A DNA stretch of 64,000 nucleotides, taken from NCBI GenBank assembly GCA_963765495.1, contig CAVXWP010000001.1, positions 591,898 to 655,897 on the forward strand, in the 5' to 3' direction. The position numbers and the translations under genes were made by a program. The first letter of the stretch is position 1. Each line of letters opens with the position of its first letter. The stretch is from Blastocatellia bacterium. Its GTDB lineage: Bacteria > Acidobacteriota > Blastocatellia > UBA7656. The notes beneath the pieces were generated by a model. It was not told the origin of the DNA. It was given only the letters and a program-made list of their open reading frames with translations, and made no database searches. This document shows, in pieces, positions 1 to 64,000 of the stretch.

Positions 1-824
1 AGAAAGGTTTTGCCGACGATAACCTCGTCACCATTCTGGAGCATGTGCCGTTTACCGGGCAGCAACCTCCGGCCGCGATTGACGAACGTGCCGTTGGTCG
101 AGCCCAGGTCTTCGATGAAGTACTGCCCGTTATGATTGATGATGCGCGCGTGACGCCTGGAAATCTTCGCCTCCGGGTCGTCCTCGTCAAGGTCAACGTC
201 GGGGAAGATCCCGCTGTCGGCGTCCCATCGCCCGATATTTGTCTCTATGCCGGTGATGGGAAATTCTCTGCCTATGCGACCGCCCCGCTCGATCATCAGC
301 TTTGCGGTCACGCGCGGATTTGCCGACTGATGAGACTGCTGATTTTCAGAGCGCAATCCATCGGTCGCTCCGCGCCCCGACAGCACATAGGTCTGCGCCG
401 AGCCTGCCGCGTTCGCCTCCGGCAGTTTCGGTTCGTTCGGCACGCGGTAATGATCCGGTCTGTTCGGGCGCGGCGCGGACCGCTCTTCCACATCATTACG
501 GCGGTCACGTAGAAAACGAGGCTCTATATTGTCTGCCCCTTCTTCTTCGACTCTTTCCGGCGGCCTTTGATCTCTCGCAGGCATGGCCGGTTTCGGTATG
601 CTCGTAGAGGTGGTAAACGACGGCGGAGTGGGCGGCGGCCCCTCTATGGTCCTTGATGACAGATGATCATTTTGCACGGCGCTCGGCGGCTGATAGATAG
701 GCGGTTCGACACTATCACGAATATTGGGCGCGGGCGGCGGATTAGCTTCCAGTCTCATGCCGCACTCGTCACAATATTCGCTGCCGTCAATATTTTCTGT
801 TCTACAGTTATTGCACCTGATCAT
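1..824 (-). CDS. FHA domain protein with N-terminal zinc-ribbon (C-terminus runs past the window start)
   Basis: Minus-strand frame from ATG at 824: MIRCNNCRTENIDGSEYCDECGM (CxxC..CxxC ribbon), Pro-rich linker, then FHA motif INHNGQYFIEDLGSTNGTFVNRGRRLLPGKRHMLQNGDEVIVGKTF reaching position 1. The ORF track misses it because no stop falls in the window. Continuity of the middle part was judged by eye only. Confidence 0.6.
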   Translation of the reverse strand, partial: MIRCNNCRTENIDGSEYCDECGMRLEANPPPAPNIRDSVEPPIYQPPSAVQNDHLSSRTIEGPPPTPPSFTTSTSIPKPAMPARDQRPPERVEEEGADNIEPRFLRDRRNDVEERSAPRPNRPDHYRVPNEPKLPEANAAGSAQTYVLSGRGATDGLRSENQQSHQSANPRVTAKLMIERGGRIGREFPITGIETNIGRWDADSGIFPDVDLDEDDPEAKISRRHARIINHNGQYFIEDLGSTNGTFVNRGRRLLPGKRHMLQNGDEVIVGKTF

Positions 825-883
825 TTGGCTGGGCCTCCGACCGCTACCGTTACCCAACAGATCCTCTACCGGCAGCAAACTAG

Positions 884-913
884 ATTATACTTCACACTTC
901 CAGGCGGTCGCAA
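884..913 (-). promoter_or_regulatory. sigma70-like promoter for the FHA gene (TTGCGA-18-TATAAT on minus strand)
   Basis: Reverse complement of 884-913 reads TTGCGA, 18 nt, TATAAT, about 55 nt upstream of the ATG at 824. Confidence 0.35.
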
Positions 914-1126
914 TTCTTTGATTCGGATGGGCCTGTGCCCAAAGACGGCTCGGGTTCACGTCCCTAAAGCCTCGACACTAACGCTACGACGCAAAAGCGA
1001 CGCCCTCAAGCGCTCAACGAGCGCGGCAACCTCGGTGATCGGAAACTTTTTCGGTAAAGGCTTCGCTAGTATTTAATCTCTATCTCAGGATAAAGGATAT
1101 GAATGGCCTCACCGTGTCATGCCGCC

Positions 1127-1210
1127 CAATCGGTTCCCCCAATCGGTTCCCCCAATCGGTTCCCCCAATCGGTTCTCCCAATCCGTTTCCCCAATCCGTT
1201 CGCCCCCAAT
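1127..1210. repeat. 13-bp tandem repeat CAATCGGTTCCCC, about 6 copies (last copies degenerate)
   Basis: Direct read: caatcggttcccc x4, then caatcggttctcc, caatccgtttcccc, aatccgttcgccccc. Intergenic, between the sat 3' end and the FHA gene promoter. Confidence 0.85.
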
Positions 1211-1254
1211 ATATGATTACCCGAACCATTTTTCAACCCCTGATCGGAGACTGT

Positions 1255-2418
1255 TCATTTTGCGCCCCGACTCATGGCCTCGATCAATATCGCCGCAACC
1301 TCCGGGCGCGAGAATTCACCGGGCGGCATTTCGCCCCCGGCGAGCATTTCGCGCACCTTCGTGCCCGAAAGCGCGACGTGCTCGCTTGAGTCGTGAGGAC
1401 AGGTCTTATTGGAGGCCATAGCTTCACAACGTCTACAGAAAAAGGAGTGATCAAAAAAAATGGGCGTGATCCCGAGCGCCTCGGGGTCGAATTCATTGAA
1501 GATGTAGTGCGCATCATAAGTGCCGTAATAGTTGCCCACTCCGGCGTGATCGCGCCCTACGATGAAATGCGTGCAGCCGTAATTCTTACGGATTATCGCG
1601 TGAAAGACCGCCTCGCGCGGCCCCGCGTACCGCATGGCCGCAGGGTTGACGGCAAGCAGCGTCCTCGTCTTCGGAAAATAATTTTCGAGCATCGCTTCAT
1701 AGCAGCGCATTCGTATGTCGGGCGGTATGTCATCGGACTTCGTTTCGCCAACGAGCGGGTGCAGCAAAAGACCGTCTACGGTTTCAAGCGCGCACTTGAT
1801 GATATATTCGTGTGCGCGGTGAATCGGATTGCGAGTTTGGAAGGCGACCACGCGATGCCATCCTTTCTTCTTGAAAGTCTCGCGTGTTTGAACCGGGTCC
1901 AGGCGATGGGCGGGGAAGGCCGGATTGCGCGGGCGGTTGAGCAGACTGATCGGTCCGCCCAGCAAATAATCCCCCCTGTCGTAAAGGGCACGCACGCCCG
2001 GATGCGCAAGGTCCGTGGTCAGATAGACGCGCTCGGCTTCTCGCTGTTTGTCGTAAGTGTATTTCTGTCTGAGGTGAAGCACGCCAAGCGGATGATCTTC
2101 GTCGCCGTAAAGCGCGATATCGGAGCCTTCCTCCAGATCGCCTGCAAAATCCTCTGAGGCCGCGAGCGTGACCGGAATCGTCCAGGGCAGCCCCGAAGCC
2201 AGGTGCTTGTTGCCCCTGACCGCGACGTAATCGTCTTCACACATAAAGCCTTCAAGCGGGCTAAATGCGCCGTTGGCGATCATTTCAAGGTCAGAGACCT
2301 CGCGGTGTCGCAAATTGATGCGCGGCATCGCGGGGACCCTTTCAAGAAGCGTCTCGCGTTCGACGCCCGTGAGTTCGCGGTTTATAAGCTGACCGCCGTG
2401 TGCAGGTATTGTTTCCAT
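1255..2418 (-). CDS. sat: sulfate adenylyltransferase (ATP sulfurylase)
   Basis: [11 protein letters not shown] and GRDHAG motifs. Likely start is METIPAHGG at 2418 with AGGA RBS; the track start at 2493 is probably an overextension. Confidence 0.85.
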
Positions 2419-2592
2419 ATCTATTATTCCTCGCTGAATTTCAAAACTATAAACAAACTTCGAACGATACGTGACCGCTATGGAGGCTGTCAACGCGGTG
2501 GCCAGTGATCACTGAGCAGTGGTCGGTGGCCGGTAATAAGGAGTTGCGGCATCAGATCGGCCCCGGAGAGACGTAGATGCGCCGACCGCTGC

Positions 2593-3273
2593 TCAACCTA
2601 TGAATTTATAACCGAGCCCGTGAATTGTGAGAATGAATTGAGGATGGCGGGGATTTGGTTCTAGTTTCTGGCGAAGCCATGCCACGTGTACATCAACCGT
2701 TCGGGTCGAGGGCATGGCATTGTAGCCCCACACTTCGTTCAGCAATTCGTCACGCGAAAGCGTGCTGCCTCTATGATCTATAAAGTAGCGAAGCAATTGA
2801 AACTCGCGGGCGGATAAATCGACTGCCGCACCATTGCAAGTGACTTCGGCGCGGCGAAAATCCACCCGCACAGGCCCGAACTGATAGGCAGTTTGAGGAT
2901 AAACGGTTGCCACGGGTGCGCGACGCAACAGCGCTTCTATTCGCGCAAGCAATTCAATGGTCTCGAAGGGCTTGGTTAAATAATCATCAGCACCCAGTTT
3001 CAAACCCACCACTTTATCTACGACCTGCCCGCGAGCCGTGAGCATGATGAGGGGCGTCTCTATGCCGCGCTGTCGCAAGTCTCTGCATACATCGAACCCG
3101 TTTTTACGCGGAAGCATAACGTCGAGGATGATCAAATCAAACGACTCGGCAGACGCTCTCTCAAACCCGGTCTCACCGTCCCCGGCCGTCTCGACCTTAT
3201 AGCCTTCGCTCGTCAGCCGGTCGCTCAACGTAAGAACCAGTCCCGGCTCATCTTCTATCAATAAAATTCGCAT
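2593..3273 (-). CDS. OmpR/PhoB-family response regulator (receiver plus winged helix)
   Basis: MRILLIEDEPGLV...DVMLP...K receiver and C-terminal wHTH (LTIHGLGYKF). The track N-terminal extension to 3327 (MPVSESRITHHDSRISFN) is encoded by the palindromic repeat and is rejected. Confidence 0.85.
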   Translation of the reverse strand: MRILLIEDEPGLVLTLSDRLTSEGYKVETAGDGETGFERASAESFDLIILDVMLPRKNGFDVCRDLRQRGIETPLIMLTARGQVVDKVVGLKLGADDYLTKPFETIELLARIEALLRRAPVATVYPQTAYQFGPVRVDFRRAEVTCNGAAVDLSAREFQLLRYFIDHRGSTLSRDELLNEVWGYNAMPSTRTVDVHVAWLRQKLEPNPRHPQFILTIHGLGYKFIG

Positions 3274-3284
3274 ATTGAAAGAGA

Positions 3285-3393
3285 TGCGTGAATCGTGATG
3301 CGTGATGCGTGATTCCGAGACAGGCAATTATCTGTAACAAGTCTTCTGCCTCAAAGTCATGTATCACGATTCACGCATCACGATTCACGCGTC
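3285..3393. repeat. heptamer-tandem palindromic element (GCGTGAT type) between the HK and RR cistrons
   Basis: Left arm gatgcgtgaatcgtgatgcgtgatgcgtgattc, about 45 nt loop, right arm gtatcacgattcacgcatcacgattcacgcgtc (imperfect inverse). Confidence 0.75.
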
Positions 3394-5355
3394 GCGCATC
3401 ATTATCAGTGCTTCATCGCTGGCCTCGGTCGCCTGAGCTACAGCGGGCAGGCGCAAAGTGAAGGCGCTTCCACGTCCGGGCGCGCTTTCTACATCCACGC
3501 TTCCGCCGTGGGCATCAATTATGTGTTTTACCAGGCTCAACCCCAGGCCGTTCCCATGAATCTGGGCCGAGGCGGCCTCGCGGCCCCGATAAAACGGTTC
3601 AAAGATGTGAGGCAAATCCGAAGCCGTTATTCCCATTCCACGGTCTTCGATTGTGATTTCGACTTCCAGACCGCGTCTGCCCTGAACCGATTTCGCTCCA
3701 ATCCTTATCAAACGGCTTTCGCCCGCGTATTTCATGGCGTTGTTGAGCAGGTTTTGAATCGCTCGCAGAAGCGCCGCCCTGTCGGCTAAAACCGGAGGCA
3801 GATTCATCTCGATCTCTTTTTCCACATCGAAACCGCCTTCGCTTATCTGCATACGGCAATCGGCGAGCGCCGCGTCGATCAGGTCATTTGCGTCTGTCGG
3901 ATACAGATCATAAGTCTTCTGGCCCGATTGCGCGCCCGCAAAATCGAGCACCTGCTCGACCATCTTCGCAAGCCTCTGCCCTTCGCCCTTTATCAACGCG
4001 CCGTATCGTTTGATCTGCGCCCGGTCGTCGATCACCCCGTCGGCCAGATTTTCGCCCGCCGAACAGATAACGGCGAGCGGGGTCCGCAACTCGTGCGATA
4101 CGCCCGCGACAAATTCAATCTGCTGTCTTGCCAACCGCTGTGCGCGCCGCGTCGAGATTATTATCATCGCTACGCTCACCGCCAGCAGCAAAAGTATGCC
4201 GAAGCTCACGATCAAATTTCGATGACGCACGCCCGCGACCGCCAGATCGAGCGAGCCCGCGCGATGCTTTATCACAAGCTGCCAGACGCCGTCTTTATTC
4301 CCTGTAAGAGAGCCTTTCGCGGACGTCTCTCCCGGCGATTCACTGCGAATGCTGAACGTCATAATCTGCGACCTGTGCTCGCCCGCCGCCGCCGTTTCTC
4401 CGCGCATTCCCATCTCCGGCAACAGATCGCTGAACTCTTCGAACCTCAATCCGAAAAGCCCCGCCGTCTGGTCGCCCGCGACGGCTTCTTCATCAGAGAT
4501 CTTCGCATCGGATCTGTATATGATCTTCTTCGGGTCTTCGCGTTCCACAATCGCCACGTTGTAATCGACTGTATCGCCGCTTGCGAAGTACCTCCGGGCA
4601 AGCAGGGGAAGAAACTCCTGTTTTATGTAATCGAGATCGAGCGTGATAATGTTGTGGCCGGTGAGCGGGGCTATCTCGGGCAACCCCGCGCTTTCGCGAC
4701 TTTCGACGCGAGCGGTAAAGGTCTTTCTCTCCTTTTCGATGAAGCGATATTTCGGGAGCACGACGAAAGCCTTATCGGTCTTCTCTACAAGACGGTCGCC
4801 TGTAATCATTCGAAGTCCGAGTATGGGTGTGACGATGGCGGGCACATCTTCGGCTATAGTATTCAGGAGGTTTCGCGCAAGCATTGCCGGTTCGGGAAGT
4901 TCAGCCCGCTTCATATCGGCAAACGAGTCGCGCAGGGTCAGGAGTTCCGGCGGCCACTCGCGCGGCTTGAGCATAGCCTGCGCCCTGTCGAATTCGAGCA
5001 ATCGAGGCCCGCTCTTGTCGTCCTCTTCAACTACGAATACGCCTTTGACAAGCCTGGGATAAGGCGCGGTTTGAAACCACCTGTCATAACGTTTCGAATA
5101 ATCATCCCATCGGTTATCGCGCAAGTCGGCCGCATCCATCTGCAAACTCAAATATGCGCGGGCAAGTTCGCGGTCAAAATCGCGGCTGAATTGCGTAGCC
5201 CCGGCGCTGAGACTCTCCTGCATCCGCTCGCGCTCTGCCCGGCTGACCTGCCCGAGCCATCGGTATTGCAGGGTCGCAAACAGCGCGAGCAACAATACGA
5301 GCGAGGCGGCAAGCACAAGGGTCAGAGGCGGGCGTTTTTTCAACAGCTTCTTCAC
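3385..5355 (-). CDS. sensor histidine kinase with large N-terminal extracytoplasmic domain
   Basis: H-box AGVSHELRTPLAVI, N/G-box ...LLNNAMKYA...DRGMGI...GLGLSLV; N-terminal TM segment; GTG start. Confidence 0.85.
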   Translation of the reverse strand: MKKLLKKRPPLTLVLAASLVLLLALFATLQYRWLGQVSRAERERMQESLSAGATQFSRDFDRELARAYLSLQMDAADLRDNRWDDYSKRYDRWFQTAPYPRLVKGVFVVEEDDKSGPRLLEFDRAQAMLKPREWPPELLTLRDSFADMKRAELPEPAMLARNLLNTIAEDVPAIVTPILGLRMITGDRLVEKTDKAFVVLPKYRFIEKERKTFTARVESRESAGLPEIAPLTGHNIITLDLDYIKQEFLPLLARRYFASGDTVDYNVAIVEREDPKKIIYRSDAKISDEEAVAGDQTAGLFGLRFEEFSDLLPEMGMRGETAAAGEHRSQIMTFSIRSESPGETSAKGSLTGNKDGVWQLVIKHRAGSLDLAVAGVRHRNLIVSFGILLLLAVSVAMIIISTRRAQRLARQQIEFVAGVSHELRTPLAVICSAGENLADGVIDDRAQIKRYGALIKGEGQRLAKMVEQVLDFAGAQSGQKTYDLYPTDANDLIDAALADCRMQISEGGFDVEKEIEMNLPPVLADRAALLRAIQNLLNNAMKYAGESRLIRIGAKSVQGRRGLEVEITIEDRGMGITASDLPHIFEPFYRGREAASAQIHGNGLGLSLVKHIIDAHGGSVDVESAPGRGSAFTLRLPAVAQATEASDEALIMMRDA

Positions 5356-5405
5356 AACGGCGATTATAGCATCACTATTACGCCGCCGGATGGGGCGGCA
5401 AAAAA

Positions 5406-5424
5406 TTTTACATCCTTAACAATT
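5406..5424 (-). promoter_or_regulatory. conserved upstream motif TTGTTAAGGATGTAAAA (minus strand), followed by extended -10 TGCTATAAT at 5363-5371
   Basis: A near-identical motif and TGCTATAAT recur upstream of the phospholipid operon (9576-9594 / 9538-9546). Confidence 0.4.
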
Positions 5425-5522
5425 ACGTGAAGCGTGAAGCGTGATTCATGACTTCAGGTGGCAGGATTAAACCAACTTGCAAGCCTCGTAAATCACGAAT
5501 CACGCTTCACGCTTCACGCTTT
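5425..5522. repeat. heptamer-tandem palindromic element (GTGAAGC variant)
   Basis: acgtgaagcgtgaagcgtgattc ... aatcacgaatcacgcttcacgcttcacgct, lying in the divergent region between HK and terC. Confidence 0.75.
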
Positions 5523-5574
5523 TGATGGTTGCTGATTCTTTTGGCACACGACTTGATGACACTTAATCATCGTA

Positions 5575-6495
5575 GTGGCAGATTACTCAATAAATCACAT
5601 TCCGATATGGATATGGGCGATATTTGGCGTGCTGATTCTGATCCTGCTCGTGATTGATCTTGTCGCGCATCGGGACGATCATGCCACGTCGCGCAAGAGT
5701 GCCATCATCTGGAGCATAATCTGGATCGCGTCGGGGCTTGCCTTCAATGTCTTCGTATATAATATGTTCGGCGGTCGAGCCGGGCAGCAATATCTGGCCG
5801 CTTATCTGATCGAAAAGAGCCTGAGCCTCGATAATCTTTTCGTATTCCTGATAGTCTTTCGGGGGCTCAACACGCCCGAGAAGCATCAGCACAGGGTGTT
5901 GTTCTGGGGCATCTTTGGCGCGCTCGTTTTTCGCGGCCTCTTCATATTCGCGGGCGCTGTGGCCATCGAGCGATGGCAGTGGGTCTCTTACATCTTTGGC
6001 GCGCTTCTTTTATACGGCGCTTACAGCGCGCTTCGTAAAGACCCCGCTCGCGAGCGAAAAAGCGAGGTGGTCGAGTGGCTCTCAAACCATCTGCCCGTCA
6101 CCGAAAAAGTTCAAGATACAAAATTCTTCTCAATTGAAAACGGGAAGCATGTGGCCACGCCGCTCTTTGTCGCTCTGGTTGCGATTGAATTGACCGACAT
6201 CGCCTTCGCCATAGATTCGGTCCCGGCGGCCTTCTCGATGAGCCACAGCCGATTCATACTCTATAGCTCAAACGTCTTTGCGATACTCGGACTGCGCGCT
6301 CTTTACATCACGTTGGCGCATTCTTTAGCCAGACTCAAATACCTGCGTTACGGGCTGGCCGGAGTGCTCGCGTTTGCGGGCTTCAAGCTGATCGCCGATC
6401 AGTGGATAGAGATCCACACGCTCGTTTCAGTAGGAGTTATCGTGCTGATGATAGGTTTATCGGTCTGGGCGAGCCTCGGCGAGAAAAAGATGTAG
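5575..6495 (+). CDS. TerC/Alx family integral membrane protein
   Basis: Multi-TM protein with the LSLDNLFVF motif typical of TerC; GTG start. Confidence 0.8.
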   Translation: MADYSINHIPIWIWAIFGVLILILLVIDLVAHRDDHATSRKSAIIWSIIWIASGLAFNVFVYNMFGGRAGQQYLAAYLIEKSLSLDNLFVFLIVFRGLNTPEKHQHRVLFWGIFGALVFRGLFIFAGAVAIERWQWVSYIFGALLLYGAYSALRKDPARERKSEVVEWLSNHLPVTEKVQDTKFFSIENGKHVATPLFVALVAIELTDIAFAIDSVPAAFSMSHSRFILYSSNVFAILGLRALYITLAHSLARLKYLRYGLAGVLAFAGFKLIADQWIEIHTLVSVGVIVLMIGLSVWASLGEKKM

Positions 6496-6699
6496 GGCAT
6501 TAAGAAGCGGCTTATTATTCCAGAAAATTACCTCTTCACCTTGTCGATATGAGATTTCACACCTCAAATCACAGATTAGCCGACACGAGAAAAACTATGT
6601 ATTCAGACTCTTCTTTTACTGTGGTACACTCTGCGTTGATATTGGCCTCGGTCGAAGTTTCAAAACACATAAGCGCTTAAAGTTTGCCAGGAGACCTGA

Positions 6700-7068
6700 G
6701 TGGAAAAAATTAAAAAGCGCATCCTTTACGTAGACGATGATATAGAGTCTTGCCGTGTGCTTGCGCAACTTCTGACCATCTGGGGATATGAAGTTGAGAT
6801 CGCCCAATCCTTCGCCGACGGATTGAATTTAGTCACAAGCAAAAGCTTTGACCTCTACATTCTGGACAACTGGTTCAAGGATGGAAGCGGCATCAAGCTG
6901 TGCGAGACGATTCGCATATCCGATCAGGAGACGCCCGTTATTTTCCTCTCGGCCGCCGTTTACGAATCCGATCATCGGGCCGGAATGGATGCGGGAGCCC
7001 AGTTCTACTTCAACAAACCTGTCGAGATAAAAAAGCTGGAAGAGGTGCTGGCGCAGTTGTTTAATTAA
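6700..7068 (+). CDS. single-domain response regulator (CheY-like receiver)
   Basis: ILYVDDD...DLYILDNWF...GIKLC...PVIFLSA receiver signature; no output domain. Confidence 0.75.
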   Translation: MEKIKKRILYVDDDIESCRVLAQLLTIWGYEVEIAQSFADGLNLVTSKSFDLYILDNWFKDGSGIKLCETIRISDQETPVIFLSAAVYESDHRAGMDAGAQFYFNKPVEIKKLEEVLAQLFN

Positions 7069-7137
7069 CGGCTATTCAATCCCTTTAATTCTGTAAATCT
7101 TCTTTATCCTGTCCGATTCTTTCTCGCTCTTCACCCG

Positions 7138-7833
7138 TCACGCATGTTCGTTTAATTCACGCACAGCCGTTTCAAGTGATCCTATGATCTGTTGGCGGTT
7201 TCCCGTAATCAGTCGAGGCGCGCCGAGGCGGACTTCGCAGAAAAAGGGCACAGGAATATATTCACCCTTCGGCAGGCTCCGCCCCATATTCACGAGGTAG
7301 GCGGGTACGACCGGCACATCGGGCATCTTTTCAAGCAGATGAGCTATGCCGGAGCGAAATTGCCCTACGGCTTCGCCCGACCCGCGCGTCCCTTCGGGAA
7401 ATATGATCAGAGATTGCCCCGCTTCGAGCGCCTCCTGCATGAAGTGAATCGGGTTGCTTTCGGAGGTTATCTTTTTTCTTGCGATGGGCAATATGTTGAA
7501 GAGGGTTTTCGTAAAGATTGAGACCAGCCTGTTGCGCTCGAAGTAATCTGCTGCCGCCACGGGGCGTATATTGCGCAGCCGCCTGAGAGGGAAAAGACTC
7601 AAAAGCGAGATGGTATCGAGATGGCTTGAATGATTCGCAATCAGAATGAATGGATCAGACCCCGGCAGGTGTTCGCGTCCTCGCACGCGCAGCCCGATAA
7701 AGAGCGCCATAAACGACCTTACAAGTGCCGCGAAGAAAATCATCTGTACGATGTTTGCCACAGCGCCGTGCCCGATTGTCCGTTCCGATTTCGCTTCCTT
7801 CTCATCCTTCATCATTTGCTTCCCTCTCTGCAC
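7138..7833 (-). CDS. plsC: 1-acyl-sn-glycerol-3-phosphate acyltransferase (PlsC-like)
   Basis: HX4D motif IANHSSHLDT and FPEGTRG motif; the true start may be an internal Met (MMKDEK). Confidence 0.75.
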   Translation of the reverse strand: MQRGKQMMKDEKEAKSERTIGHGAVANIVQMIFFAALVRSFMALFIGLRVRGREHLPGSDPFILIANHSSHLDTISLLSLFPLRRLRNIRPVAAADYFERNRLVSIFTKTLFNILPIARKKITSESNPIHFMQEALEAGQSLIIFPEGTRGSGEAVGQFRSGIAHLLEKMPDVPVVPAYLVNMGRSLPKGEYIPVPFFCEVRLGAPRLITGNRQQIIGSLETAVRELNEHA

Positions 7834-7845
7834 AGTGTTGCCGCC

Positions 7846-8787
7846 TTAATAGTGGTAATAACGAATATAGTGAAAGAAGAGCGGCGCGGCGTAGCAGAGC
7901 GAATCCACCCGGTCGAGCATGCCGCCGTGGCCCGGGATTATGCCCCCGAAATCCTTTACGCCAAAATCCCGTTTGACCGCGCTCATCACAGCGCCCCCGC
8001 AGAAACCCGCGACCGTTATCAAAAGCGATACACCCATGGTTTCCGGCACGGAAAACGGCGTAAGAAAGCGTATCGCGAGGCTCAGGCATATGGCGCTTGC
8101 GATGCCGCCTATAAACCCTTCCCACGTTTTATTAGGGCTGATGGCCGGGATGATCTTATGGCGTCCGAGGGTCTTGCCCCAGATGTATTGCAGCACATCG
8201 CTTATCTCTACGACGAAGACCAGAAATAGCAGAAGCGTGCGCCCGTTTGCGTCGTGACCTTCGATTACGGGGAGCGTGAGCAGGAACCCGAGATGGCTAA
8301 GTCCATAAACAAACGCCATCAGCCCCCACTGTATCTGCGACACAGAGGCCACAAACCCGACCGTGTCCTTTGACAGCATCAGCCGCACCGGCAGGATCAG
8401 GAACATGTATACGGGGATGAAGATTATAAACATCCCGTACCAGGGGATGGCGATCCAGAAATACTGAATCGGGATGGCCAGAAAGGTGATCACAAGGGTC
8501 TTGTGATCAGCCGGGCGCGTCTTGAGTAATGTGATGTACTCTTTCATCGCCCAGAAACTGAGGAATGTAAAGAAGATGAGCGACACGATGTTATTGACTA
8601 CGACCGCGCAGAAGAAAACCGCAGCCATCAGCCACCACGAATTCACGCGAGCCGACAGTTCCTTGTAATCACTCCGCGGGCGCGCCAGCCGGAGTATGGC
8701 CACGAGGACAGAAGCTACAACCAGCACGGTCAGAACCAGCAGGGCCATTCGCCAGACCGGGGGGAGATCGGTCACACTCATTGGCAT
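7846..8787 (-). CDS. cdsA: phosphatidate cytidylyltransferase
   Basis: C-terminal CdsA signature GGIIPGHGGMLDRVDSLCYAAPLFFHY; multi-TM. Confidence 0.85.
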   Translation of the reverse strand: MPMSVTDLPPVWRMALLVLTVLVVASVLVAILRLARPRSDYKELSARVNSWWLMAAVFFCAVVVNNIVSLIFFTFLSFWAMKEYITLLKTRPADHKTLVITFLAIPIQYFWIAIPWYGMFIIFIPVYMFLILPVRLMLSKDTVGFVASVSQIQWGLMAFVYGLSHLGFLLTLPVIEGHDANGRTLLLFLVFVVEISDVLQYIWGKTLGRHKIIPAISPNKTWEGFIGGIASAICLSLAIRFLTPFSVPETMGVSLLITVAGFCGGAVMSAVKRDFGVKDFGGIIPGHGGMLDRVDSLCYAAPLFFHYIRYYHY

Positions 8788-8805
8788 TCTCAGATCAACC
8801 TTTCA

Positions 8806-9429
8806 TCAATTTCGCCCGGCATTCAACGGCAATTCCGCGAGCGCCTTCGAAATTCTATTCCAGCAGGTGAGAACGGTAAGCAGCGCGACAATGCCGAAGA
8901 CCCAGGGCCAGAGCCTGAATGCGCCCGGTACGATAGCGGTGAGGACGCCGAGCGCGCCCACGATTAGCGCGCGGTCGCTCTTACCCATAGGCCCTTCATA
9001 GTGGCGGCTTGCGCCAAGTGCGCGACCGAGCACACCGCAAAACTCCGTCAGCAGCGCCCCGATTGAAAATGCCACAACCGGCCATAGCGCCTCTTCGTAG
9101 AGAAGGGCGAGCGGGAGATAAAGCCCGAGGTCCGAGACAGCATCGCCAAGCTCATTCAACACGGCGCCGAGCGTTGAGGCCATATGGAGTTCGCGCGCCA
9201 TCATACCGTCTATGGCGTTCAAGGCCATGCGCGCAAAAAGCCACACGGGCAACAGGAGAAGTAGCGCAGGCCGGGTTCTGGCTTGCGATACAATCGCGCC
9301 TACGATTATTGACCCCGTGATGGCGATCAGGGTGATTGCGTTCGGAGTGAATCTCAAACCTGCGAGCCTTTTCATCAGCGGTCTGAGCAGGGATTGAAAT
9401 TTCGGTTTCAGATCGTAAACAGACGGCAT
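8806..9429 (-). CDS. CDP-alcohol phosphatidyltransferase (PgsA/Pss-like)
   Basis: DGMMARELHMASTLGAVLNELGDAVSD matches D-G-x2-A-R-x8-G-x3-D-x3-D. It is first in the operon with cdsA and plsC. Confidence 0.75.
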   Translation of the reverse strand: MPSVYDLKPKFQSLLRPLMKRLAGLRFTPNAITLIAITGSIIVGAIVSQARTRPALLLLLPVWLFARMALNAIDGMMARELHMASTLGAVLNELGDAVSDLGLYLPLALLYEEALWPVVAFSIGALLTEFCGVLGRALGASRHYEGPMGKSDRALIVGALGVLTAIVPGAFRLWPWVFGIVALLTVLTCWNRISKALAELPLNAGRN

Positions 9430-9575
9430 TTGCCTCTCTATTGTTGTCCTTAGCTTTGTGAGTGCTCTGAGGCTTTCAAGAACCTGCTGCCGGGGCCTGT
9501 GTCAGTGTTTGTCGATAGCCTCAAACCGCGTCGCCGGATTATAGCATAGAGGGGCTATAAGAACGCGAAGCAACT

Positions 9576-9594
9576 TTTTACATTCTTAACAAAA
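9576..9594 (-). promoter_or_regulatory. second copy of TTGTTAAGAATGTAAAA motif, followed by TGCTATAAT at 9538-9546
   Basis: Near-identical to the site upstream of the HK-RR operon. Confidence 0.4.
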
Positions 9595-9667
9595 TCCTTT
9601 CATCGTCTTAACCACCTGGGCCCGCTTTTCAGCCATAATCCTTTCAGAACATGTGACAGGAGAAAAT

Positions 9668-11182
<1,515 letters not shown>

Positions 11183-11215
11183 ATGTTGTTTCAACAAAAC
11201 AGGAGGTTACTTTTG

Positions 11216-12115
11216 ATGAAGAGATTGGCATTACTGATTTTTGGATTCGTATTGTTAACGGCGACAGCAAACGGAGCCGATGAAAAATCTCGCGCCGAAG
11301 AGATACTCAATCAGACAAGGCAGGCCCTAGGCGGCGCCTCAAAGCTCAACGCAATCCACGCCCTCACGGCCTCGCTCGAATTCCGCCGCGTAATCGAGAT
11401 GAAAGACGAGTCGGGCTCCAGCCAGACTATGGACCAGTCGGGAGACATGGATCTCGATCTGCTTCTGCCCGACAAATACATGAGATCAGAGACTACTAAC
11501 CTGATGGGAGACGCTCGCGTGACGATCATTCGCGCTGTCAACGGAGACCAGACGTGGTCAGACACGCGCACGAGCGGGCCGGGCATGATCATCGTTCGTG
11601 AGGCGAAACCGCAGGGCGCAAACAGCGCAAACGCCGGTCTGCGAGGAGAGTTTTATCGCTATCTGGTCGCGTGGCTTCTCGCCGCGCCTGCCTCAGAACA
11701 ACTCGAATACAGCTACGCCGGGCAGGCCGAAGCCGACGACGGCAGCGCCGACGTGATAGACGTGAAGGGAGCGGATGGGTTTTCGCTCCGCCTCTTCCTC
11801 GACAGCCAGACGCATCTGCCGCTGATGTTGAGTTACAAGACACAAAGACCTCGCGGAGGGCGAATGATAAACCGTCGCATGACGCGCGAGCCTATGAGCG
11901 AAGAAAGAATAGCTAAAGAACATCAGGAGGGACCCGAGCCTGAAATGGTCGAAGCGGAAATTCAGGAGCGGTTCTCTGATTACCGCAAGGTAGACGGGCT
12001 GATGCTGCCCCATCACATCTCAAGAGCCACCGACGGCAAGACCGATGAAGAGTGGGAGATCAAACAATTCAAGATCAACCCCGACCTCAAACCCGAAAAG
12101 TTTGTGAAGAAGTAA
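11216..12115 (+). CDS. hypothetical exported protein (possible LolA-like fold)
   Basis: Signal peptide MKRLALLIFGFVLLTATANG; AGGAGG RBS 9 nt upstream. Confidence 0.5.
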   Translation: MKRLALLIFGFVLLTATANGADEKSRAEEILNQTRQALGGASKLNAIHALTASLEFRRVIEMKDESGSSQTMDQSGDMDLDLLLPDKYMRSETTNLMGDARVTIIRAVNGDQTWSDTRTSGPGMIIVREAKPQGANSANAGLRGEFYRYLVAWLLAAPASEQLEYSYAGQAEADDGSADVIDVKGADGFSLRLFLDSQTHLPLMLSYKTQRPRGGRMINRRMTREPMSEERIAKEHQEGPEPEMVEAEIQERFSDYRKVDGLMLPHHISRATDGKTDEEWEIKQFKINPDLKPEKFVKK

Positions 12116-12210
12116 CACGTGATGCGTGATGCGTGATGCGTGACCGGAAGCACCCGGCCCATCGAAGCCCGGTTGTAACTCTCACACATCACGTATCACG
12201 CATCACGTCC
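12115..12210. repeat. heptamer-tandem palindromic element (GCGTGAT x3)
   Basis: acacgtgatgcgtgatgcgtgatgcgtgac ... cacacatcacgtatcacgcatcacgtcc. It overlaps the false 5' extension of the downstream ORF. Confidence 0.75.
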
Positions 12211-12222
12211 ACAGGAGTTATT

Positions 12223-14868
12223 ATGCAAAGACGGTTATCTTTTATCCGGTTGCTCAGCCTGATTCTCGTTCTCGCGTCCGTATTCAATCAGGCGTGGTCG
12301 CAGACCCGAACCCTCGATGGAAATTTGAGAGTCAGGGCGATTGATCCGCTAGGCGCGGCACTCGACCGGGCTCGCGTAAGAGTGGTGTCGGCCGAAGGGC
12401 GCGAAGAGGCGAGTGAAACCAATCAGAAAGGCGAGGCTTTCTTTCAAAAGCTTGCGCCCGGCCGGTACAAAATTATGGCCGAGGCCGACGGGTTCGAACC
12501 TGTACAGGTGAGCGATGTTACCGTAAAAGCAGGCAACAATCAGTTCGAGATTCGGCTTGAGGTGGCTCACGTAAAAGAAGAGATGGCCGTCTCTCGCGAC
12601 AACCGCGAAAAGCAGACCGACCCCAACGGCAACGCATTCTCGACCATTCTGACAGAAGATGATATTGCCAATCTGCCCGATGACCCGGAGGAGCTTTCAG
12701 CCGCCTTGCGCGATATGGCCGGACCGGGCGCAGGACCTCGGGACCCAACCATTCGTATCAATGGGTTTCGCGGAGGCAAGCTGCCTCCCAAGTCTCAGAT
12801 ACGCGAAATCCGATTTCGCATGAACCCCTACTCCGCCGAAAATCACGATGCCGATTTAGTAAGCATAGACGTATTCACAAAACCGGGAGTTGACCTCTGG
12901 CACGGCAATATGAATTTCGCCTTCAGAGACGAGTCCTTTAACGCGCGCAATCCTTTTGCCCCTTTTCGCGGACCTGAGCAAAATCGGCGCTACGGTTTTG
13001 ATCTTGGCGGGCCGCTCTGGCGCAACCACACATCGCTGTTTGTGAATGTCGAAGGGACATCTCTTTATGATTCCCAGACGATAGTGGCTGCGCTGCCCGA
13101 GGGCAATTTTTCAGACCTTATCCGCCGCCCCTCGCGCTCGCTTGACGGTTCGGCCCGAGTCGAGCACGCGCTGACAAAGACGCACAACCTGATGGTCGAA
13201 TATCAGCGCAACGCTCGTTTGCAAGAGAATCTCGGCGTAGGCGATTTCGACCTCGCCGACCGCGCTTACTCGACCGATGTGGTTGAAAATATTTTTCGCC
13301 TGTCCGATTCCGGTTTGCTCTCAAAGAGGATGATAAACGATTTCCGGTTTCAGGCTCGATGGCAGAGCCTCGATTCGCATTCGGCCACGAGTGCGCCCGC
13401 CATACTAGTGCTCGACGCCTTCAACCGAGGCGGCGCGCAGATAGAAAATCGTCGCCGCACGCGTGAGCTCGAACTTGCCGATAATGTCAACTTCGCCTCC
13501 GGCAAACATTCCATGAAGGCGGGCGCTTTGCTTGAAGCCGCAGGTTACACGAGCCGCGACCTTCAAAACACGGGCGGCACTTTCACATTCGCGAGCCTTG
13601 AAGATTTTCGCCTGGGTCGCCCGACCACTTTCACCGAGCGAGCCGGAGAGGCCGATGTGTCGTATTCCCAGTATCAGTTCGGCTGGTTCTTTCAAGACGA
13701 CTGGAAGCTGACCAAAGGTCTGACCCTGAGCCTGGGGCTCCGCCACGAAGTCCAGAACCATCTGGGCGATCGCAACAATTTTTCGCCGCGAATCGGGGTG
13801 GCGTGGTCTCCGTTCAAGAACGGGCAGACGACTTTTCGCGCGGGCGCAGGCGTATTTTACGACTGGTTTGCCGCCGAGACTTTCGAGCAGACCCTTCGCG
13901 TAGACGGCAAGCGCCAGCAGGAGATCGTCGTTCGCAATCCCGGGTTTCCCGATCCGTTTGGCGGCGGCGATTCGATAACGCTTCCGCCCGGTCGAATCAT
14001 GAGCGCGCCCGATCTCAAACTTCCCGCCGTTGAGCAGGCATCATTTATGGTAGAGCGCAGGCTGACAAAGACTCTGATGCTCAGAAGCGGCTACACCTAT
14101 CAATCGGGCGTAAATCTGCTGCGCGGCCACAACATCAACGCGCCGATTCCCGGGCTTGGGCGGCCCGACCCGACGGCGGGAAATATCATTCAGATAGAGT
14201 CAACGGCCCGGTCTACGCTGCACATGTTCAACGTAGGCGTGAGTCGCCTGACCAGAGGGTTCCATTTTAATTTGAACTATTCGCTATCGAAGGCTACAAA
14301 CGAGGCGGATTCGCCGCTTGCCTTGCCCGCAGACAATTTCGATCTGCGAGCCGAGCGCGGCCCCGCCCCCTGGGATGCGCGCCATCGCCTTTTCGGATTG
14401 GTGACCGCAAATCTTATAAAGGGATTCCGGCTGGGAGCTACGTTTACCGCGCGCTCGGCCACGCCTTACGACATCACAACCGGCTTTGACGACAACGGCG
14501 ACAGCGTAAGCAACGACCGGCCCGAGGGAGTTACGCGCAACAGCGCGCGGGGCTCTGCCCGGTGGGATATGGGAGCGCGTTTGAGCTGGGGGTTTGGTTT
14601 TGGCAAGCGGCCCGATACGGGAGCGCGTGGCGGGCGGCCAAAAATGATTCGCATACGTGACGGGGATGACGCGCTCGGCATGGTCAGTGGCGACCCGCAA
14701 GCGGTCGATAAGCGATGGCGCATGGATTTTTATATACAGGCCAACAATCTGTTCAATCACACAAACCTGATGAATTTCACCGGGGTAGAGACCTCGCCCT
14801 TCTTTGGGCAGGCGATTGCAGCCGCGCCCGGGCGCAGGATCGAAACCGGAATGAAGTTCAGCTTCTAG
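12223..14868 (+). CDS. TonB-dependent receptor-like outer-membrane protein with carboxypeptidase-regulatory-like N-domain
   Basis: Signal peptide MQRRLSFIRLLSLILVLASVF after AGGAG RBS; CarbopepD_reg-like domain; C-terminal ...GMKFSF beta-barrel terminus. The track start at 12133 is rejected as repeat-encoded. Confidence 0.8.
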   Translation: MQRRLSFIRLLSLILVLASVFNQAWSQTRTLDGNLRVRAIDPLGAALDRARVRVVSAEGREEASETNQKGEAFFQKLAPGRYKIMAEADGFEPVQVSDVTVKAGNNQFEIRLEVAHVKEEMAVSRDNREKQTDPNGNAFSTILTEDDIANLPDDPEELSAALRDMAGPGAGPRDPTIRINGFRGGKLPPKSQIREIRFRMNPYSAENHDADLVSIDVFTKPGVDLWHGNMNFAFRDESFNARNPFAPFRGPEQNRRYGFDLGGPLWRNHTSLFVNVEGTSLYDSQTIVAALPEGNFSDLIRRPSRSLDGSARVEHALTKTHNLMVEYQRNARLQENLGVGDFDLADRAYSTDVVENIFRLSDSGLLSKRMINDFRFQARWQSLDSHSATSAPAILVLDAFNRGGAQIENRRRTRELELADNVNFASGKHSMKAGALLEAAGYTSRDLQNTGGTFTFASLEDFRLGRPTTFTERAGEADVSYSQYQFGWFFQDDWKLTKGLTLSLGLRHEVQNHLGDRNNFSPRIGVAWSPFKNGQTTFRAGAGVFYDWFAAETFEQTLRVDGKRQQEIVVRNPGFPDPFGGGDSITLPPGRIMSAPDLKLPAVEQASFMVERRLTKTLMLRSGYTYQSGVNLLRGHNINAPIPGLGRPDPTAGNIIQIESTARSTLHMFNVGVSRLTRGFHFNLNYSLSKATNEADSPLALPADNFDLRAERGPAPWDARHRLFGLVTANLIKGFRLGATFTARSATPYDITTGFDDNGDSVSNDRPEGVTRNSARGSARWDMGARLSWGFGFGKRPDTGARGGRPKMIRIRDGDDALGMVSGDPQAVDKRWRMDFYIQANNLFNHTNLMNFTGVETSPFFGQAIAAAPGRRIETGMKFSF

Positions 14869-14930
14869 AATTTGAGATTTGAAATATGAGATTTGAGATT
14901 TGGGATTCCAGATTCCAGATTTCAGCATTC
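14868..14930. repeat. short direct-repeat cluster (GAGATTTGA / GATTCCA units) immediately 3' of the TonB-like gene
   Basis: gaatttgagatttgaaatatgagatttgagatttgggattccagattccagatttcag. Confidence 0.5.
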
Positions 14931-14965
14931 GACAGCAAGAGCCGCCCGTGTAATAATTTCGATCT

Positions 14966-16063
14966 ATGCGTTTAAGTATCAGGCATATTCGGGCGGCGCT
15001 CCTGTCGATCCTGCTTCTTTCAATCCCGGTCGCGGCGGCCAACTGGGAACGCGGTGTGGCGCTTTATAACAAGGGCGATTTCCGGGCGGCGCTGGCCGAG
15101 TTCCAGGACATTGTCCGAGAGCGCGCTGATGTTGCGGGCGCGTGGTATTACATAGGGCTTTGCGAGTTCAATCTGAAGCGCTACAACCGCGTAGAGTTGC
15201 CCCTTGAACGCGCCATTGATCTGCTTGAGATACAGACGCCCGCAAGCCCGGACATCGCGGGCGCGTGGTATACCATAGGCATTTCGCACTACCTGTCGAA
15301 CGAATACGATAAAGCCATCGAGCCGCTCAACCGATATATCGAAATCGCCACGAAGTCGAAGCGCGAAGTCGATCCAAGCGCGCGGGCGGCGCTTGGCCGG
15401 GCCTATTTTTTCCTCGAGCGTTATGATGAGGCCGCGCCCTTGCTTGCCGGCGCGGCGGCAAACGACAAGGCGAAAGAGAGCGGGACCGATTCTTATTATC
15501 TGGGCGCAATCTATTTCAAACGCGAAGACGACGACCACGCCATCCCCGCCCTCAAACAGGCTGTCAAAGCCAATCCTGAGGATACGGCCGCGCTTGAACT
15601 GCTCGCCGAAAGCCTTATGCGCAAGGCGCGCAAGCCCGGCTCCGACGCGCTCTGGCTGGAGTCGATTGAAGCGGGCGAGCGACTTCAGGCCATTCGCGAC
15701 GATTTGAAAACGGCCAACATTTTGGGGCGAGCTTACCTGGGCGCGCGGCAGTTCGACAAGGCCGTCGCGCCGCTTGAAAAACTGGCAAAGGCAAACCCGG
15801 ATAACGGGCAGGCGTGGCTTTATTATGGAATAGCGCTTTCGCGCAGCGGAAGGATGAGAAAGGCTATGGAGGCGCTGGAAATAACAATAACGCTGATGCC
15901 GGATTCAATCCCGGCGCTGTCGGAACTCGGTTACGTTTACGAAAGCGATAAGCAGTATCAACAGGCCCTTCGCATTTACGAAAAAGCCTTTAACGCCTCA
16001 AGTGACCCCGCGATGAAAGAGAGCATGGAGCGAGTCCGCGCTCTTGCCGCTCAACAGCCCTGA
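14966..16063 (+). CDS. TPR-repeat secreted protein
   Basis: Signal peptide plus repeated W/A-Y-x-G TPR helices. Confidence 0.75.
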   Translation: MRLSIRHIRAALLSILLLSIPVAAANWERGVALYNKGDFRAALAEFQDIVRERADVAGAWYYIGLCEFNLKRYNRVELPLERAIDLLEIQTPASPDIAGAWYTIGISHYLSNEYDKAIEPLNRYIEIATKSKREVDPSARAALGRAYFFLERYDEAAPLLAGAAANDKAKESGTDSYYLGAIYFKREDDDHAIPALKQAVKANPEDTAALELLAESLMRKARKPGSDALWLESIEAGERLQAIRDDLKTANILGRAYLGARQFDKAVAPLEKLAKANPDNGQAWLYYGIALSRSGRMRKAMEALEITITLMPDSIPALSELGYVYESDKQYQQALRIYEKAFNASSDPAMKESMERVRALAAQQP

Positions 16064-16159
16064 AGTATGCGGAGGCGGTGAGCAAAGGCGAGAGACCCGC
16101 AATCGACACGCCACTCGATTTCCCCTTATTTACGTTTCACTTTGTAGAGCAAAGCTCGT

Positions 16160-16522
16160 TCAGGCCGATGGAGACGCCTCGGCGGCTTTGAATGAGTCGA
16201 GGGCTTCTTTCTCGCCTTCGTATGTGTCAAAGACGGTAATCAGTTTGGTTATGGTCAGCAAATCCTGAATGCGTTTGGTCAGGCTTACGAGCTTCAACTG
16301 TCCTCCTTCGCGCTTGACGGTCGTATAGCTGCTGATGAGCGAGCCGAGCCCGGCCGAATCCAGATAGGTCACATCGCCCAGGTTTAGCAGTATCTGTCGC
16401 TGTCCATCGGCCAGAAGGTCTCTGATTCGGTCTTTGATTTGAAGGTCGCCTTCGCCTAAGATGATCTTGCCCGATAAATCAAGCACGCTCACACCGTTGA
16501 CGACCCTTTCTCTTATGTTCAT
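16160..16522 (-). CDS. STAS-domain anti-sigma-factor antagonist (SpoIIAA-like)
   Basis: MNIRERVVNGVSVLDLSGKI...DSAGLGSLIS; GAGGAG RBS before ATG at 16522. Confidence 0.8.
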   Translation of the reverse strand: MNIRERVVNGVSVLDLSGKIILGEGDLQIKDRIRDLLADGQRQILLNLGDVTYLDSAGLGSLISSYTTVKREGGQLKLVSLTKRIQDLLTITKLITVFDTYEGEKEALDSFKAAEASPSA

Positions 16523-16957
16523 AGCGTTCTCCTCGTTAATGTTCTCTGAAGTCGTGAAATTATCATAGCGCGGCACATGAGTAAACCCCTTGTGAGTTGA
16601 TCCGTCGCATGCGTGGCCTATCAGCCAGGGTCATTCAGTTTTCCAATATGTAGAAAGGGAAAAGGCGAATAGGCCGGGACGGACGCGTATGCGACGGATT
16701 TTCGCGGATCTGACTCTATATGATTTAATCCGAGTAGGTCAGCTGCAATTCCCCGTCAGCGTGCTGCGGCTCCATTTCAACTCCCTCTTGCGCGATACCT
16801 GCAGCTTGCTGCGAGGAGCTTAATTATTTTTTCCGCCTAAAATAATTCAAAGTTCTCCTTTTGTCCTCAACTCAAGAACTGAATGGCCCTGCCTATCAGG
16901 GCATGTCTTTCCTTCAAATCCACCTCTGAAGATTATCGACGACGCTTGCCAAAAAAA

Positions 16958-17006
16958 TCGGCGCGACCGCTTCAAGAAATTTCTTGAAGCGGTCGCGCCT
17001 TTTATC
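16958..17006. terminator. bidirectional intrinsic terminator (20-bp perfect stem flanked by an A-tract and a T-tract)
   Basis: gccaaaaaaatc-GGCGCGACCGCTTCAAGAAATTTCTTGAAGCGGTCGCGCC-ttttatc. Confidence 0.65.
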
Positions 17007-17036
17007 AATCAGGCCGGATGATCGCAAGCAAAGCGA

Positions 17037-20000
17037 TCATCTCAGTTTTGTCGTAGGATCTCCGAGCAATACCCAGGTCCGGCGCACGTCCGGATCGGTT
17101 ATCGCAGATTTCGCACGTCTCGTCGCTTCGCCGAGCGTCAATCCTTCGCCGCCGAACAAGCGCCGGTACGCTTCCTGATTCATCAGCCATTGATCGCCCG
17201 GTTGTGTAGTCCCTGTCGAAGCCCACACGGCTACTGCTCCTCCCTGTGTTGACTTCAACATAGACTCTGCAAGAGAGTCGACCGACGGGTCTTCAAAGTA
17301 CCCGTTCAGACACGTCATGGTGATAAAGAGCGACAACTGATTTCTGTTTGTCAGCGCGCTTGCGTCTCCCGAGGTCAGGATATTGCCTCTCCACAGATTC
17401 AACGATCCGTGACCTGTGTAGTTGACTATCTTTGCACCACGATTGATCGCGTCTATGATCTGGCCCCTCGTGGTCGCGTCGTCTGTGATACCCCGATCTA
17501 TCTCTTCGACTCTGAGCGAGCCGGGGATCAGCGCCCTTAAGGCCGTGTTCATCTCCGCGAAGTTCATCCCATCGTTGCTGTCGGCCACAAGCACTACGCT
17601 GCTTCCCGCGCGGCTATTGTCATAGCCTACGATCTTGCCGACCATAATTGATGCTTCCTGCGCGGTTCTAAACGGCAATCGCCCAAGCGCCACGTTCGCT
17701 ATCGCGTCACCATCCGGGTCCACGAGCGCATCGTCGCTTGCGGTCTCCATCAACGCCGTGTCTACAAGCTTCGTAGGCACGAGGTCTGTCACCCCGTATC
17801 CGAGATAGTCTCTCGGGTCGTAGCTTGCGTCTCCGGCAAGCAAGACGTGAGTCGGCTTCCGCTTCCAGCTTGTTATGGCGTAATTCAGGAAGTCTTCAAC
17901 CGCCTGCGCGCTCTTGTTTCCGAAGTTGAACTCGTCATAGATGTCTTCGACCTTTATCACACCGACGGCCATCTTCTGGCTCTGCCTGAGCGCCTTCAAC
18001 TGATCAAGCGCCCCCGCGTACTGCTTCGGTGTGATTATCAGGAAATCGGCCCCGTTCGAGGTTTGTCTCAAGCTCGACGGTTCGTTTGCTTCGGCAGATG
18101 CCACCTGCCTCACCTGATCGGAGGCATAGGCAAGCATGGTTCTCTGCCCCGATCCCTGCGCGAGCACCGTGATCGAGTAGCTGCCTTTTTGATTCACAAC
18201 CGTCCCGCTCACTTCCTGTACAACGTTCGGGTCGGTCACATCCATTACTTTGATCTGGCTGCTCGTGAACCCGCCGATTGTCACCGTCTGTTTGGCATCG
18301 GCCGTCAGTCTGAGGGAGTTGTTTTCAGCCGCGTAGAGATGCCGATAGCTGATGCGTGTGTAATCGATAAGGTTCACATCGGTCCCGCCGTTGAGACTCA
18401 GCAGGCTTATGACATTGTCGCCGTCTCTCAACTGCGACTGCAAAACAGGAATCGAGAGTGTGCCCTCTTCCTGCCCGTTGAAGCTCAACTCGCCTACACT
18501 CACTCCATTGAGTTGGATGCTCACCCGGTGCGGAACCTGCGTCACACCTTGCACGGCGACTTCAATCAATGCGTTTGATTCAACCGACCTATCCAACTGT
18601 CTGAGAGTCAACGTCTGATCCGCCGATGATGACGAGGTTATGACCGCGCCAAAGAAATTCTCTTTATCGCCGTTTCTAAGCGACGAGAAATAGATCGTGC
18701 GGTCACGGCGTTCGACCGTATAGCCGAATCCGCTCGGCCCGGCAACAAGCGTCTTGCCTGACGGTGCGGTAGCGATCCTCTTGCCTGCCGATGCGCCTTC
18801 GACGAGCCAGTAGACCCGCGTGTCAGTTGAAGGCGTATCGAGCCCGAGTCCATAAAATTCGATTGAATCCGAGGCATCAAATCGCCCGTCACCTTCTCCG
18901 TTGACCCGGATAGGCACTTCAACCCCGCCTACGAACAATTGCAGGTTGCGCGGGTTGACCGTCGAAGCAAGACCCGATTGCACGAGTTCAGGCTGAGTGA
19001 CGCGATACCACGCTTCGTTCTTGACCGACAGTTTGACCGCTGGTTGAGCGGCAAGAGTCGATTGGAGACTGACAAGCGCCGGGTGACAACTGAGCCGGAG
19101 AGGCCGCGCGACGTAACGATGTCGAGCCGGTTCCAAGGCTGAGTTGAGAGGCGTGCTGTCCGAGCCTCGCAAGGAATGTGGCGCGGGATTCGGAGATGGA
19201 TTTGCTTTGACTCGACGTGATGTCAATCGGACCATAGAAATTGGACCTGCCCTTGAGATCAACATCTTCGATCCAGTACCTGACACCCTTTCCACCCGAT
19301 GAAGGAATATCGAGCCACGCGTAAGAAAGCCCCGCATTGAGCGCGGTGTCAGCGCCCGCAACCAGAGCCGATCCGGCGATCAGTTGAGGCGTTATGCGGA
19401 CGCGCTGTCCGTTCTGCTCGCGGTACACATTGTAGCCGAGGTTCTGGACTTCGTTGGCCGTCTGCCACTCGATTGCAACGCGCCCGTCGTCGTAGCCCGT
19501 GGCTTTGGCCGTATCGAGTTTGACGGCGGTCGGCACGGTTATGATGATCAGGTTGTTGCCGGTCAGGCTCTGCCCGTCCGGGTTTATGATCGTCACATTT
19601 TGCGTGCCGGTAGAGGCGGCGGTCGTGTTGAGATTCAGCGTCACCGAGGTCGGGCTGTTATAGGTTACGCTGTTGACTATCACTCCGCCCGTTACGGTCG
19701 CGTCTATCCGGCAATTAAAGCCCGCGCCCGGATCATAGAAACCTGATCCGTTGACCACGGTGCCGGTGATCGTGACATTGAAAGGAAGTCTCATTCTGAG
19801 GGACGGCAAACGGCGTGGACATAGAGGGAGTCGCCGGAGGCGGAGCCAGCAGCTTCACAGCCCTCACGCCATAAGTGTTTGTCCCGTTGCAGTATTCCTG
19901 AATGGTCCATATCGTCATGTCGTCGCAGGGGTCGAGGCTCGTGTACGAGTAATCGCCCCAGCGGCGTCCGCCCCCCCCGCCCGGATCGCTCGGCGGATTG

Positions 20001-21896
20001 TAAGCCGTGCTGCTCGCGGTATAGCCCAGAAGCGTGGACCCGCCCGGTCCGTCTCTGAGCGTGCCGAGCGTATCGCCCGCGAGGCGGCCCGTCGTGAAGG
20101 CGTTTATGCGCTCGCTTGTTCCGGCGATGCTGCATCCGAGCGCCGCGTGCCCCTGCCCGGAAACCATTATAGAAGGTATCCAGTAGTTTCTCTGATTTGC
20201 GTCAACTATTCGCAGTATTGTCAAACAGCGTGCCCGATTGACGAACAGTGGGCGTAGTGGTCGAGGTTTTGAATCTCGTACCACCGCACAGCATTACGAT
20301 TGCGAGGAGCGGTCGCTCCCACCTGTGGCATTTACGCCTGTATTATGGGCGGTCCACAGGCGACCGTTTCTCAGGTGTGCCGCGTACAATCTATCGTCGA
20401 GGCTATCGAGCCTGCCGTTGTTGCCGCCCGTGTTACCGAGATGCGGAACCAGCACAGAGGCGTTAGTGGTTGTAACGGTCAGTAGGATGTTCGCCGAAAT
20501 CGTAGGCGTTCCACCGGGATTGGTGATGCGACGAAAATCCAATCGGCTGAAGAAGCGCCGCATCAACTCCTACGAAGTACCCCACCGCCGTAGGCCCCGT
20601 ATTGTTCGGGTCGTAATTATCAACACCTCTGGGCGCAAACGGACCCGTAGAGCCGACTACCAGATTTGCAAATGTGGTGAATACGATTGGCCCGGCCCCG
20701 AGTATCGAAGATTTTCTGATGACATACGCATTCGTATTTACGAAAGAGCCGGCCAACGAAAATTGATCGGTGCCGATATAAAGGGCATCCGCGTCTATGC
20801 CAAGCGACGGGTAATCGGCAAAATTGGTTGCGTCTGATTGAAACTGGAAGAAAGTCCAGACCGTGGCTCCCGTCAGTACGCTGTTGCTGCTCACAGCAAA
20901 CAGTATGCGATTCGGCCTGGTCGTAGCGCCGGTTGTGCCGTTCAAGACAACGTCAATGATGGTCAGGAACCAGCGACCCGACAATCGGTCATAGCGCACA
21001 TTCGGATCGGATGTAAATGCGACCTCGCCCACCCCCGGCGTGCTAATGACCGTGGCGAAAAAGACATCCGAGTCCACATTCAAAACACCATCGGCCACCC
21101 CTGTGTCCTTATTGAATGTCCGTATGCGACCGTTGAGGAATACGAGAAACTGCGACGGGCCGACAGCGCCCATCGTGTCGGGAGGAAAGGCTCCGGTCTC
21201 GGTCGGGCCGGTCGCGCCGTCAAAGGCGGTGCTCGGCGTCTGCGGGCCGGAGGGGAGAGGCGCTGCTTCGGGAGCGGATTTATCTACAGGGGGCCATTGC
21301 GGCGCGTCTATCGCTCCGGGCGCTTGCGGAAGGTTGCTTCTATCGGGGCCTTCCAACTCTCGCATAAGGCTTCGCGGATTGAACTTTTTGGCCGGAGTTG
21401 CGGCCTGTAAATCCATGATCTCGGCCGAGGTCTTTTGAATGCCTAAAGCGCCGTATTGCGGCGTGCCGACCATTTCGCCGATGCCTTCTCGCTGCTCGGA
21501 TCGGTCGGCCTCTTTGGCCTCTTCCGATTCTTCCTTTTCAGATTTCTCGGTTGATTTGATTGATTTTGTTGATTTCGGGTCAACGCTCTTCTTGGCGGCA
21601 GGAGCTGCGCCCGATCCTTTTGATACCTTTTGAGCAGAGATAACGGCTGTAAAGGAGAGGGCCACAAACAAGCAAAGCAAAAAAGCTATAGACTTGCGGT
21701 TGGCCAATCTCGCCCGAGCAGCAATCGCTGAAGTGAATATGGAATAAAGCTCTCTTTTCTTCATAATTATTTTTCTGATCCTCCCTACTTTAAGTAACTT
21801 CCAGACGAGCCAACCGATTCGGTGAATAATCGACCTGCCGGAGTACAAGTGCGACGAACTGTTACAACTACCAAACCCTTTCACGTCAATTTCCAC
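17037..21896 (-). pseudogene. disrupted giant secreted peptidase C25 (gingipain-like) gene, about 1600 codons in 5 frame segments
   Basis: Segments run 21896-20463 (signal peptide, frame 0), 20566-20294 (frame 2), an in-frame TAA at 20294-20296, 20284-19733 (frame 2), 19809-18988 (frame 1) and 19361-17037 (frame 0). The last segment carries the C25 catalytic region (YTGHGS...MTCLNGYFEDP). The 774-aa piece has no signal peptide or plausible N-terminus. Confidence 0.5.
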
Positions 21897-22353
21897 TGAT
21901 AAATTGTCAGGATGGCGAGGCGCCTGCTTGTATTATCTGAAAGACTCCGGCCCGCGCTGAACGATCCGAAAACAGCAAGTACAAGCTTTCCATTAAATTC
22001 GATTGCTCTTGATAGCACTCGATTCCAGGTGCAATCGAACCTCTACGTTGTCATTAATAATACAGCTTGCCTGAAAAACGTCAGGGGCTGATGGCCAGAT
22101 GGCTCAAGATGAAATCTAGTTCAAGACTTCAAGCAACTCAAAAAACCACAAAAGCCCCGATGCACGGCCTTGCACCGAAAAAGTTGAAATAGGCCAACCG
22201 CCCTGTTTTAAACCTGCTGGAACCCGAAAGACCTGGTTTCGCTCAAAGAGGCCGTTTGCGCGCGCTATTTTATTCTAAATCCGGGTTGATTGCAATAAGG
22301 ATGGAAATGAAGAAACCATTGTGCATGATTTGCAATAATTGTAGAATACGGGC

Positions 22354-22432
22354 GAACCTCCTCAATACAGAGACGGTTCTTTCGTCAGTCATGGCCGACC
22401 GGAGTCGCGACCGGTCGGCCATCTGTTTTCGG
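22354..22432 (+). ncRNA. candidate small RNA (promoter TTGTGC-17-TAGAAT, about 80 nt, intrinsic terminator)
   Basis: -35 at 22319-22324 and -10 at 22342-22347. Terminator hairpin atggccgaccgg/ccggtcggccat at 22391-22422 is followed by ctgttttcgg. The T-tract is only on the plus strand, so it does not serve the minus-strand HEAT gene. Confidence 0.25.
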
Positions 22433-22453
22433 ATACTCAGACTCTCACAAAGA

Positions 22454-23896
22454 TCAATTCGGGCTTGCCGAACGGCGCGGGCGAGTCTCCCTCTGCAACA
22501 CTTCGTCGCGGGCGCGAGGCCGACCGCTCATACGCCACTCGATGCGTTTGATTGCGACCGTCGCCATATCGGACGTATCTGCGCCCGAAGTCCGCGCCAC
22601 CGGCTCAAGTTCGCGCACCGTATCCTGGTTGCCTATCTGGCCGAGTATGTCAATCACCTTGCGCCGAACGGTCTTGTTGCTCGATCTGATGTAAGGGTAG
22701 AGGTCGGCAGGGTCGTTGCTCTCCAAGAGATACTCGCGCATCGTTTCTTCTTTATCGCTGTCGAGTTCGTTGACGATGTAGCGGATATTGGGGCGGCTGC
22801 CCATCTTATAAATCGCCCAGTGCTGGGCCAGTTTCACATCGCTGTCGCGCTCGACAAGCACAAGGCGCGAAATCTGATCCATGTAGTGCGGGTCGGCTAT
22901 GCGCGCAAGCCCTTCGAAGGCGTACTGACGGCGGTCGCCGTCCGGGTCGCCCATGTTCTCTACGAATATCTGTTCGGCCCTTTCGTCGCCTATGAGCGAG
23001 AGCGCCCACAGCGCCGCCTCGTCTCGCGGCGGCAAATAAGTAAACACTCCCTTCACCTTGCGCGTGACCCGCGAGAAGGTGTTTCTTTTCTGGGGACCGA
23101 GCCCGTAAACGGAAAGCAGAGGCTCGACGGCCGGGCGATATTTGAGCGCGCCGGCCGCATACATCGCCTGCGTGCGAACCTTCTGATCCGAATCGCGGAA
23201 GAAGGGAATAAGGTATTGTCCTGCCGCCGGGTCTCCGATTTTTATAAAGGCTCGGATTACGTCTATGCGGACGTCCTGGTCGGCGTTGAGCGCGTCGGCC
23301 AGTTGAGGCAGCGCATTATAGCCGCGCAGAACGCCGAGCGCGCGAATGGCGGCTATGCGGACATCGCGCTCGTTATCCCCCCGGGCCGATTGGCCGAGCG
23401 CATTTATGATCGAGGGATCAACCTGTATATAAGGCTCTATGATCTCGTGATCGCTCGTATCCAGAAAAGGATTGAAGCGATTCCATCCCGTGCGCCGGTT
23501 TGTGATGAAATCAATATCGTGTTCGGTGTAGAGGGCGACAAGGGCCTTGACCGCAGTTGAGCGCACATCCTTGTCGGAATCCTTGAGCGCGCCAAGCATC
23601 TCGGGGAGGGCCGAGAAATCCTTTATCAATCCGAGCGCCCAGACGGCTTCGGCGCGTACCTCGCGGTTGTCGTCTTTGCTTGCGGAGACGGCAAGCGCTT
23701 CGACAACGAGTTGAGTGCGAAAACGGCGCTCGCCCAGTTTGTGCGCGGCATCGCGTCGAGTGTCGGCGTTGGGGCTTTTCAGATACGCAAGCAATGTTTC
23801 GAGTGATTGAGTCTCGCCGAGCGCAGGCACTGAAAGCGCCAGCGTCGCAAACGCGAGAATCAATAGACGCGCGTTTATCTTTGTTTTTGAAATCAT
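22454..23896 (-). CDS. HEAT-repeat (PBS-lyase-like) secreted protein
   Basis: Signal peptide plus about 10 repeats of DxxVRxxAxxALGxI. Confidence 0.75.
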   Translation of the reverse strand: MISKTKINARLLILAFATLALSVPALGETQSLETLLAYLKSPNADTRRDAAHKLGERRFRTQLVVEALAVSASKDDNREVRAEAVWALGLIKDFSALPEMLGALKDSDKDVRSTAVKALVALYTEHDIDFITNRRTGWNRFNPFLDTSDHEIIEPYIQVDPSIINALGQSARGDNERDVRIAAIRALGVLRGYNALPQLADALNADQDVRIDVIRAFIKIGDPAAGQYLIPFFRDSDQKVRTQAMYAAGALKYRPAVEPLLSVYGLGPQKRNTFSRVTRKVKGVFTYLPPRDEAALWALSLIGDERAEQIFVENMGDPDGDRRQYAFEGLARIADPHYMDQISRLVLVERDSDVKLAQHWAIYKMGSRPNIRYIVNELDSDKEETMREYLLESNDPADLYPYIRSSNKTVRRKVIDILGQIGNQDTVRELEPVARTSGADTSDMATVAIKRIEWRMSGRPRARDEVLQRETRPRRSASPN

Positions 23897-24356
23897 GACA
23901 AAACTCCTAGGAAGAGACTGCCGACCGGGGCTGAACCGAGGGCCGGTGGGGCTACAAGTGGGAACCTGTCTTTATCCACAGACATTGTTGTCCGCATAGC
24001 GAATCAAAGTCAAGCTGTACGCTGCAAAATGGCTTGCCTGAAGCCACTCCAAAGAATCTCAGGCTTGATGATCAGCCTCCGGCTACAGTTGCCTGACGTG
24101 ACGGGCAAAATACGAGATTTGTATGGTATCGAGCCATTAGATTTCAGATTTACATTTGAGATTCGAAACCTGAGACAGTCAGAGTCTGTGTGGAACGGTG
24201 ATTGCCCTTCTCCTAAAAACGGCGTTATCGGCGCGCGGAATTGTATTTGTTGAGTTCAGATACCCGCGTCAGAGTGTAGCGTTTTCGAGTGATTCAGAGC
24301 CAGGTTTTTATGAACGGGATGGTTTTGCATTTCAAACGATTTGAAGGAGGGAGAGG

Positions 24357-25886
24357 TTGATGAGCATACGAAAATTAACTATAACTAGCGCGCTCGTGTT
24401 GATAATGATTTCGGGGGCGGCTTTCGCTCAAAGGGGCGAAGTGATAACAGTGGGGCCGACCGCGCAGGTAGTGCCTATCCGGCATACGGTTCTCGCCGTC
24501 GAGTACCCTGAAAATAACGGCACCGAAGTCGATATGATCGGCACGACCCTTGCCCCGCGAGCCAGAGGCGAGGCCGAGGTAAAACGCAAAGAGGGTCGCA
24601 CCCGTATAAAACTGAAGATGAAAGACCTGGGCCATCCTCAAGCCCTGGGCGGCTATTACACCACGTTTATCCTGTGGGCCATAGCTCCCGAAGGCCAGGC
24701 AGACAATCTGGCCGAGTTGCAGATAAAGAATGAATTCGATGTAGAAGTGACCACAGCATTTCAGACTTTCGGCCTGTTGATAACCGCCGAGCCGCATTCC
24801 GCGGTCAAGTCTCCCAGCCCCGTCGTTGTGGCTGAGAACGCTCTGCAAAAAGACACCGAAGGCCGCATCAAAGTGAGCCGGATAGATTATCGCGGCAATG
24901 ACGCGATTGTTTATCTCGTCTCTTCGACCGATGCTCCGGCATTGAGCGCCGATTACAGCACGCCGCTTGTCATACTCGGCGCGCGAAATTCGGTCGAGAT
25001 AGCCCGCCGCGCAGGCGCTTCCCAGTACGCCGAAGATGAACTGAGACAGGCCGAGATAAAGCTCGCGGCCCTGGAGCAGTTATGGCCCGGAGAGCGCAAG
25101 GACCTGGAGAAATATACGGGTATGGCCCACGATGTGATGCGATTGGGTGAGCAGGCCCGAGAGCTTACGGTCGAGCGAATTGCCGCTTCCCGCCTCGATG
25201 CCGAACGGCAGGAAGCCAGATCAACCATAGAGGCGGCGCAGACGGAAGCCGACCTGGCGCGCGACGAAGCCGCGCAGGCCAGACAGGAAGCCGACCAGTA
25301 TCGCGAAGCGGTCGAAAAGGCAGAAAAAGAGATTGCCCTGGCGCACGAACGCGTAGACCAGGCCCAGACCGAAGCCGACCGCGCAAAGGCTAACGAAGAA
25401 CTGGCGCGAACCGAGGCCGAGCGGGCTCGCATAGAAGCCGAGCACGCGAAACAGGACAAGGCCGAACTCGAACAGCGATTATATGTTTCGCTTTCCGAGA
25501 TTCTGGAAACTCGCCGCGAAGCTCGCGGATTGATCGTGAGCCTGAGTGATGTCTTATTCGATTTTAACAAGGCATCGCTCAAACCCGGCGCTCGCGAAAA
25601 ACTGAGCAAGCTGGCCGGGATACTGATTGCCTATCCGGGCAATTATCATATCGAGATCGAAGGCCACACCGACAGCATCGGAACGCCTGAGTATAATCGC
25701 AAGCTTTCGGAAGACCGCGCCGATTCGGTGCGTTATTACCTGACGCAGACCGGCATAGCCGCCGACCGCATAACCGGCACGCGAGGTCTTGGCGAAATGC
25801 AACCCGTCGCCACAAACGACACGCCCGAAGGCAGACAGATGAACCGTCGCGTGGAGATCATCATCACCGACACAGACAATAAGTAA
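24357..25886 (+). CDS. OmpA-family protein with coiled-coil region and C-terminal OmpA/MotB peptidoglycan-binding domain
   Basis: C-terminal ...LFDFNKASLKPGAREKL...HTDSIGTPEYNRKLSEDRADSV; GAAGGAGGGAGAGG RBS. Confidence 0.8.
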   Translation: MMSIRKLTITSALVLIMISGAAFAQRGEVITVGPTAQVVPIRHTVLAVEYPENNGTEVDMIGTTLAPRARGEAEVKRKEGRTRIKLKMKDLGHPQALGGYYTTFILWAIAPEGQADNLAELQIKNEFDVEVTTAFQTFGLLITAEPHSAVKSPSPVVVAENALQKDTEGRIKVSRIDYRGNDAIVYLVSSTDAPALSADYSTPLVILGARNSVEIARRAGASQYAEDELRQAEIKLAALEQLWPGERKDLEKYTGMAHDVMRLGEQARELTVERIAASRLDAERQEARSTIEAAQTEADLARDEAAQARQEADQYREAVEKAEKEIALAHERVDQAQTEADRAKANEELARTEAERARIEAEHAKQDKAELEQRLYVSLSEILETRREARGLIVSLSDVLFDFNKASLKPGAREKLSKLAGILIAYPGNYHIEIEGHTDSIGTPEYNRKLSEDRADSVRYYLTQTGIAADRITGTRGLGEMQPVATNDTPEGRQMNRRVEIIITDTDNK

Positions 25887-25904
25887 GCCGGTTGATGATT
25901 GGTA

Positions 25905-25960
25905 ACCCTTGAGCGAGTGCCTTGATTCAAATCAGGGCCCTCGCTTTGTTCAATATTTGA
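25905..25960 (+). terminator. twin-hairpin terminator after the ompA-like gene
   Basis: agcgagtgccttgattcaaatcagggccctcgct followed by ttgttcaatatttgaacaa. Confidence 0.5.
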
Positions 25961-26105
25961 ACAATCGAGACTTCTCGGGCCAGGAGAGTGCTTTGGTAGC
26001 CAGTGGAAAAGCAAGCCGGCATCAGTCTGATATACATTCTGATACCGTATTGAGTTGAGACAATCAGAATAAATTTAAGCGACAACCTCGGATAGAGATA
26101 ACCTG

Positions 26106-26468
26106 TTATACGCCGGCCGTCCGGCGCGACCCGGTGTAGAAGACATAAACCGGATCGTCCATGTCTCCCAGATGAATCGCGGACCAGACAAACCTCTCAT
26201 CCGGGTCGTGAGTTATCACTTCGCCTGCGGCGGCAAAACCGTCCTCATCGGTCTCGGTGATAGCGATTGCAACCCACTGATTCGGATAGATGCGTTTGAT
26301 CTCTCCAAGCGAACAGCTAACAACCCCACTACCAAACATTGTTGGATAACCTCCGGGCATACTGGGCATTTGACGTATTATCGGGAACATCTGCTTAATC
26401 AAATTCTTAAGGGGCTGTGGGGAAAAGCAAGCAGTGCAGGGGACGACCGCTCGCCTACATTGTAGCAC
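26106..26468 (-). CDS. hypothetical small protein (start uncertain)
   Basis: ORF only; the C-terminal 75 aa look protein-like (WVAIAITETDEDGFAAAGEVITHDPDERFVWSAIHLGD). Confidence 0.35.
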   Translation of the reverse strand: MLQCRRAVVPCTACFSPQPLKNLIKQMFPIIRQMPSMPGGYPTMFGSGVVSCSLGEIKRIYPNQWVAIAITETDEDGFAAAGEVITHDPDERFVWSAIHLGDMDDPVYVFYTGSRRTAGV

Positions 26469-26518
26469 TGGATGTCAAGCTCTGGAATTTAAAGAATCTG
26501 CTCGGCCAGGGAATGAAA

Positions 26519-26584
26519 CAGCCACAGAGGCGCAAAGACACAGAGAAATAATTCATAAACTCTGTGGCTTTGCGCCTCTGTGGC
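26519..26584. repeat. CACAGAG-type palindromic element / mdh terminator
   Basis: cagccacagaggcgcaaagacacagag - loop - ctctgtggctttgcgcctctgtggc (one mismatch). Confidence 0.65.
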
Positions 26585-26630
26585 AAAGCAAGGCGAGCAC
26601 CGCTATCTAAATCATGCAGGCGGGCTTTTA

Positions 26631-27656
<1,026 letters not shown>

Positions 27657-27747
27657 CTAAGGAGTGCCAATCGTAAATCGACATGCGAGTGCATAAGACT
27701 GCGCGACTCCTGGATTTGAGATCTGAGATCTAAGGAGATTTGAAGTT

Positions 27748-27903
27748 TCAGTGCTTCTCTTTGAATCTGTGACCGCAAGCCTTGCACTTGTAAAACTGCC
27801 CCACACGCTTCGGCGAGTAGGCGCGGGTCTTGCCGCAGTGAGGGCATTTCCTCTTAACACTTTTTATCGAGTCGAATATTACAGGCATCCAGATCGGGTT
27901 CAT
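27748..27903 (-). CDS. small C4 zinc-ribbon protein (51 aa), not in the ORF track
   Basis: Hand translation: MNPIWMPVIFDSIKSVKRKCPHCGKTRAYSPKRVGQFYKCKACGHRFKEKH; GGGGGAGG RBS about 8 nt upstream. Confidence 0.55.
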   Translation of the reverse strand: MNPIWMPVIFDSIKSVKRKCPHCGKTRAYSPKRVGQFYKCKACGHRFKEKH

Positions 27904-27956
27904 AAATCCCTGCCTCCCCCGGTCATTTCAGCATATCACAATCCTCTGACTCGGAA

Positions 27957-29948
27957 TTATCGGCCCGGCCCGTTATCGGTTCTGAATGGAGAGGCCGGAA
28001 GCCCCGCGCCGTTGTAGAGGTTCGTCGCCGGGTTGTCGGCCCACGCATAACGCACCGCCTTCGGCTGCGCGACCGATTCGCTCCATACTACTACCTCATT
28101 GCCCTCGATCTTTGCGCTCGCCCAGACAAATTTCCCGTCCGCGCCCGCAATAGAAAATCCCTCGACCGCCGCGCCGTCCGTAGTGCGCAGCCCCTCGGCG
28201 TGCGAGAACTTTATTCGCGCCCTGTCGCCTTCGACCGTAAACGATTTGTAGAGCGGTCCTGAAAACTCGACCGCTTGCCCGTAGGTCTTTGCCAGCGCCC
28301 AGAGCGCGAGGCGATGGCCCACATCCTGTTTGTTTTTCGGATGAATGTCGTTTGCCTCGCCGATGTCGATAATGACCGCCATGCCGGTCGCGGGTTCCTT
28401 GAGCGTCATCAATTGCGCCTCGCGCAGTTCGGCCCAGTCGCTTGGGCCGGGCTCCGGTTTTCGCGCCTGAAAATTTGCAAGCTGAACAAAAAGGAATGGA
28501 AAGTCTCCTTCGCCCCACTGAGCGCGCCAGTTGCGAATCATCGCGGGGAAAAGAGTCTGATACTGCCGGGCGCGGTTGGCGTTTGATTCGCCCTGATACC
28601 AGATCGCGCCGCGAATACGGTAGGGAGTGAGCGGCGCAAGCATCGCGTTGTAAAGCACGGTCGGGGTATTCGGGTTGCCCGCCCCGGCCGGAGCTACGGG
28701 TTGCTTTGAGAAATCCACTTTTATCGGCTCGATGCTTGTCTCTATCTTGTAGAGCCAGTCACCGGCAAGCGAGATGGGCGACCCGCCCGCAACCGTGAGC
28801 GTCATATCGGCTCCCGCGCCGCTAAAGCCTCCATCCCCGTAATGATCGAAAGCGCGCACGGCGATCACATTGCGACCGGCGCGGACGAGCGAGCCGGGAA
28901 CAGTGTATTTTCTTGGAGCCATATAAAAATTCGGCGTTTCGCGGCCCGTCGAGCCAACCTTTGTGCCGTTGAAATAGGTTGTGTCGAAATCGTCTATGGC
29001 TCCGAGGCTGAGCGCAAGCTCTTTTCCGGCCCAATCTGCCGGAACATCTACGACCTTGCGAAACCAGACCGAGCCGTCAATGGCAAGCCCCGCCGATTCC
29101 CAGTGTTGCGGCAATCGCATCTTTTTCCAGTCTTCATCGGAAAAATCGGGCCGGGCGTACCCAAGATCGAACCCTTTGTTTCCGGGGTCGTGCGCGAAAT
29201 TCTCATCTTCCCACTTCGCCTGCGCCGCCTCGTATTCACGCATCGCCGAAGGAAGGTCTTTCGCGGCGAGGTCCAGAGCTTCGGTCATAGGTCGAAGTTC
29301 AGGGCTGGCCGCAAGCGTCTCGCGGCTGGTCCACGCTTCGGCGGGTGTGCCTCCCCACGAAGAGTGAATAAGCCCGACGGGAACCTTGAGTTTGTCGTGC
29401 AAATCGCGGCCAAAGAAATATGCGACGGCCGAAAATGTCCCGGCTGTCTCGGGCGTGCACGCGACCCATCGGCCCTCGACATCGTCGCGCGGTTCGAGCG
29501 AAGTTGCTTTCGTCACGGTAAAGAGCCGAATATCGGGATAATTTGCCCGCGCCACTTCGTCTGCGCCGTGAATCACATTCTGAAGCTGCCATTCCATGTT
29601 TGATTGACCCGAGCCGACCCACACTTCGCCGACCAGGACGTTTTTGATGACGATAGTGTTCTTTCCGGCTATCGTCATCTCGAACGGGCCGCCCGCTTTG
29701 AACGGGCCGATCTGCGCCTCCCAATGCCCTTTAGCGTCGGCCACAGCCATCGCCTGCTTGCCTGCCATCATAACCTTCACGCGCTCGGATGGCGCGGCCC
29801 ATCCCCACACACGAGCCTTTACGCCCTGTTGAACGACCATGTTATCGCCTATGAGCGCAGGCAATTTCACATCTGCTCGCGTGGGCGAGGCGAAGGCTAT
29901 AGTCAGACATAGGATTGAAATCGTCATAATCACGTGGTTGAATTTCAT
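27957..29948 (-). CDS. sialate O-acetylesterase-like (DUF303/SGNH) secreted hydrolase
   Basis: GSGQSNMEW motif; signal peptide from MKFNHVIMTISILCLTIAFA (start 29948). Confidence 0.7.
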   Translation of the reverse strand: MKFNHVIMTISILCLTIAFASPTRADVKLPALIGDNMVVQQGVKARVWGWAAPSERVKVMMAGKQAMAVADAKGHWEAQIGPFKAGGPFEMTIAGKNTIVIKNVLVGEVWVGSGQSNMEWQLQNVIHGADEVARANYPDIRLFTVTKATSLEPRDDVEGRWVACTPETAGTFSAVAYFFGRDLHDKLKVPVGLIHSSWGGTPAEAWTSRETLAASPELRPMTEALDLAAKDLPSAMREYEAAQAKWEDENFAHDPGNKGFDLGYARPDFSDEDWKKMRLPQHWESAGLAIDGSVWFRKVVDVPADWAGKELALSLGAIDDFDTTYFNGTKVGSTGRETPNFYMAPRKYTVPGSLVRAGRNVIAVRAFDHYGDGGFSGAGADMTLTVAGGSPISLAGDWLYKIETSIEPIKVDFSKQPVAPAGAGNPNTPTVLYNAMLAPLTPYRIRGAIWYQGESNANRARQYQTLFPAMIRNWRAQWGEGDFPFLFVQLANFQARKPEPGPSDWAELREAQLMTLKEPATGMAVIIDIGEANDIHPKNKQDVGHRLALWALAKTYGQAVEFSGPLYKSFTVEGDRARIKFSHAEGLRTTDGAAVEGFSIAGADGKFVWASAKIEGNEVVVWSESVAQPKAVRYAWADNPATNLYNGAGLPASPFRTDNGPGR

Positions 29949-30250
29949 ATTTCTATTATTGCGCGGCGTGACACCTGGGCCGCTCTCCTTTCTCGTGTGA
30001 TCGAATTGCCGGATGAGCCAAAGCATATACTCAACCGACCGGGTTCGTAAAAGCATTTTGAAGCAAAAGGCCGGGCATCCACCCGAAGCCTTCTGGACAA
30101 ACCGAGATATTTAGTGAAAATAGAGTGAGTGAGCGGACACCATCATCTCACGGCTGTCGAGCATTACAACTAATCTTTAACTGGAGAATACAGACGCAGA
30201 TGACAACCCGAATCCAGCGATTGTCACTCTGCTGAAATAAGAAACAGACT

Positions 30251-31633
30251 ATGAAACGAACCACGATCTTTGGCCTCGCGGCCTGCGGCGCGGCACTCTG
30301 GGCGGCGCAAACCATACTGGCCAGTCCTGAAACACCTCACGAGGGCGCGGCCGAGGCTTCGCACGGCGCGCTCGATCCGATGGTGCTCTTAGGCATCGCG
30401 GTAATCCTGATAGTAGCCAAGCTGGGCGGCGAGTTGTTCGAGCGATTTCATCAGCCCGCTGTCCTGGGAGAGCTTATCAGCGGCATCATCGTAGGCAATC
30501 TCGCGCTGGTCGGATTCACTATGGCCGAGCCTTTGAAAAGCGATGCGGTCATAGGCGCGCTGGCCGAGATCGGAGTCATCATCCTGCTGTTTGAAGTGGG
30601 GCTGGAATCGAATCTCGGTGAGATGCTGGAAGTCGGATGGTCGTCTCTGTTCGTAGCCGTGGCGGGCGTGATCGCTCCCTTTTTCCTCGGGTGGGGCGTG
30701 GCGGCTTACTTTATCCCCGACGAAGCGGAACTGGGTCACATCTTCATAGGCGCTACGCTTTGCGCCACCAGCGTAGGCATCACTGCGCGAGTGCTGAAAG
30801 ACATGGGCAAGCTCGATGCGCGCGAGTCTCGAATCATTCTGGGCGCGGCCGTGATTGACGACGTTTTGGGATTGCTGATTCTCGCCGTTGTGGCGGGCGC
30901 TATCAATTCGGCCTCAACCGGGCAGGCGCTCTCGGCGCTCGACGTAATCATAATAGCGGGCAAAGCGATTCTGTTTCTGATCGGAGCAATCCTACTCGGG
31001 CACTTCGTCGTGCCGCGTCTGTTTCATAACGCCGGGCGACTTGAAAGCCGGGGCGTGCTTCTGGCGCTGGCCATCTCTTTTTGTTTCGTGCTTGCGTGGA
31101 TAGCATCTCGCGTAGGGCTTGCGCCGATTGTAGGAGCATTCGCCGCCGGGCTTGTGCTCGACGAAGCCTACTTCGATAAATTCCGTCAGAAAGGCGAGCA
31201 TTCGCTTGAGCATCTGCTCAAGCCAATAAGCGCGCTGCTTGTGCCGATATTTTTTGTGTTGATGGGATTAAAGGTCGATCTGCGCGCATTCGCCCGGCTC
31301 GATCTGCTTGGCTTTGCGATGGTGCTGACGCTGGTCGCGATAATCGGCAAGCAGATATGCTCGCTCGCCGTGGCCGAGCGCAACCTCAACCGCCTCTCAA
31401 TCGGGCTGGGGATGATACCGCGCGGCGAGGTAGGTCTGATTTTCGCAGGCATTGGAGCCACGTTGATGCTGCCCAACCTCGAAGGCGTGATGGAGCCGGT
31501 AATCAGTTCAGGCACATTCGGCGCGGTGGTGATAATGGTCATCATCACTACGCTTGTCACACCGCCCGCGCTGAAATGGTCGCTTGACCGCACGCCTTCC
31601 GAGAAAGAAAAAAAGGTGGAAGAGAGCGTGTGA
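30251..31633 (+). CDS. cation:proton antiporter (CPA family, Kef/NhaP-like)
   Basis: 12-13 TM segments and Na_H_Exchanger-like GxxxG-rich helices. Confidence 0.8.
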   Translation: MKRTTIFGLAACGAALWAAQTILASPETPHEGAAEASHGALDPMVLLGIAVILIVAKLGGELFERFHQPAVLGELISGIIVGNLALVGFTMAEPLKSDAVIGALAEIGVIILLFEVGLESNLGEMLEVGWSSLFVAVAGVIAPFFLGWGVAAYFIPDEAELGHIFIGATLCATSVGITARVLKDMGKLDARESRIILGAAVIDDVLGLLILAVVAGAINSASTGQALSALDVIIIAGKAILFLIGAILLGHFVVPRLFHNAGRLESRGVLLALAISFCFVLAWIASRVGLAPIVGAFAAGLVLDEAYFDKFRQKGEHSLEHLLKPISALLVPIFFVLMGLKVDLRAFARLDLLGFAMVLTLVAIIGKQICSLAVAERNLNRLSIGLGMIPRGEVGLIFAGIGATLMLPNLEGVMEPVISSGTFGAVVIMVIITTLVTPPALKWSLDRTPSEKEKKVEESV

Positions 31634-31641
31634 CCCGCGCT

Positions 31642-31958
31642 CCGTGATGCGTGAAGAGTGATGCGTGATTTAGCAGGCTTGCATGTAATCTTTATCAGGA
31701 GGTCTGCTAAATTATTCCGCAAGAGATTGGTACAAATGAAATTGAATGAAAGGCAAATTGAAATAGGCCGCGGATTTACGCGGATGCGGCGGATTAGCGC
31801 GGATTAGATCAAATTGGGACTGATCCGCGTAAATCCGTCGCATCCGCGTCATCCGTGGTCTATTTCTACTCACCCTATGTTGGAGTTTCGCTTGTACCAA
31901 TCTTGTGCATTTCGATTTAGAAAGTCACGAATCAAGCATCACTCTTCACGTGAGCGCA
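31642..31958. repeat. about 310-bp nested imperfect palindrome; outer arms are GATGCGTGAAGAGTGATGCGTGATTTAGCAGG type
   Basis: Outer arms ccgtgatgcgtgaagagtgatgcgtgatttagcagg / aatcaagcatcactcttcacgtgagcgcac. A middle tier is caagagattggtacaaatgaaattga / gagtttcgcttgtaccaatcttgtg. The inner tier is ggatttacgcggatgcggcggattagcgcggat / atccgcgtaaatccgtcgcatccgcg. It lies between convergent genes. Confidence 0.75.
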
Positions 31959-31973
31959 CCATTGCCGTTTTTT

Positions 31974-33683
31974 TCAACTTCCAAGCTTCAATATCGCATC
32001 GCGGAGCCGCGCGTGTTTCCGAAGCAGATTGACATACTGCCATTCGTCCGCGCCTCCTTTGGCCCGAATTATTCGAACGAGACCGCTCTTTTCAGCAGCG
32101 GTCCAGTTTTTCAGATCGGGGATGAGGGCAAGCACCAGCGCGAGATTTTCAAACGCCCGCAGCTCGTTCGGTCTCCATCTGTCACGCTGAATTTCGAGCG
32201 CGCGGGCGACTTCCTTTATTGAGGCCGCTCGGACACGCGCCGCGTCCGAGTCAAACTCTTCCGCCATGCGATGCTGAACCGCGAGGGCCAGATTGCGTAC
32301 CTGAAAATTGTCCCAATCGCCACCGGGTGATCCGGGCATCTCGAAGACTACGTGCCCGGACGAAAGACGCCGAAGAGTCTTAACAGATGTTCTGTACCCG
32401 GGTCTGGATTTTATCTTCTTCTCTTCGGCGAGAGTCAGTTTCAAAAGCTCCGGCTTTACGGGGCGGAAACCGAGCTTACGGTAAAACCAGAATGCGCCCG
32501 ACTCGATTGCCTCTTCGTTGTTGTAACCTACCTGATAAGGGTCTATCGAGATCGTCGTCACACCGAGAACCTGATTTAGAAGTTTGAGCGCCCGCCCGTA
32601 CACCCACGCCGATTCGCCTTCGCGAAATGTGTAGAAAGTATTGAAGCCGATCTCCATACGTTCAAACAGCGTAATGCCCTCGATGTAATTTATCGGCACA
32701 CCGTTTTTGAGCGTAAACCCTGCCGCATACCCTCGCAGCGGCAACCGGCGTTCGGGCGCAAGCCCCCACAAAAAAATGCTTGTGCCTCGACCCATATCGG
32801 CTTGCACTGCGGTTTTCGGGTCGCCGTTTGTGATGCCGTAAAGCTCTCGATACCTGACCGCCGTCGCCTCCTTCACCATATCGAGTATCGCTTCGCCTTC
32901 ACTCGGCCTCAGCCTCTCAAGTTCCAGGGGCGGCGAATCAAGCTCCTGAACGATATCAACATCGCTGCGGCGAAGAAGCGCGCCCGTGTGATAAAAGACC
33001 TCCGGCACCCGGCGTTTCAACGCCGTGCGCGAAACCGGGAGTTCCTGCATTTCCCATCTGAGGGGCAATTCCATCAAATCGTAAAGCTGCGCTTTCTCTC
33101 TATGCGCAAGCGGCAGGCGGTCAAAGCCGCGAAGAAGCAATGAAAGATCCGATTCGTCTCGCGCTTTTGCGGCGCGGAGCCAGTCAAGATAAGGGATGTT
33201 CGCCTCGACGAGCGAGTCTTCTTCAAGCAGAGGGAGCAGGCGGGGCCAGACAGAGCCCAGCCGTTCTTTCTTCTCGTAGCGATCCCAATCAACCTCGACC
33301 CTTTCAGGAAAACGTCTGACCAGAAAGCGCGCGATTTCGTAGCTGAACGTGCCCGAAAGCGCGGTTCCGGCGATGCCCGAATATTCAATGTAATTGAACG
33401 GCGTGAGGTCTGCGCCCGTCGAGCGAAGATGTTCTACGCGCGAGGAAAACCCGGCGACGAGGTCTTCGACCCTGCCGAGCACTTCCCTGCTCTGCGGGTA
33501 TGCGCGCAAAAAAAGTAGCGCCTCGTGAAGACGTATGAGCGAAAGCGCGTCGGGGAAATTCCTGCGAGCAAGCTCAGTGAGCAACTTCTCTACGCGTTTG
33601 CCGTCGCCCTTATTGAAATGGCGCTTTGCTTCTTCGAGTTGTGAAAGAAGATCATCGAGTGTTCTGGGCGGCATAATTTTCAC
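31974..33683 (-). CDS. hypothetical protein (569 aa) with GNAT-like C-terminal motif
   Basis: Long ORF whose C-terminal half contains SGAFWFYRKLGFRP, resembling an acetyl-CoA-binding motif; no other family recognised. Confidence 0.5.
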   Translation of the reverse strand: MKIMPPRTLDDLLSQLEEAKRHFNKGDGKRVEKLLTELARRNFPDALSLIRLHEALLFLRAYPQSREVLGRVEDLVAGFSSRVEHLRSTGADLTPFNYIEYSGIAGTALSGTFSYEIARFLVRRFPERVEVDWDRYEKKERLGSVWPRLLPLLEEDSLVEANIPYLDWLRAAKARDESDLSLLLRGFDRLPLAHREKAQLYDLMELPLRWEMQELPVSRTALKRRVPEVFYHTGALLRRSDVDIVQELDSPPLELERLRPSEGEAILDMVKEATAVRYRELYGITNGDPKTAVQADMGRGTSIFLWGLAPERRLPLRGYAAGFTLKNGVPINYIEGITLFERMEIGFNTFYTFREGESAWVYGRALKLLNQVLGVTTISIDPYQVGYNNEEAIESGAFWFYRKLGFRPVKPELLKLTLAEEKKIKSRPGYRTSVKTLRRLSSGHVVFEMPGSPGGDWDNFQVRNLALAVQHRMAEEFDSDAARVRAASIKEVARALEIQRDRWRPNELRAFENLALVLALIPDLKNWTAAEKSGLVRIIRAKGGADEWQYVNLLRKHARLRDAILKLGS

Positions 33684-33693
33684 AGAGTACTTT

Positions 33694-34932
33694 TCATAGC
33701 AGGTAGCGGCGGCGAATCATTTCAAGCGCAGCCGTGGAAGCGCGCCATCTTATCAGGTGACGGTCGCCCGGCAAAATCAATCGCCGGTTGAACGTGCCTA
33801 CGTCGTCGGCCAGCCCTATGTAAACGGTCCCAACCGGCACGGCATCGGTTCCGCCGCCGGGGCCTGCGATTCCCGTCACGCTTACGCCGATGGTAGCATT
33901 CGTCCGCTCTTTGATGGCTCGCGCCATCGCCTCGGCCACCTCCCCGCTCACCGGCCCCTGACGCTCTATCACCTCCGACGGCACACCGAGTAATCGCGTT
34001 TTGGCTTCGTTTGTGTAGCTGACAACGCTGCCGACGAAATACTCGCTCGCGCCGGGAACCTGCGTGATTCGCTCGGCGATCAACCCGCCCGTGCAGCTTT
34101 CGGCGGTCGCCAGCGTGTAGCGTTTGAGCAGAAGGCGCTGGCCCATCACCTCTTCAAGCGTCTCGCCTCTGGTCGTGTAGAGATTGTCTCCCAGCTTCTC
34201 TTCAAGCTTGTCCGTAAGCTCATCGACAAGCTCCTCGGCGCGCTGGATGCTTTCAGCCGTCGCGGTCAGGTGTATTTCTATCTCCGAATCGGTAAACAGA
34301 ATGGTTGTCAAAGGGTTGGTATACTGGCCGTAAATCGGCGCGATCATATCATCGAGCGCGGATTCGCCGATCCCGGTTACCCTCAGCAGTCGCTTTGCTA
34401 TGCGCGTGCCGCGCGATTTTTTCTCAAGCGTCGGCATAACGAAATTATCAAACATCGGCTGGTTTTCACGCGGCGGACCGGGCAGCAAAATGATCAGCTT
34501 GCCCTCCTGCTCCATCAGTATCCCGGGCGCGGAGCCGTTCGGATTTGGCAGCACCGTCGCGTCGCGGGGTATCAATGCCTGGCGCTCGTTGTTGGGCGTC
34601 ATCTGATAGCCCCGGCTCGCAAACCGCTCGCGTATCTCTTCAAGCACTTCGTAATTGAGCGTCAACTGCCGATTGGTGACGCGGGCAAAAACCTTGCGCG
34701 TGATGTCGTCTTCGGTAGGCCCAAGCCCGCCCGTAGAGATTATTATCTCAGACCTCCGCAGCGCATCGCGGATGGTCTCTTCCATTCGGGGTTCGTCGTC
34801 GCCTACGACCGTCTTTAACATCACAACTATGCCTATGGAATTCAACCGCTCGGTCAGCCACAGTGAATTTGTGTCTGTGCGGTGTGGGGTCAGCAACTCC
34901 GATCCGATGGCTACTATCTCAGCTTTCAACAT
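33694..34932 (-). CDS. cinA: CinA family protein (MoCF-like domain plus PncC NMN-deamidase-like domain)
   Basis: MLKAEIVAIGSELL...GGLGPTEDDITR N-domain and C-terminal CinA domain. Confidence 0.85.
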   Translation of the reverse strand: MLKAEIVAIGSELLTPHRTDTNSLWLTERLNSIGIVVMLKTVVGDDEPRMEETIRDALRRSEIIISTGGLGPTEDDITRKVFARVTNRQLTLNYEVLEEIRERFASRGYQMTPNNERQALIPRDATVLPNPNGSAPGILMEQEGKLIILLPGPPRENQPMFDNFVMPTLEKKSRGTRIAKRLLRVTGIGESALDDMIAPIYGQYTNPLTTILFTDSEIEIHLTATAESIQRAEELVDELTDKLEEKLGDNLYTTRGETLEEVMGQRLLLKRYTLATAESCTGGLIAERITQVPGASEYFVGSVVSYTNEAKTRLLGVPSEVIERQGPVSGEVAEAMARAIKERTNATIGVSVTGIAGPGGGTDAVPVGTVYIGLADDVGTFNRRLILPGDRHLIRWRASTAALEMIRRRYLL

Positions 34933-34936
34933 ATAT

Positions 34937-35668
34937 TCACCTGTAGAGCCTTTGCTCGTTTATATACTGCTCGGCCGCTGCGGGCACAAGCCCCGTAATC
35001 GACTCTCCCGCCCGGAGTCGCTCTCTCACCTCGGTTGCCGAGCGCTCGCCCAGATACTCAGGGAAATCGAGATACAGCACGCGCTCGTGAAACCAGGCTG
35101 GCTCTCGACTGATGAGAGCTTTAACATCTTTCAGGTCCGCGCCTGACCGGCTTGCGACTATCAGGCTGCTGTTTTCAAAAAGGTATTCAAGAGATTCCCG
35201 GCGGTCGTTGAATTTCCTGTGATAGGCGGGCGTGTATCTGTTTTCGGGATCGAGCACGCGCTCGAATGTATCGAAGCCGAGTATGAAGTGCAACTCGGTT
35301 TGCGGAGGGTAAATCAATTTGAGCGCCTCTACAAGATCGACGAAGTAAGCGTGCGATGCCAGACCTACAGACACGCGAGGGTCATCATCGAAGGTGAGAA
35401 CAAGCATCCGCAGTCGATCTTCGAGCGAGCAGGCATAATCGGACTTATCCGCATTGGCCTTGCTTGCGAGCACGAGCGTTGAATCGAGCGAGAATTGCCG
35501 GGCAGCGCGTCTGACAAGCTCGATGTGAGCTATGGTCACGGGATTGAACGAAGAAGCAAAAACGCCGAGGCGAGGCCCTCTCATCTGTGCTTGCTTGATA
35601 AGCTTGATTTCGGGGTAGCCCGCCGCGCCCGTTTGATCAATTATCTGTTTGAGGTTACCCCGTTCCAT
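34937..35668 (-). CDS. cytidylyltransferase-fold protein, NadD-like (nicotinate-nucleotide adenylyltransferase-like)
   Basis: LGVFASSFNPVTIAHIEL aligns to the NadD GxFGGTFDPxHxGH motif, with T in place of the first His. Start is MERGNLKQ at 35668; the track extension to 36256 runs through pgpA in another frame and is rejected. Confidence 0.55.
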   Translation of the reverse strand: MERGNLKQIIDQTGAAGYPEIKLIKQAQMRGPRLGVFASSFNPVTIAHIELVRRAARQFSLDSTLVLASKANADKSDYACSLEDRLRMLVLTFDDDPRVSVGLASHAYFVDLVEALKLIYPPQTELHFILGFDTFERVLDPENRYTPAYHRKFNDRRESLEYLFENSSLIVASRSGADLKDVKALISREPAWFHERVLYLDFPEYLGERSATEVRERLRAGESITGLVPAAAEQYINEQRLYR

Positions 35669-35688
35669 AGCGATGCCGAAAGCATAGC

Positions 35689-36168
35689 TTACAACAGATG
35701 AGCCAACTGTCCCAGCCAGACAAGCACCGCCGCATAGACGCCCGCGAGCGCGTCGTCGCTCATCACACCCAGTCCCGCGTGAAAGTGTTCGAGTTTGCGA
35801 ATCGGGTAAGGCTTGAATATGTCGAAGAGGCGAAACAGAACGAAGGCCGCGATCACCCCAACAACCGAAGGCGCAACCGCCATAGGCACAAGCGAGATCA
35901 ACTGCCCGCTCACCTCGTCGATCACGACCTGACCCGGGTCTTCCAGTCCGCAAATCTCGCACGCGCGGTTTGCGGCCCACACTCCCACAACGTAGACGAC
36001 TATATTGACCGCTATGAGCAATAACAGAAAACCGCGCGGCGAAAGCGGCAGCGCGCTCATAGCCAGAAACAACCCCACGCCCTCGATAGCGCCAAAAGTC
36101 CCCGGGGCCAGGGGCGCAAACCCTGCTCCGAACCCGGTCGCTATGAAGTAGGCAAAACGATTCAGCAT
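35689..36168 (-). CDS. pgpA: phosphatidylglycerophosphatase A
   Basis: YFIATGFGAGFAPLAPGTFG signature. Confidence 0.8.
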   Translation of the reverse strand: MLNRFAYFIATGFGAGFAPLAPGTFGAIEGVGLFLAMSALPLSPRGFLLLLIAVNIVVYVVGVWAANRACEICGLEDPGQVVIDEVSGQLISLVPMAVAPSVVGVIAAFVLFRLFDIFKPYPIRKLEHFHAGLGVMSDDALAGVYAAVLVWLGQLAHLL

Positions 36169-36296
36169 AGAAGAGGGACCAGGGGCCGACTGGCGCATGA
36201 TGCGCTATCGCGCGGCGCGGGGCTGGGGGCCAGTCTGCTGCAAGAGAAACAGTCATCTTAGCCCGGAGCCCCCGGCCCCTGACCCCCGGCCCCCGA

Positions 36297-37655
36297 CTAA
36301 ACGATTCTTCCGATCAAATCGTAATCGTGCGCTTCGGTAATCTCTACGGTGACGAAATCGCCCGGCTGCGCCAGCCGGTCTTCCTCCACATCGTTGATCA
36401 GAATTGATCCGTCAATCTCGGGCGCTTGAGATTGCATGCGGCCTTCAAGCAACAGGTCGCTTTCTTTCGAACGACCTTCGAGCAGGACCGGCACGCGGCG
36501 GCCTACGAGCGAGCGGTTTTTGCGCCTTGAAATCCGCGCCTGCTCTTTCATCAAACGGCGCTCGCGGTTTTTCATCGTTGCCTGATCCACTTTTTCATTG
36601 AGCGCAAAGGCAGCCGAGTTCTCTTCATCCGAATAGGTGAATACGCCCACGCGGTCGAACTCTACTGCGCGAGTAAAATCAAGAAGCTCTTCGAAGTCCT
36701 CTTCGCGCTCGCCCGGGAAACCGACTATGAAGGTAGTACGAACGGCAACATCGGGCACGCGCTTTCGTATGCGCTCGATCATGCGTTCGTAAGAACCGCG
36801 CCCGCCGCCTCTGCGCATGCGCTGAAGCACTCGGCGGCTCGCGTGCTGGAGCGGTATATCGAAGTATGAGCAGACGTTCGGGCGTTCGGCCATCACGCGC
36901 AGCAACTCGTCCGAGATGCCTGTCGGATAGCAATAAAGAAATCTGATCCAGTCGAGGCCGCCAATGTCGGCAAGCGAGTCAAGCAGGCGGGCGAGTCCGT
37001 CCTTAAGAGCGAGGTCTGTGCCGTAGTTGACCGTGTCCTGCGAGATGAGAACTACTTCCCTGACGCCCTGAGCCGCGAGCATTTCGGCCTCTCTCAGGAT
37101 CGATTCGGGCGAACGCGAACGAAAGGTGCCGCGCAAGCGTGGGATTATGCAAAACGCGCAGGTGTGATCGCACCCTTCGGCTATTTTTATGTATGAAGTG
37201 TATGGCGCGGTGGCGCGAATGCGCGGCGTGGTTTCATCATAAAGATAAAGCTCCGGGGCGGAGGCTCCTTCGCTGTAAACGGGAAGCTTTCTTCGACCGC
37301 CCGGCTCGGCCACGTCCAGAATATCTTCCAGTTGATTGACTCCGATGCAGGCGTCTATCTCGGGTATCTCGCGCTGAAGCTCGTCCTTGTATCGTTCGAC
37401 CAGACATCCGGCGACGATCAATCGCTTGAGATTGCCCGATTGTTTGAGGCCGGCCATCTCGAGGATCGTGTCTACGGATTCCTGCCGCGCAGAGTCGATG
37501 AATCCGCACGTGTTGACGACGAGTATATCGGCCCGGTCGCGGTCGGCAGTCAGTTCATACCCTTTGCGGGCGAGCATGCCAAGCATCACCTCGCTGTCAA
37601 CAAGGTTCTTCGGGCAGCCCAGGCTCACCATTCCTACTCTCTTTTTTTCAGCCAT
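36297..37655 (-). CDS. rimO: ribosomal protein S12 methylthiotransferase
   Basis: VGMVSLGCPKNLVDSE N-terminus, radical-SAM CxxxCxxC (CDHTCAFC), and C-terminal TRAM domain. Confidence 0.85.
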   Translation of the reverse strand: MAEKKRVGMVSLGCPKNLVDSEVMLGMLARKGYELTADRDRADILVVNTCGFIDSARQESVDTILEMAGLKQSGNLKRLIVAGCLVERYKDELQREIPEIDACIGVNQLEDILDVAEPGGRRKLPVYSEGASAPELYLYDETTPRIRATAPYTSYIKIAEGCDHTCAFCIIPRLRGTFRSRSPESILREAEMLAAQGVREVVLISQDTVNYGTDLALKDGLARLLDSLADIGGLDWIRFLYCYPTGISDELLRVMAERPNVCSYFDIPLQHASRRVLQRMRRGGGRGSYERMIERIRKRVPDVAVRTTFIVGFPGEREEDFEELLDFTRAVEFDRVGVFTYSDEENSAAFALNEKVDQATMKNRERRLMKEQARISRRKNRSLVGRRVPVLLEGRSKESDLLLEGRMQSQAPEIDGSILINDVEEDRLAQPGDFVTVEITEAHDYDLIGRIV

Positions 37656-37844
37656 GTACTTCTTCTCTTAAGTCCTTCAGGTCAGCGATTTGCGCGCTGA
37701 GGTAAACAACCATATTAAATCATCGGCTGAAGATTTGCCAGCATGGACTGTAGAGCCGAAGCACGTAACTTTTACTGATAGAGAAATGAGATAAACTCCA
37801 TAAGTCTGCTCAAGACACTATAAACCTTTTGAAGGAGAAGACTT

Positions 37845-39137
37845 ATGGAGCCTGACACAGTTCATTCTATCGCCAATCTCATCTTTGACGCTATGCCTGC
37901 CTCTAGCTTTAGTGACAAATCTGCCCACCAGATGGAACAACTTGTTCAGCAACTTCTGGCTTCTATCGCCAACTCCCTGATGCAGGATTTCTTATTTCCT
38001 TCCAGAATCAACCAGATTCAGCAACTTGTAGAGAGTGGTCAAATTCTCTGCAAAAGCTGTGGTTCGCTTCTTAAACTCCACAAACGTGACTGCTCGATTC
38101 ATCCAAAGACGATCTTTGCCTCAAAGATTACCCTTACTCGCAATCAATACCATTGTCAGCAGTGTGACTCCTACACCATGGTCGCTGACCAGGAGCTTGA
38201 GTTGCTATCTCGGCAGATGCTGCCCCGCTTAGCTTTGATTGTTGTGATGTGTGGAGCAAGCTGGCCTTACGGCGTGGCTTCTGCCTTCCTCGATTTTTTG
38301 TTCGGCGTAGAAGTTTCGGCAAAGACCGTAGAACTTGCTACGACAGATGAGCGGCTGTTGCCTGACGAACTTGACCCTGCCCCAATGGATCAGCCTCCAG
38401 GCCTAGTGACAATGGATGGCGTTGTAATACACGGACGCAAAAAGGAGCAATGGCTTGAGATGAAAGTGGGCGAGTTTTTCTCCTCCGTTGTAGAAGTGAG
38501 CAAAGATCGTCGAGAGGTAATGGATGCAAGCTTTGTGGCCAATGCGTGCGAGCGGTGGGTGGATTTTCAAGCTCCGGTAACTGAGGAAGCCTTGCGCCGT
38601 GGGATAGGCCCGACATCAGAGGTGGAGTTTGTCGCTGATTCAGCAGAAGGGATATGGAGTTTGTGCGATATGGTATTCCCCTGTGCGAAAAAACGACTCG
38701 ATCTCTATCACGCAAAGTGCAAGGTAGGCGAGCGAAGTCGGGAGGCATACTCTGGGAGAGGAGATAAGAAACAGAGGCAGGAGAAGTTACAACAATGGCT
38801 AGAGGAAGGAGAAACAGGGCAAGCGCTAAAGTACCTGCAAAAGCATATGCCGAAGAGTGAAACGAAGAAGGAGGCAGCAAAGAAGTTAATCAGATACCTG
38901 AAACGAAATGAAGAGAGGATAGTCAATTATGAGCAAGTAAAGGAGGAAGGAGGGACGAGAAGCAGTGGGCTTCAAGAGAAAGGAAATGACCTAATAGTAA
39001 ATCGAAGGATGAAGGAAGGGATAATGCATTGGAGTAGAGAAGGAGCCAATCCAATCCTATTGCAAAGGACAGGATTCATAAACAAGTATGCGAGGGCAAG
39101 GACAGGTCCTTACGAATTAGCTTTCTGTCAAGCCTGA
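37845..39137 (+). CDS. putative DDE transposase-like protein (N-terminal Cys4 zinc ribbon; C-terminal RMKEGIMHWSREGANPILLQR motif)
   Basis: CKSCGS...CQQCDS ribbon; the C-terminal motif resembles ends of several IS transposases; low GC. Family could not be assigned from memory. Confidence 0.4.
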   Translation: MEPDTVHSIANLIFDAMPASSFSDKSAHQMEQLVQQLLASIANSLMQDFLFPSRINQIQQLVESGQILCKSCGSLLKLHKRDCSIHPKTIFASKITLTRNQYHCQQCDSYTMVADQELELLSRQMLPRLALIVVMCGASWPYGVASAFLDFLFGVEVSAKTVELATTDERLLPDELDPAPMDQPPGLVTMDGVVIHGRKKEQWLEMKVGEFFSSVVEVSKDRREVMDASFVANACERWVDFQAPVTEEALRRGIGPTSEVEFVADSAEGIWSLCDMVFPCAKKRLDLYHAKCKVGERSREAYSGRGDKKQRQEKLQQWLEEGETGQALKYLQKHMPKSETKKEAAKKLIRYLKRNEERIVNYEQVKEEGGTRSSGLQEKGNDLIVNRRMKEGIMHWSREGANPILLQRTGFINKYARARTGPYELAFCQA

Positions 39138-39174
39138 CTTCTTTTTCTTCCAGTAATTCTTACGTGCGTCGCCG

Positions 39175-39642
39175 ATGAGGAAAGGGATAGTTGACATCAA
39201 CAGACGAGTAGAAGTAAGTCGAGGGGCCAGCTCTCGTTATCTTGAAGGGCTGGCTGTAGTAGGAGAGCCAAAGCCGTCGCGCAAACTCTTCGACGAGGTC
39301 TGTAGTCGAGTGGAGGTTGAAGGGAGAAAATACAGACCGCTTCGACCGATCACTCTCGAAGAGAGCGAACTGTTCAAGGCGGTTCTCAAAGGAGAGAACC
39401 AGATACAGGGTATTCGCAACGAAGCGATAAGAAAGCAGCTTTATGGGGAAGAAGAAAGAGATGAGCAAAAGCGTCGAAGAGCATCTGGGCGAGTGAGCAG
39501 AAAGCTGATGCTGTTGCGAGCACATGGATTGATATACCGAGTGCCGCGAACGAATTATTATCGAGTGACGAAGAAAGGGCATGAGGTTATGTCAACGGCA
39601 ATAAAGTTCCGCGAAAGCGACATCGCTTTGCTGGCGGCATAA
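39175..39642 (+). CDS. hypothetical protein, possibly a transposase C-terminal fragment
   Basis: Ends ...LLRAHGLIYRVPRTNYYRVTKKGHEVM, reminiscent of IS transposase C-termini; low GC. Confidence 0.3.
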   Translation: MRKGIVDINRRVEVSRGASSRYLEGLAVVGEPKPSRKLFDEVCSRVEVEGRKYRPLRPITLEESELFKAVLKGENQIQGIRNEAIRKQLYGEEERDEQKRRRASGRVSRKLMLLRAHGLIYRVPRTNYYRVTKKGHEVMSTAIKFRESDIALLAA

Positions 39643-39677
39643 TTTCTTGCTCAAAAAACAAGAAGTTGAGACCTTGT

Positions 39678-39725
39678 CACACAGAGACACAGAGATTTTT
39701 ATAATTCTTCTCTGTGTCTCTGTGC
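39678..39725. repeat. CACAGAG-type palindromic element
   Basis: cacacagagacacagaga - tttttataattctt - ctctgtgtctctgtg. Confidence 0.7.
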
Positions 39726-39776
39726 CTGCGGTGGCAAATATTTTCCCTGGCTGAACAGATTAACTTTGATGGCTGG

Positions 39777-41303
39777 TTACTGTTTTGGCGCTCGCTCGTA
39801 TAGCTCTGTCATCTCGCCCAGCCGGTCGCTCAGTTCTCTGGTCAGAGCGCCGGGTTTATATCGCCAGGTCCAGTTATCGTCCTGGCTCGCGGGCAGATTC
39901 ATGCGCGCGGAGGAATCCAGCCCGAGCACGTCCTGAAGCGGAATGATCGCAAGATCGGCGACCGAAGCCATAATCGCTCTTATAAAGTCCCAGTTGATTT
40001 CCTTGCCGGTTGAGTCGAGGTACTTAAGGCAAAAGGCGCGCTCGTGTTCGATCTGTTCGAGATCGCGGGTCGATCCTTCGCCCGGCTTGCTTTGGAACCA
40101 CCCTACGGTCGTGTCGTTGTCGTGCGTGCCGGTATAGGCCGCCACGTCCCGTATGTAATGATGCGGCAGATGCGTATTGGAACTGTCGCCGCCAAAGGCG
40201 AATTGCAAAACGCGCATTCCGGGGAAGTGGAACTCATCGCGCAACTCTTCAACATCGGGCGTGATAGTGCCCAGGTCTTCGGCAAGTATCGGAAGCTCTC
40301 GGAATTCTTGCTTGAGGGCTGAAAACAATTCGCGTCCGGGCACTTCGATCCATCGACCGTTTTCGGCCGTCTCGTCTGTAGCAGGAATCTCCCAGCAGGC
40401 GGCAAACCCGCGAAAATGATCTACGCGAACTATGTCTACCAGATGTAATGAGAACCGCATGCGATCAATCCACCACCTGAATCCGGTTTGTCTCATTCTG
40501 TCCCAGTCGTAGAGAGGATTGCCCCAACGCTGCCCCGTCTCGCTAAAGGCATCGGGCGGCACTCCTGACACCACCGTTGAGTTTCCCTTCTCATCGAGCC
40601 TGAACATATCCGGGTGCGTCCAGACATCGGCCGAGTTATGGGCTACGAAGATGGGCATATCGCCGATGATTTTTATCCCGTGTTTGTTGGCATATGATTT
40701 AAGCTCAAGCCACTGTTTGAAGAAGAGATATTGAAAGAATTTGTGCGCCCGGATGCGGTCGCTTAGCTCGTGGCGTGCGCTCTCAATCGCTCCCTTGTCG
40801 CGGCGAATAAGGTCCGGTTCCCACTCGTTCCAGACATCGCTTGAGCGCGATTCCTGAAGGGCGCGAAACAGCGCGTAATCCTCAAGCCAGGCCGAAGCGT
40901 AGCGGCTGAAGTTTTCAAAATCATCACTCAAGTGGTTATTGTTTCCGCGCTTGAAAGCCTTATAAGCCTTTTCAAGCAACTGATTTTTGTACTCGATTGC
41001 CTTGCCGAAATCGACGCGGTCGGCAGATGTTTTCGGGGCGCTGGCTGTATCGCTCTTTGATAAAAGTCTGTCGCCTGCCAGACGGTCCGGGTTTATGAGC
41101 AGCGTGTTTCCGGCAAAGGCCGAGAAGGATTGATAAGGTGAGTTGCCGTAACCGGGCGGGCTGAGCGGCAATATCTGCCAGAGGCTTTGCTTGCTTTCGG
41201 AAAGAAAATTTACGAAATCATAGGCATCGCGTCCCAGATCGCCTGCGCCGCAAGGGCCGGGAAACGACGTGGGATGCAGGAGTATTCCGCACGATCTCTT
41301 CAT
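39777..41303 (-). CDS. malQ: 4-alpha-glucanotransferase (amylomaltase, GH77)
   Basis: N-terminus MKRSCGILLHPTSFPGPCGAGDLG...SPYQSFSAFAGN is the classic MalQ signature. Confidence 0.9.
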   Translation of the reverse strand: MKRSCGILLHPTSFPGPCGAGDLGRDAYDFVNFLSESKQSLWQILPLSPPGYGNSPYQSFSAFAGNTLLINPDRLAGDRLLSKSDTASAPKTSADRVDFGKAIEYKNQLLEKAYKAFKRGNNNHLSDDFENFSRYASAWLEDYALFRALQESRSSDVWNEWEPDLIRRDKGAIESARHELSDRIRAHKFFQYLFFKQWLELKSYANKHGIKIIGDMPIFVAHNSADVWTHPDMFRLDEKGNSTVVSGVPPDAFSETGQRWGNPLYDWDRMRQTGFRWWIDRMRFSLHLVDIVRVDHFRGFAACWEIPATDETAENGRWIEVPGRELFSALKQEFRELPILAEDLGTITPDVEELRDEFHFPGMRVLQFAFGGDSSNTHLPHHYIRDVAAYTGTHDNDTTVGWFQSKPGEGSTRDLEQIEHERAFCLKYLDSTGKEINWDFIRAIMASVADLAIIPLQDVLGLDSSARMNLPASQDDNWTWRYKPGALTRELSDRLGEMTELYERAPKQ

Positions 41304-41389
41304 TCAAATCCTCAAATAGATAATTATGACGGGCAAGAGAACTGATTTGACGCGCCGAAACCGGGAGCCGAAATCAGGGGCCGAGCGGA

Positions 41390-41638
41390 TCAGGCTATGC
41401 CTGCGCCTCGCGTTTTTATCGTAGTTAAAAGTGCTTTCTTACTGGAGGATTTTAACTGGCGCAATTCTCGCAAGGCTCCTATCTCCTGGCTCAACTGCCG
41501 CAGCAGTGACATCTCCCTGCTCAATGATTTTACATCCTTCCTGAGGTCGGACTTCAGGGTCTGTATTTTCCTTGTCCTAGCATCGATCAAACGATCCAGA
41601 GCGACAAGCTCTTCAACGGGGAATCTATTCTCTTTCAT
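41390..41638 (-). CDS. hypothetical small coiled-coil protein (82 aa)
   Basis: MKENRFPVEELVALDRLIDARTRKIQTLKSDLRK... with GAGGTG RBS. The track N-terminal extension lies in an AT-rich non-coding region. Confidence 0.4.
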   Translation of the reverse strand: MKENRFPVEELVALDRLIDARTRKIQTLKSDLRKDVKSLSREMSLLRQLSQEIGALRELRQLKSSSKKALLTTIKTRGAGIA

Positions 41639-42070
41639 GCTGCACCTCTTATGCCGATGCTGAAACATACGGCGTCCACAAACTGACTGGATTCTACCAC
41701 ACTTATTATAGCTATTGTCATCAATCCTAATCCCAGCAAGAAATATTCCACAGTTTTCGAGCAGAGCCGTTTTATTTTTCAATAGTCTTTTTGGCATTTG
41801 CGGCCCGCGAGAGGCTGCCACATACAAAGACGCTAAAAAACTGCAAAGCCTTTCATAAGGTATCAGTCCTTCCAACAGGACATGGCCGGATCATTTAAAA
41901 ACCAAACGGCCCCAATCAGGCAAACCTGCCCCGTTCACTTACGCCGTTATTGCTCTTTACATTTGGCCGCATCATGGTGCACGCTATTTTCAGGCCGATC
42001 CAACCGGCTTTGTGGATTGCTTGATACTATATCTCGCGCAAGCGGCCTCGTGGCCGCCTACTTTTAATTA

Positions 42071-44017
42071 ATGCCAAAAAACAATAAAGCGAATACGCGC
42101 AGGCGGGCGTCAGCCGGGAAGCTCTCTGTGGGGGCCGAGGTATTGTCTGACGGTGGGGTTCGTTTCCGCGTATGGGCCTCAGGGTGCAAGAAGGTAGAAG
42201 TAGTAGTCGAAAACAAGACCGAATCTGGGCCGGGCCGATTGCCTCTGGCCGTTGAGTTGGAACCGGAAGCCGGTGGCTACTTTTCGGGTTTCCTACCCGA
42301 AGCAGGCGCGGGTGCTCTTTACAGATACAGGCTCGATTCCGGCGATGATCTTTATCCCGACCCTGCCTCGCGGTTTCAGCCCGAAGGTCCGCACGGGCCT
42401 TCTGAGGTCATTGACCCCAGCCTGTTTAAGTGGACCGACACAAAGTGGGGGGGCGCTCGCATTGATGGTCAGGTGATCTATGAAATGCACATCGGCACAT
42501 TCACCGAAGAGGGCACGTGGGAGGCCGCTACGCGTGAGCTCGACGAGCTTGCCGAGCTTGGCATAACTGCAATCGAGGTCATGCCGGTTCACGAATTCCC
42601 CGGTCGGTTCGGGTGGGGATACGACGGCGTAGACCTGTTTGCGCCGACTCGTCTCTACGGCGTGCCTGATGATTTTCGCCGCTTCGTTGACCGCGCGCAC
42701 GGGGCAGGGATCGCCGTGATTCTGGATGTCGTTTACAACCACCTGGGGCCGGACGGCAATTATCTCAAACAGTTTTCCGAGAATTATTTTTCAAAAGAGT
42801 ACGACACGGACTGGGGCGAAGCCATAAACTTCGATGGGGAAAATTCCGAACCGGTGCGCGAATTTTTCATCTCTAACGCCTGTTACTGGATCACGGAATT
42901 TCATCTGGACGGGTTACGCATTGATGCCACGCAAAATATTTACGACAAATCGGACGACCATATCCTCGGAGTTCTCACGCGTCGGGCCAGAGAGGCGGCC
43001 GGGAAGCGAGCCATCTTTGTCGTAGGCGAAAACGAGCCCCAACAGGCGAAGCTGCTCAGAAAACCGGAAGAGGGCGGTTACGGGCTTGACGCGCTCTGGA
43101 ACGACGATTTCCATCATACGGCGATGGTCTTTTTGACGGGACGCCGGGAAGCCTACTACACCGATTACACGGGCACGCCGCAGGAATTTATCTCGGCGGC
43201 AAAATGGGGATTTCTCTATCAGGGACAGCGCTACAAATGGCAAAAACAGAGACGCGGGACTCCTACGTTCGGGCTGGCCCCCTCTGCTTTTATCAATTTC
43301 ATACAGAATCACGATCAGGTAGCAAACTCTGCGCGAGGCGACCGCGTGCATCGCCTGACGGGTCCGGGGCTCTATCGCGCGATGACCGCTCTGATGCTGC
43401 TTATGCCGGGAACGCCCATGCTGTTTCAGGGGCAGGAATTCGCCGCATCGAGCCCGTTTCAATACTTTGCCGATCACGCGCCCGAGCTTGCCAAACTTGT
43501 GACGCGTGGCCGCCTAAAGTTCCTCTCTCAGTTTCGGAGCCTCGCGCTCGAAGAGATGCACGCGGGGATTGATGAGATGGCCCCAAACGATCTGGAGACC
43601 TTTACGCGCTCGAAGCTCGATTTCGCGGAGCGCGAGCGCCACAAAGAGATTTATGAAATGCACCGCGACCTGCTCGGGCTGCGTCAAAACGACGCGGTAT
43701 TCAGCGCGCAGAAAAAGGGCGCGCTTGACGGGGCGGTGCTCGGGGCCGAGGCGTTTGTCTTGCGCTTCTTCGGGGAGGGCGGAGACGACCGGCTTCTGAT
43801 TGTAAATCTCGGCGAAGACATGCGTTTTGACCCGGCCCCCGAACCATTGCTTGCGCCGCCCGAAGAGAAGAGGTGGCAGGCAATCTGGTCCAGCGAAGAC
43901 CCTCGATATGGAGGGTTGGGAACGCCTCCGCTCGATACGAAAAAGAACTGGCAACTTCCGGGGCGTTCGGCTGTCGCCCTTCGGGCAATACAGAGGGAGG
44001 ATGAAGAAAATGAATGA
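42071..44017 (+). CDS. treZ: malto-oligosyltrehalose trehalohydrolase (GH13 with CBM48)
   Basis: VRFRVWAS (CBM48), VILDVVYNHLGPDGNYL and GH13 catalytic regions. Confidence 0.75.
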   Translation: MPKNNKANTRRRASAGKLSVGAEVLSDGGVRFRVWASGCKKVEVVVENKTESGPGRLPLAVELEPEAGGYFSGFLPEAGAGALYRYRLDSGDDLYPDPASRFQPEGPHGPSEVIDPSLFKWTDTKWGGARIDGQVIYEMHIGTFTEEGTWEAATRELDELAELGITAIEVMPVHEFPGRFGWGYDGVDLFAPTRLYGVPDDFRRFVDRAHGAGIAVILDVVYNHLGPDGNYLKQFSENYFSKEYDTDWGEAINFDGENSEPVREFFISNACYWITEFHLDGLRIDATQNIYDKSDDHILGVLTRRAREAAGKRAIFVVGENEPQQAKLLRKPEEGGYGLDALWNDDFHHTAMVFLTGRREAYYTDYTGTPQEFISAAKWGFLYQGQRYKWQKQRRGTPTFGLAPSAFINFIQNHDQVANSARGDRVHRLTGPGLYRAMTALMLLMPGTPMLFQGQEFAASSPFQYFADHAPELAKLVTRGRLKFLSQFRSLALEEMHAGIDEMAPNDLETFTRSKLDFAERERHKEIYEMHRDLLGLRQNDAVFSAQKKGALDGAVLGAEAFVLRFFGEGGDDRLLIVNLGEDMRFDPAPEPLLAPPEEKRWQAIWSSEDPRYGGLGTPPLDTKKNWQLPGRSAVALRAIQREDEENE

Positions 44018-46055
44018 AGTGATTCACAAAGTGCCTCTCAAAGAGGCAAGCGAGGATGGATCAGATCCGCTGGTCTCACGTGAATGGCTGGTAACGAACG
44101 GGCTTGGGGGGTACGCTTCGGGGACGATTTCAGGCGTCCTGACGCGGCGGTTTCATGGGATGCTCGTAGCCTCGCTGCCCGCGCCGTTCGGTCGAATGAT
44201 GATGCTCAACAAGGTTTCGGAGCGGGTCCATCTGTCGGATGGTTCGACTATCCGGCTCGACGGAGAAGACCACATTGATAAATCCTTAAACCTGTATGAT
44301 GCGAAATATCTGACCGGGTTCCGGCTCGAAATGGGGTTGCCCGTCTGGCGCTATGAAATCGAAGGCACGATTCTGGAAAAGCGCGTCCTTCTACCTTACA
44401 AGCAAAACACCGTCTATATCACCTACACCATGCTTGCCGGAGACGGCAAAATAAGGCTTGAACTGCACCCGGCTGTTCAGTTTCGCCCGCACGAAGGAAG
44501 GTTGGACGTGAAGACGCAGAAGCCCTACCGGCTGGCGATAGTCGAGGATCGTTATGAGTTGTCAAGCGACGCTCAATTGCCGTCGCTCAGGATGCAGATT
44601 TACTCCAAGCAGGAAGCCTTCACATTTTCTAGAAAGCATATACGCGACCTGTGTTATCAAAGGGAGCAGAGCAGGGGGTACGATTACACTGGCGATCTGT
44701 GGAGCCCGGGTTATTTCCACGCGGAGCTTAGCGAAGGGAGCGCCGCGACGCTCGTAGCCTCTACCGAAGAATGGGAGACCATTCATGCCATGCCGCCAAG
44801 CGAGGCGTTTGATTCCGAGTGCGAACGCCGCCGCCAGTTGCTCAGCGCGGCGCACGTGAAGGCTCAGGAGGGAACGGCCGCCGAACTTGTGTTTGCCGCC
44901 GACCAGTTCTTGATAACCCCCGCCGGTCGCGTGGAAGACGCGGCGCGCGCTCACGCTTCAGGCGAAGAGTTACGCTCGGTCATAGCCGGTTACCACTGGT
45001 TCACCGACTGGGGCCGCGACACCATGATCAGCCTCGAAGGGCTGACGCTTGTGACCGGACGCCAGAAGGAGGCCAACTGGATACTGCGCACCTTCGCGCA
45101 TTACATCCGCGACGGCCTGATCCCGAATATGTTCCCCGAAGGCGAAAAGCAGGGCCTATATCACACGGCTGATGCCACGCTCTGGTTCTTTCACGCGATG
45201 TCGCGCTACGTCGCCTCCACAGGTGATCGAGAGACTTTGCGAGTGCTGCTTCCTCGCCTGATAGAGATCATAGACCATCATCTGAAAGGCACGCGCTTTG
45301 GCATCAAGGTAGACCCGAGTGACGGGTTGTTGACTCAGGGCGAGGAGGGCTATCAACTTACGTGGATGGATGCCAAGGTCGGCGATTGGGTAGTGACTCC
45401 GCGCCGGGGCAAGGCCGTCGAGATAAACGCGCTGTGGTACAACGCCTTGAGATGTGTGGAAGAGTGGGTGCGCGAAGCGCAGAATGAAGATAAGGCGCGT
45501 CCCTTTGCCGAGCACGCCGACCGCGTCCTCAGATCGTTCAACGAGCGATTCTGGTATGAGGAAGGCGGGTACCTTTACGACCTGATTGACGGCGAGCACG
45601 GAGATGATCCCGCCTTACGACCGAATCAGATATTTGCCCTATCGCTCCCTTACGCGATTCTCGACCGCGAGCATTGGGAGCCGGTCGTAGAGATCGTGCG
45701 CAAACAATTGCTCACACCTGTCGGGCTCCGCTCGCTCGCGCCGGGGCACGCGGATTACAAGTCCACTTATGACGGCGACCTTCACGCGCGCGATGCGGCC
45801 TATCATCAGGGAACGGTGTGGGGATGGCTGATCGGCCCGTTCATTGACGCGTGGCTCAAACTGCACCCGGAAGACATCAAGGGCGCAAGAGAGATGCTCG
45901 AAGGATTCGTGCCTCATCTGGATGAATTCGGCGTAGGCTCGATAGCCGAAATCTTCGACGCCGAACCGCCTTATCATCCGCGCGGCTGTATCGCTCAGGC
46001 ATGGAGCATAGCCGAAGTGCTCCGTTGCTGGGTGAAAACGACAACTGAGGGATGA
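44010..46055 (+). CDS. glycogen debranching enzyme, amylo-alpha-1,6-glucosidase (GDE_C/GH133-like)
   Basis: ...FTDWGRDTMISLEGLTLVTGR...; its start overlaps the treZ stop; GGGAGGA RBS. The track start at 43827 is rejected. Confidence 0.75.
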   Translation: MNEVIHKVPLKEASEDGSDPLVSREWLVTNGLGGYASGTISGVLTRRFHGMLVASLPAPFGRMMMLNKVSERVHLSDGSTIRLDGEDHIDKSLNLYDAKYLTGFRLEMGLPVWRYEIEGTILEKRVLLPYKQNTVYITYTMLAGDGKIRLELHPAVQFRPHEGRLDVKTQKPYRLAIVEDRYELSSDAQLPSLRMQIYSKQEAFTFSRKHIRDLCYQREQSRGYDYTGDLWSPGYFHAELSEGSAATLVASTEEWETIHAMPPSEAFDSECERRRQLLSAAHVKAQEGTAAELVFAADQFLITPAGRVEDAARAHASGEELRSVIAGYHWFTDWGRDTMISLEGLTLVTGRQKEANWILRTFAHYIRDGLIPNMFPEGEKQGLYHTADATLWFFHAMSRYVASTGDRETLRVLLPRLIEIIDHHLKGTRFGIKVDPSDGLLTQGEEGYQLTWMDAKVGDWVVTPRRGKAVEINALWYNALRCVEEWVREAQNEDKARPFAEHADRVLRSFNERFWYEEGGYLYDLIDGEHGDDPALRPNQIFALSLPYAILDREHWEPVVEIVRKQLLTPVGLRSLAPGHADYKSTYDGDLHARDAAYHQGTVWGWLIGPFIDAWLKLHPEDIKGAREMLEGFVPHLDEFGVGSIAEIFDAEPPYHPRGCIAQAWSIAEVLRCWVKTTTEG

Positions 46056-46156
46056 GGGATGAAAAGGACTGTCAGGATAGATTTCGATGATATGGTCAAT
46101 CCCATTAATCGGGATGTTTCCCCAGAGTCCTTTTCATCCCTCATCCCTCATCCCTT
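46047..46156. terminator. bidirectional terminator / heptamer-tandem palindrome (GGGATGA type) covering both convergent stop codons
   Basis: gagggatgagggatgaaaaggact - 55 nt - agtccttttcatccctcatccctcatccc. Confidence 0.65.
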
Positions 46157-47605
46157 CGTATGCGCTTGTATCCAGTCGCCTATAACTTTGAGGGCAAGCG
46201 GAGAGATCGTCTCTTCGATTGAGGAGTATTCGACGGGCGAGCCGGTTTTACTGGTCTGGAACAGATGATTGAGGTTTGGAAGTTTTACCAGAGTGTAATC
46301 GTTGTTGCCGCCGTCTTCGAGGGCCTTCGAGATAGCGGGCAGGTTTGCGCTGGGAGGAACCTGTAAATCCTTAGCGCCGTTTATCGCAAGGACCGGGCAT
46401 TTCACTTTCATGAGTGTGGGGCGCGGGTCGTAGGTGAGGAAGTATTGAAACCACGGCGTGAGAAGAGTCTTCAGATTGTTTTCAAGCGAGCTTTCGGAGA
46501 TGCCCATCTTCTTCTTTTCCTCTTCGGTCATTGTGGCCATATCGGCAAGCGTCTTTTCGCGTATCTTCTTTTCAGCGACTTTCAAATCCTTCTCCTGTTT
46601 CATCACCGAGAAGATTTTTTCCTGCGCCTGACGAGAGCGAGCTACGACCTCGTCGCTTGCGCCGTTTGCTTTTGCGATCAATTCGCCCTGAAGATAGAGA
46701 ATCTCTTCGCCGGTTATGCCGGGTCCGGCCATCAGAATTATGAACGCGACATCTGCCGATTTTACGGCCACAATCGGCGCGATTATTCCGCCTTCGCTAT
46801 GGCCCAGAATTCCAATCCGGTGGTTGTTTATCTCTTTACGGCTCTTGAGAAACTCTACGCCCGCAAGCGCGTCGCCCGCGAAATCCTGGCTTGTGGCTTC
46901 TCGGAAATTGCCGGTTGATTTGCCGACCCCGCGATCATCCACGCGAAGAACCGCTATCCCGAGGCGGGTCAGGTAATCAGCCAGCACGAGGAACGGGCGA
47001 TGTCCCAGCACGGTTTCGTTGCGGTCCTGAGGGCCGGAACCTGTGACGAGAAGGACCGCCGGAAACGGTCCCTGGGAGCGCGGCAAGGTCAACGTTCCGG
47101 CAAGTGTCACTCCGGCCTCCTTGTTTTCGTATGCCACCTCTTCTTCCAGATAGGGGTAAGGCTTTTTCGGTTCCTGCGGGCGGGCAAACTCAACCGCCTT
47201 GCCGCTTTCGGAAGCGAGTTTGCGTTCGAGCTTGAAGGGAAAGGTCTGACCACCCTGTGTGAAATTCCCTGAAATCGCTTTGCCGTCTTCGGCAAGCCTT
47301 CCGCTAAAGGACGGATCGCCGGGAACTCCCGGCATGACGAAAGATATTTGTTTGTCTTCGACGGTGATCTGGCCGAGCGCGAAGTCTTTAAGCCCCTGGG
47401 CGGGAACGGCTATGGTGCCTGTCCACGCGCCCTCTTTTTGAGCCAGGTCAACCAGGATGTCGAGCTTGAGGCTGGGAACCTCTATCTGACCTTCCCAGTG
47501 TCCGGCTGCTGCGGGCGGATTTTGCGCAAGAACGCCAAGCGGCGCTTGCCCTATTAATAAGATCAGGATCGCCAGTCGCGGTAAAAAGTGCTTCGTCATT
47601 CTCAA
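46148..47605 (-). CDS. secreted alpha/beta-fold hydrolase
   Basis: Signal peptide; GHSEG nucleophile elbow; dienelactone-hydrolase/S9-like C-terminal domain. Confidence 0.75.
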   Translation of the reverse strand: MRMTKHFLPRLAILILLIGQAPLGVLAQNPPAAAGHWEGQIEVPSLKLDILVDLAQKEGAWTGTIAVPAQGLKDFALGQITVEDKQISFVMPGVPGDPSFSGRLAEDGKAISGNFTQGGQTFPFKLERKLASESGKAVEFARPQEPKKPYPYLEEEVAYENKEAGVTLAGTLTLPRSQGPFPAVLLVTGSGPQDRNETVLGHRPFLVLADYLTRLGIAVLRVDDRGVGKSTGNFREATSQDFAGDALAGVEFLKSRKEINNHRIGILGHSEGGIIAPIVAVKSADVAFIILMAGPGITGEEILYLQGELIAKANGASDEVVARSRQAQEKIFSVMKQEKDLKVAEKKIREKTLADMATMTEEEKKKMGISESSLENNLKTLLTPWFQYFLTYDPRPTLMKVKCPVLAINGAKDLQVPPSANLPAISKALEDGGNNDYTLVKLPNLNHLFQTSKTGSPVEYSSIEETISPLALKVIGDWIQAHTKG

Positions 47606-48088
47606 CTCCTGTCATGGTTTGATTGCTGTCTTTAGATTTCTATCATCCGGGCTCGCCGATTGGTAGAGCGCGGCAGAGGTTTGAGTGTGACGCGAGCGGC
47701 TTAATAAGCTGAAAGGCGGTTGATCACAGAAGAGGTCGGGCTGCGCGCTAATTCTCCAATTAAACATTTTGCGTCTGCCGGACCATGTGCTATTATCCGT
47801 TCAGTTTCGCCACATCTGTATATATGGCGCAACCGTTTGGAGGCTGAATCGGGGCGGTTCGAGCAAGAAACGCTTGCCGGTAGAATTAACTCGATCAATC
47901 AAGCAGCCGCCTGGAAGTAATCTCGAATTTAATGGCTACGGTACCCCTCGCCAACTAATGATGAGTAAATCGGCGTGGCTTGCGGTTTGCCGGGCAAGTA
48001 ACCGCTGTTTTGAGTGCCCGAATTTTCAAAGTATAGTAGAATAATTGTGCCCGAAGTTAGAATTGGCCCGCGCGAGGAGTTTAAGAAG

Positions 48089-50095
<2,007 letters not shown>

Positions 50096-50338
50096 AACTC
50101 ATTCTCGATTGAAGGCGTTGAAACAGACTCTCCCGTCCCTTTGCCCCGGTAAATGTCAGCCCGGTTTTCTCGAATTCATAAATTCGCGTGTTGTTGACAG
50201 CCGGTGAGTATATAATAATCGGGCCGACAGGTGAGTTCATCTGATTTGAAATCAACGCTATGGCATCGTTACAATCCAATAAATGAGATGCTTCCGTAGA
50301 CACAGATAGTTTCGGCAATTAAGGAGGCTTATCAAATC

Positions 50339-51766
50339 ATGTTTCGCCGTACCCCTTTCCTCGTATTTCTGATACTGGCTGCCGTTTCCACAGGTTACGC
50401 GCAGCGCGATTATCCGGGCGGACCAAAGAAAGAGCCGCCTCCCAAGTCGACCGTCAAGCCGCGACCGACGAAGCCCCGTGGTTCAACAAGAGCCGCGATT
50501 CGAACCAACGGCGTGCTTTTCGTGCTTACGAGCCCCGATTCGGCGCTTGTAAAAGTTAAGAATCAGCAGGGCCAACCCGTAGAAGAAGGAAAAGTCGTTG
50601 ACGGCCAGTACAGAGTGGAGCTTCCGCCGGGCAGCTATAAGCTCGAAATATCTGCGGACAAATTTGAGCCCGTGACAAAGACCGCAACTGTCAGACAGGC
50701 CCAGTCAGGGGTTGTTCAGGTTGACCTTGTCCCGACAACCGGAAGTATCGTCATCGGGATGGGATCAATACCGGCCGATGCTACTATTCTGATAGACGGC
50801 AAAAAACCTGCCAGTATAACAAAGCAGGTCAACAACCAGATTCAGATTGATGATGTCGATGTCGGTTCCCATACTTTGCAGATAACTCATCCGAGTATCG
50901 TTGCCTATGAAGAGAAGGTGAATGTGCTTGGGGGTGAATCCAAATTTGTTACACCTGTGGCGAGGCAGGCCATTGCCAGATTACTGATAAAGAGCGAACC
51001 CGAAGCCCAGATTTATGTGGATGGAAGCCCGCAAGGGCGTGTGACCGAAAAAGGAGAGCTTACGATCTCTAACATCAAACCGGGCCGACATACGATCAGG
51101 GCTGAAAAGGAGGGTTATACCTCCGAAGAAAAAACCCAGGTGGTTGACGTAGGCGAGGTCTCTATGGTGATGAAGCTCAATCGCAGAGAATTTTCTCCGG
51201 AATTTACGGATTACTTTGCGATTGCGGGCAACTCCGATGCCTGGGACACGGTCCGGGGATGGCAGGTGAAGCACGGTGAGTTGATCGTTAAAGGATCAGG
51301 AGTAGGACTGGTTCGCGACAGAATCTACAAAGATTTCAAGCTGGTCTTTGACATAAGTTTTGTCAACAGCAAGGGCGCGGTCTGGATAGTGCGCGCTCAG
51401 GATAAACAGAACTATTACATGTTTCAGCTTTCGGGTCCGAACGGAACCAACCCGAAGACCTTTTCGAGCTATATCTGTCAAAATGGTCAGATCAAGCCGC
51501 TCAAACCGGCCGAAATCGTGGTTGATGACCTCAGCCGTCCAAACGACTCTTATACGATAACCATAGAAGCGAAAGGGTCCACGATAAAACACTTCATCCA
51601 GGTTAAAAGCGATCCGAAACCCGAAGGGCCTCAGGCGCTTTCGACGCTTTCCAACGACACGTTCTCTTATGGTCAGGTAGGGTTTGGCACAAAAGATGGC
51701 GAGGAGTTTATTGTAAAGTTCATCAACGTGACTCCGGAACAATCCACTACCGCTGATATGAGGTGA
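50339..51766 (+). CDS. secreted PEGA/CarbopepD-like beta-sandwich repeat protein with C-terminal DUF1080 (LamG-like) domain
   Basis: Signal peptide; three PEGA-like repeats; C-terminal W..G....YKDF.L.FD domain. Confidence 0.6.
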   Translation: MFRRTPFLVFLILAAVSTGYAQRDYPGGPKKEPPPKSTVKPRPTKPRGSTRAAIRTNGVLFVLTSPDSALVKVKNQQGQPVEEGKVVDGQYRVELPPGSYKLEISADKFEPVTKTATVRQAQSGVVQVDLVPTTGSIVIGMGSIPADATILIDGKKPASITKQVNNQIQIDDVDVGSHTLQITHPSIVAYEEKVNVLGGESKFVTPVARQAIARLLIKSEPEAQIYVDGSPQGRVTEKGELTISNIKPGRHTIRAEKEGYTSEEKTQVVDVGEVSMVMKLNRREFSPEFTDYFAIAGNSDAWDTVRGWQVKHGELIVKGSGVGLVRDRIYKDFKLVFDISFVNSKGAVWIVRAQDKQNYYMFQLSGPNGTNPKTFSSYICQNGQIKPLKPAEIVVDDLSRPNDSYTITIEAKGSTIKHFIQVKSDPKPEGPQALSTLSNDTFSYGQVGFGTKDGEEFIVKFINVTPEQSTTADMR

Positions 51767-51861
51767 TTCGACAACCCGAAACGGTTCTGGAACGAATCCT
51801 TAAACCATCTTGATGGAGGGGGGCGGTTACGAATCGCCCCTTTTTCGTTGAGAGATGAGGG

Positions 51862-53817
51862 TCAATTCTTTTTGCGGGCTTCCTTCATCGTTTCTTGATA
51901 ATTCTTGTTTTTGGGATCGAGATCGAGAGCCTCTTTGGCCTCTGCTTCGGCCCGTTCGTATTTTTTCAGGTGTAATAACAGGCGCGCAAACCCGTCGTGC
52001 CACCTGGCCTGAAAGGGTTCAAGCTCCACGGCCCGCCGGAGTTCCGGCTCGGCCTCCTCCCATTTATCGAGTCGCGTGAGCGCCACCGCCAGATAATAAC
52101 GGGCCTCGGCGCTCGTTGGGGCCAGGCGAACCGCCTCTCTGGCCGCATCTTCCGCCTCGGTGTATTTCCGCCTGTTGATTGACAACTGATTGGGTCTGTA
52201 CCTGCTGATGCGTAATTGTAACGGAATGTCTTCCATAGGGCTTGTGCGCTGTATAAGAAAATTGGCCAGAACAATGTGCCATCGAGCATTTGCGGGTTCC
52301 AGTTTGATCGCATCCTTGAACATCGCTTCGGCTTCATCGTCTTTTTGCCGCCATACCTGTACCAACCCGAGCAGGTATCGCCACTCAGGATTGCCCGGCT
52401 CAAGCCTTACGGCTTCCTTGGCTTCCGTCGCTGCCTGATCGTACTTCTCCTGTTTGAATAGAGCGTAGGCCAGCTTATTGTGACCCGAAGCATCACCCGG
52501 GTGTAGCTTCACTGCCTGTTTGTATTGCTCTTCGGCTTTTCCCCATTGCTCGAGTCTCATAAACCCATCGCCCGCTTGAATTATTTGATCCGGCGAAAGA
52601 ACAGCACCTCTTGTAGAAGAGATATTTTTTTCCTGCGCGTACTTCAGCCGCGCCTGATATGAAGGGTTTGCAGGCTGGAGTCTCACTGCCTCTGTGTAGG
52701 CCGCCTCGGCCTCGGCCCATTTCTGCCGACTCTCAAGGCACAATCCCAGATCGCTGTACCACTCGGCGTTTTCCGGGTCCAGTCGTATTGATTCTCGCAG
52801 AGAGGTTTCGGCCTCCACCCATTTGCTTTGGCCATCGAGGGCCTTCGCCAGACCAGCGTGCCAGTATGCGTTTCCCGGTTCGAGCCGCGCCGCCTCACGA
52901 AACGAGCCTTCGGCCTCGGCCCACTTCTCTTCCTTCATCAGACACAACCCCAGATTGCTGTGGCGTTGAGCATTATTGGGTTCGAGCCGAGCCGCTTCCT
53001 TAAGCTCTATTTCAGAATCTCCCCACCTCTTCTGATAAAACAGGGCCATCCCCAGAAGCGCGTGCGCGGCACCGAAATCCGGCGTCAAATGCACCACCTC
53101 TCGAAATTCCGCTTCGGCTTCCTTCCATTTGCTCTCACCCATCAATCTGTTTCCGGTCTGGAGATGCCGGTCAGCATCGGCCACCGTAACCGTTCCTGTG
53201 GTAACTTTGACCGGCGTAGTCGGAGGCGTTTCTTTCACCGCAAGTTTGGCCGTTACTCTGTCGAGCGCCTTTTGTATGGATGCCTGATCGCCGGGTTCTT
53301 TTGATTCGAGCTTTAGACCTTCTTTATAAATCGCCTCGGCCTCTCCCCATTTTTGCTGACTTTCCAGTACCGCCCCCAGATCAATATGCCTTTGCGGATT
53401 TCCTTGATCCAGTTGCAGCGCCTTTTTATACTCGGCCTCGGCTTCATCCCACTTTTGCTGATTGCTCAATGCATCGGCAAGCCCCGCGTGCCATTCGGCT
53501 TCATCAGGTTCTATACTCACCGCCCGCCGATACTGATCTTCGGCCTCGGCCCACTTGCGCTTCCCGATCAGTTCATCTCCCAGGGCGGCGAACTGATCGG
53601 CGGTCAATCTGGCTTTGGTTGATTTGCCGGTTCGCGAAGACCTCTTCTTTGGAGGATCAGATTTTGGCGTCGATGTGCTGCCACCCGGATATTTTCGCTG
53701 AAGACTTGAGATAGAAGCGGCGCTGGCGACTAAAGGCCCCGCCGAAAATATCGCTCCGCCTGCCATCAACGCGGCAGGAAGAATATATGCGGCTAAACTC
53801 GATAAATTCATCCTCAT
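51862..53817 (-). CDS. TPR-repeat protein (at least 14 repeats), secreted
   Basis: Many WxEAEAxYxxAxxLxP units plus a signal peptide. Confidence 0.8.
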   Translation of the reverse strand: MRMNLSSLAAYILPAALMAGGAIFSAGPLVASAASISSLQRKYPGGSTSTPKSDPPKKRSSRTGKSTKARLTADQFAALGDELIGKRKWAEAEDQYRRAVSIEPDEAEWHAGLADALSNQQKWDEAEAEYKKALQLDQGNPQRHIDLGAVLESQQKWGEAEAIYKEGLKLESKEPGDQASIQKALDRVTAKLAVKETPPTTPVKVTTGTVTVADADRHLQTGNRLMGESKWKEAEAEFREVVHLTPDFGAAHALLGMALFYQKRWGDSEIELKEAARLEPNNAQRHSNLGLCLMKEEKWAEAEGSFREAARLEPGNAYWHAGLAKALDGQSKWVEAETSLRESIRLDPENAEWYSDLGLCLESRQKWAEAEAAYTEAVRLQPANPSYQARLKYAQEKNISSTRGAVLSPDQIIQAGDGFMRLEQWGKAEEQYKQAVKLHPGDASGHNKLAYALFKQEKYDQAATEAKEAVRLEPGNPEWRYLLGLVQVWRQKDDEAEAMFKDAIKLEPANARWHIVLANFLIQRTSPMEDIPLQLRISRYRPNQLSINRRKYTEAEDAAREAVRLAPTSAEARYYLAVALTRLDKWEEAEPELRRAVELEPFQARWHDGFARLLLHLKKYERAEAEAKEALDLDPKNKNYQETMKEARKKN

Positions 53818-54363
53818 AGAAAAATCCTCCTGAGGAAGCCGTACAATTTAGCCGGTAGCCTAACCCCTATAAAATCGTATGTCAAGCACATCGGATTTTG
53901 TGTAGTAATGCCTGTTGGACGGAAAAGTAATTTTTGTTATCCGGTTTCTAAAGGTTCGGATACGGAATAGTGGCAAGGTTAAAAAGAGCGACGAGTCATT
54001 GCTTTTCATTGGTGAGGGCAGGGGCTTGAATATTGACACTTAAGGTAAATGCATAGTATGCTCGGCCCGTATACGTTCAAATTGTTGAGAGCTTAAATCT
54101 CGAAGAGATGTAATTGATATGCTGGCAGCAGGAACGACCCCTTCTATGCACAAGCGACGATGTCCGTTGGAATGAATCCAATATTCTGATCTCAATTGAT
54201 AGCCGGTATCTATGTGATTAAAGGAAATTCTTGCATGATTTTTGCGGTGCTTACCGTCATATAATTGGTGGTTAAGATTTACGGGAAGATTCAGTTGCAA
54301 CTAGGTATCTATTTTCTTTCCCTGCGATTGAGGGAGGAAATCAACACTTCTGGAGGAGCAATC

Positions 54364-57300
54364 ATGACTCACATTGGCATCAGGGCATTTCGCATTCTTA
54401 TGATTTGCTGCGTAGTTTCCATTTATACGCCGATAGGCCTGTCGCAGGGACAGACCACGGGAGCTATCCAAGGACGCGTTTATGACATTGACAGTGGCGC
54501 AGGGGTTGCCGGTGCAACGGTCACGGTCAGGAATCAGGACCTGGGCCTTGAGCGCTCGACTGTCACGGGATCAGACGGGTCTTATACGCTTAATATCTTA
54601 CCGCCGGGCGCTTATACAATCACTGCTACACATCCCCAATACGAGGCTGATAAAAGCTCGGAGCTATCGGAGGCCAGAAATTTCGCGGTTCGCCTTTCTA
54701 CGATAAATCAGGTTCAGCAAAGGCTGATAGGATTAAGAAAGATCGGTGCGGTCTCGCAAACTCCGGGCAATCCGACCACGCCCCCTACCACGCCCCCGAC
54801 CGCACAACCCGGCACGCAGCCGCAGACTCAGCCTGCGACACAGGGGGGGGAATCGCAAGGCGAGCAATTGACCAACACCGTGTCGCCGACAAGGATTGAG
54901 AATTTTGATACCCGCCAATTAGTCTCTTTGCCTCTGGCTTCAACCCGGACATTTGATGATCTGGCTTTTCTGGCCGCCGGAGTAGCCCCTCCGCCACAGG
55001 CCATAGGTCAGATAGTCGGGCCCGGCGTTGGCGCAGGCGTTGGCACATCGGGGCAGTTTTCGGTTAATGGAGCGCGCTCTCGCTCTAATAATTTTACGGT
55101 GGACGGATCGGACAACAATGACCCGGATGTCGGTGTGCGTCGTCAGGGCTTTGTCACGCTTATTCCACAGCCGATAGAATCGGTGCAGGCGTTTGCGATT
55201 GCTACCTTATTATGGGATGCCGAATTCGGGCGCAATCTCGGGTCGCAGGTCAATGCGGTGTCCAAGGGTGGCGGCAACGAGTTTCACGGGCAACTCTATG
55301 GATTTTTCACCGATTCAAGCCTGAATGCGCGCAACTTTTTCGACTATACGGGCGGAGACTCGGGCGGCAAGAATCCATTTACGCGGACGCTTGCGGGCTT
55401 TGCCCTAGGAGGACCTGTCACCCCCAATAGCACGCAGTTTTTTGGCAGCTTCGAGCACGAAAATATAAACTCTTCAACCGAACAGCATTTTGCAACGCCG
55501 ACCCTTGCCCAGCGTGGATTCGGTAACGCTCAGGCCATACTTGTGCCTCTTATAAACAACAACCTGGGAATAATTCCGGGGGGCGTCACTCCTTCCGGCA
55601 GCAATGCATTTTCGTTTTACCCGCTTCCAAATAATCCAGGCGGACCTTATGGCGCAAACACCCTTTCAAGAGTACTGCCATCCGATGGGGATGGCGTAAT
55701 CGCTTCGCTAAAGGTGTCTCGTCAGGTTACACCGGGCAGCACGCTCAACGTGCGATATAATTTTACGAATGATGAACGCATATTGCCCAGCGTCAATCGA
55801 GCCATCAACTCGACAATAGAGGCCGACTCTCAAACTCAGAATCTATCGGTTACTCTTGATAGCTCTCTAAAAATAAACCTCTTCAATCAGGCGCGATTCT
55901 CCTTTGGCAGAACGCGGCTTGATTTCCTCCCCTATGCCAACACTCCATTTATCTTCGACAGCACATCTTCGGGGGTCATCGGCGTAGTTGATTCGGGTGG
56001 TAACCTCATAGCTGTCCAGCCGTTTTCTTCAAGTACAGGGCCGCTCGGTCAGGTCACTATCGAACCCTTCAGCCCGGTCGGCGTTGACGTCTTCATCTTT
56101 CCACAAAAGCGCGTAAACAACACTTTTCAGTTTGCCGACACCCTGGCCATGAACTGGAGGACGCATTCCTACAAATTCGGCGCTGATATTCGACGAATAC
56201 AATTCAACAGCTTGCAGGATCGGAATTACAGACCCAGTTTAGTCTTTGGCATCGGGACGTTTGCAAATGCCACTTTAACCAATCAGGGCCTTTTTGTTGA
56301 TAGAACGCTTTTCGTCAGCCAGGGCGCAGACCTTGCGAGTCTCGGCCTTGCATCTTCGATTTTTCAGTCGATCACAGCAGGCGTGCCAAATTCCACTATC
56401 GGTTTGCGGGCTTTTGAGTACAACTTCTTTTTCAACGATAACTGGCGTATTCGGCCAAATTTTTCACTCGATTACGGGCTGCGCTATGAGTACAACACAG
56501 TGCCCTCGGAAGTAAATAATCGCATCGAGGATGCGATTACACTGAAGAATTTGCCGGTTCCGGGAAATTCCCGCTTTGACACACCCTCGCGCACAGCTGC
56601 TTTCAATAATGCGGTCAGCGCCTACAGGGCGGTTCTGGACGGACGCACAGGAATTTACGATCCGGACCGGAATAACTTTGCCCCCCACGTAGGATTTGCA
56701 TGGGACCCCTGGCGAGATGGAAAGACCTCGATTCGCGCCGGTTACGGACTTTATTATGATGCGATCCTCGGAGCCGTGGTCAGCCAATCGCGCAACGTAT
56801 TCCCAAACGAAATACCGTTTAATATCGACCCATCTTTTGCAGGGTTTGACATCCTGGGCAATCTGCTCAACCCCGCGTTTCTGGTTCTCAACGGAGATTC
56901 CAACGCTCCGCTGATAAGGCCGGGAACGATTAATCAGTTTGGGCTTGCGCCTGAGGATTTCGTCGCAGGGATCGGTCAATTATTTGTCCAGAACAGTGCA
57001 GCCGGGCTTGCCTTTACTCTCCCGGAAAAACACCTTCGCACTCCCTATGCGCAGCAATGGCACCTGACGCTGGAAAGGGAAATACTGAGAGATTATTTAC
57101 TGTCGGCGGGTTATGTGGGGACGAAGGGTACAAAACTCACACGGTTGACCACTCCGAATTTTGGCCCCAATGTAATCCCCTTCGCGGGGTTTGTAGATGC
57201 AAATACCGCATTCCCTCTCTTCCTGTTTGGACAATCTCTCGCCCCCACTCGCCCGAATCAGAATCTTGGCGCGTATCAGATATTCGAAAATTCGGCTAAC

Positions 57301-58068
57301 TCAAGTTATCACTCGCTGCAACTGGAAATGCGCAAGCGGTATACTCATGGGTATACGTTCACAGCAGCCTATACCTGGTCACACGCTATAGATGACGTAT
57401 CGGATGTCTTCCCAATTGCGGGTGCGCCGGTACTCCCGCAGGATTCGTTCAATCTGAACCTTGAGCGCGCGGATGCCAATTTTGATGCTCGCCATCGCTT
57501 TGTATCTTCATTGATCTGGGATTTGCCTTTCTATCGCAATTCCACTGATGATGCCGCGCGCTGGCTTGGCGGCTGGCAACTGAGTTCGATTTTTCAGGTG
57601 CATACGGGTCAGCCGTTTACTTTGAACGTTCCATTCGACGCAAACTTCGACGGCAATTTAACAGACCGTCCCTCTACCACGCAGGGGCTCATATTCAATG
57701 ATGACCACGGGCCGCAACGGGTTCGACTCTCTGACGGTAGCTCGTTTCTCAACTTCATAAATACGACAGGTGGCGTATTTATCAATGGAAGGGGCTTTAT
57801 AGACGGCCTGATCAACCCGGGGACGGGCTTTGTGGGTCGCAACACGGTGCGCGGGGATACGTTTATCAACCTCGATATGGTCTTCAGCAAGAACTTCAAG
57901 TTCACCGAAAGTCAAAACCTGGAATTTCGGACAGAGGTTTTCAACATCCTCAATCGCGCAAATTTTGGAATTCCGATTCGTGTGATAGGCGCTCCGGGAT
58001 TCGGGTCTTCGGTTGATACGGTCAATCCGGCGCGAGTAATACAGTTTGCTCTCAAGTACAAGTTCTAG
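54364..58068 (+). CDS. TonB-dependent receptor-like outer-membrane protein (about 1235 aa) with carboxypeptidase-regulatory-like domain and low-complexity PTTPPT linker
   Basis: Signal peptide [19 protein letters not shown] after GGAGGAG RBS; C-terminal ...FALKYKF. The track start at 54265 is rejected. Confidence 0.8.
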
Positions 58069-58089
58069 AGCGTCAGAAATTCTCACGGC

Positions 58090-58140
58090 TTGCAAACCGT
58101 AGTTGCAAATGGCGCAAGCCGTGGGAATTTTCAGAAATCC
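58090..58140 (+). terminator. intrinsic terminator after the TonB-like gene
   Basis: cacggcttgcaaaccgtagttgcaaatggcgcaagccgtg followed by ggaattttc. Confidence 0.5.
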
Positions 58141-58297
58141 GGCAGTCTCGCCTTCTCTCAATCGACAACTTATGCCTCTGTTTGTCTGACAGCAGCCGTT
58201 GCCCTTTGACAAAGAGGGCTTGAATTTGACTCTGCCCGATGCGTGTTGTAGGATGACCCCCGATCAAAGCTCCGATTGTCAGAATTGGGAGCGTGCG

Positions 58298-60388
58298 ATG
58301 AAACACTGCCCCGCTTGCGAAAAGCTTTACGATGACCATCTCTTATTCTGCCCGTTTGACGGTCAATCGCTGTTTGTCCAGTTAGAGCCGGATCATTTGA
58401 TCGGCACAATTATCAGCAACAAATACAGAATCGAAGCCATCATTGATGAAGGCGGATTGAGCCACGTCTATAAAGCCACGCACATGCAGATGGATTACCC
58501 CGTAGCCATCAAGGTCCTCAACCCGGAACATACATCAAATGAAGTGCTTCTTGAATACTTTCGCCGAAAAGCACGCGCTGCGGCTCAGATTCAGCACCTC
58601 AACGCCATCGCCGTTACAGACTTCGGGCTGGACGCGGGCGCGGGGCTGGCTTACATGGTCATGGAACTGCTCGAAGGCCGCAGTCTGAGGAAAAAACTTC
58701 GGGAAGAGGGCATGCTCGGTTACGAAGAGACATATCTCATCGTTGAACAGACCTGCCTGGCTTTGCATTACGCGCACGCGAGAGACATCATTCATTGCGA
58801 TCTGAAACCGGAAAATATCTTCCTGCTCAAGTATCAGGACGGCTCGGAGCCGGTCAAGGTGCTCGATTTCGGAATCTACAGGCAACAGAGCGCCGCCGAC
58901 CTCCTGGCTCTCACTCAGCATGGGCTCCTTGCCGGAACACCCGATTACATGTCGCCTGAGCTTGGGCGCGGCGAATCCATAGATGCCCGCTCCGATATTT
59001 ACAGCCTCGGAGCTATCATCTACGAGATGCTGACGGGCTCTGTCGTGTTTGAAGCGCCTACGCCTGTAGCCGTCGTCGTCAAACACGCGAGCGACCCGCC
59101 CCGTCGCTTGCAGGAATTCCGGCCCGATATCCCTCCCCGTATAGAACAGATCGTGCTGCGCGCTCTCAGTAAGAGGCGGGAAGACCGTCAGGAAACGGTC
59201 GCGGAACTGGTTCACGAATTTGAGGAAGCGCTTTACACAAGCGGCATAGCGCCGAGGCGCACAGGCACAAAGGTGTTTCACTCTCCCTACCTTCCACCCT
59301 CCCCCGACACGCCGACAACCGCAGAGATAATCTCTGAGCCGGGCCGCCCGATCCCCACTCCCCAAAGCGAAGAGGTAGGCAGAACCGTCCCGCTCCAACA
59401 CGCTCAATTCGACAGGTCTCAGTTTGATATATCTCAATCGCCCAAAGCTTCCGGCTACGATGATTCAAGTGCCTCGATGCACAGGTCTACGCCTGCGCCT
59501 GCCTATAGCTCACAACAAAGCGCGCCGCAGAAGTTCAACACCCCTTCATATGCTCCCGAATCTGCGCGCGCGCCCGATGAGACAGCGACGAGGCTTACGG
59601 CAGCGAAAAAGTATTTGATACCTGTCGGGGCCATAGCCGCGATAGCCCTTTTGATTCTGGCAGCGGTGCTTCTGAATAAAAAGGGTACGGATGAAGGAGC
59701 TTCGTCGGAAACAGGCCGTGAAAGCACAACCACAGGCGCGCCGCCCGGAATGGTGAAGATCAAAGGATACCAGTTGCGCGTAGGCGGAGGCGGTTCCGCG
59801 CCGCCACAAGTTGTAAAGGTCCCGGATTACTTTTTCGATATTCAGGAAGTAACAAACGAAGAATATCAGAAGTTTGTCAAAGAGACGAAACACACACCGC
59901 CTCCTGATTGGCGAAATGATCAGTTCAAATCGGGCGCTGCCCGTCTGCCCGTAGTCAATGTTTCGTGGGAAGACGCAAAGGCCTACGCCGAGTGGGCGGG
60001 TAAGCGACTGCCGACCGAGACCGAGTGGGAATTTGCTGCGCGCGGAGAAACTCAGCAGCGTTACCCCTGGGGTGATGACTGGTCTCCTGATAATGCTAAC
60101 TTGAAGGAGAGCGGGATAGGAAAACCCGTGGCGGTTGGCTCTTACGCACAGGGCCGCAGCTGGTGCGGCGCGCGAGATTTGATAGGCAATGTGGCCGAGT
60201 GGGTTACAAGCGAAGGGCCTCTTTACCCTGGAACGGGAGTCCAAAGCGATCCGCGACTGAGGGTTTTTCGCGGCGGATCATACTTTCATTCTAAAGATGA
60301 AAACCCGACAACGAATCGCTGGGTGGAATTTGCCACACGAAAGCTGCCTTATGTCGGCTTCCGTTGCGCAAAGGGCGTGCCCCGATGA
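58298..60388 (+). CDS. Ser/Thr protein kinase-FGE-sulfatase domain fusion (paralogue of 48089..50095)
   Basis: CPACEKLYDDHLLFCPFDG; HCDLKPENIFL; C-terminal YAEWAGKRLPTETEWEFAARG...GNVAEWV...RGGSY. Confidence 0.85.
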   Translation: MKHCPACEKLYDDHLLFCPFDGQSLFVQLEPDHLIGTIISNKYRIEAIIDEGGLSHVYKATHMQMDYPVAIKVLNPEHTSNEVLLEYFRRKARAAAQIQHLNAIAVTDFGLDAGAGLAYMVMELLEGRSLRKKLREEGMLGYEETYLIVEQTCLALHYAHARDIIHCDLKPENIFLLKYQDGSEPVKVLDFGIYRQQSAADLLALTQHGLLAGTPDYMSPELGRGESIDARSDIYSLGAIIYEMLTGSVVFEAPTPVAVVVKHASDPPRRLQEFRPDIPPRIEQIVLRALSKRREDRQETVAELVHEFEEALYTSGIAPRRTGTKVFHSPYLPPSPDTPTTAEIISEPGRPIPTPQSEEVGRTVPLQHAQFDRSQFDISQSPKASGYDDSSASMHRSTPAPAYSSQQSAPQKFNTPSYAPESARAPDETATRLTAAKKYLIPVGAIAAIALLILAAVLLNKKGTDEGASSETGRESTTTGAPPGMVKIKGYQLRVGGGGSAPPQVVKVPDYFFDIQEVTNEEYQKFVKETKHTPPPDWRNDQFKSGAARLPVVNVSWEDAKAYAEWAGKRLPTETEWEFAARGETQQRYPWGDDWSPDNANLKESGIGKPVAVGSYAQGRSWCGARDLIGNVAEWVTSEGPLYPGTGVQSDPRLRVFRGGSYFHSKDENPTTNRWVEFATRKLPYVGFRCAKGVPR

Positions 60389-60472
60389 CAGCATCGCGCT
60401 CCGCGATGCTGTATCTCGAATCTCAAATTTCAGATCTCAGGTGTGTAATCAATCATCAATGAGAAAAAAGAG

Positions 60473-60554
60473 CGGAGGGGACAGGACTCGAACCTGCAAG
60501 GGCTTTCGCCCGGCGGTTTTCAAGACCGCTTCCTTACCATTAGGATACCCCTCC
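60473..60554 (-). tRNA. tRNA-Ser (anticodon UGA), class II with 15-nt variable arm
   Basis: Reverse complement reads GGAGGGG-TA-TCCT-AATGGTA-AGGA-A-GCGGT-CTTGAAA-ACCGC-CGGGCGAAAGCCCTT-GCAGG-TTCGAGT-CCTGT-CCCCTCC-G. Cloverleaf checked by hand; CCA not encoded. Confidence 0.85.
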
Positions 60555-60572
60555 GTAAGGTGACAGCTGTAG

Positions 60573-60602
60573 AGTATAGGTGATGCCGGTCCGGCTTTTC
60601 AA
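60573..60602 (-). promoter_or_regulatory. tRNA-Ser promoter TTGAAA-18-TATACT
   Basis: Minus-strand read ttgaaaagccggaccggcatcacctatact, then 18 nt to the tRNA 5' end; AT-rich UP region upstream. Confidence 0.5.
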
Positions 60603-60634
60603 GATATGGATGTTTCTGAGAAAAATATCGACGC

Positions 60635-60687
60635 AAAAATGAGAGTAAAATAAAAATGAGGGTAAAATAATGAGGACAAAAAAATAA
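60635..60687. repeat. AT-rich direct repeats AAAAATGAG(A/G)GTAAAATAA, about 2.5 copies, upstream of the tRNA promoter
   Basis: aaaaatgagagtaaaataaaaatgagggtaaaataatgaggacaaaaaaataa. Confidence 0.5.
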
Positions 60688-61080
60688 CGGAAGAGTCCCT
60701 CGGGCGAGTTTCCCTTCCGTTTTCTGCGTCCCTTCAATGGTTGTGTCCCTCAACCAGAGAAGAAGAGGAGGTTATTTGACAGCCACAATCCAAATTCCCT
60801 CATGGTTGCCGAGTTGCCCGCAATATATCAAACCCTGTCTCTCATAAAAACCCTGCTTACTCATAAAGCAAAAAAAAGTATCGGTTCGCGCAGGAACCGA
60901 ACTTCGGTTCTCTGAAGAAAAGCCGGAAAATATGTCTCCGAGCCTAGGCCGGTTTAAATTCGTCGAAAAGGATTAATCATAGTGAACCGGGGGCTGCTTA
61001 AACCTCTGTCTCGCCTGGATGTAGATATGATATGATGCGCCGAGCGTTTAGACCTCAGAGATTCAGGAGTGTAAGAAATC

Positions 61081-63537
61081 ATGGCTAAAACAAATGAGGG
61101 CGTGAAGTGGGGCGCGCTGATGCTGACTCTGATTTTGCTCGCAAGCTCGATCACTCTGCCAGTGGCGCGCGCGTCTGATTTCGGCGAGAAATCGACCTTT
61201 GCGGCTCGACAGGATTTCGACGAAGATTCGATCACTTTCGATAACCTGCTTCCGGCGGGCGGTTATTCGCTCTATATCGAAATGCGCAATGTAGGTCAGC
61301 AGGTAAAGTCGGGTGGATTTGCCGAGATTCTTGGTCCTCTTTTGCCTATAGTGAGCGGAGGCGCGCGCGAGGTAACCGAGCTTGTCGCCTTTGTCACCGA
61401 ACATGCCGACCAGTTATCCCGGTCGCGTATGATGGTTGCCGCAATGGCTGCTAACGCCTCGCTTCCGCAGGTGGTCTTTGCTCTTGAGATGAGTTCCCCC
61501 GACGGTGCAAAAGAATTCGAACCGGCGTTTCGAAGCTTTCTCTCATCTATGATGCATTCGCCGCCCGGCGTGCTCGCAGGCCCGCAGCCGTCGGCCGAGG
61601 AAGCTGCGCCTCAACCGAATCTTATTAAACGGGCGGGGAGCCTGCTTATAGTCAGCGACGCGCAGTTCTCTTTCAAATCGCTCAGGCGCGAAGACGGGAA
61701 GCTTCTCTCAAATGACCCAAACTTTCGCGCGGCGCGTGACCGCTTCTATTCCGAAATTCTATTCGTCTATTACGATATGGCCTTGAGCGAACGCGCAGCC
61801 AGCGAGCGATACGACTCCTATGACACAGCCAGCCGGACGGCCGAAATGCAGACCGAGATTCCACCGCCTGCCGAACAGACCGGGGATGCTTCGGTAGAGG
61901 CTCCCCGGTCCGAGCCGGTCCATCAAGCGCCCGCTGTGGTTGCAACTCCCGAAGTCAAAACTACCGAAACCGGAGAAGATGCAGGTGCTGCCGCCTCGGG
62001 CGCGCAAACCTCACCGCCGCGCAAGGGCCGGAGGCGGACGCGCGCCGCCGCGCAGCCAAAGGGTGCGGGCACAGGCAAGGTCGGGAACAAACCCGAAATA
62101 GTGGCTTCTGTAGGTGAGACACCGGCCCCGGACGCCACGGACAACACAAATCGCGGAGATCAATTTGAGGGGATGCTCTCTTTCCTGTTTAGCGGCAGTA
62201 TGAGAGAGGCAAGACCGCCTCAGTCCATAGCTCTTGCTCTCGGGTTGGATGGCGATGAATTGCTCATCCACGCTCTGCTGATAAATGAATTTGGAGCGCC
62301 CGCAAGTCCGCTTCCTTTCTTTACGTCTCTGGTTTCAGGTCCTCCATTGCCGCCCGAAGCCGCCGCGTATGCGCCCTCGGATACGGAAATATTTGTGAGC
62401 GCATCGCTCGACCTGGCGCGCAACTACATTTCGATCTTCGATATGGCCGGGGGGCCGAGTCAGTTGAACCTGAACCCGGGAAGAAAGCAGAAAGAGAAGA
62501 CCGAGACGTTTGAAATGAAGATAGCGGCCTTTGAGAAAAAGCATGGCTTCAAGGTTAAAGACGTATTGCTTGCCTCTCTTGGCAATGAGGTTGCGCTGAG
62601 TGCTCAGGGGTCGCTCTTTTCCGGGCGAAGCTCTCCTTCGGGTGTCTCCTCTTCTCAAATATCACAGGCAGGCCCGATTCTTTTTATCTCGGTTCAAGAC
62701 AAGGTCGCTTTGCAGCCAAAGCTTGTACCGATACTGGAATTACTGGGATTGAAGACGGCCAGTGAAAAAGGTGTGACCGAAAAGCACGGGGAGATTGAAA
62801 TCACCAGCTACAGCAAGCTCTCTTTCGCATTCATCAACAACTTTCTGTTGCTGGCTCAGAATGCCGCCTCCCTGCGCCGTGCGATAGAGGCTTATACCAC
62901 AAATCAAACGCTTGTAGGAGATCGCGATTTTCACAATTATATGCGCTGGCAGCCGCGCAATCTGCTCGCCCAGGTTTATGTTTCAAGCGCGATTATGAAG
63001 GGGCTGCTTGATGAAACCAAGAAGGCGGCCGAAGAGACCGATGATGAAACACGCGAATTTATCGAGCAGTTGAATTTCGCGCCTGAGCCGATCACATATG
63101 CGGCAGAGTCGGATATAATCGGGCCTCATTACGAATTGCATCTTCCAAAGAGCCTGATATTGATGATGATTGCGCAAATGACGACGGGCGCAAACCGGGG
63201 GCGAATTCCTGCAAATGAGGGATTGGTAAGATATATGTTTACGACGTTGCACGAGGCTGAGGTGCAATACCAGAGCCAGCACGGAAGATTTGCCAGCGCC
63301 GACGAGCTTGAGGAAGCCAAGATGTTCGATAAATCAGTCTTCGATGGGATGGGCTACAGCTTTGAACTGAGCGCGTCAGGCGGCAGGTATCAGGCTACGG
63401 CTGCGCCGCTCACCTACGGCAAGACGGGTCGCGTATCTTTCTATATTGATGAGACGGGCGTTATCAGAGAGGGCGATCACGAAGGAAAACCCGCGACCGG
63501 GGCAGATAAGGCGTCGTCGCAGACGGGCAAGAACTGA
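61081..63537 (+). CDS. large hypothetical secreted protein (818 aa) with Pro/Ala-rich low-complexity centre
   Basis: Signal peptide MAKTNEGVKWGALMLTLILLASS...; no family recognised. Confidence 0.55.
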   Translation: MAKTNEGVKWGALMLTLILLASSITLPVARASDFGEKSTFAARQDFDEDSITFDNLLPAGGYSLYIEMRNVGQQVKSGGFAEILGPLLPIVSGGAREVTELVAFVTEHADQLSRSRMMVAAMAANASLPQVVFALEMSSPDGAKEFEPAFRSFLSSMMHSPPGVLAGPQPSAEEAAPQPNLIKRAGSLLIVSDAQFSFKSLRREDGKLLSNDPNFRAARDRFYSEILFVYYDMALSERAASERYDSYDTASRTAEMQTEIPPPAEQTGDASVEAPRSEPVHQAPAVVATPEVKTTETGEDAGAAASGAQTSPPRKGRRRTRAAAQPKGAGTGKVGNKPEIVASVGETPAPDATDNTNRGDQFEGMLSFLFSGSMREARPPQSIALALGLDGDELLIHALLINEFGAPASPLPFFTSLVSGPPLPPEAAAYAPSDTEIFVSASLDLARNYISIFDMAGGPSQLNLNPGRKQKEKTETFEMKIAAFEKKHGFKVKDVLLASLGNEVALSAQGSLFSGRSSPSGVSSSQISQAGPILFISVQDKVALQPKLVPILELLGLKTASEKGVTEKHGEIEITSYSKLSFAFINNFLLLAQNAASLRRAIEAYTTNQTLVGDRDFHNYMRWQPRNLLAQVYVSSAIMKGLLDETKKAAEETDDETREFIEQLNFAPEPITYAAESDIIGPHYELHLPKSLILMMIAQMTTGANRGRIPANEGLVRYMFTTLHEAEVQYQSQHGRFASADELEEAKMFDKSVFDGMGYSFELSASGGRYQATAAPLTYGKTGRVSFYIDETGVIREGDHEGKPATGADKASSQTGKN

Positions 63538-63544
63538 ATAAAAA

Positions 63545-63668
63545 TCGTGATGCGGTCAATGATGCGTGATGCGTGATGCGTGATTTAGCAGACTATCAAG
63601 CTGTCTTAAACCTGCGGTCTGCCGTATAGTCACAAATCACTCTTCACGCATCATTGACCGCGTCACTG
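63545..63668. repeat. heptamer-tandem palindromic element (GCGTGAT x4; shares GATGCGTGATTTAGCAG and GTGAAGAGTGAT blocks with the 31642 element)
   Basis: aatcgtgatgcggtcaatgatgcgtgatgcgtgatgcgtgatttagcagac ... gtcacaaatcactcttcacgcatcattgaccgcgtcac. Confidence 0.75.
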
Positions 63669-64000
63669 GCCGATGACAGCTTTTCCAGCTTATAACGCTG
63701 ATCAATTAGCTTGATCGCAAGATAAGAGAGCGCAAACAGTCCGTATCTTTGCTCGGCAGTCAGAGTGCGGGGCACGCGGTCTATCACGCAGAGCGATCCA
63801 AGCGCATACCCATCAAAAGTGACAAGCGGCGCTCCGGCGTAGAAGCGCACACCTGCTTCGCCGATAACGAAAGGGTTTGAAGAGAAACGCGCATCAGTCG
63901 AGGCATCTTCGATTATAAACAGACCGTGATGGCGGATCGTATGAGCGCAGAAGGCGACCTCTCGCGGCGATTCGTTTATATCTAATCCGACCTTTGATTT
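63644..64000 (-). CDS. GAF-domain protein, C-terminal part (gene start beyond window end)
   Basis: Minus frame continues upstream of the track ATG: ...EDASTDARFSSNPFVIGEAGVRFYAGAPLVTFDGYALGSLCVIDRVPRTLTAEQ... (GAF signature). Confidence 0.6.
   Translation of the reverse strand, partial: KSKVGLDINESPREVAFCAHTIRHHGLFIIEDASTDARFSSNPFVIGEAGVRFYAGAPLVTFDGYALGSLCVIDRVPRTLTAEQRYGLFALSYLAIKLIDQRYKLEKLSSASDAVNDA

Follow-up and report, generated by a model that had tools for sequence, protein, structure and literature searches.

A heptamer-armed hairpin repeat between the genes of a histidine kinase and a response regulator in a Blastocatellia bacterium

The genes of a sensor histidine kinase and an OmpR-family response regulator are separated by a 132-nt hairpin in the genome analysed here. 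This element belongs to a repeat family of about 250 copies and is not a local regulatory invention. The window, meaning the whole stretch of DNA that was analysed, comprises 64,000 nt of a Blastocatellia bacterium, and the element occupies its positions 3276-3407. The element is probably a gene-less, intervening-sequence-like copy of a dispersed hairpin DNA repeat, derived by insertion. The family belongs to a little-understood class of elements, whose gene-carrying relatives resemble rRNA intervening sequences.

The kinase/regulator junction

The features of the junction, with the basis of each assignment, are the following.
2593..3273, minus strand: OmpR-family response regulator, 226 aa, true start ATG 3273-3271 (Pfam; orthologue alignment)
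3274..3327, minus strand: false 18-codon N-terminal extension, TTG 3327 ... SRITHHDSRISFN (ORF list; absent from 12 of 12 orthologues)
3276..3407, minus strand: whole heptamer-armed hairpin, 132 nt (inverted repeats, fold, unit-by-unit reading)
3276..3316, minus strand: regulator-proximal arm, GGAATCA CGCATCA CGCATCA CGATTCA CGCATCT CTTTCA (direct reading; pattern matches 3286-3313)
3317..3359, minus strand: 43-nt core with a small hairpin of its own, belonging to the main sub-family of 42-nt cores
3360..3401, minus strand: kinase-proximal arm, six units in register, TGATGCG CGACGCG TGAATCG TGATGCG TGAATCG TGATACA (direct reading; pattern matches 3363-3390)
3385..3387, minus strand: kinase stop codon, the TGA of the third arm unit (ORF end; 'd = -5' class)
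3385..5355, minus strand: sensor histidine kinase, 656 aa (Pfam HisKA and HATPase_c; ORF list)

The hairpin consists of two arms of six CGTGAnn-type heptamers flanking the core. A degenerate 6-nt unit, TGATAA (3407-3402), precedes the kinase-proximal arm, and on the regulator side the element ends 2 nt short of the real regulator ATG. An inverted-repeat search returned 31-nt arms at 3283-3313 and 3363-3393 that are 90% complementary, together with a looser pair of 40 nt (3276-3315 and 3368-3407; 78% complementary). Folding of 3265-3400 as RNA gave -60.4 kcal/mol, against -35.8 +/- 3.8 for shuffled sequences (z = -6.47), and none of 200 shuffles equalled it. A palindrome forming a stable hairpin between the two cistrons, as the preliminary description had proposed, is thus found at that place. 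The same description equated the element with the intercistronic gap. The gap, 111 nt from the kinase TGA (3387-3385) to the regulator ATG, is indeed filled, but the element also covers the kinase stop and encodes the last five to seven kinase codons, ..(L I) M M R D A *. This placement of the stop is common to 32 further family copies. The kinase orthologues are 41-54% identical.

The core aligns to the family consensus TTCAGGCAGGCAGCCTGTTAAAGACAACTTGCAAGCCTGGTA with a score of 32.5, the 99th percentile of the null being 21.7. Allowing up to two mismatches, the window has 14 occurrences of the 14-mer GCGTGAATCGTGAT, where 0.68 would be expected. No open reading frame lies inside the element. 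Terminator-like sites were absent in a scan of 2500-5700, and no U-tract terminator is present; CUCUUUCAAUAUG follows the right arm. The core also contains TTGAGG-16-GATAAT, a weak match to a promoter, which faces the regulator. A permissive Rfam search of 2500-6000 yielded no rRNA match, the sole match being a chance plant-miRNA at a neighbouring copy of the family.

The regulator start

The longest open reading frame of the regulator, which starts at TTG 3327, gains the residues MPVSESRITHHDSRISFN from the right arm. The regulator-proximal arm lacks stop codons in every frame, so that a downstream reading frame can be extended through it. In twelve regulator orthologues, with identities of 73-82%, the start is never more than two residues away from the 3273 point, and the N-termini have the form M(S/T)KRILL, MKR.. 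or MRILL. Between TTG 3327 and ATG 3273 there is no in-frame start. The Pfam domains of the regulator are Response_reg at residues 3-113 and Trans_reg_C at 149-224; position 1 of the PF00072 receiver profile falls on residue 3 counted from the 3273 start. The earlier proposal that the protein begins MRILLIEDE at 3273, and that the 18 preceding residues are false, agrees with both the profile and the orthologue alignment, in which a conserved repeat-encoded extension occurs in none of the 12.

That translation truly begins at TTG 3327, giving a protein with a repeat-encoded tail (peptide PVSESRITHHDSR), is scarcely credible. The frame is open from that codon, but the tail has no counterpart among the aligned orthologues, the receiver domain opens at residue 3 of the short form and the TTG is buried within the core hairpin. 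SRITHH-type peptides appear wherever an open arm precedes a gene (ORF 12133 in the window; ORF 1835.. of locus L056), and the identical artefact is found at 36 of the genome's 194 downstream genes. An open arm therefore lets ORF callers lengthen the gene that follows, and such peptides are the tell-tale sign. On the opposite side, the stop-bearing arm alters the final few residues of the protein encoded upstream, leaving tails like ..RDA*. The extension had been called an annotation trap. The longest reading frame does begin where that warning placed it, but the public record escaped: it holds the 226-aa regulator, and the 244-aa form is absent from the public collection.

The genome-wide repeat family

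The genome contains 260 paired elements of the form [CGTGAnn]n-core-[nnTCACG]n and none with the reverse arm order. Cores match one 42-nt consensus, in either orientation, in 171 of 257 cases, and the arms hold 2-11 units per copy. Period-7 arrays number 1387, against 145 of period 6 and 58 of period 8; 757 arrays stand in adjacent pairs with the arm order fixed. Other copies in the window, listed without strand, are the following.
5426..5518: second family copy (E30), upstream of the kinase gene
12118..12207: third family copy (E31), containing the start of the longest ORF (12133..) of the receptor gene downstream
31642..31958: copy whose core has a nested period-9 palindrome, CCGCGGATG (C1:623540-623847)
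63546..63666: fifth family copy
Nesting of a period-9 palindrome recurs at C8:194441 and C2:383626. A preference of new elements for old ones as insertion sites would account for the recurrent occupancy of the junction, but it finds no support within this genome: only 7 of 864 heptamer loci mix named families, the rough random expectation being about 50.

The elements avoid coding sequence and keep close to gene ends. All 247 are intergenic. Tandem, convergent and divergent gene pairs flank 164, 68 and 15 of them, and over the whole genome the intergenic gaps of these three kinds number 3871, 779 and 772. They lie a median of 9 nt from the upstream stop, and convergent gaps hold 17.5 nt of other DNA when an element is present, against 93 nt when it is not. 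TGA stops fall in the heptamer register in 127 of 178 cases (chi-square p = 4e-99), TAA stops in 25 of 58. Outward-facing arms have TGA in all three frames and so usually provide the stop codon of the adjoining gene. The flanks consist of outer heptamers that degenerate progressively, and no target-site duplication was recognized in the flank profile beyond these decaying units. Mobility of the family is suggested by its copy number, its patchy distribution and the cross-genus comparison. We found no description of heptamer hairpins in Acidobacteria in the literature.

The junction in related genomes

Kinase and regulator genes overlap by ATGA or more in G036, G040, G032 and G033 and by 4 nt in G008, and short plain gaps separate them in G015 and G004. 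These overlapping or short plain junctions characterize three genera of the same family and all four relatives outside it. Judged from the more distant relatives, overlapping or abutting cistrons are the ancestral state, in which the two genes would be translationally coupled. A heptamer hairpin occupies the junction in five of nine same-family genera, the heptamer differing among them: TCAGCCG in G001, GTCAGAn in G014, AGAATTC in G010 and GGAGTCT in G009. The sixth occupied genus, represented by G017, carries a palindrome of another kind, with period 9. The preliminary description raised the question of whether orthologous pairs in relatives lack the insertion; distant relatives do, with overlapping or abutting genes, but sister genera carry other hairpins at the same junction.

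The sampled genomes are not near-identical: kinase identity among relatives is at most 58% over the aligned segment and at most 54% over the whole protein, and among metagenome contigs at most 58% in the best segments. Neither an empty site nor a fresh insertion was seen in this set. Paired CGTGAnn elements are patchily distributed: 25 of 53 genomes have them, and inside one genus the count runs from 0 to 170. G001 has 272 TCAGCnn pairs, and eight other genomes have none. Terminal branches of the protein tree measure 0.4-1.1 substitutions per site and the arms are about 90% complementary, which indicates elements much younger than the genera.

A single ancient insertion common to G000 and G001 has suggestive support. 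Both regulators start MRILL, both kinase tails end DA* from GAYGCGTGA, and in G001 the TCAGCCG hairpin is still preceded by GTGAAGAGTGATGCGTGA, the outer motif typical of the family. Against common descent of the insertion, the combined kinase and regulator tree does not resolve the two as sisters, and paired CGTGAnn elements are absent from G001.

Origin and role of the junction element

The hairpin could be a selected cis-regulatory RNA, recruited from the repeat family as an attenuator, partial terminator or 3'-end stabilizer that sets the kinase:regulator ratio. We regard this as unlikely, though it has the most to recommend it among the alternatives. The stem is very stable, family copies gather at gene 3' ends and in convergent gaps in the manner of terminators, and the core holds its promoter-like match toward the regulator. 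Large hairpins occur at at least 8 of 81 sampled junctions, and the six occupied genera out of nine exceed the prediction for random insertion (roughly p = 0.003 at about 18% gene-end occupancy), an excess to which selection for a hairpin at the junction may have contributed. Against a regulatory device stand the missing U-tract and terminator-like site, and a promoter match at chance level (2 found against 2.1 expected). The hairpins of different genera have no sequence in common, and those of G000 and of the one relative tested, G001, come from the respective genome's own abundant family; occupancy thus tracks the resident repeat load rather than any conserved signal. The junction has no hairpin in three of the family's genera or in the four relatives outside it. 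The asymmetric core, finally, has no preferred orientation with respect to transcription across the family (57:44, p = 0.23), which argues against a locus-specific, strand-specific RNA device.

Two other origins are each very improbable. A REP/REPIN-type element moved by a REP-associated tyrosine transposase (RAYT) would likewise be a high-copy, extragenic, hairpin-forming palindrome, and the genome encodes two Y1_Tnp (PF01797) proteins, at C9:13649 and C17:144209. A RAYT gene flanked by its own REPs is the hallmark of such systems. Within 1.2 kb of both Y1_Tnp genes, however, there is no CGTGAnn array and CGTGA pentamers stand at chance level, and the arms are 2-11 tandem heptamers rather than a single imperfect palindrome of 20-40 nt. 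There is just as little to be said for a hairpin that grew in place, by 7-nt slippage on an old intercistronic stem with its arms kept symmetrical by intrastrand templated repair and with no transposition. The variable unit number and the progressive degeneration of outer units fit slippage, and the number of heptameric repeats differs among Coxiella strains (PMC4990558). Local slippage cannot, however, yield some 250 loci with one heptamer, 171 of them with a shared, non-repetitive 42-nt core, and the dominant heptamer differs between genomes. As the origin of the family it is refuted by that core; slippage probably modulates arm length after an element has arrived.

The reading preferred here is arrival by insertion. 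The element would have entered the kinase/regulator junction, abolished the stop/start coupling and come to be co-transcribed with the operon. Its near-perfect stem of about 30 bp would be an RNase III substrate, like the stems of intervening sequences, and an rnc gene is present in this genome. Cutting, which is probable, would separate the kinase message from the regulator message. Loss of translational coupling and this probable cleavage are the expected effects on expression, and any regulatory consequence would be a by-product of a selfish or structural repeat and not an operon-specific device.

Relation to known repeats and intervening sequences

The family shares much with the REP/REPIN and RAYT systems (E. 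coli BIMEs, Pseudomonas REPINs). Each consists of extragenic hairpin repeats in high copy, found in excess downstream of genes and between convergent ones and under-represented in divergent (promoter) gaps; in both, gene-less copies far outnumber the gene, and one family goes with each cognate protein paralogue, here of PF05635. They differ in the tandem 7-nt arms, which contrast with a single imperfect palindrome with a GTAG/CGTC head, in the two Y1 transposase genes of this genome, which are not flanked by the repeats, and in the associated protein, a four-helix bundle and not an HUH enzyme. Correia/NEMIS of Neisseria is a MITE that is co-transcribed and cut by RNase III. Like MITEs, the present elements are short, gene-less and terminally inverted, would often be co-transcribed with their neighbours, form RNA hairpins and create annotation artefacts. 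Unlike MITEs, they show no recognized target-site duplication, have internally repetitive arms of variable unit number and have no parent insertion sequence with a transposase in the longer CGTGAnn-bracketed stretches of this genome. Cyanobacterial STRR repeats and the Xanthomonas GGGAATC repeats are also 7-nt tandem repeats specifically over-represented between genes. In Xanthomonas, two convergent arrays with the potential to fold into hairpins or cruciforms occur at 70-75 loci (Rehm et al. 2015, PMC4692102), and G-quadruplex roles were proposed in that work. The heptamers differ, and CGTGAnn cannot fill a G-quadruplex role; the present repeats are documented to have a conserved, non-repetitive core, an in-register stop, several co-resident families and a cognate form that carries a gene.

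The closest parallels involve PF05635, the '23S rRNA intervening-sequence protein' (S23p), an Avd-like four-helix bundle. We know of no nuclease or transposase activity of PF05635 proteins. All four PF05635 genes of this genome are bracketed by resident heptamer families, four different ones and none of them CGTGAnn; in eight relatives, 22 of 30 such genes are bracketed by heptamer arms. In the relative G042 (L056), a PF05635 gene lies inside CGTGAnn arms. No CGTGAnn-bracketed PF05635 gene was found in the present genome, where the stretches between arms spaced by 150-2500 nt contain ordinary genes or nested period-9 palindromes. A tblastn search of the genome with the G042 protein gave no close homologue, and the contig ends do not stop in CGTGAnn arrays. 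CGTGAnn, the largest family, therefore has no proposed PF05635 partner in this genome. The intervening sequence of Coxiella has terminal inverted repeats with tandem heptameric repeats of strain-variable number, an S23p ORF and RNase III cleavage within its stem (PMC4990558). Beyond this incidental observation, no general link between PF05635 and heptamers was found in the literature.

Like the 23S rRNA intervening sequences (Coxiella burnetii, Leptospira, Brucella), the present hairpins have a terminal-inverted-repeat stem with tandem heptamers of variable number (PMC4990558), the gene-bearing ones hold a PF05635 gene in the loop, and both are regarded as selfish elements. Unlike them, the junction copy has no ORF, its site is a protein-coding operon and not helix 25/45 of 23S rRNA, and about 250 gene-less copies abut stop codons. 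Excision by RNase III has been shown for the rRNA elements and would apply to the junction element by analogy.

Implications for the family

One genome here ties together heptameric repeats, stop-abutting hairpins and an orphan PF05635 protein, in a pattern of one gene per repeat family that recalls REPIN and RAYT. We tentatively suggest that gene-less heptamer hairpins may be the non-autonomous majority of an undescribed mobile class, of which the PF05635-bearing forms would be autonomous and the 23S rRNA intervening sequences a special case that landed in rRNA. Each paralogue might read its own 7-nt unit, and the elements might home to stop codons and rebuild them, with the kinase/regulator junction as a preferred site, entered independently in at least five genera. 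Such pairing of protein and unit would explain both the co-resident families (four gene/family pairs) and the change of dominant heptamer from genus to genus. Should the arms be RNase III sites, several hundred operons would be cut, and the repeats would add post-transcriptional uncoupling on a genome-wide scale. The kinase and regulator, whose genes were ancestrally coupled in translation, would offer a clean test case for such uncoupling.

Anatomy of the kinase–regulator junction

The genes for a sensor histidine kinase and an OmpR-type response regulator are separated on the minus strand by a 132-nt hairpin (window 3276-3407), in which tandem heptamers form arms around a core.

Features of the junction, in the order kinase, hairpin, regulator
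5355..3385, minus: sensor histidine kinase, 656 aa (Pfam HisKA and HATPase_c)
3407-3402, minus: degenerate unit TGATAA ahead of the kinase-side arm (sequence reading)
3401-3360, minus: kinase-side arm, six units TGATGCG CGACGCG TGAATCG TGATGCG TGAATCG TGATACA (unit-by-unit sequence reading)
3359-3317, minus: core (sequence reading)
3316-3276, minus: regulator-side arm GGAATCA CGCATCA CGCATCA CGATTCA CGCATCT CTTTCA (sequence reading)
3273..2593, minus: OmpR-type response regulator, 226 aa (Pfam Response_reg and Trans_reg_C)

The palindrome reported here in the preliminary description is borne out: the inverted arms (31 nt) are 90% complementary, the RNA fold reaches -60.4 kcal/mol (z = -6.47), and the window contains 14 occurrences of a 14-mer arm motif where 0.68 would be expected. 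The kinase stop (3387-3385) is donated by the element. It is the TGA of the third kinase-side unit, so that the final 5-7 kinase codons are repeat-encoded. The regulator ATG lies 2 nt beyond the end of the opposite arm.

The longest regulator ORF starts at TTG 3327 and adds MPVSESRITHHDSRISFN. This start is ruled out. In twelve orthologues from within the class, at 73-82% identity, the N-terminus reads MSKRILL, MTKRILL, MSRRILL, MKR.. or MRILL, and none of the twelve carries an N-terminal extension (alignment A1). The Pfam receiver profile begins at the third residue of the protein as read from ATG 3273, TTG 3327 falls within the hairpin, and the public record holds the 226-aa protein, the 244-aa form being absent from the collection. 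No other in-frame start codon occurs between 3327 and 3273. The 18-residue extension is false, as the preliminary description had it; its warning of an annotation trap is apt for longest-ORF tracks, but not for the depositors, who used the 226-aa form.

A resident family of heptamer-armed hairpins

The genome of origin (G000; 7.3 Mb, 17 contigs) contains 260 paired elements of the form [CGTGAnn]n-core-[nnTCACG]n, with arms of 2-11 units, and no pair with reversed arm order. A 42-nt non-repetitive core consensus is matched, in one orientation or the other, by 171 of 257 cores; others form 26-nt and 35-nt sub-families. The junction element belongs to the main core sub-family and is ordinary in this genome, one among about 250 copies. 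The 26-nt core reads CGTTGTTTTGAYTnnnTGCnATTTCC (e.g. C1:53218-53278, C7:56151-56211 and C9:345320-345373; C numbers denote contigs); its opposite strand carries GGAAAT or GGAGAT just within the arm, resembling a ribosome-binding site.

Period 7 stands alone among repeat periods in this genome, with 1387 arrays that have three or more units; period 6 has 145 and period 8 has 58. At least seven heptamer families are present. CGTGAnn is the largest, the others being AGGGATG, CCGGGGG, AGGCAGT, GAGATTT, GAGTTTT and GGATTTT, and most occur mainly as inverted pairs with fixed arm order. Inverted GTCAGTG, ATGCAGT and GGGGCCA arrays spaced by 200-330 nt, with no called gene inside (C14:59014-59391, C7:112200-112548 and C7:361214-361472), may be decayed gene-bearing elements or holders of small ORFs.

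Placement at gene ends

Placement was assessed against approximate gene calls from a crude caller of our own (5439 genes, 85% coding). None of 247 CGTGAnn elements lies within a gene. Tandem-gene gaps hold 164 (3871 such gaps genome-wide), convergent gaps 68 (779) and divergent gaps 15 (772), approximately a twofold enrichment in convergent gaps and a 2.3-fold depletion in divergent ones. The median distance to the upstream stop is 9 nt, and that to the start of the downstream longest ORF is 32 nt. Median non-element DNA in convergent gaps is 17.5 nt with an element and 93 nt without. The other heptamer families likewise adjoin gene ends, at median distances of 5-9 nt. No target-site duplication was recognized at CGTGAnn elements.

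Neighbouring stops fall in heptamer register (d = 2 mod 7) for 127 of 178 TGA codons (p = 4e-99) and 25 of 58 TAA codons. As 7 and 3 share no factor, TGA appears in each of the three frames within a run of three CGTGAnn units. The complementary arm is stop-free in every frame. Donated stops and false 5' extensions follow from these two properties; such extensions affect 36 of 194 genes downstream of CGTGAnn elements.

The junction in related genomes

The relatives compared (G numbers) represent other genera, with nearest kinases 41-54% identical over the whole protein (alignment A2) and at most 58% over the aligned segment.

State of the kinase–regulator junction in relatives
G036, G040, G032 (family f5) and G033 (f6): overlapping cistrons, ATGA or longer (26 nt in G040 and G032; ORF overlap ~44 nt in G033)
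G008: overlap of 4 nt
G015: plain gap, 30 nt
G004: plain gap, 15 nt
G001: hairpin TCAGCCG...GCTGATA, gap 113 nt
G014: hairpin GTCAGAn
G010: hairpin AGAATTC
G009: hairpin GGAGTCT
G017: period-9 palindrome, gap 109 nt

The preliminary description had asked whether orthologous pairs lack the insertion. Those with overlaps or plain gaps do, whereas the others carry a different hairpin or palindrome. The G001 hairpin is a member of that genome's dominant family, TCAGCnn, of which it has 272 pairs; eight other genomes have none. Of 53 genomes in the bacterial family, 25 have CGTGAnn pairs, with counts ranging from 0 to 170 inside one genus; the reversed control pattern is absent from all 53. In a concatenated kinase and regulator tree, terminal branches span 0.4-1.1 substitutions per site and the backbone is unresolved. 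Such long branches, set beside near-perfect arms, indicate that the elements are much younger than the genera. A wider sample of 81 junctions, metagenome contigs included, has gaps below 50 nt in 48, and heptamer-armed hairpins, built from eight different heptamers, in at least eight.

Our conclusion is that kinase and regulator were translationally coupled in the ancestor, the overlap having been lost in G000, and that the junction is colonized repeatedly by whichever hairpin family is resident. Occupancy by a hairpin or palindrome in 6 of 9 genera of this bacterial family, noticed post hoc, is above random (roughly p = 0.003 at the 16-18% gene-end occupancy of G000). The cause may be a permissive site, where the kinase tail is variable and the regulator start tolerant, or it may be selection.

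Individual junctions differ further. The G009 arm (locus L012, 871-2811) is stop-free in the kinase frame, so the kinase ORF crosses the left arm to terminate at a core TAA, gaining a repeat-encoded C-terminal extension and no donated stop. Tails ending in DA-stop, encoded by GAYGCGTGA, are found in the kinases of G000 (..MMRDA*; window 3385-3407) and G001 (..KSDA*; L007 1935-1960), and in an unrelated NtrC-like gene of G042 (..VIRDA*). The G001 junction retains GTGAAGAGTGATGCGTGA, the typical outer motif of the CGTGAnn family, despite having no paired CGTGAnn elements; this may be a relic of an older occupant of the junction. In two genera (L005 of G011, L008 of G020) no response-regulator gene follows the orthologous kinase, which is either an orphan or part of a rearranged operon.

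Gene-bearing elements

Inverted heptamer arrays flank all four PF05635 genes ('23S rRNA intervening-sequence protein', S23p) in G000, each pair from a different resident family: GGGGCCn/CCCCCGG, GAGTTTT/AAAACTC, AGGGATG/CATCCCT and GGATTTT/AAAATCY. These elements adjoin the upstream stop; for two of them that stop falls inside the left array or on its border, and for the other two slightly beyond it. Across eight relatives, 22 of 30 PF05635 loci are likewise flanked by inverted arrays of period 7, with many heptamers represented. To our knowledge, PF05635 has no known catalytic activity.

Within G000 no PF05635 gene was found between CGTGAnn arms, and the CGTGAnn family has no cognate protein there. 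Such a gene is present in G042 (E = 8.6e-15; element at L056 1240-2011), between (CGTGATK)x7 and (nnTCACG)x14 or more. The element sits on the TGA of the NtrC-like gene, whose tail (..FGIVIRDA*) ends in the left arm, with ..VIRDA* arm-encoded; the PF05635 gene and the right-arm units follow. The PF05635 frame apparently needs a +1 shift near the N-terminus (ATG at 1386, open frame from 1390), so decay or mis-assembly of this copy is possible. A comparable element is present in G047.

The sole PF13366 (PDDEXK_3) gene of G000 (C8:160916-161308 plus flanks) lies between inverted period-9 CCGCGGATG arrays. A gene-less CCGCGGATG palindrome is nested in the cores of three CGTGAnn elements (window 31642-31958, C8:194441-194768 and C2:383626-383987). 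Neither of the two Y1 transposase genes (Y1_Tnp, PF01797; candidate RAYTs) is associated with the CGTGAnn repeat.

Proposed mode of action

The 23S rRNA intervening sequence of Coxiella forms a 28-bp stem from terminal inverted repeats, contains tandem heptameric repeats that differ in number among strains, encodes S23p, and is cut by RNase III inside the stem (PMC4990558). Like it, the gene-bearing hairpins combine an inverted-repeat stem, heptamers and a PF05635 ORF. Published work on Xanthomonas likewise describes heptamer arrays paired in convergent orientation (PMC4692102).

By this likeness, a gene-less member of an intervening-sequence-like class would have inserted at the junction. It would be co-transcribed with the operon, because neither terminator nor promoter is evident in a scan of the junction. 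A sigma-70-like match in the core facing the regulator (TTGAGG-16-GATAAT, 3327-3354, minus strand) is weak and at chance level for the region. Stop/start coupling would be abolished, and the regulator would then initiate de novo at the unstructured A/U-rich stretch 2 nt beyond the stem. RNase III, for which G000 has an rnc gene, probably cleaves the long, near-perfect stem; this would leave the kinase message capped by a stem and the regulator on a message of its own.

The hairpin could also be read as a regulatory device of the operon. This is less likely than a by-product of the repeat: the asymmetric core has no preferred orientation relative to transcription (57:44, p = 0.23), which argues against a strand-specific RNA role for the core. 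Under the by-product reading, any effect on the kinase:regulator ratio is regarded as incidental to the repeat. The heptamer-hairpin class is poorly described and stands out for its ties to stop codons and PF05635.

Follow-up and report, generated by a model that had tools for sequence, protein, structure and literature searches.

Genomic setting and architecture of the loci

The window, a stretch of 64,000 nucleotides from the genome of an uncultured, soil-type member of the Blastocatellia (Acidobacteriota), contains eight palindromic loci, each located within a few bases of the position assigned to it in a first-pass annotation made from the sequence alone. Locus 3285 (3283-3393) lies between a response-regulator gene, 2593-3273(-), and a histidine-kinase gene, 3385-5355(-), whose TGA stop codon is situated inside the right arm. 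Its (GCGTGAA/TCGTGAT/GCGTGAT)4 array at 3283-3313 faces an inverted array at 3363-3393 across a spacer of 49 nt (ΔG −65.5, z −8.6). Locus 5425 (5425-5522) occupies the divergent gap between the start of the kinase gene (5355) and a TerC gene (5575); here (GCGTGAA)2-3/GCGTGAT and its inverted array are separated by 46 nt (z −9.7). Locus 12115 (12115-12210) starts 1 nt past the TAA stop codon of the gene at 11183-12115(+) and ends 5 nt ahead of the AGGAG ribosome-binding site of a TonB-dependent receptor gene, 12223-14868(+), with (GCGTGAT)4 at 12117-12144 opposing (ATCACGY)3 at 12182-12208 (z −7.9).

Two loci are built from units of 8 nt. At 26519-26584, located 47 nt 3' of the mdh stop codon (26631, minus strand), the arms CCACAGAG-GCGCAAAG-ACACAGAG comprise three such units and form a 25-bp stem of 96% complementarity, in which the diverged middle unit of one arm has its mirror image in the other (z −11.3). 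The hairpin at 39678-39725, 52 nt 3' of the stop codon of a 4-alpha-glucanotransferase gene, 39777-41303(-), carries (ACACAGAG)2 arms that pair perfectly over 16 bp and enclose a 13-nt AT-rich loop (z −7.7). The loops of both hairpins contain ATAATTC. The sole insertion sequence of the window is ISKra4-like (37757-39171); it has no link with locus 39678, as it ends 500 nt away and its 30-nt ends are unrelated to the hairpin.

The largest locus is a composite palindrome of 317 nt (31642-31958; ΔG −174, z −15) between the convergent genes 30251-31633(+) and 31974-33683(-). Its outer GCGTGAW arms (31643-31670 and 31925-31950), with 259 nt between them, surround a sub-hairpin TTTAGCAGGC...GGTCTGCTAAA at 31668-31712, which recurs in locus 63545, and a nested palindrome at 31719-31908 with GCGGAT(T/G) arrays of its own at 31769-31855. 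Locus 46046 (46046-46156; ΔG −66.5, z −8.6) combines (TGAGGGA)2.4 at 46046-46062 with (TCATCCC)3 at 46134-46155 around an upper stem of unique sequence. A TGA of the array serves as the stop codon of each of the two convergent genes, encoding a glycogen debranching enzyme, 43827-46055(+), and a peptidase, 46148-47605(-), and the C-terminus of the debranching enzyme has retained its ancestral position. Locus 63545 (63545-63668; ΔG −67.9, z −9.6) starts 9 nt past the stop codon of the gene at 61081-63537(+). Its (GATGCGT)3.6 arrays have a stem of unique sequence (GTGATGCGGTCAAT) on the outside and a sub-hairpin, TTTAGCAGAC...GGTCTGC, on the inside; a minus-strand GAF-like gene, which extends beyond the window, stops at the TGA 63644-63646 in the right arm.

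The gene contexts reported earlier were reproduced: loci 31642, 39678, 46046 and 63545 lie between convergent genes, loci 3285, 12115 and 26519 between genes of the same strand and locus 5425 between divergent genes. The architecture described as common to all requires three corrections: locus 26519 is not strictly tandem, locus 39678 has a period of 8 and locus 31642 is composite.

Four unpaired period-7 arrays of the window had been overlooked in the first-pass annotation. A compound array, (GATTTGA)n followed by (GATTCCA)n, extends over 14870-14922 on the plus strand; it starts 2 nt past the TAG stop codon of the receptor gene 12223-14868(+), in the sense (TGA-bearing) orientation. A degenerate GATTTGA/GATCTGA array at 27713-27750 is located between a small zinc-ribbon reading frame, 27761-27889(-), and mdh (start at 27560, minus strand). 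The array (GCCCCCG)4 at 36268-36295 fills the 40-nt gap between the gene 34937-36256(-) and a MiaB-like gene, 36297-37655(-). The fourth, four ATCTCAA-like units at 60413-60439, is situated between a small hairpin past the stop codon of a kinase gene (60388) and the 3' end of a tRNA gene, 60473-60554(-), and is sense (TGA-bearing) relative to the tRNA transcript.

Statistics and folding

The nine longest inverted repeats of the 64-kb window are all found inside the eight loci. Tandem arrays were listed with TRF, and seven exact arrays with a period of 7 and 2.6 or more copies occur in the window, against 0.01 in 100 dinucleotide shuffles (about 700-fold); no comparable excess over shuffles exists in the window for periods 4, 5 and 8-12. 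As RNA, each of the eight loci folds with −28 to −72 kcal/mol (z −7.7 to −11.3), an energy matched by no shuffle, and the stems of 16-40 bp can form on either strand. The claim that the loci are a real class of long imperfect hairpins, non-random and with arms made of heptamer arrays, is borne out. The window shows heptamer repeats to be abundant in Acidobacteria, with about one locus per 5 kb. All twelve arrays and hairpins are intergenic, overlapping coding sequence only at last codons or the stop codon.

Position and orientation relative to genes

Seven of the eight hairpins directly follow a stop codon, and the loci are therefore mainly gene-3'-end elements. The earlier statement that they are "not simply terminators" is accordingly correct in that they are not canonical intrinsic terminators, but it understates their placement at gene 3' ends. 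Canonical intrinsic terminators, which consist of a short G+C-rich stem with a loop of 3-8 nt followed by a U-tract, were rejected because a stem-plus-T-run scan of 39 kb (the window outside 20001-45000, with five of the eight loci) flagged none of the heptamer hairpins, and terminator-like sites in this sequence showed no excess over shuffles (25 versus 22.2; 24 versus 22.6). The loops of the hairpins measure 8-60 nt, and TTTT follows locus 5425 only.

The arms are also oriented. In all window loci the arm that is read first is the G-rich, usually stop-bearing array, and in six of the eight hairpins this arm closes all three frames read inward and almost none read outward. A period of 7 is not divisible by 3, so that three TGA-bearing copies suffice to stop all three frames, and in at least four genes an array TGA serves as the stop codon. 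Among unrelated units, 11 of 12 have more G than C in the 5' arm. The genes next to the hairpins have no common function.

Relationships among the loci

The eight loci do not constitute a single sequence family; they are built from three or more unrelated units, and their spacers, too, are for the most part unrelated. The longer blocks reported to be common to loci 31642 and 63545 are real, and the similarity reaches locus 5425 when this is read on the minus strand. In an anchored ungapped test, the spacers of these three loci are identical at 22-26 of 40 positions (p ≤ 0.0005), and the same test detected no similarity of this kind for loci 3285, 12115 and 46046. Local alignment (+2/−3) of the heptamer-masked elements gave nothing significant, this scoring being too strict at an identity of about 60%. 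Loci 5425, 31642 and 63545 thus share a homologous spacer, so that in at least one sub-family the entire element has been copied. Conserved cores were also found within Oscillochloris and within the GGCTTGA loci of other genomes. A search of metagenome contigs for the 31642/63545 core (GTGATTTAGCAGRC-N18-28-GGTCTGC) returned two matches, both array-less and attributable to chance.

Occurrence in other genomes

Among the matches listed, (GCGTGAT)n…(ATCACGC)n in this same order occurs in about 23 assemblies, which represent about ten phyla. In these pairs the forward array precedes the inverted one (F..R) in 38 cases and follows it (R..F) in 3; the independent unit GGCTTGA gave 5-6 versus 0, so that both units together amount to 44 versus 3. 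About one third of the arrays have an inverted partner, far more than expected by chance; the stems are long and have hardly any interruptions.

The position relative to genes was likewise recovered: at 30 of 38 pairs (79%) a long open frame ends in, or at most 40 nt before, an arm. An open-frame end is found at 45-47% of array pairs per side and at about 12% of random positions, counting frames of at least 100 codons at loci picked by the array pattern itself among the matches listed. Unpaired arrays lie sense-downstream of open frames in 63 cases and antisense in 21, and the GGCTTGA replicate yielded 11 versus 4. GCGTGAT was rejected as a uniquely favoured unit, since in viral contigs the composition-matched (GGCTTGA)3 is equally abundant (15 stretches versus 13 for (GCGTGAT)3); (GTGCGAT)3 and (GAGTCGT)3 occur there in 1 and 0 stretches, respectively.

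The two arms of a pair often differ strongly in copy number, e.g. 16 versus 2 or 2 versus 12, and these unequal numbers point indirectly to independent slippage in each arm. Unit variants are mirrored in both arms in 20 cases (5.8 expected) and confined to one arm in 65. As a sign of selection for pairing the mirrored variants are weak, because consensus units peculiar to each genome confound the excess and the 65 unpaired variants outweigh it.

A check for presence or absence in relatives (closest orthologues: debranching enzyme 69% and Mdh 92% identical) showed that syntenic relatives are without the hairpins of the window. No hairpins follow the orthologous genes in L160 and L161. In L124, a (GTTACTG)3..(CAGTAAC)3 hairpin lies between genes that in the window are separated by only 10 nt. 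At 92% protein identity, the gene neighbourhood of mdh is no longer syntenic; only L124 shares a block, and ordinary hairpins lie downstream of the mdh genes of the relatives.

Comparison with known repeats

The architecture is not new in kind but represents a known type, here in a Blastocatellia genome; no published description was found for Acidobacteria or Chloroflexota, in agreement with the first-pass assumption that the elements are uncharacterised in this lineage. According to summaries of Mrazek, Guo and Shah 2007 (PMC4679880, PMC4692102), no long simple repeats are more over-represented in bacteria than those with a 7-nt period, a specificity reproduced in the window, and their origin and function were not established as of 2015 (PMC4692102, PMC4679880). 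As in these LSSRs, for which polymerase slippage was proposed, the 7-nt units of the window form tandem arrays longer than chance allows (7 versus 0.01) with a strong non-coding bias (12 of 12 in intergenic gaps). As summarised in the two papers, however, that survey dealt with direct arrays, and the summaries name neither hairpin pairing nor a gene-end polarity.

Closest are the GGGAATC repeats that Rehm et al. (2015, PMC4692102) described from Xanthomonas campestris and X. axonopodis, where inverted heptamer arrays form convergent pairs. Both systems consist of two nearby 7-nt arrays on opposite strands that converge, the G-rich array being the first; they are intergenic, near the ends of open reading frames ("downstream on the coding strand") and rare between divergent genes, and their neighbouring genes have no common function. 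Array lengths vary among relatives in Xanthomonas and may do so here. In contrast to Xanthomonas, GCGTGAW, GGGATGA and CACAGAG mostly lack the four G-tracts required for a quadruplex: GCGTGAT, GCGTGAA and CACAGAG contain no G3, and GGGATGA offers one G3 in each of 2-3 copies per arm. Furthermore, most units described here are stop-bearing, some copies share a unique spacer core and the host is an acidobacterium. GGGAATC contains no stop codon, yet the Xanthomonas pairs display the same polarity (PMC4692102).

Direct TAACTGA repeats of marine Beggiatoaceae, some Cyanobacteria and Bacteroidetes (MacGregor 2015, PMC4679880) are similar in being a stop-bearing heptamer in 2-6 copies that is intergenic and present in distant phyla by an unexplained transmission. 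They differ in arrangement (169 direct sets versus one indirect) and in position, just upstream of start codons (PMC4679880).

REP, BIME and REPIN elements are likewise imperfect palindromes scattered over intergenic DNA, in many cases at the 3' ends of genes and within operons, with conserved-sequence sub-families and nested or paired occurrence. REP/REPIN systems comprise tens to hundreds of copies of one consensus, and a RAYT (Y1/HUH) transposase gene is typically flanked by the repeats. The elements of the window differ by their variable-number tandem arms and by the lack of a single consensus across the eight loci. The GTAG/CGTC head is absent from their ends (GATGCGTG, CGTGAAGC, ACGTGATG, GCCACAGA, CACACAGA, TGAGGGAT, GTGATGCG), and no RAYT/Y1_Tnp gene is present among the approximately 40 open reading frames of the window. 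A target-site duplication is not visible in the flanks of any copy, neither at the window loci nor at the pairs of other genomes. Hence, the proposed dispersed REP/MITE-like family is supported by the spacer shared among three loci and by the nested palindrome in locus 31642, but the features that define REP elements and MITEs were not found in the window.

Cyanobacterial STRR heptamers, in which small dispersed repeats are embedded, were reportedly described by Mazel in 1990 and Elhai in 2008; they are said to be lineage-restricted, non-coding and tandem, with nested small structured elements, and resemble the present arrays in these respects. Their units (CCCCAGT, TTGGTCA, CAACAGT) are different and mostly direct. 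Eukaryotic foldback transposons have long terminal inverted repeats made of short tandem repeats and are kilobase-scale and transposase-associated; they are alike in the foldback hairpin build, whereas evidence of such a mechanism was not found here. Searched against Rfam 15, the window yielded only a tRNA above the gathering score and nothing for the hairpins at E ≤ 1, whose scores are generic (MIR2600, 33.6 against a gathering score of 98; snoR125, 22 against 100). For Nostoc, only "a few paired repeats" are mentioned (PMC4692102).

Origin and possible function

We consider, with about even confidence, that the loci are heptanucleotide LSSRs arranged as convergent inverted pairs, which form slippage-shaped palindromes at gene 3' ends and may have a REP-like role in RNA. 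Small palindromic 3'-end elements would arise locally or be copied to new sites in the manner of REP elements, after which slippage during replication would add and remove 7-nt units in each arm independently. Selection would then retain only orientations that are harmless beside a coding region, that is, arms that stop the three frames ahead of the stem. By analogy with REP/BIME, the RNA stem could act as a factor-independent bidirectional 3' hairpin distinct from a U-tract terminator, which may block 3'-to-5' exonucleases and damp read-through between neighbouring transcription units.

This proposal meets several difficulties. Stems of 25-40 bp would serve RNase III as substrates, and transcripts might lose stability instead of being protected; for locus 5425, between divergent gene starts, a 3'-end role makes no sense. 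The stop-codon filter cannot wholly explain the polarity, because the CACAGAG hairpins and GGGAATC are stop-less and the GTTACTG hairpin of L124 carries its TAA on the far arm. The excess of G over C in the 5' arm fits the polarity better than stop codons do, but is itself without explanation. Finally, slippage alone explains neither the inverted partner array nor the recurrence of GCGTGAT in about ten phyla.

Tentatively, the arrays may instead be a neutral or selfish mutational by-product of slippage-prone units and strand template switching, a possibility that we rate as somewhat doubtful. Position and polarity would then merely reflect where arrays are tolerated, namely in short 3' intergenic gaps and in orientations that do not extend reading frames. 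The arrays are indeed lineage-specific and missing from syntenic relatives, many unrelated units coexist within one genome and single heptamer words occur at background frequency. Moreover, the very unequal copy numbers of the arms and the 65 one-arm variants against 20 mirrored ones imply that perfect pairing is not maintained, and experiments on the Xanthomonas pairs found no function (PMC4692102). A mere by-product is difficult to reconcile with the frequency of inverted partners and the long, near-continuous stems, or with the recurrence of GCGTGAT in about ten phyla among the matches listed. Since stop-less units show the polarity as well, coding tolerance cannot be the only filter.

Rather unlikely is an origin as non-autonomous foldback, MITE or REPIN mobile elements, whose arrays would be reiterated sites for a transposase encoded elsewhere. 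A fixed inward/outward polarity is expected of terminal repeats, and the spacer core in three copies of the window, the cores in Oscillochloris and in the GGCTTGA genomes, the nested arrangement of locus 31642 and the presence/absence differences among relatives are all consistent with mobility. Against this stand the missing target-site duplications, the lack of a RAYT/Y1 or other matching transposase in the window, where the ends of the ISKra4-like element are unrelated, and the absence of the shared core from the metagenome contigs searched. In addition, at least three unrelated units coexist in 64 kb, the spacers of loci 3285, 12115 and 46046 are unrelated, and the unpaired arrays, too, follow the gene-end polarity.

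It appears improbable that the arrays are reiterated sites at which a nucleoid protein, a post-transcriptional regulator or some other sequence-specific factor binds DNA or RNA, with the hairpin being secondary. The occurrence of GCGTGAT in many phyla with unrelated spacers and the sense orientation of unpaired arrays past genes would agree with it, and a similar proposal exists for the TAACTGA repeats of Beggiatoaceae (PMC4679880). However, several unrelated units coexist in one genome, the control unit GGCTTGA is as abundant in viral contigs, so that GCGTGAT is not unique, and neither a common function of the neighbouring genes nor a candidate factor was identified. Chi-like recombination signals for rapid repair of a break at the palindrome centre are hardly credible: the G-rich strand on each side of an F..R pair runs 5'-to-3' towards the centre, which allows some speculation, and the known Chi sites of AddAB are G-rich words of 5-7 nt, but the units differ among loci, and a genome-wide word of Chi or HIP1 type was rejected because unit words outside arrays occur at background level with no clear skew (GCGTGAT and rotations, 8 versus 4 by strand, about 5.5 expected on each).

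Returning to the heptanucleotide pairs as slippage-shaped 3'-end palindromes, a more far-reaching variant, to which we give little credence, is that stop-bearing arrays such as (GCGTGAT)n represent a cross-phylum 3'-end signal, laid down or read by a conserved putative factor. If true, such a factor, a polymerase or repair activity or an RNA/DNA-binding protein, would explain why period 7 alone occurs, the presence of GCGTGAT, next to unrelated spacers, in about ten phyla and the orientation of the unpaired arrays relative to the gene ahead of them. In practical terms, heptamer hairpins break short-read assemblies, as in contig L001, which terminates within one, and can displace called stop codons. 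Any explanation has to meet three regularities, the strict period of 7, the inward polarity of 44 to 3 and the tight association with stop codons in the sense orientation, which includes the closing of all three frames, and these turn a vaguely defined repeat into testable predictions.

Anatomy of the heptamer hairpins

The eight palindromic loci proposed in the first-pass annotation, named here by their start positions (3285, 5425, 12115, 26519, 31642, 39678, 46046 and 63545), are confirmed by sequence inspection and account for the nine longest matches when the window is scanned for inverted repeats without bias. The scan delimits arms of 25–43 nt, which are 78–96% complementary and lie 8–52 nt apart; the outer arms of 31642 are separated by 259 nt. 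At most loci the arms are indeed built of tandem heptamers, with a period of 7 in Tandem Repeats Finder, but 39678 has a period of 8, each arm of 26519 comprises three 8-nt units, of which the middle one has diverged and is mirrored in the other arm, and 31642 is nested. Exact period-7 arrays of at least 2.6 copies occur seven times in the window versus 0.01 times in 100 dinucleotide-preserving shuffles. The same comparison gives no excess of exact arrays at periods 4, 5 and 8–12, and at period 6 an excess of two-copy arrays only, as expected from coding sequence. Folded as RNA, each locus is predicted to form one long, nearly continuous stem (−28 to −72 kcal/mol, z −7.7 to −11.3), and the whole 31642 composite folds at −174 kcal/mol (z −15). 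Four additional period-7 arrays (14870, 27713, 36268 and 60413) have no inverted partner. With a density of about one locus per 5 kb, heptamer repeats are a real and abundant feature of the window.

Two further kinds of tandem repeat are present. An array of a 13-nt unit (CCCAATCGGTTCC, 6.2 copies, 91% matches) at 1125–1205 occupies the convergent gap between the gene at 663–1076(+) and the ATP-sulfurylase gene at 1255–2493(−), so that it is placed like the heptamer hairpins but has a different period. A-rich repeats of 17/14 nt (AAAAATGAGAGTAAAAT) and 19 nt at 60635–60685 and 60830–60867 lie in the 690-nt gap between a tRNA gene (60473–60554, minus strand) and a DUF3352 gene (61081–63537).

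Relationship between the loci

For comparison of spacers, elements were anchored at the 5′ array end and the next 40 nt were compared ungapped, with 2000 shuffles. Loci 31642, 63545 and, on its minus strand, 5425 agree in their spacers at 22–26 of 40 positions (p ≤ 0.0005 each) and have TTTAGCAGRC…GGTCTGC and AGTCACRAATCA in common; therefore at least one sub-family has been copied whole. The long blocks noted earlier in 31642 and 63545 are real, and the likeness reaches 5425. Locus 31642 is such an element plus about 205 nt belonging to a second palindrome, which is inserted between sub-hairpin and right arm; no further copy of this insert was found. A search of metagenome contigs did not find the shared core. 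Spacers at 3285, 12115 and 46046 show no relationship, and 26519 and 39678 have the unit CACAGAG and the loop heptamer ATAATTC in common. A dispersed family, as originally suggested, can thus be recognized in at least one sub-family copied as a unit, but the eight loci do not form one family.

Gene context and turnover in relatives

The closest malate dehydrogenases (84–92% identity) and debranching enzymes (about 65–69%) are labelled Blastocatellia, and the gene content is consistent with Acidobacteriota: a TonB-dependent receptor carries a CarboxypepD_reg domain, and FGE-sulfatase domains are joined to Ser/Thr kinases. Two of these fusions, 48014–50095 and 58199–60388, form a paralogue pair 8 kb apart that combines the kinase with a formylglycine-generating-enzyme-like domain.

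According to the gene map, which is backed by Pfam matches, four hairpins (31642, 39678, 46046 and 63545) are flanked by convergent genes, three (3285, 12115 and 26519) by same-strand genes and one (5425) by divergent genes. The array itself supplies the TGA stop of at least four genes: the kinase gene 3385–5355, both neighbours of 46046 and, at the right window edge, a GAF-like gene. The debranching enzyme adjoining 46046 ends in …KTTTEG, compared with …KTTE or …KTAE in relatives; since this C-terminal position is ancestral, the array starts at the native stop without truncating the enzyme. At the other end of this gene, the mechanical open frames of the alpha-amylase-family protein (42071–44017) and the debranching enzyme (43827–46055) overlap by 191 nt. 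The overlap is only 4 nt in two syntenic relatives (L160 and L161), so that the debranching-enzyme gene probably starts near 44010. Between mdh, the malate dehydrogenase gene, and a SASA-esterase gene, a 42-codon frame (27761–27889, minus strand) encodes a CxxC…CxxC zinc-ribbon peptide (MPVIFDSIKSVKRKCPHCGKTRAYSPKRVGQFYKCKACGHRFKEKH), whose TGA stop adjoins the 27713 array.

The loci had been described as not simply terminators. They do not fit canonical terminators: none was flagged in the 39 kb scanned, which covers five of the eight loci, and there is no excess of stems followed by T-runs. However, in seven of the eight a stop codon directly precedes the hairpin. Just one site in the window is convincing as a classical bidirectional intrinsic terminator: a perfect 40-nt palindrome at 16960–16999, with a stem of 18–20 bp, a 4-nt loop and T-runs on both sides. 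No Rfam family matches the hairpins.

Comparison with relatives reveals differences in presence and absence. In the Blastocatellia contig L124 a hairpin separates two genes whose counterparts in the window lie 10 nt apart, and in L160 and L161 the debranching-enzyme and glucanotransferase genes are followed by neither arrays nor comparable hairpins. Ordinary hairpins follow mdh in relatives. In L126, from Blastocatellia AA13-like contigs, a 16-nt unit (TGAAGACTGCTTAC-NN) is directly repeated, in two copies, 3′ of mdh (11010–11045), where there is no heptamer hairpin.

Distribution across genomes

A scan of one genome per species, in which loci were chosen by the pattern itself, yields at least 120 (GCGTGAT)3 stretches. 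Among the listed matches, about ten phyla are represented; most stretches are in Chloroflexota and Verrucomicrobiota, and other hosts include Vulcanimicrobiota, Desulfobacterales, Blastocatellia, Nitrospirota, Calditrichota and Gemmatimonadota. The surrounding ~0.8 Mb contains 402 period-7 arrays. GCGTGAT is not a uniquely favoured unit, as viral contigs contain 13 (GCGTGAT)3 stretches and 15 of the composition-matched (GGCTTGA)3 (two other permutations: 1 and 0). Blastocatellia relatives that had been retrieved independently of any repeat have hairpins made of other units, GTTACTG (L124) and AAGTGAC (L128).

Hairpin spacers are unrelated across lineages and at times conserved inside one genome, as with CGGTCAGG…CCCGGTCACGG in four Oscillochloris copies. 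In other phyla, the spacers of GCGTGAT hairpins frequently hold additional short tandem arrays built of different 7–8-nt units (ACACAAAG, ACGCCAAG, GCAAGT-N and TGTAACT; contigs L061 5480–5520, L064 7680–7715, L113 1655–1700 (Chloroflexia SMAG_U8985); L014 1300–1350; L067 440–490), and those genomes therefore build compound arrays. A Logan contig (L001, ERR11718635_1024950), 100% identical to window positions 60788–63585, breaks off right within the (GATGCGT)n array of 63545, suggesting that such repeats break short-read assemblies.

Polarity and frame closure

Neighbouring GCGTGAT arrays are predominantly convergent, with the G-rich array first, as (GCGTGAT)n…(ATCACGC)n: 38 pairs versus 3 in reverse order among the listed matches, 35 individually listed convergent pairs representing about 23 assemblies. 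The independent GGCTTGA-fetched set (5 versus 0) and viral GCGTGAT loci (1 versus 0) bring this to 44 versus 3. Of 12 units with no relation to GCGTGAT, 11 likewise have more G than C in the arm that is read first. Gene ends were approximated by open frames of at least 100 codons, not annotated genes. Such a frame ends in an arm or at most 40 nt before one in 30 of the 38 listed pairs, and per pair side the proportion is 45–47%, compared with about 12% at random positions. Counted in symmetric windows with read-through allowed, the 130 unpaired GCGTGAT arrays among the listed matches lie just 3′ of a long open frame in sense orientation 63 times and in antisense 21 times (GGCTTGA replicate: 11 versus 4). 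Polarity is tied to the gene, beyond the palindrome alone.

As 7 cannot be divided evenly by 3, a stop-containing unit closes all three frames once it is present in three copies. The arm entered first does so in six of the eight window hairpins, with almost no stops reading outward (39 frames closed inward versus 6 outward). The two CACAGAG hairpins, 26519 and 39678, contain no stops. A stop-codon filter fails to account for polarity in such stop-free units, including GGGAATC of Xanthomonas, and in GTTACTG of L124; the rule that holds more generally is the excess of G over C in the arm read first.

Possible origin and role

These features of anatomy, enrichment, position, polarity, frame closure and turnover, with the one copied sub-family, might be combined in a single account, to which we give about even credence. 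Small palindromic 3′-end elements would arise locally or by copying, and their 7-nt stem units would grow and shrink by slippage separately in each arm. This would explain why copy number is frequently very unequal between arms (16 versus 2 or 2 versus 12 among the listed pairs). Persistence would be limited to orientations compatible with the adjoining coding region. By analogy with REP/BIME elements, the transcribed stem may shield upstream mRNA and curb read-through between transcription units in both directions.

The main rival, which seems possible but less probable, takes the hairpins to be functionless and the rules to mirror merely where such DNA is tolerated. Unit variants are mirrored in 20 cases versus 5.8 in a re-paired control; since 65 variants are unpaired, pairing is not strictly maintained. 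It is unlikely that transposase-driven foldback or MITE elements gave rise to the hairpins: polarity and shared cores would fit, but the diversity of units and the gene-end polarity of unpaired arrays are at odds with this, as is the absence of target-site duplications. Defining marks of the REP/MITE-like identity proposed earlier were not found: the loci lack GTAG/CGTC heads, the window contains no RAYT gene and its sole insertion sequence has unrelated ends. This apparently intact element (37757–39171) carries 30-nt terminal inverted repeats (37757–37786 and 39142–39171, 77% complementary); its frame 37845–39137(+) hits NCBIfam NF033572, an ISKra4 family transposase model (E 1.6e-43, below the curated cut-off), and gives a weak match to Pfam UPF0236. 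A Chi-like or HIP1-like word is unsupported, because unit words outside arrays are neither over-represented nor clearly strand-skewed in the window.

The kind of repeat is already known, the STRR heptamers of cyanobacteria being older still than the examples that follow. Mrázek et al. 2007, as cited in PMC4692102 and PMC4679880, name heptanucleotides as the class of long simple-sequence repeats whose over-representation is strongest in many bacteria and suggest polymerase slippage as the cause. For two Xanthomonas genomes, Rehm et al. 2015 (PMC4692102) report about 185 GGGAATC arrays apiece, mainly “downstream on the coding strand” of ORFs and seldom between divergent genes, differing in length among species and with no function found. 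Nearby arrays on opposite strands form inverted pairs there too, in convergent order. TAACTGA direct repeats occur in Beggiatoaceae, Cyanobacteria and Bacteroidetes (MacGregor 2015, PMC4679880). The literature found holds no description of the GCGTGAT unit or of this lineage: our search returned no paper with GCGTGAT arrays, nor any that deals with heptamer repeats in Acidobacteria or Chloroflexota. The window hairpins belong to a known kind and are not categorically new. Without yet answering it, the orientation and gene-end rules sharpen the old question posed by heptamer repeats.

Follow-up and report, generated by a model that had tools for sequence, protein, structure and literature searches.

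A direct-repeat element conserved in Acidobacteriota is the probable operator of an uncharacterised two-component system and appears split between two promoters in a Blastocatellia genome

The classic layout of a promoter activated by an OmpR/PhoB-family regulator has no -35 element, a regulator repeat in the -35 position and a weak -10 beside it. In Escherichia coli, the cpxP-cpxRA locus encodes an envelope-stress two-component system that is autoregulated and has a divergent partner gene for a periplasmic protein; its Cpx box is of the GTAAA type. The WalR/VicR (YycF) box of Firmicutes reads TGTWAH-N5-TGTWAH (PMC4168254), and ArcA sites form arrays of two to four TGTTA-like repeats in which additional repeats lie 11 or 22 bp away and occupancy is cooperative (PMC4173790, PMC3798270). 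Here we describe a direct-repeat element that resembles each of these in part, in a 64,000-nt stretch (the window) of an uncultured metagenome assembly of a Blastocatellia bacterium. Judged from sequence, it is probably the operator of a two-component system that is found widely among Acidobacteriota and is so far uncharacterised. Our reading, to which we give a probability of about 0.75, is that this conserved operator serves two divergent promoters and has been split in this genome (Table 1).

Table 1. Positions of the operator, promoters and genes in the window
Feature	Position	Strand	Remarks
OmpR/PhoB-family response regulator	2593-3273	-	likely start ATG 3273; proposed operator binder
Sensor histidine kinase	3385-5355	-	HisKA + HATPase_c (Pfam); GTG start 5355
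Extended -10 of kinase-regulator operon	5363-5371	-	TGCTATAAT; 34 nt after half-operator
17-mer copy, kinase side	5406-5422	-	TTGTTAAGGATGTAAAA; proximal half-operator (DR3-DR4) of kinase promoter
CGTGAnn-heptamer hairpin repeat	5426-5519	-	ends 3 nt from half-operator
Lipid operon, three genes	7138-9429	-	Pfam
PlsC-like acyltransferase	7138-7833	-	Pfam
CdsA-like cytidylyltransferase	7846-8787	-	Pfam
CDP-alcohol phosphatidyltransferase	8806-9429	-	Pfam
Extended -10 of lipid operon	9538-9546	-	TGCTATAAT; 29 nt downstream of operator
17-mer copy, second	9576-9592	-	TTGTTAAGAATGTAAAA; inside operator 9575-9614
Complete operator	9575-9614	-	TGGTTAAGACGATGAAAGGATTTTGTTAAGAATGTAAAAA
Operator repeats	DR1 9607-9613, DR2 9596-9602, DR3 9585-9591, DR4 9576-9582	-	
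Predicted -10 (CATAAT), hydrolase/LolA-like promoter	9634-9639	+	20 nt from distal repeat (TTAACC, 9608-9613)
Hydrolase/LolA-like operon	9668-12115	+	full operator 9575-9614 upstream
Secreted beta-lactamase-fold serine hydrolase (AmpH/class C-like)	9668-11182	+	Pfam Beta-lactamase 5e-71; likely start ATG 9668, after AGGAG 9658-9662
Secreted LolA/RseB-superfamily-fold protein, 299 aa	11216-12115	+	conserved divergent partner of operator

An earlier note on this DNA had pointed to a 17-nt motif common to the promoters of the kinase-regulator operon and of a lipid-synthesis operon, and had called for a genome-wide search. The motif, TTGTTAAGRATGTAAAA, indeed has these two exact copies only in the 7.3-Mb genome, both on the minus strand. 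At up to two mismatches the same two copies are the window's only matches, against 0.01 expected from shuffling (two or more matches in 0 of 100 shuffles). Scored with a half-site weight matrix derived from orthologous sites (maximum possible 34.8 bits), the kinase-side copy reaches 33.8 and the second 32.1 bits, at least 10 bits above the genome's next best position (21.8). Each copy is followed by an identical 11-mer, ATGCTATAATC, which is the extended -10 (TGnTATAAT); from the end of the 17-mer to TGC the kinase promoter has 34 nt and the lipid promoter 29 nt, not a shared 30-35 nt as given by the note. Both TGCTATAAT boxes, with TGn before a TATAAT-like hexamer and no usable -35 (no match at 16-18 nt), qualify as predicted extended -10 promoters, and a -35/-10 promoter scan lists neither. 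The 11-mer occurs five times in the genome and is also the -10 of lipid-operon orthologues in two relatives that have neither 17-mer nor operator; its sharing therefore carries no regulatory information of its own. Pfam agrees with the gene assignments made before (kinase, OmpR-type regulator, sat, CDP-alcohol phosphatidyltransferase, cdsA-like and plsC-like genes).

The 17-mer is real, but at the second site it covers only half of a conserved 40-nt element: it is the promoter-proximal, high-information half (DR3-DR4, TGTTAAG-N2-TGTAAAA) of an operator with the consensus TGGTTAAG-N5-GnAAAGAnTT-TGTTAAGGATGTAAAA, in which four direct repeats (KGTWAAR) lie at offsets 0, 11, 22 and 31. The spacing is 11 bp for DR1-DR2 and DR2-DR3 and, in every lineage, 9 bp for the best-conserved pair, DR3-DR4. 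The complete operator in the window scores 57.9 bits with a full-length matrix built from 15 orthologous operators, is the genome's sole strong full-length match, and agrees column by column with an alignment of 36 distinct orthologous operators, whose own consensus is TGGTTAAG-N5-GnAAAGAgtTTGTTAAGgATGTAAAAt, most positions of the repeats having 1.2-1.9 bits. The direct repeats suggest a site like those bound by OmpR/PhoB-family regulators, as the note had proposed; the usual spacing of about one helical turn is seen in the two 11-bp steps, but not clearly in the 9-bp one.

The operator is conserved in several Acidobacteriota classes. There it is flanked on one side by the orthologous kinase-regulator operon and on the other by a divergent gene whose product is a periplasmic protein of LolA/RseB fold and which is often accompanied by a gene for an AmpH/class-C-like serine hydrolase; the operator's position is orthologous across classes while its flanks are not conserved. 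In each of the 15 relatives whose contig includes the promoter, the motif precedes the kinase orthologue, although these kinases are only 37-58% identical, and further carriers are found in Pyrinomonadaceae, Vicinamibacterales and four coded families (f10, f51, f54 and f90). Most kinase-carrying relatives have one to three copies per genome, all high-scoring copies adjoin this kinase or its partner genes, and the motif is mostly absent from genomes without a kinase/regulator orthologue; one genome (G016) has the LolA-like gene and lacks both the kinase/regulator pair and the operator. The partnership of operator and LolA-like gene is not universal, since about 20 LolA-like homologues in Pyrinomonadaceae have no operator and carry a GGAAC-type motif instead. 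At six split loci, including the present one (the others being L106, L116, L127, L128 and G011), the kinase follows a half-operator and the LolA-like gene a full operator. At one further locus (L132) the operator is duplicated in tandem.

No gene of the locus is better conserved than that of the regulator, whose orthologues are 66-79% identical across classes. Its recognition helix, TRTVDVHVAWLRQK, is invariant wherever the operator is canonical; in a Vicinamibacteria clade whose operator reads TTGTTAT..GCAATC..TGTAAGAnATGTAAAG, the helix is HVAGLRQ and the wing is altered, a covariation that represents one evolutionary event. Because the helix changes only in the clade with a changed operator, autoregulation by the encoded OmpR-type regulator, as the note had suggested, is by inference well supported and appears to be the best reading; the half-site precedes the kinase-regulator operon at every orthologous locus with upstream DNA on the contig.

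The regulator itself matches Response_reg (1.8e-28) and Trans_reg_C (1.4e-27) in Pfam, and its closest solved structures are RegX3, RpaA, PhoP, MtrA, PrrA and KdpE. Hydropathy places transmembrane segments of the kinase near residues 10-30 and 380-400, and the periplasmic domain between them (about 350 aa) has no Pfam match; its AlphaFold2 model (pLDDT 74) is weakly double-Cache-like, with weak Foldseek matches to dCache (E about 0.01). In 21 of 21 kinase promoters the distance from the half-operator to TGnTAnnnT is 34 or 35 nt. The kinase GTG follows the -10 by 7 nt, and in most orthologues the start (ATG, GTG or TTG) follows it by 5-11 nt (mostly 6-9), which would imply a leaderless kinase mRNA. 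The place otherwise expected for the distal half-operator is occupied in this genome by the hairpin repeat (DNA fold -34 kcal/mol, z = -9.5). The CGTGAnn repeat family is present elsewhere in the same genome.

On the other side, the hydrolase is closest to AmpH and class C beta-lactamase models in NCBIfam, all below cut-off, and its homologues adjoin the operator at four other loci (G015, G019, L102, L113). The LolA-like protein has no match in Pfam or NCBIfam; its AlphaFold2 model (pLDDT 88.8, pTM 0.84) shows the predicted open beta-barrel with a helical plug of the LolA/RseB superfamily, with LolA3 (9tp6, 6e-8), DUF1329 (4z48), a LolA-superfamily protein (3buu), LolA and RseB/MucB as top Foldseek matches (probability 1.0, E 6e-8 to 2e-4, TM up to 0.59 on the target). 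Its orthologues have the operator directly upstream. A weak -10-like hexamer (nAtnAT) lies at a constant 20 nt from the distal repeat of the 36 full operators, and information content peaks at just these columns. These leftward -10 boxes are weak and were called by position alone.

We propose that the phosphorylated regulator binds the operator, probably as two tandem dimers, and thereby governs a pair of divergent promoters, each at a fixed distance. To the right, its target would be the operon that encodes it together with the kinase, read from an extended -10 promoter that has no -35, with the operator at about -50 to -66 from the predicted start of a leaderless mRNA; to the left, it would act on the LolA/RseB-fold gene, often with the AmpH/class-C-like hydrolase gene, with the distal repeat in the -35 position. 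The ancestral divergent region may then have been split in this genome, leaving the full operator to the hydrolase/LolA-like operon and only the proximal half to the kinase operon, with about 4.1 kb now between the halves (the lipid operon, a CheY-like gene, a TerC gene and the hairpin repeat). The lipid operon would have arrived with its own ATGCTATAATC promoter, which now stands 29 nt from the operator and out of phase with the usual 34-35 nt. The second 17-mer copy thus most likely serves the divergent hydrolase/LolA-like operon and not the lipid operon. Such a regulon, with its presumably envelope-related role, is well supported yet of an ordinary type.

The earlier note had the same regulator control the CDP-alcohol phosphatidyltransferase/cdsA/plsC operon through the second copy, and perhaps sat (which would be reached by read-through), a control that is possible in this one genome, without comparative support, and on balance doubtful. 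The operator is indeed oriented towards the lipid extended -10 as it is at kinase promoters, an activator could help this promoter, which lacks a -35, and both conserved targets (the LolA-fold protein and the hydrolase, which is PBP-like) are envelope proteins, so that a lipid operon would fit the theme. However, the divergent hydrolase/LolA-like promoter accounts for the site in full, since it has retained the complete operator in all lineages, even where there is no rightward transcription, and the 29-nt spacing, half a turn off the invariant 34-35 nt, is the sole outlier among 22 operator-linked extended -10 boxes. The lipid operon is a conserved three-gene block in nine relatives and adjoins the operator in none, nor does an operator stand beside its orthologues in the relatives' genomes examined or at any of 75 metagenomic loci (best score 14.3, against 32-34 for real sites); a scan of metagenome contigs for an operator 27-31 nt from TGCTATAAT came back empty, and the ATGCTATAATC box belongs to the lipid operon itself. 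As for sat, the gene has its own promoter with a consensus -35 (TTGACA-18-TATCGT) and an ATG at 2417, and no homologue is found at any fetched locus carrying the regulator. The phosphatidyltransferase is closest to inositol-phosphate-type synthase models in NCBIfam, below cut-off. If this single lineage had been rewired by juxtaposition to place such an accessory lipid operon under an envelope-sensing system, signal-dependent remodelling of membrane lipids would follow; we find this rather unlikely, together with the idea that the invariant 9-bp core spacing, beside repeats phased at 11 bp, marks a non-canonical dimer geometry throughout the phylum.

The sign of regulation is a separate question. 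Repression of both promoters, as by ArcA at icdA, could be argued from the distal repeat overlapping the -35 position of the leftward promoter, from the strong extended -10 boxes at kinase promoters, which could be constitutive, and from ArcA itself, mainly a repressor that uses multi-repeat arrays of similar repeats (PMC4173790). It is nevertheless unlikely: a weak -10 without -35 at the leftward promoters is the usual signature of activator dependence, the kinase operator ends 34 nt upstream of TG and covers no core element, and the strict helical phase kept with both -10 boxes suggests that RNA polymerase is contacted, not occluded. We infer activation over repression solely because -35 elements are absent. 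It is very unlikely that another factor binds the motif or that it is an element of promoters in general, whether UP-like or for an alternative sigma factor. Although the motif is A+T-rich and is found where UP elements sit, at about -45 to -66, there are only two copies here and one to three in most kinase-carrying relatives, all high-scoring ones beside the kinase or its partner genes; the motif is mostly missing where the two-component system is missing and co-varies with the recognition helix, and 34 nt from the -10 is too far for a -35 element. That both copies are non-functional remnants of a repeat element or local duplication is highly improbable, even though the genome has about 125 copies of a palindromic repeat, built from TGTTAATCC 9-mers, that shares TGTWAA-N3-TGTWAA and the hairpin repeat abuts the kinase-side copy, because the palindromic family differs (spacer TCC/TCT, flank structure, many copies) and scores low with the operator matrix, and the operator occupies orthologous positions across classes amid flanks that are not conserved. 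The spacers from motif to -10 at the two window copies are unrelated, which argues against recent duplication.

The preferred reading, an autoregulatory operator with two divergent promoters, has features in common with several described systems. With WalR/VicR it shares the hexamer, TGTTAA and TGTAAA both fitting TGTWAH (PMC4168254), direct-repeat sites of an OmpR-family regulator, and cell-envelope targets; in NCBIfam, the best matches include YycF for the regulator and WalK for the kinase. It differs in having four repeats rather than two, a kinase with a large periplasmic domain and no WalK architecture, a tiny regulon with two sites per genome, and a core pair 3 nt apart (9 bp centre to centre) where the WalR/VicR box has exactly 5 nt (11 bp), so that the operator is not such a box. 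The regulator is not a YycF/WalR equivalog either (200.2 bits against a cut-off of 340, NCBIfam resp_reg_YycF), and it likewise falls short of the cut-offs for ArcA (153 against 334), CpxR (167 against 341) and PhoB (192 against 296). ArcA of E. coli, also of the OmpR family, has multi-repeat arrays of two to four repeats with the core ATGTTAAAAA, to be compared with TTGTTAAGGA and ATGTAAAAT here; it requires 11-bp spacing and tolerates no extra base pair (PMC4173790, PMC3798270), whereas the DR3-DR4 pair is set at 9 bp, which departs from the 11 bp of both WalR/VicR and ArcA and therefore suggests a binding geometry that is not the textbook one. ArcA is moreover a global repressor with hundreds of sites, in contrast to a local and probably activating operator. 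The leftward promoter, without a -35, with a repeat in its place and a weak -10, resembles class II activation at a pho box by PhoB, except that the repeats here point away from the gene they would activate, 20 nt rather than about 10 nt lie between the nearest one and the -10, and the half-site sequence is different. In cpxP-cpxRA, the partner has the LTXXQ CpxP/Spy fold and not the LolA/RseB fold, and the gene order (kinase then regulator here) and the predicted leaderless kinase mRNA set the two apart; what they have in common is a GTAAA-type box and the arrangement itself, an operator in the short region between a kinase/regulator operon and the divergent gene of a secreted periplasmic protein.

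The 17-nt motif that the earlier note placed, together with an extended -10, upstream of both the histidine kinase-response regulator operon and the phospholipid-synthesis operon is indeed found at both promoters. Its minus-strand copies (TTGTTAAGGATGTAAAA at 5406-5422 and TTGTTAAGAATGTAAAA at 9576-9592) are the sole exact ones in the whole 7.3-Mb, 17-contig assembly, and no further match turns up in the window when up to two mismatches are allowed (shuffle expectation 0.01). In a matrix scan of the genome, the proximal half scores 33.8 and 32.1 bits at the two sites, the next best position reaching 21.8. The extended -10 (ATGCTATAATC) lies downstream of both copies, and the proposed spacing of 30-35 nt holds at the kinase promoter (34 nt from motif to TGC) but not at the lipid promoter (29 nt). 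The kinase GTG start (5355) is located 7 nt past TATAAT, which would imply a leaderless kinase mRNA; the leader of the lipid operon is ~100 nt long, with a Shine-Dalgarno sequence. The gene calls of the first reading (kinase, OmpR-type regulator, sat and lipid genes) agree with Pfam.

Genes surrounding the two motif copies, as called in the window
Gene	Position	Strand	Basis
sat	1255-2493	-	Pfam
OmpR-type regulator	2593-3327 (true start probably 3273)	-	Pfam
Kinase	3385-5355	-	Pfam
TerC	5575-6495	+	Pfam
CheY-like	6700-7068	+	Pfam
plsC-like	7138-7833	-	Pfam
cdsA-like	7846-8787	-	Pfam
CDP-alcohol phosphatidyltransferase	8806-9429	-	Pfam
Beta-lactamase-fold protein (hydrolase)	9653-11182	+	Pfam
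Unknown, 310 aa (LolA-like)	11183-12115	+	no Pfam match

For the last two genes, the longest ORF probably begins too far upstream: translation of the hydrolase likely initiates at ATG 9668, preceded by AGGAG, and that of the LolA-like gene likely at 11216, the public protein being 299 aa long.

Aligning the sites reveals that the 17-mer is part of a 40-nt operator, TGGTTAAG-N5-GnAAAGAgtTTGTTAAGgATGTAAAAt, made of four direct KGTWAAR repeats (DR1 to DR4, offsets 0, 11, 22 and 31), of which the 17-mer represents DR3-DR4; in this core pair the half-sites are spaced by 9 bp, with N3 between hexamers. The window contains one full operator (9575-9614), the kinase promoter having DR3-DR4 only. Each side has a fixed geometry. 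Leftwards, exactly 20 nt separate the distal repeat (CTTAACCA) from a -10-like hexamer, nAtnAT (TATAGT, TAGCAT and GATGAT among others; in the window, CATAAT at 9634-9639), beyond which come a ribosome-binding site and an ATG. Rightwards, the distance to TGnTAnnnT is 34 nt at 10 promoters and 35 nt at 11, all 21 being kinase promoters; the sole other spacing is the 29 nt of the window's lipid promoter. Where the kinase moved off and the operator was left with the LolA-like gene, all 40 nt are kept and the rightward -10 is lost; therefore, the leftward promoter alone needs the full operator.

The TGTWAA-N3-TGTWAA pattern also occurs at 21 further sites, which are not operators: all belong to a separate family of palindromic intergenic repeats (GACAGGATTAACAGGATT...AATCCTGTTAATCCTGTC). 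This family has ~125 copies in the genome (for example at C1:784335-784395, C6:152858 and C9:589524; 250 arm matches at up to two mismatches), its arms being tandem TGTTAATCC 9-mers, often flanked by CGTGA-type outer arms. Hairpins with CGTGAnn-heptamer arms also occur in the window: one of 94 nt (5426-5519; -34 kcal/mol, z = -9.5) lies upstream of the kinase half-operator and abuts it, and another (3290-3390) occupies the kinase-regulator gap, where it gives the regulator ORF a false N-terminal extension.

The operator is widely conserved. Kinase orthologues of other genera, only 37-58% identical, are preceded by wTGTTAAGrwTGTAAAAT ~35 nt upstream of TGnTATAAT, with the start codon a few nt further. 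Across 40 relatives, a 16-mer pattern scan detected one to three sites in most kinase-bearing genomes and almost none in kinase-less ones (the reversed pattern, used as control, gave far fewer matches), and once looser matrix scans were added, the site was found in 15/15 relatives with the kinase promoter on a contig. One genome (G034) has a weak kinase match with no operator upstream, probably a paralogue. Exact copies are present in other Acidobacteriota families too, where the fetched regions share a layout of operator, 34-35 nt, a TGCTAGAAT-like box, a leaderless ATG, kinase and regulator (69-74% identity for the latter), suggesting that leaderless kinase mRNAs span several classes.

On the DR1 side, the gene transcribed away recurrently shows homology to either the 310-aa ORF or the window's beta-lactamase-fold gene. 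A search with a 14-sequence alignment of the 310-aa protein retrieved 49 named loci from Blastocatellia, Pyrinomonadaceae, Vicinamibacterales and other Acidobacteriota MAGs, 27 of which have a full operator 100-300 nt upstream of the gene; operator versions in Vicinamibacteria are divergent yet recognisable. The common layout, regulator <- kinase <- [operator] -> 310-aa gene (-> hydrolase), is probably ancestral. Neither Pfam nor NCBIfam has a match for the 310-aa protein (299 aa when counted from its likely start). Its predicted fold (pLDDT 88.8) matches LolA3, DUF1329, a LolA-superfamily protein, LolA and RseB/MucB, which points to a periplasmic protein of the LolA/RseB fold. The hydrolase is AmpH/class-C-like, under every curated NCBIfam cut-off. 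At seven Pyrinomonadaceae loci (L112, L114, L118, L119, L122, L125 and L130), LolA-like homologues without the operator share a TGGAACTTT-type motif upstream that resembles an ECF-sigma -35; given this motif in place of the operator, the LolA-like family may answer to one or the other of two types of envelope-stress regulator. At another locus (L048, G019:C89), the hydrolase gene is directly preceded by an additional, divergent operator-like array (CGGTCAAATCGGTGTTAAGAGTTTGTAAAGTTTGTAAAG), which lies ~150-330 nt to the left of the main operator and has its own TTTAAT box at 20-nt distance.

The earlier note proposed the lipid operon as a second target of the regulator, and perhaps sat as well. 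For the lipid operon, this was plausible. In the nine relatives that have the three-gene block (66-77% identity), it never adjoins the operator, TerC, CheY, the hydrolase or the kinase, and the upstream regions of these orthologues have no operator, although those of G006 and G023 contain the same ATGCTATAATC box; among 75 metagenomic loci with at least 150 nt upstream of the transferase orthologue, the top operator score was 14.3, and a pattern scan for the operator 27-31 nt from TGCTATAAT gave no match. Operator control of the lipid operon is therefore unsupported and the assignment probably wrong: its promoter is out of phase, and the operon appears to be a lineage-specific neighbour. Orthologous lipid promoters without the operator and the need for the full operator leftwards together argue that the second copy in the window belongs to the divergent hydrolase/LolA-like operon, which would account for it. 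Membership of sat was not borne out either: it has its own promoter (TTGACA-18-TATCGT) and ATG (2417), and no sat homologue was found at the fetched loci carrying the regulator. The start of sat is likely this ATG, after GAGG; the TTG start of the longest ORF (2493) is itself the -35 hexamer of the consensus promoter. The lipid operon is an accessory block (9/40 relatives) whose transferase is closest, below cut-off, to (archaetidyl)inositol-phosphate and phosphatidylinositol-phosphate synthase models. Its product may be an inositol-type phospholipid; one orthologue (L070, G013:C9) has upstream a long TTTGTCA/TTTGCCA heptamer-repeat array and an inverted copy.

Other readings of the two promoters were also discarded. 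A recent promoter duplication was rejected, the two regions aligning at the motif and -10 only, and the -10 being the lipid operon's own. So was a -35 role for TTGTTA or TTTACA, since neither direction offers a conserved -10 at a distance of 16-18 nt. A riboswitch or small RNA was dropped because an Rfam scan of 1-14000 returned no RNA family at E ≤ 1.

How the two copies came to be separated by 4.1 kb in the window is suggested by other loci. One (L132) has two tandem operators, 77 nt apart; in five (L106, L116, L127, L128 and G011), unrelated genes lie between one full and one half copy, the gene beside the kinase-side copy in G011 having a putatively VapC-like C-terminus. The operator would likely have been duplicated first, genes then being inserted between the copies, and the window could be a further instance of such a split. 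Gene insertions can thus split a divergent control region, each side retaining the operator part it needs.

Autoregulation by the OmpR-type regulator, also proposed earlier, is supported, indirectly, by the site at the kinase promoter in all 15 relatives with that promoter on a contig and by covariation of the recognition helix with the operator. No gene of the locus is better conserved than the regulator (66-79% identity), and every regulator paired with a TGTTAAGGATGTAAAA operator has the helix TRTVDVHVAWLRQK; one Vicinamibacteria clade combines HVAGLRQ in the helix and an altered wing with the operator TTGTTAT..GCAATC..TGTAAGAnATGTAAAG, a covariation that represents a single event. In G016, the LolA-like gene is present and kinase, regulator and operator are all absent. 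The element is real and strongly conserved, and probably serves a two-component system as its operator. In the kinase, a 350-aa periplasmic domain without family lies between two transmembrane segments; its fold matches are only weakly double-Cache-like (E about 0.01), so the kinase's signal cannot be named. A stretch right after the first transmembrane helix, LQYRWLGQVS (residues ~28-40), is nearly invariant across classes; the rest of the domain is only 29-42% identical among orthologues.

The Acidobacteriota are abundant soil bacteria, and we know of almost no experimentally defined regulons in this phylum. The analysis provides a precise 40-nt operator, testable to the base, with its probable regulator alongside, and two promoters whose geometry is fixed. 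The conserved regulon is minimal: a periplasmic protein of predicted LolA/RseB fold, in most cases accompanied by a PBP/AmpH-like hydrolase. Neither regulator nor kinase attains any NCBIfam equivalog cut-off, and no publication on this two-component system came up in our literature searches; the system appears undescribed and spread phylum-wide, its mechanism being classical. The locus layout is similar to cpxP-cpxRA. The half-site hexamer is identical to the TGTWAH of WalR/VicR, but the spacer is N3 here and N5 there (PMC4168254), and the multi-repeat array resembles ArcA operators, whose ATGTTAAAAA repeats have a centre-to-centre spacing of 11 bp and are joined by further ones at 11/22 bp (PMC4173790).

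Follow-up and report, generated by a model that had tools for sequence, protein, structure and literature searches.

Six +1 frameshifts in one secreted C25-family gene of a Blastocatellia bacterium: probable local consensus error rather than gene decay

In the stretch of 64,000 nucleotides that we analysed (the window), a long minus-strand gene for a C25-family protein is broken into several reading frames. Is this gene decaying in the organism, or was its sequence damaged on the way to the deposited assembly? A sequence-only reading of the locus had favoured decay and had described five pieces (21896–20463, 20566–20294, 20284–19733, 19809–18988 and 19361–17037). All five minus-strand open reading frames (ORFs) are found at these positions, but the start lies at the ATG at 21764 and not at the GTG at 21896, as gene calls on the source contig and on the independent Logan contig agree.

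One ancestral gene and its six frameshifts

Alignment to intact homologues had been suggested earlier as the means to locate the indels. A frameshift-aware alignment to five intact Blastocatellia homologues (1,565–1,579 aa) identifies six frame changes between 20560 and 19053, all of them +1 modulo 3 (Table 1), instead of the three frameshifts and one in-frame TAA that had been proposed. After six single-base deletions an uninterrupted ORF runs from ATG 21764 to the TGA at 17039–17037 with zero nonsense codons, and its length is within the range of the intact homologues. The TAA is not a genuine stop: across 20325–20200 homology follows the frames 0>1>2>0, and the short segments GATAPRNRNAVRWYEIQNL and TTTPTVRQSGTLFDNTAN hold the family-invariant residues R489, R493, W494, Y495, E496, Q498, P504, Q508, G510, T511 and F513.

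Table 1. Features of the locus, with positions in the window
Feature	Position	Strand	Remark
Whole gene	17037..21764	-	One ORF of 1,573 codons after six single-base removals
Signal-peptide-like N-terminus	21630..21764	-	MKKRELY...RKSIAFLLCLFVALSFTAVISAQ; read from translation
Conserved all-β N-domain (predicted)	19810..21245	-	Residues ~174–650; homologues and paralogue model
PorU-like C-terminal module	17040..19060	-	NF033707 profile, PorU 6za2; zero shifts inside
Peptidase_C25 catalytic domain	17040..18044	-	Pfam; His codon 17411–17409, Cys codon 17312–17310
Frameshift 1 (+1)	20545..20560	-	Candidate extra C at 20555, GATGCGGCG[C]TTCTTCAGC
Frameshift 2 (+1)	20318..20326	-	Candidate extra G at 20320, GCCACAGGT[G]GGAGCGACC
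Frameshift 3 (+1)	20256..20268	-	Candidate extra G at 20262, CAAAACCTC[G]ACCACTACG
Frameshift 4 (+1)	20201..20208	-	Candidate extra T at 20204, GCGAATAGT[T]GACGCAAAT
Frameshift 5 (+1)	19774..19807	-	Candidate extra C at 19780, ACTTCCTTT[C]AATGTCACG
Frameshift 6 (+1)	19053..19135	-	Poorly conserved linker
TAA	20294–20296	-	Not in the frame supported by homology; inside a 120-nt stretch with three shifts
Extra C relative to Logan contig L001	21853	-	89 nt upstream of the ATG, non-coding
Substitution relative to Logan contig L001	21739	-	ATA (Ile) in the window, ACA (Thr) in Logan; putative signal peptide
Bidirectional intrinsic-terminator-like hairpin	16960..16999	.	18 bp, perfect, 12 G-C pairs, T-runs on both strands; after the gene

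Five of the six shifts lie within the N-domain, in the segment that is the most conserved of the family (65% identity versus 44–57% elsewhere). Shift 6 is placed less sharply: of 76 single-base deletions tried from 19135 to 19060, 75 bring the frame back. None of the shift sites is a long homopolymer, and no shared motif (methylation site or slippery sequence) or stimulator was seen at the six of them. The run of eight C residues at 19971–19978, noted earlier as a place to check for indel errors, is in frame and not a lesion, as are the other 8-nt coding homopolymers, which indicates that overall consensus quality is high and that the failure is local. Each candidate extra base comes after a wobble position and would be a synonymous alternative; the alignment places the shifts between codons, and we dropped this regularity as evidence.

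The repaired gene is predicted to encode a signal peptide, an all-β domain, Ig-like linker domains, a PorU-like module and a terminal C25 domain with an intact His/Cys dyad. The N-terminus, read by eye from the translation, has the appearance of a signal peptide, with a basic n-region, a hydrophobic core and the residues SAQ. The N-domain has 1,454 homologues, many with different C-termini, and in the AF2 model of a paralogue (P0046) it is all-β with a pLDDT of 77. No family was matched by this region in the Pfam search, and the fold comparison gave no confident match.

Among the five pieces, Pfam recognizes Peptidase_C25 in the last one only (5.8e-80, residues 440–773). The PF01364 score of 269.7 bits passes the gathering cut-off of 23 and covers model positions 1–374 of 374, unchanged on the repaired protein. 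In a phmmer alignment with 1cvr, the His of YTGHGS is opposite His211 of RgpB and the Cys of MTCLNG is opposite Cys244, in agreement with the catalytic region named in the sequence-only reading. Both residues (H1447 and C1480) are present here, and neither column varies among 20 family members.

The same architecture recurs in more than 30 intact homologues of 1,560–1,582 aa. This supports the view, already taken earlier, that the locus is a single ancestral gene, with a secreted member of the C25 family of ~1,570 aa as its product, rather than a set of independent genes. Stand-alone C25 genes of ~670–710 aa that start near shift 6 with their own signal peptides were considered as well, but these proteins lack a signal peptide at the N-terminus and resemble truncated gene calls.

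An independent assembly, the neighbouring genes and the homologues

Logan contigs from run ERR11718635 match the window at 100% identity over 14.7 kb (31771–21854, 14869–16655 and 39143–42156). One of them (L001) enters the 5′ end of the gene and shows two differences from the window within 538 nt, at 21853–21316: it lacks the C at 21853 and carries the substitution given in Table 1. Apart from this 5′ end it is identical over 9.9 kb, and two further contigs (L002 and L084) are 100% identical throughout. The chance of both differences falling in these 538 nt is (538/15257)^2, or ~0.001, counting all aligned bases. Of the gene itself L001 takes in just the first 450 nt, ending at 21316, ahead of the first coding shift. 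An indel missing from the independent assembly, the mark of an artefact, is found at one non-coding site only. An exact look-up in Logan of the source-contig fragment ORFs C, D and E (P0243, P0121 and P0146) returned none on record, while neighbouring genes are present. The ERR11718635 contigs could stem from a sister strain rather than from the same population.

The repaired protein keeps 322 of 341 conserved columns (94%, at ≥95% conservation), and the 5.6% that deviate compare with 4.4–8.9% in intact lone-branch homologues, a weak test, given that identity to the nearest homologue does not exceed 59%. The repaired frame contains no nonsense codon, larger deletions are absent, and conserved residues are not lost in excess. 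The translated sequence thus suggests no substitutional decay beyond the six extra bases, within the reach of this weak test. If the six indels were neutral, several nonsense substitutions would be expected, and their absence argues against neutral decay.

Elsewhere in the window 30 other large ORFs span their Pfam models in full, and this is the only broken gene among ~31 examined. The six coding indels in one 4.7-kb gene stand against none in ~52 kb of other coding sequence, a clustering that is far beyond chance. The intactness of the other genes had been observed before and holds; it had also been taken to speak against sequencing error. Together with the intact coding 8-nt homopolymers it excludes uniform sequencing error, but not a local failure of the consensus. 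The bidirectional terminator-like hairpin after the gene and the STAS gene that flanks the locus, both pointed out earlier, are present.

Nearly all homologues from ~80 species-representative genomes read in a single frame, from which it follows that the family is not generally decaying. The best protein identity among 5.8 billion sequences is 59%, with no close orthologue, and none of the neighbour genes in the window adjoins the homologues. Some relatives are broken as well: the paralogue P0133, which lies on the same contig, is shifted, apparently by +1, and was not on record in an exact Logan look-up; in a homologue on a Flye-named ENA contig (L003), three of the four shifts are +1; and a homologue in another genome (L012) has one. 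Intact homologues in two other Nanopore MAGs (L007 and L010) indicate that this technology does not break the gene systematically. The second frameshifted C25 paralogue in this genome is also compatible with lineage-specific loss of function.

Origin of the extra bases

We consider it probable that the six extra bases are a local consensus error and that the gene is intact in the organism. The uniform +1 direction, the lack of substitutional decay and the disagreement with the Logan assembly all favour this reading. We infer both what the sequencing technology was and how the consensus would have failed. The source is probably a long-read metagenome assembly, judging from the 1.31-Mb contig (1,314,789 bp) and the related MFD Flye/Medaka MAGs. 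The MAG collection with the closest large contigs is Nanopore-only and was produced with Flye and one round of Medaka (PMC12313526), and assemblies of this kind are known to retain frameshifting consensus indels (PMC9262707). The conserved part of the gene may have recruited heterogeneous reads, from co-occurring strains, paralogues or related species, and at mixed positions the consensus step would have tended to keep the extra base. The outcome would be six surplus bases within 1.5 kb, with a seventh surplus base and one substitution just upstream, in a gene that would be intact and functional in the organism. The most conserved segment is where foreign reads would cross-map, and five of the six shifts are located there. 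Should the source assembly be HiFi, six clustered non-homopolymer insertions would be hard to attribute to error.

The sequence-only reading had preferred a decaying pseudogene to sequencing error. A genuine and very recent pseudogene, with real mutations in the population, a protein that is no longer made and perhaps a lineage-specific loss of C25, seems to us possible but doubtful. The frame is indeed broken in the deposited sequence relative to the five intact homologues, in the sole broken gene among those examined in the window, and at sites outside the long homopolymers that are the classic context of error; the frameshifted paralogue on the same contig points the same way, and the single shift in the L012 homologue suggests that inactivation does happen in this family. 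Yet the damage amounts to six extra bases of the same direction with the catalytic dyad intact, and the nonsense codons, larger deletions and excess loss of conserved residues that decay would bring are absent. Non-homopolymer single-base insertions, which such a pseudogene would require, are the rarest class of spontaneous mutation. All six shifts being +1 is also opposite to the deletion bias of bacterial pseudogenes, reportedly described by Mira, Ochman and Moran in 2001. Finally, the near-clonal Logan assembly, with 0 differences in 14.7 kb, departs from the window exactly at the gene. Ordinary neutral decay does not yield such a pattern, for which localized hypermutation would be needed.

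Such hypermutation, biased towards insertion, or an inactivation that targets the C25-family genes of this lineage, would account for seven insertions and one SNP within 2.8 kb against zero differences in 14.7 kb elsewhere, for a second C25 family member on the same contig with the same +1 type of lesion, and for flanks that are clonal with a sister population. We nevertheless regard it as very unlikely, as the sites have no sequence motif in common and a technical cause is the simpler explanation of the same pattern. We know of no mechanism for single-base insertions at such sites. Even less credible is a set of independent genes, each with its own start, or a single gene read through by programmed +1 ribosomal frameshifting at all six sites. 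Every piece is indeed an ORF with a start codon of some kind, and on the source contig the gene callers made separate proteins of four pieces, but single-ORF homology crosses every junction with the residue number unchanged, and the N-termini of the downstream pieces are out-of-frame translations of the preceding segment. The signal peptide is on the first piece only, domains would be cut mid-fold, and the six sites have neither a slippery motif nor a stimulator in common.

The finding itself is ordinary, and with a local consensus error as the probable cause it is mainly a caution: to a reader of the sequence only, a gene with six frameshifts mimics a textbook decaying pseudogene, and such loci would inflate pseudogene counts and inferences of gene loss from long-read MAGs. 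The repaired gene is a divergent member (59% identity at best) of a Blastocatellia family that fuses a widespread uncharacterized all-β domain to a PorU-like C25 peptidase, a point of modest interest for the study of secreted proteolysis among soil Acidobacteriota.

Comparison with PorU, gingipains and other known cases

The earlier label 'gingipain-like' is a loose one: the Peptidase_C25 domain with its catalytic His and Cys is present, but the PorU model fits better, although below its cut-off. The C-terminal 650 aa align to the NCBIfam model of PorU, the sortase of the type IX secretion system (T9SS) (NF033707, T9SS_sortase; 9.5e-78, model positions 64–732 of 1,095), with 261.9 bits for the last piece (P0146) and 252.6 bits for an intact homologue (P0001), both short of the equivalog cut-off of 420 bits. 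Among solved structures, too, the family profile matches PorU best (6za2, 1.4e-35). In contrast to the full PorU architecture, the match stops at position 732, where the protein also ends; the last third of the model (733–1095) is missing and an unrelated N-terminal region of 900 aa is fused ahead. No T9SS genes were noted among the ORFs scanned within the 64-kb window.

The gingipains RgpB and Kgp of Porphyromonas gingivalis (MEROPS C25; PDB entries 1cvr and 4rbm) have the Peptidase_C25 domain and its catalytic His and Cys in common with this gene, but in a single-sequence search the similarity is weak and limited to ~90 residues around the active site (2.4e-11). The gingipain arrangement of propeptide, Ig-like domain plus adhesin and T9SS CTD was not found, and neither PF18962 nor other gingipain domains were detected. 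From these sequence matches the C25 module appears closer to PorU than to the gingipains, while staying below the PorU cut-off.

The nearest relatives are the 'C25 family cysteine peptidase' proteins of Blastocatellia (for example P0001, P0006, P0013 and P0024; loci L004–L010), which are collinear over 93–100% of the repaired protein at 52–59% identity. They are single ORFs, whereas the gene here carries six +1 shifts. In this respect the locus resembles the gene fragmentation caused by consensus indels in Nanopore assemblies, where likewise a long gene is split into several called ORFs, the protein is otherwise undamaged and an independent assembly disagrees at the indel. It differs from the classic Nanopore errors, which are found in long homopolymers and genome-wide, in that the lesions are confined to one gene, fall outside long homopolymers and are all insertions.

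A single gene with six frame changes

With a provisional 1,570-aa protein made by joining the ORF pieces as the query, more than 30 intact homologues of 1,560-1,582 aa were found, with 52-59% identity across 93-100% of the query. Most belong to metagenome-assembled genomes (MAGs) of Blastocatellia, and some carry the name "C25 family cysteine peptidase". In tblastn, five of these proteins match the locus collinearly while stepping through three frames. As judged from homology, we consider the pieces to be one gene and not several. It is extremely unlikely that they are independent genes, or that the gene is decoded by programmed frameshifting: homology passes unbroken over every junction, the downstream pieces lack starts and signal peptides of their own, and the shift sites share no motif.

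The five minus-strand ORF pieces delimited in the sequence-only reading are all present, and the C25 domain is where it had been placed: Pfam Peptidase_C25 is matched by the last piece only (19361-17037; 5.8e-80, whole model covered). Gene calls at the locus on the 1,314,789-bp source contig are A (433 aa), C (144 aa), D (268 aa) and E (648 aa). The proposed terminator is found after the gene as a terminator-like hairpin with a perfect 18-bp stem (16960-16999) and T-runs on both strands, and the downstream neighbour is indeed the STAS-domain gene. At several related loci (L006, L007, L008 and L009) the 1,570-aa homologue is adjoined by one or two shorter C25 genes matching residues ~737-1570; no such neighbour is present in the window.

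Three frameshifts and one in-frame TAA had been counted originally. When five intact homologues are aligned to the locus by a banded protein-to-DNA method that allows frameshift states, each of them yields exactly six frame changes, all +1 modulo 3, and none within 21764-20560 and 19050-17040. Six single-base deletions restore one uninterrupted 1,573-codon ORF from ATG 21764 to TGA 17039-17037, and the TAA at 20294-20296 is thus an out-of-frame by-product, with no genuine nonsense codon. Around it lie two short homologous segments in other frames, GATAPRNRNAVRWYEIQNL in frame 1 and TTTPTVRQSGTLFDNTAN in frame 2, which align residue for residue with the intact homologues and hold the family-invariant R489, R493, W494, Y495, E496, Q498, P504, Q508, G510, T511 and F513. 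The start, formerly set at 21896, is moved to ATG 21764, as in the gene calls on the source contig and on a contig of the independent Logan assembly.

Features of the C25 gene, its repaired protein and the matching Logan contigs
Feature	Position	Strand	Observation
N-terminus			signal-peptide-like, judged by eye
Low-complexity stretch			in repaired protein
All-beta domain, conserved, ~480 aa	19810-21245	minus	no Pfam or NCBIfam model
Ig-like linker domains			in repaired protein
C-terminal module, 650 aa			ends in C25 domain
Frameshift 1	about 20550-20555	minus	candidate extra base 20555
Frameshift 2	about 20320	minus	candidate extra base 20320
Frameshift 3	about 20260-20262	minus	candidate extra base 20262
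Frameshift 4	about 20201-20204	minus	candidate extra base 20204
Frameshift 5	19774-19807	minus	candidate extra base 19780
Frameshift 6	19053-19135	minus	nearly any one base in 19135-19060 removable
Logan contig L002	14869-16655		100% identical to window
Logan contig L084	39143-42156		100% identical to window
Logan contig L001	31771-21316		identical except two differences

Accuracy of the window and comparison with other assemblies

As the sequence-only reading held, the other genes are intact: 30 further large ORFs span the full length of their Pfam models. Homopolymers of 8 nt occur only at 1453-1460, 19971-19978, 54843-54850 and 60870-60877; the three in coding sequence are all in frame, including the C8 run at 19971-19978 that had been flagged for a check on indel errors, which indicates that the consensus is generally accurate. 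Uniform sequencing error is thereby excluded and the cause is local to the C25 gene. The 211-nt stop-to-stop overlap at 43806-44017 is no frameshift, and both proteins are domain-complete; it lies within a glucan-metabolism cluster (39777-46055) with a 4-alpha-glucanotransferase (GH77), a CBM48/alpha-amylase/DUF3459 enzyme and a glycogen debranching enzyme (GDE_N/GDE_C). Elsewhere, two paralogous plus-strand genes (48014-50095 and 58190-60388) fuse a Ser/Thr protein kinase to an FGE-sulfatase (formylglycine-generating-enzyme-like) domain. The segment 37845-39642 has low GC (0.49 versus ~0.55). Its first ORF matches UPF0236 (transposase-like) weakly, and the one that follows, of 161 aa, has no family; L084 starts directly after the UPF0236-like ORF, consistent with a repeated element.

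Three Logan contigs of run ERR11718635 were retrieved by exact-protein look-ups of neighbouring genes. Both differences in L001 fall at the 5' end of the C25 gene, where position 21853 of the window is a surplus C and position 21739 reads T instead of C. There are thus no differences in 14.7 kb and two in 538 nt, for which (538/15257)^2 is ~0.001 taking all bases, or ~0.02 if just a quarter of the flank is treated as neutral. The extra C is of the same kind as the other surplus bases and lies at the edge of the same cluster. L001 reaches 450 nt into the gene, so its comparison stops before the six coding shifts. The fragment ORFs P0243, P0121 and P0146 of the source contig have no Logan record, whereas neighbouring genes have one.

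P0133, a C25-family paralogue on the source contig outside the window, runs into out-of-frame sequence after RVYWLVAGAGAGKRI; its "WIRVHRGAERPNH..." read one base later gives the family motif GFEYTVERNDRTIYFAALRNGEGENFFG (GFEYTVER..NFFG), and we infer a +1 shift here too. The N-terminus of P0133 looks truncated as well. A distant homologue in L003 (6035-10596; ENA ERZ25039586 contig_1009, 979 kb, Flye-named), which differs in its N-terminal region but shares the PorU-like C25 module, has four shifts (+1, +1, +2, +1) and is split into three called genes; it has an out-of-frame stretch internally, and the genes beside it look normal. Homologues in 80 species-representative loci are almost all single-frame, including those in the Nanopore MFD MAGs L007 and L010; the one shift is in L012. 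The MFD collection, which supplied the closest large contigs, was built by assembling Nanopore reads in Flye, followed by a single Medaka round (PMC12313526), and such assemblies are known to retain consensus indels that cause frameshifts (PMC9262707). In databases, many C25 proteins 668-713 aa long (P0176, P0178, P0184, P0196, P0208, P0218, P0231 and similar) lack a signal peptide and share a start at the conserved motif [MV]K[IL]..EGWYRVTQPEL (repaired residues ~895-905), many on 2-3 kb contigs. Short-read assemblies thus seem to break recurrently directly upstream of the C25 module, in the region frameshifted here.

Origin of the broken frame

Aligned with 35 intact homologues, the repaired protein retains the conserved residue in 322 of the 341 columns conserved at 95% or more. 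Its deviation of 5.6% falls inside the 4.4-8.9% range of intact members on similarly long branches, a weak test since even the closest relative shares only 59% identity. The catalytic dyad lines up with His211 and Cys244 of the Porphyromonas gingivalis gingipain RgpB, and neither the His nor the Cys varies in the family. Conservation along the gene is highest in the frameshifted stretch (65% identity to homologues versus 44-57% elsewhere). Beyond the extra bases the gene appears free of decay, within the limits of the weak column test, and six neutrally accumulated indels would be expected to bring dozens of substitutions and a few nonsense codons.

A local consensus error is probably behind the broken frame. 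Heterogeneous reads from strains, paralogues or related species would likely cross-map to the conserved segment and let an extra base survive the consensus step. Consensus failure fits better than natural decay because there are six surplus bases (seven with the upstream one) and none missing, no other damage, lesions only within the best-conserved 1.5 kb of a single gene on an otherwise accurate contig, and a near-clonal independent assembly that disagrees exactly at this gene. Real bacterial pseudogenes show a deletion bias and mixed lesion types, while here there are surplus bases alone, and ordinary neutral decay cannot give two differences in 538 nt beside 14.7 kb of identity. The "genuine decaying pseudogene" of the sequence-only reading is therefore unsupported as stated. 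A genuine but very recent pseudogene is somewhat unlikely, and a HiFi origin of the source assembly would favour real mutations; localized insertion-biased hypermutation is very unlikely. The finding is ordinary and serves mainly as a caution for pseudogene calls in long-read MAGs.

Domain organization and relation to PorU

At least 1,454 proteins (including P0042-P0120) contain the all-beta domain, with many different C-termini; they are from Acidobacteriota, Verrucomicrobiota, Eisenbacteria, Bacteroidota and others. The C-terminal modules fused to it are T9SS (type IX secretion system) CTD, DUF4214, FG-GAP, LTD, CarboxypepD_reg and C25. An AlphaFold2 model of a paralogue is all-beta (pLDDT 77) and has no confident structural match.

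The assignment to peptidase family C25 holds, while the "gingipain-like" label originally given is loose: the best solved-structure match is PorU, the T9SS sortase. The C-terminal module matches the PorU model (NCBIfam NF033707) at 9.5e-78, but scores below the equivalog cut-off and lacks the last third of the model, which argues for a PorU-like member of the C25 family that is neither PorU nor a gingipain.

Follow-up and report, generated by a model that had tools for sequence, protein, structure and literature searches.

Cyanobacterial STRR heptamers are a case related to the repeats considered here. Heptameric repeats are reported to be over-represented in bacteria and to lack a detailed study (PMC4692102). 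In Xanthomonas, GGGAATC arrays make up 70–75 inverted convergent pairs per genome that are able to form stem-loops (Rehm et al. 2015, PMC4692102), and Beggiatoaceae, Cyanobacteria and Bacteroidetes have arrays of TAACTGA whose mechanism is not known (MacGregor 2015, PMC4679880). REP units are 20–40 nt long and carry a GTAG or CGTC tag (PMC3733652). A literature search for the CGTGATG array string of the present locus returned only unrelated primer sequences and no genomic feature. Drosophila foldback (FB) transposons have long inverted arms composed of tandem short-unit arrays, with variable arm length and variable central sequence; they are eukaryotic, kilobase-scale elements with a known associated transposase, and their resemblance to the element described below is an architectural analogy only.

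The window analyzed here, a stretch of 64,000 nt from a Blastocatellia bacterium, contains a gap between two convergent genes that consists of a ~320-bp long imperfect palindrome. The reading that we favor, with a probability of about 0.6, is that this locus is non-coding interspersed-repeat DNA: a palindromic repeat of one family (family 1) with a palindromic repeat of another (family 2) inside it. The 320-bp stretch is most likely selfish or structural repeat DNA. We refer to the family-1 copy at this locus as A and to its two short paralogs in the window as B and C (Table 1).

Among described systems, the element is most like REP/BIME and MITEs in behavior and most like the Xanthomonas pairs in architecture. 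It shares with the latter intergenic tandem 7-nt arrays of at least two units, a complementary array nearby, and a copy number that varies between loci. Unlike the Xanthomonas repeat, the CGTGAnn / GTGATGC unit of this locus lacks a G3 run and cannot form a G-quadruplex; it also recurs across phyla with a fixed arm order, and copy A carries a second repeat nested inside. A further difference is that three copies, A, B and C, share a homologous center, which makes them copies of a single element at dispersed sites and more than local arrays. The likeness to REP/BIME lies in short extragenic palindromic units that are numerous, located between genes and arranged in mosaic clusters without target-site duplication, in the alternating unit orientation (here in the family-2 arms at 16599–16795), and in the proposed roles of mRNA 3′-end protection and transcription barrier. 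In contrast to REP units, the elements here measure 95–330 nt, have tandem-array arms starting with CGTGA arrays and lack a GTAG/CGTC tag; the family-2 arm is not self-complementary, and no RAYT (Y1_Tnp) gene or other transposase was found next to the elements among the 28 window ORFs scanned against Pfam. MITEs, including nested insertions, match the locus in their inverted terminal arms, ~100–300 bp length, multiple homologous copies, intergenic position and element-within-element arrangement. The MITE hallmark of terminal inverted repeats with homologous interiors is present in family 1 (A, B and C), and family 2 comprises two copies. MITEs differ in that no target-site duplication flanks any copy here and two of the five window copies have unrelated centers; we know of no parent insertion sequence with ends matching these elements. 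Unit size and tag, target-site duplication and G-quadruplex capacity thus place the element outside the REP, MITE and Xanthomonas classes, respectively.

The sole transposase-like match in the window is a 430-aa ORF at 37845–39137 with a weak Pfam match to UPF0236 (E = 9e-6), which we take to be an ISLre2-type transposase family. An inverted repeat at 37783–37863 lies just upstream of this ORF, and the two may represent an insertion sequence; nothing ties the ORF to the hairpins.

Table 1. Positions in the window of the composite palindrome, its parts, its paralogs and the neighboring genes.
Feature	Position	Strand	Remarks
Na+/H+ exchanger gene	30251–31633	+	Pfam Na_H_Exchanger, E = 1e-56
Composite palindrome (containing copy A)	31637–31958	.	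Fills gap between convergent genes
Family-1 left arm	31643–31670	+	Heptamer array CGTGATG / CGTGAAG / AGTGATG / CGTGATT
Family-1 central hairpin	31668–31712	+	ATTTAGCAGGC, 23-nt loop, GTCTGCTAAAT; homologous to centers at 63545 and 5426
Nested module	31713–31922	+	Present in A, absent from B and C; boundaries uncertain by ~8 nt
Left middle-tier arm, GCAAGAGATTGGTACAAATGAAA	31719–31741	+	No other copy found
Family-2 core	31740–31885	+	GAAAGG..AAATAGGCC, CGCGGATnnn arrays, loop 31808–31819, inverse arrays, CTATTTCTACTCACCCT
Right middle-tier arm, TTTCGCTTGTACCAATCTTGTGC	31886–31908	+	Center 31813.5 common with inner arms
Family-1 right arm, AGTCACGAATCAAGCATCACTCTTCACGTG	31923–31952	+	Complement of left array
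566-aa gene	31974–33674	-	No Pfam match; convergent with exchanger gene
Family-1 paralog B	63547–63666	+	Short form, without the 210-nt block
Family-1 paralog C	5426–5521	-	Short form, opposite orientation, between divergent genes
Heptamer-armed hairpin, unrelated center	3276–3407	.	Overlaps 3′ end of histidine-kinase gene
Heptamer-armed hairpin, unrelated center	12117–12208	.	Begins 1 nt past upstream gene's stop codon
Second family-2 copy	16645–16812	+	Right arm decayed
Extra short family-2 arm	16599–16626		Three arms there alternate in orientation
Family-2 module ends			GCAAGAGATTGGTACAA

The palindrome starts 4 nt past the exchanger stop codon and ends 16 nt short of the opposite stop. The original prediction had described a ~310-bp palindrome with three inverted-repeat tiers between convergent genes, and an inverted-repeat search recovered each tier where it had been placed: an outer tier at 31650–31670 / 31930–31950 (21 nt, 95% complementary, GTGATGC-type heptamers), a middle tier at 31719–31741 / 31886–31908 (23 nt, 83%), and an inner tier in two parts, 31760–31775 / 31851–31866 (16 nt, 88%) and 31778–31807 / 31820–31849 (30 nt, 87%). 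TRF analysis bore out the description of the outer arms as heptamer arrays, assigning them a period of 7 with GTGATGC-type units, and resolved the inner arms into 9–10-nt CGCGGATnnn arrays. The string proposed for the middle tier held only in part: its first ~23 nt are inverted-repeated, whereas nothing complementary to the 'ATGAAATTGA...' part is present on the opposite side. A basal GC clamp closes the palindrome (GCGCTC at 31637–31642, GAGCGC at 31953–31958), and alignment of one arm against the other revealed an extra 45-nt hairpin in the left arm, the family-1 central hairpin, which the right arm lacks.

Structure prediction returned a very stable RNA fold on both strands. The minimum free energy of the + strand was -174.1 kcal/mol, compared with -94.6 ± 4.8 kcal/mol for shuffled sequences (z = -16.6; 0/100 as good), and that of the - strand was -148.2 kcal/mol (z = -11.9); folded as single-stranded DNA, the stretch reached -91.3 kcal/mol (z = -13.8). 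The predicted fold is one rod with two small side hairpins. These results demonstrate that the palindrome structure far exceeds chance. Outside the clamp, an A7 run (31609–31615) lies within the last exchanger codons and a T7 run (31968–31974) abuts the stop codon of the opposite gene; the corresponding segments, GAAAAAAAGG and CCGTTTTTTTC, are mutually complementary and may represent a fourth, outermost tier or a bidirectional U-tract.

The heptamer arms define a set of related hairpins in the window. With at most one mismatch, GTGATGCGTGA occurs 23 times against 1.24 expected, and the matches cluster in the five heptamer-armed hairpins of Table 1 (A, B, C and the two with unrelated centers). 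TRF assigned a period of 7 to arrays at 31643–31669, 3283–3313, 5426–5444, 12118–12143 and 63560–63584, all of them intergenic. We tested the hairpin centers for homology by local alignment with the arrays excluded and with 300 shuffles for each comparison. The center of B matched that of A (z = 7.3), the reverse strand of C matched B (z = 5.8), and C matched A (z = 4.2), with 0/300 shuffles as good in every case; three of the five window hairpins are therefore homologous in their centers, and the other two are unrelated. A family-1 element, ~95–135 bp long, combines CGTGAnn array arms with a small, conserved hairpin at the center and, at the base, a GC clamp, which A and B have in common. The number of array units varies between arms and between copies, and a direct-repeat check found no target-site duplication flanking any of the five copies of family-1 type.

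A three-way MAFFT alignment demonstrated the colinearity of A, B and C from the heptamer arrays over the central hairpin (GTGATTTAGCAGRC) to the right arm (AGTCAYRAATCA). Comparison with the copy near 63545 thus identified a colinear homolog, and the alignment revealed one contiguous extra block, ~31713–31922 (~210 nt), in A only. After removal of this block, A aligns end to end with B, with 86 of 119 positions identical. Since A carries the block and B and C do not, the window holds two empty paralogs and one filled copy. With arms, central hairpin and flank order shared by A, B and C, family 1 is, as judged from alignment, a true family.

Other period-7 arrays of many kinds are present in this genome. 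A palindrome with TGAGGGA / TCATCCC heptamer arms (46028–46175; 43-nt arms, 84% complementary) overlaps both stop codons of the convergent genes 43827–46055 (+) and 46148–47605 (-), and the stop codon of the + strand gene comes from the array itself. Unpaired heptamer arrays were found at 14870–14922 (ATTTGAG x7.6), 60413–60439 (ATCTCAA x3.9, adjoining the tRNA at 60473–60554), 27713–27731 (GATCTGA x2.7) and 36268–36297 (GCCCCCG x4). Near-perfect CACAGAG-unit hairpins at 26521–26584 (25-nt arms, 96%) and 39680–39724 (16-nt arms, 100%) may form another small repeat family, and a 13-nt tandem repeat, CCCAATCGGTTCC, is present 6.2 times at 1125–1205.

The extra block of A lies just 3′ of the family-1 central hairpin and is built from inverted arrays of the 9–10-nt CGCGGAT unit together with two conserved, non-complementary subterminal segments. 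Smith–Waterman alignment of 31700–31930 against 16580–16860 paired 31740–31908 with 16645–16812 at a score of 46.6, against a null of 15.1 ± 2.8, with 121 of 186 columns identical (65%); blastn detected a 29-nt match between the two copies (93%, E = 1.4e-6). The alignment reaches beyond the CGCGGAT arrays and includes both 18/19-nt segments that are unpaired in A (left, GAATGAAAGGCAAATTGAAATAGGCC; right, CTATTTCTACTCACCCT). Because these unpaired segments are conserved between both copies, they are part of an element with defined left and right ends and not decay products, and on this comparison of sequences family 2 is a true family. The copy at 16645–16812 sits outside any family-1 element and no longer folds like A (z = -1.9; 11/200 shuffles as good).

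At the second locus, a cluster of three alternating family-2 arms (16594–16903) lies upstream of a small minus-strand ORF, and the cluster is flanked by a locus-specific inverted repeat (16614–16640 / 16877–16903, 27 nt, 78%). Just beyond each of the two family-2 copies there is thus an inverted repeat unique to that copy.

In A, 31813.5 is the center of the middle arms and of the inner arms alike, and the two sides do not differ in net length over ~72 nt of each arm. This common center points to nesting at two levels instead of three: that a third element should have landed precisely in the middle of the second is less likely than one module, and the middle and inner tiers are accordingly read as a single family-2 module, which they probably are. 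The suggestion of an element within an element therefore survives in modified form, with a block that is absent from two paralogs and homologous to a separate locus, but with two levels of nesting instead of three.

A caveat to the one-module reading is the middle-arm sequence, which has no convincing second copy in the data searched. No convincing counterpart of the middle-tier arm was found at 16.6 kb, elsewhere in the window or in the 2 Mb of fetched loci. A metagenome scan gave 13 matches, none a convincing copy: nine lie in one coding region, three are chance matches, and the thirteenth (L131) lies inside a CTGATGA-armed palindrome and, with 32 nt at 84%, is no better than the chance matches. 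This last locus, at 3020–3310 of the soil metagenome contig Ga0210408_10000155, is a ~240-bp palindrome with CTGATGA-type heptamer arms that contains GCAAGAGATTGGTACAAAGGAAA, matching the middle-tier arm. In IMG/VR, the middle-tier arm gave 88 single matches and no inverted pair, and the inner-arm pattern gave 0 matches. Blastn against plasmids and phages returned no match, and a 62-aa frame across the element, used as a protein query for spurious ORFs on other copies, returned no candidate.

To place the heptamer arms in a wider context, we scanned 185,579 species-representative genomes for (GTGATGC)2.5 and obtained at least 118 stretches, with the phylum taken from the record title. Among the 118 matches listed, ~59 belong to Chloroflexota, 17 to Verrucomicrobiota / PVC, 6 to Acidobacteriota, 5 each to Nitrospirota, Vulcanimicrobiota and Desulfobacterota, and 21 to other groups. 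An inverted pair, defined as an array followed by its complement within 400 nt, is present at 43 of these 118 listed loci; the centers of paired arrays among the matches listed span 5–351 nt and are unrelated in sequence. In IMG/VR, the array occurs on 33 viral contigs, on 5 of them as inverted pairs. Arm order, counted over loci L002–L119, L136–L168 and the window (the matches listed, the IMG/VR loci and the present stretch), was GTGATGC...GCATCAC in 59 cases and the reverse in 5, with 14 cases of neighboring same-orientation arrays. As a result of this nearly fixed order, whichever side one enters from, the first array encountered carries TGA in every frame, as the left array of A (31643–31670) does; the complement of the TGA-bearing array contains no stop codon.

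Nested palindromes recur in this class, as indicated by strongly self-folding centers (z < -3) in 8 of the 33 pairs with a center of at least 40 nt among the matches listed, including the 31637–31958 locus (z = -12), L067, L101 and L160. Of the flanking open-frame pairs, again among the matches listed, 34 are co-directional, 10 divergent and 7 convergent; with mostly co-directional flanks, the class is not specific to terminator positions. Array pairs 0.4–5 kb apart have mixed orientation, and no consistently oriented pair was found of the kind that element ends would give; these pairs do not point to an autonomous element.

Individual members of the class vary in what their centers hold. In the Desulfococcaceae HSG8 locus L067 (4457–4698 and 7149–7997), the centers of CGTGATG-armed hairpins hold GCGGGGGATTGACAAATCCCCCGC hairpins; at L101 (3313–3524), the center of such a hairpin is a perfect CCCTTGTCATTC / GAATGACAAGGG hairpin; at L160 (1807–1971), a second tier of GCTACGA arrays lies inside; and at L098 (2922–3033), the inner arrays, GGATCAG and ACGCAAT, are non-complementary. 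The Chloroflexota BJ8 locus L118 has three short CGTGATG hairpins (1945–1995, 3334–3398 and 7393–7434) one in each of three consecutive gaps that separate abutting co-directional frames, an arrangement resembling that of intercistronic REP elements.

The best relatives of the exchanger protein are annotated as Blastocatellia, Pyrinomonadaceae or Acidobacteriota, and the closest has only 79% amino acid identity. At this nearest ortholog locus (L133), downstream synteny is broken, and the gap after the exchanger ortholog contains a 17-nt unit repeated directly three times (4236–4285) and no palindrome. A GAAGGAT-heptamer palindrome is present elsewhere on the same contig.

How the palindrome arose admits several accounts. 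That it is an assembly artefact, a fold-back chimera of a long-read assembly, has a next to negligible probability: the 1.31-Mb source contig may derive from long reads and short-read contigs do break within the element, but a fold-back chimera would be perfect, whereas the arms here are only 78–95% complementary and include asymmetric segments. Moreover, two independent short-read contigs from run ERR11718635 cover both sides through the outer and middle tiers into the inner arms, L001 being identical to the window up to 31771 and L257 from 31842 on; this agreement, together with the divergence of the arms from each other, indicates that the palindrome is genuine. The contigs are unbranched across the outer and middle tiers and break only at the family-2 core, 31772–31841. 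They stop at the edges of this 70-nt core, though no 31-nt perfect inverted repeat is present there, and the break may reflect either further near-identical copies in the sample or a drop in coverage at the hairpin. Unbranched assembly at the middle tier indicates that no near-identical second copy of it exists in that sample, an observation that also speaks for growth of the palindrome in place. Under that account, local inverted duplication by template switching at a hairpin, combined with array slippage, enlarged a family-1 copy, and the likeness to 16645–16812 would reflect a shared short array motif. The exactly co-centered middle and inner tiers, their arms of equal length, the absence of a target-site duplication and the uniqueness of the middle-tier arms in the data searched are all in its favor. 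A shared array motif cannot, however, explain a homology of ~140–170 nt that takes in the two non-palindromic segments, left and right in unchanged order, and uniform decay of a local duplication would not yield non-pairing segments at random-level identity to each other beside neighboring blocks that are 85–100% complementary. We consider growth in place improbable for these reasons. That B and C descend from ancestors which lost the block, as an alternative to insertion in A, is formally possible, and the ends of block 31713–31922 show neither a target-site duplication nor a clean terminal inverted repeat.

What the stretch does is a separate question. The original prediction had also raised a structured ncRNA; such an RNA would be either a rod-like sRNA or a 3′-UTR regulatory element. 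The very low fold z-score of the + strand agrees with this, as does the + strand fold being 26 kcal/mol better than that of the - strand, with 14 G-U pairs against 7; but any DNA palindrome folds well on both strands, and the G-U bias (14/21) is weak, other elements showing no consistent bias relative to gene direction. No Rfam family reached threshold: a search of the whole window with Rfam 15 in gathering mode returned only the tRNA at 60473–60554, and E-value mode over 31500–32100 returned only microRNA hairpin models scoring below threshold, one of them at 41 bits where gathering requires 150. A consensus scan found no promoter-like site within the element. Nor is the structure conserved: the family-2 paralog at 16645–16812 has lost the fold, and the nearest ortholog locus has no counterpart. 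An RNA gene at this locus, whether sRNA or 3′-UTR element, is thus very unlikely. A second functional proposal is domestication: the element would serve as a bidirectional transcription barrier and mRNA 3′-end stabilizer that also stops translational read-through, and would be retained for a ~120-bp hairpin that halts convergent transcription and shields the two 3′ ends. This proposal, to which we give a fairly low probability, bears on function and does not conflict with an origin as a repeat. It gains from the way the element fills the convergent gap, from the extremely stable fold on both strands, and from the A7 and T7 runs that flank the element symmetrically. In several family-1-type copies the first position is only a few nt away from a stop codon, and the arm order GTGATGC...GCATCAC (59 vs 5, among the matches listed) puts the stop-bearing array first on either strand. 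Against it, there is no canonical stem-plus-U-tract terminator, the T7 and A7 runs being 10–30 nt away from the stem base (a scan for a GC-rich stem with a U-tract gave one 5-bp internal candidate, no more than shuffles give), class members lie mostly between co-directional genes, with 10 of 51 divergent among the matches listed, copy C included, and the nearest ortholog locus manages without the element.

Under the favored reading of one palindromic repeat nested in another, the 210-nt block would have arrived as a single insertion, or via recombination, into a tolerant site between convergent genes. The arm arrays may then have been lengthened and shortened by slipped-strand mispairing, which fits the copy-number differences between arms and between copies. 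A transcript entering the element from either gene would fold into a ~120-bp rod, and this rod might act like a REP/BIME hairpin, as a 3′-end barrier against exonucleases and read-through; the TGA-bearing arrays would close every reading frame, whichever side is entered. The likely effect on the two transcripts is that of a long hairpin at their 3′ ends.

Beyond this genome, CGTGAnn hairpins of fixed arm order might be cross-phylum mobile fold-back elements, or cis-elements for a conserved protein, with the arrays as recognition sites and the centers as lineage-specific cargo; we regard this as doubtful. If it is true, the locus records one palindromic family using another as a landing site. 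The fixed arm order across phyla and, within this genome, the homologous centers of the copies argue for copying of whole elements, not for local slippage alone. For annotation, the conspicuous 320-bp palindrome of this Blastocatellia genome is to be treated as repeat DNA and not as a gene. A family with recognizable copies, with sites both filled and empty, and with a nested partner provides a concrete handle on how heptameric repeats spread, and the same family offers a test of whether such repeats act on transcripts.
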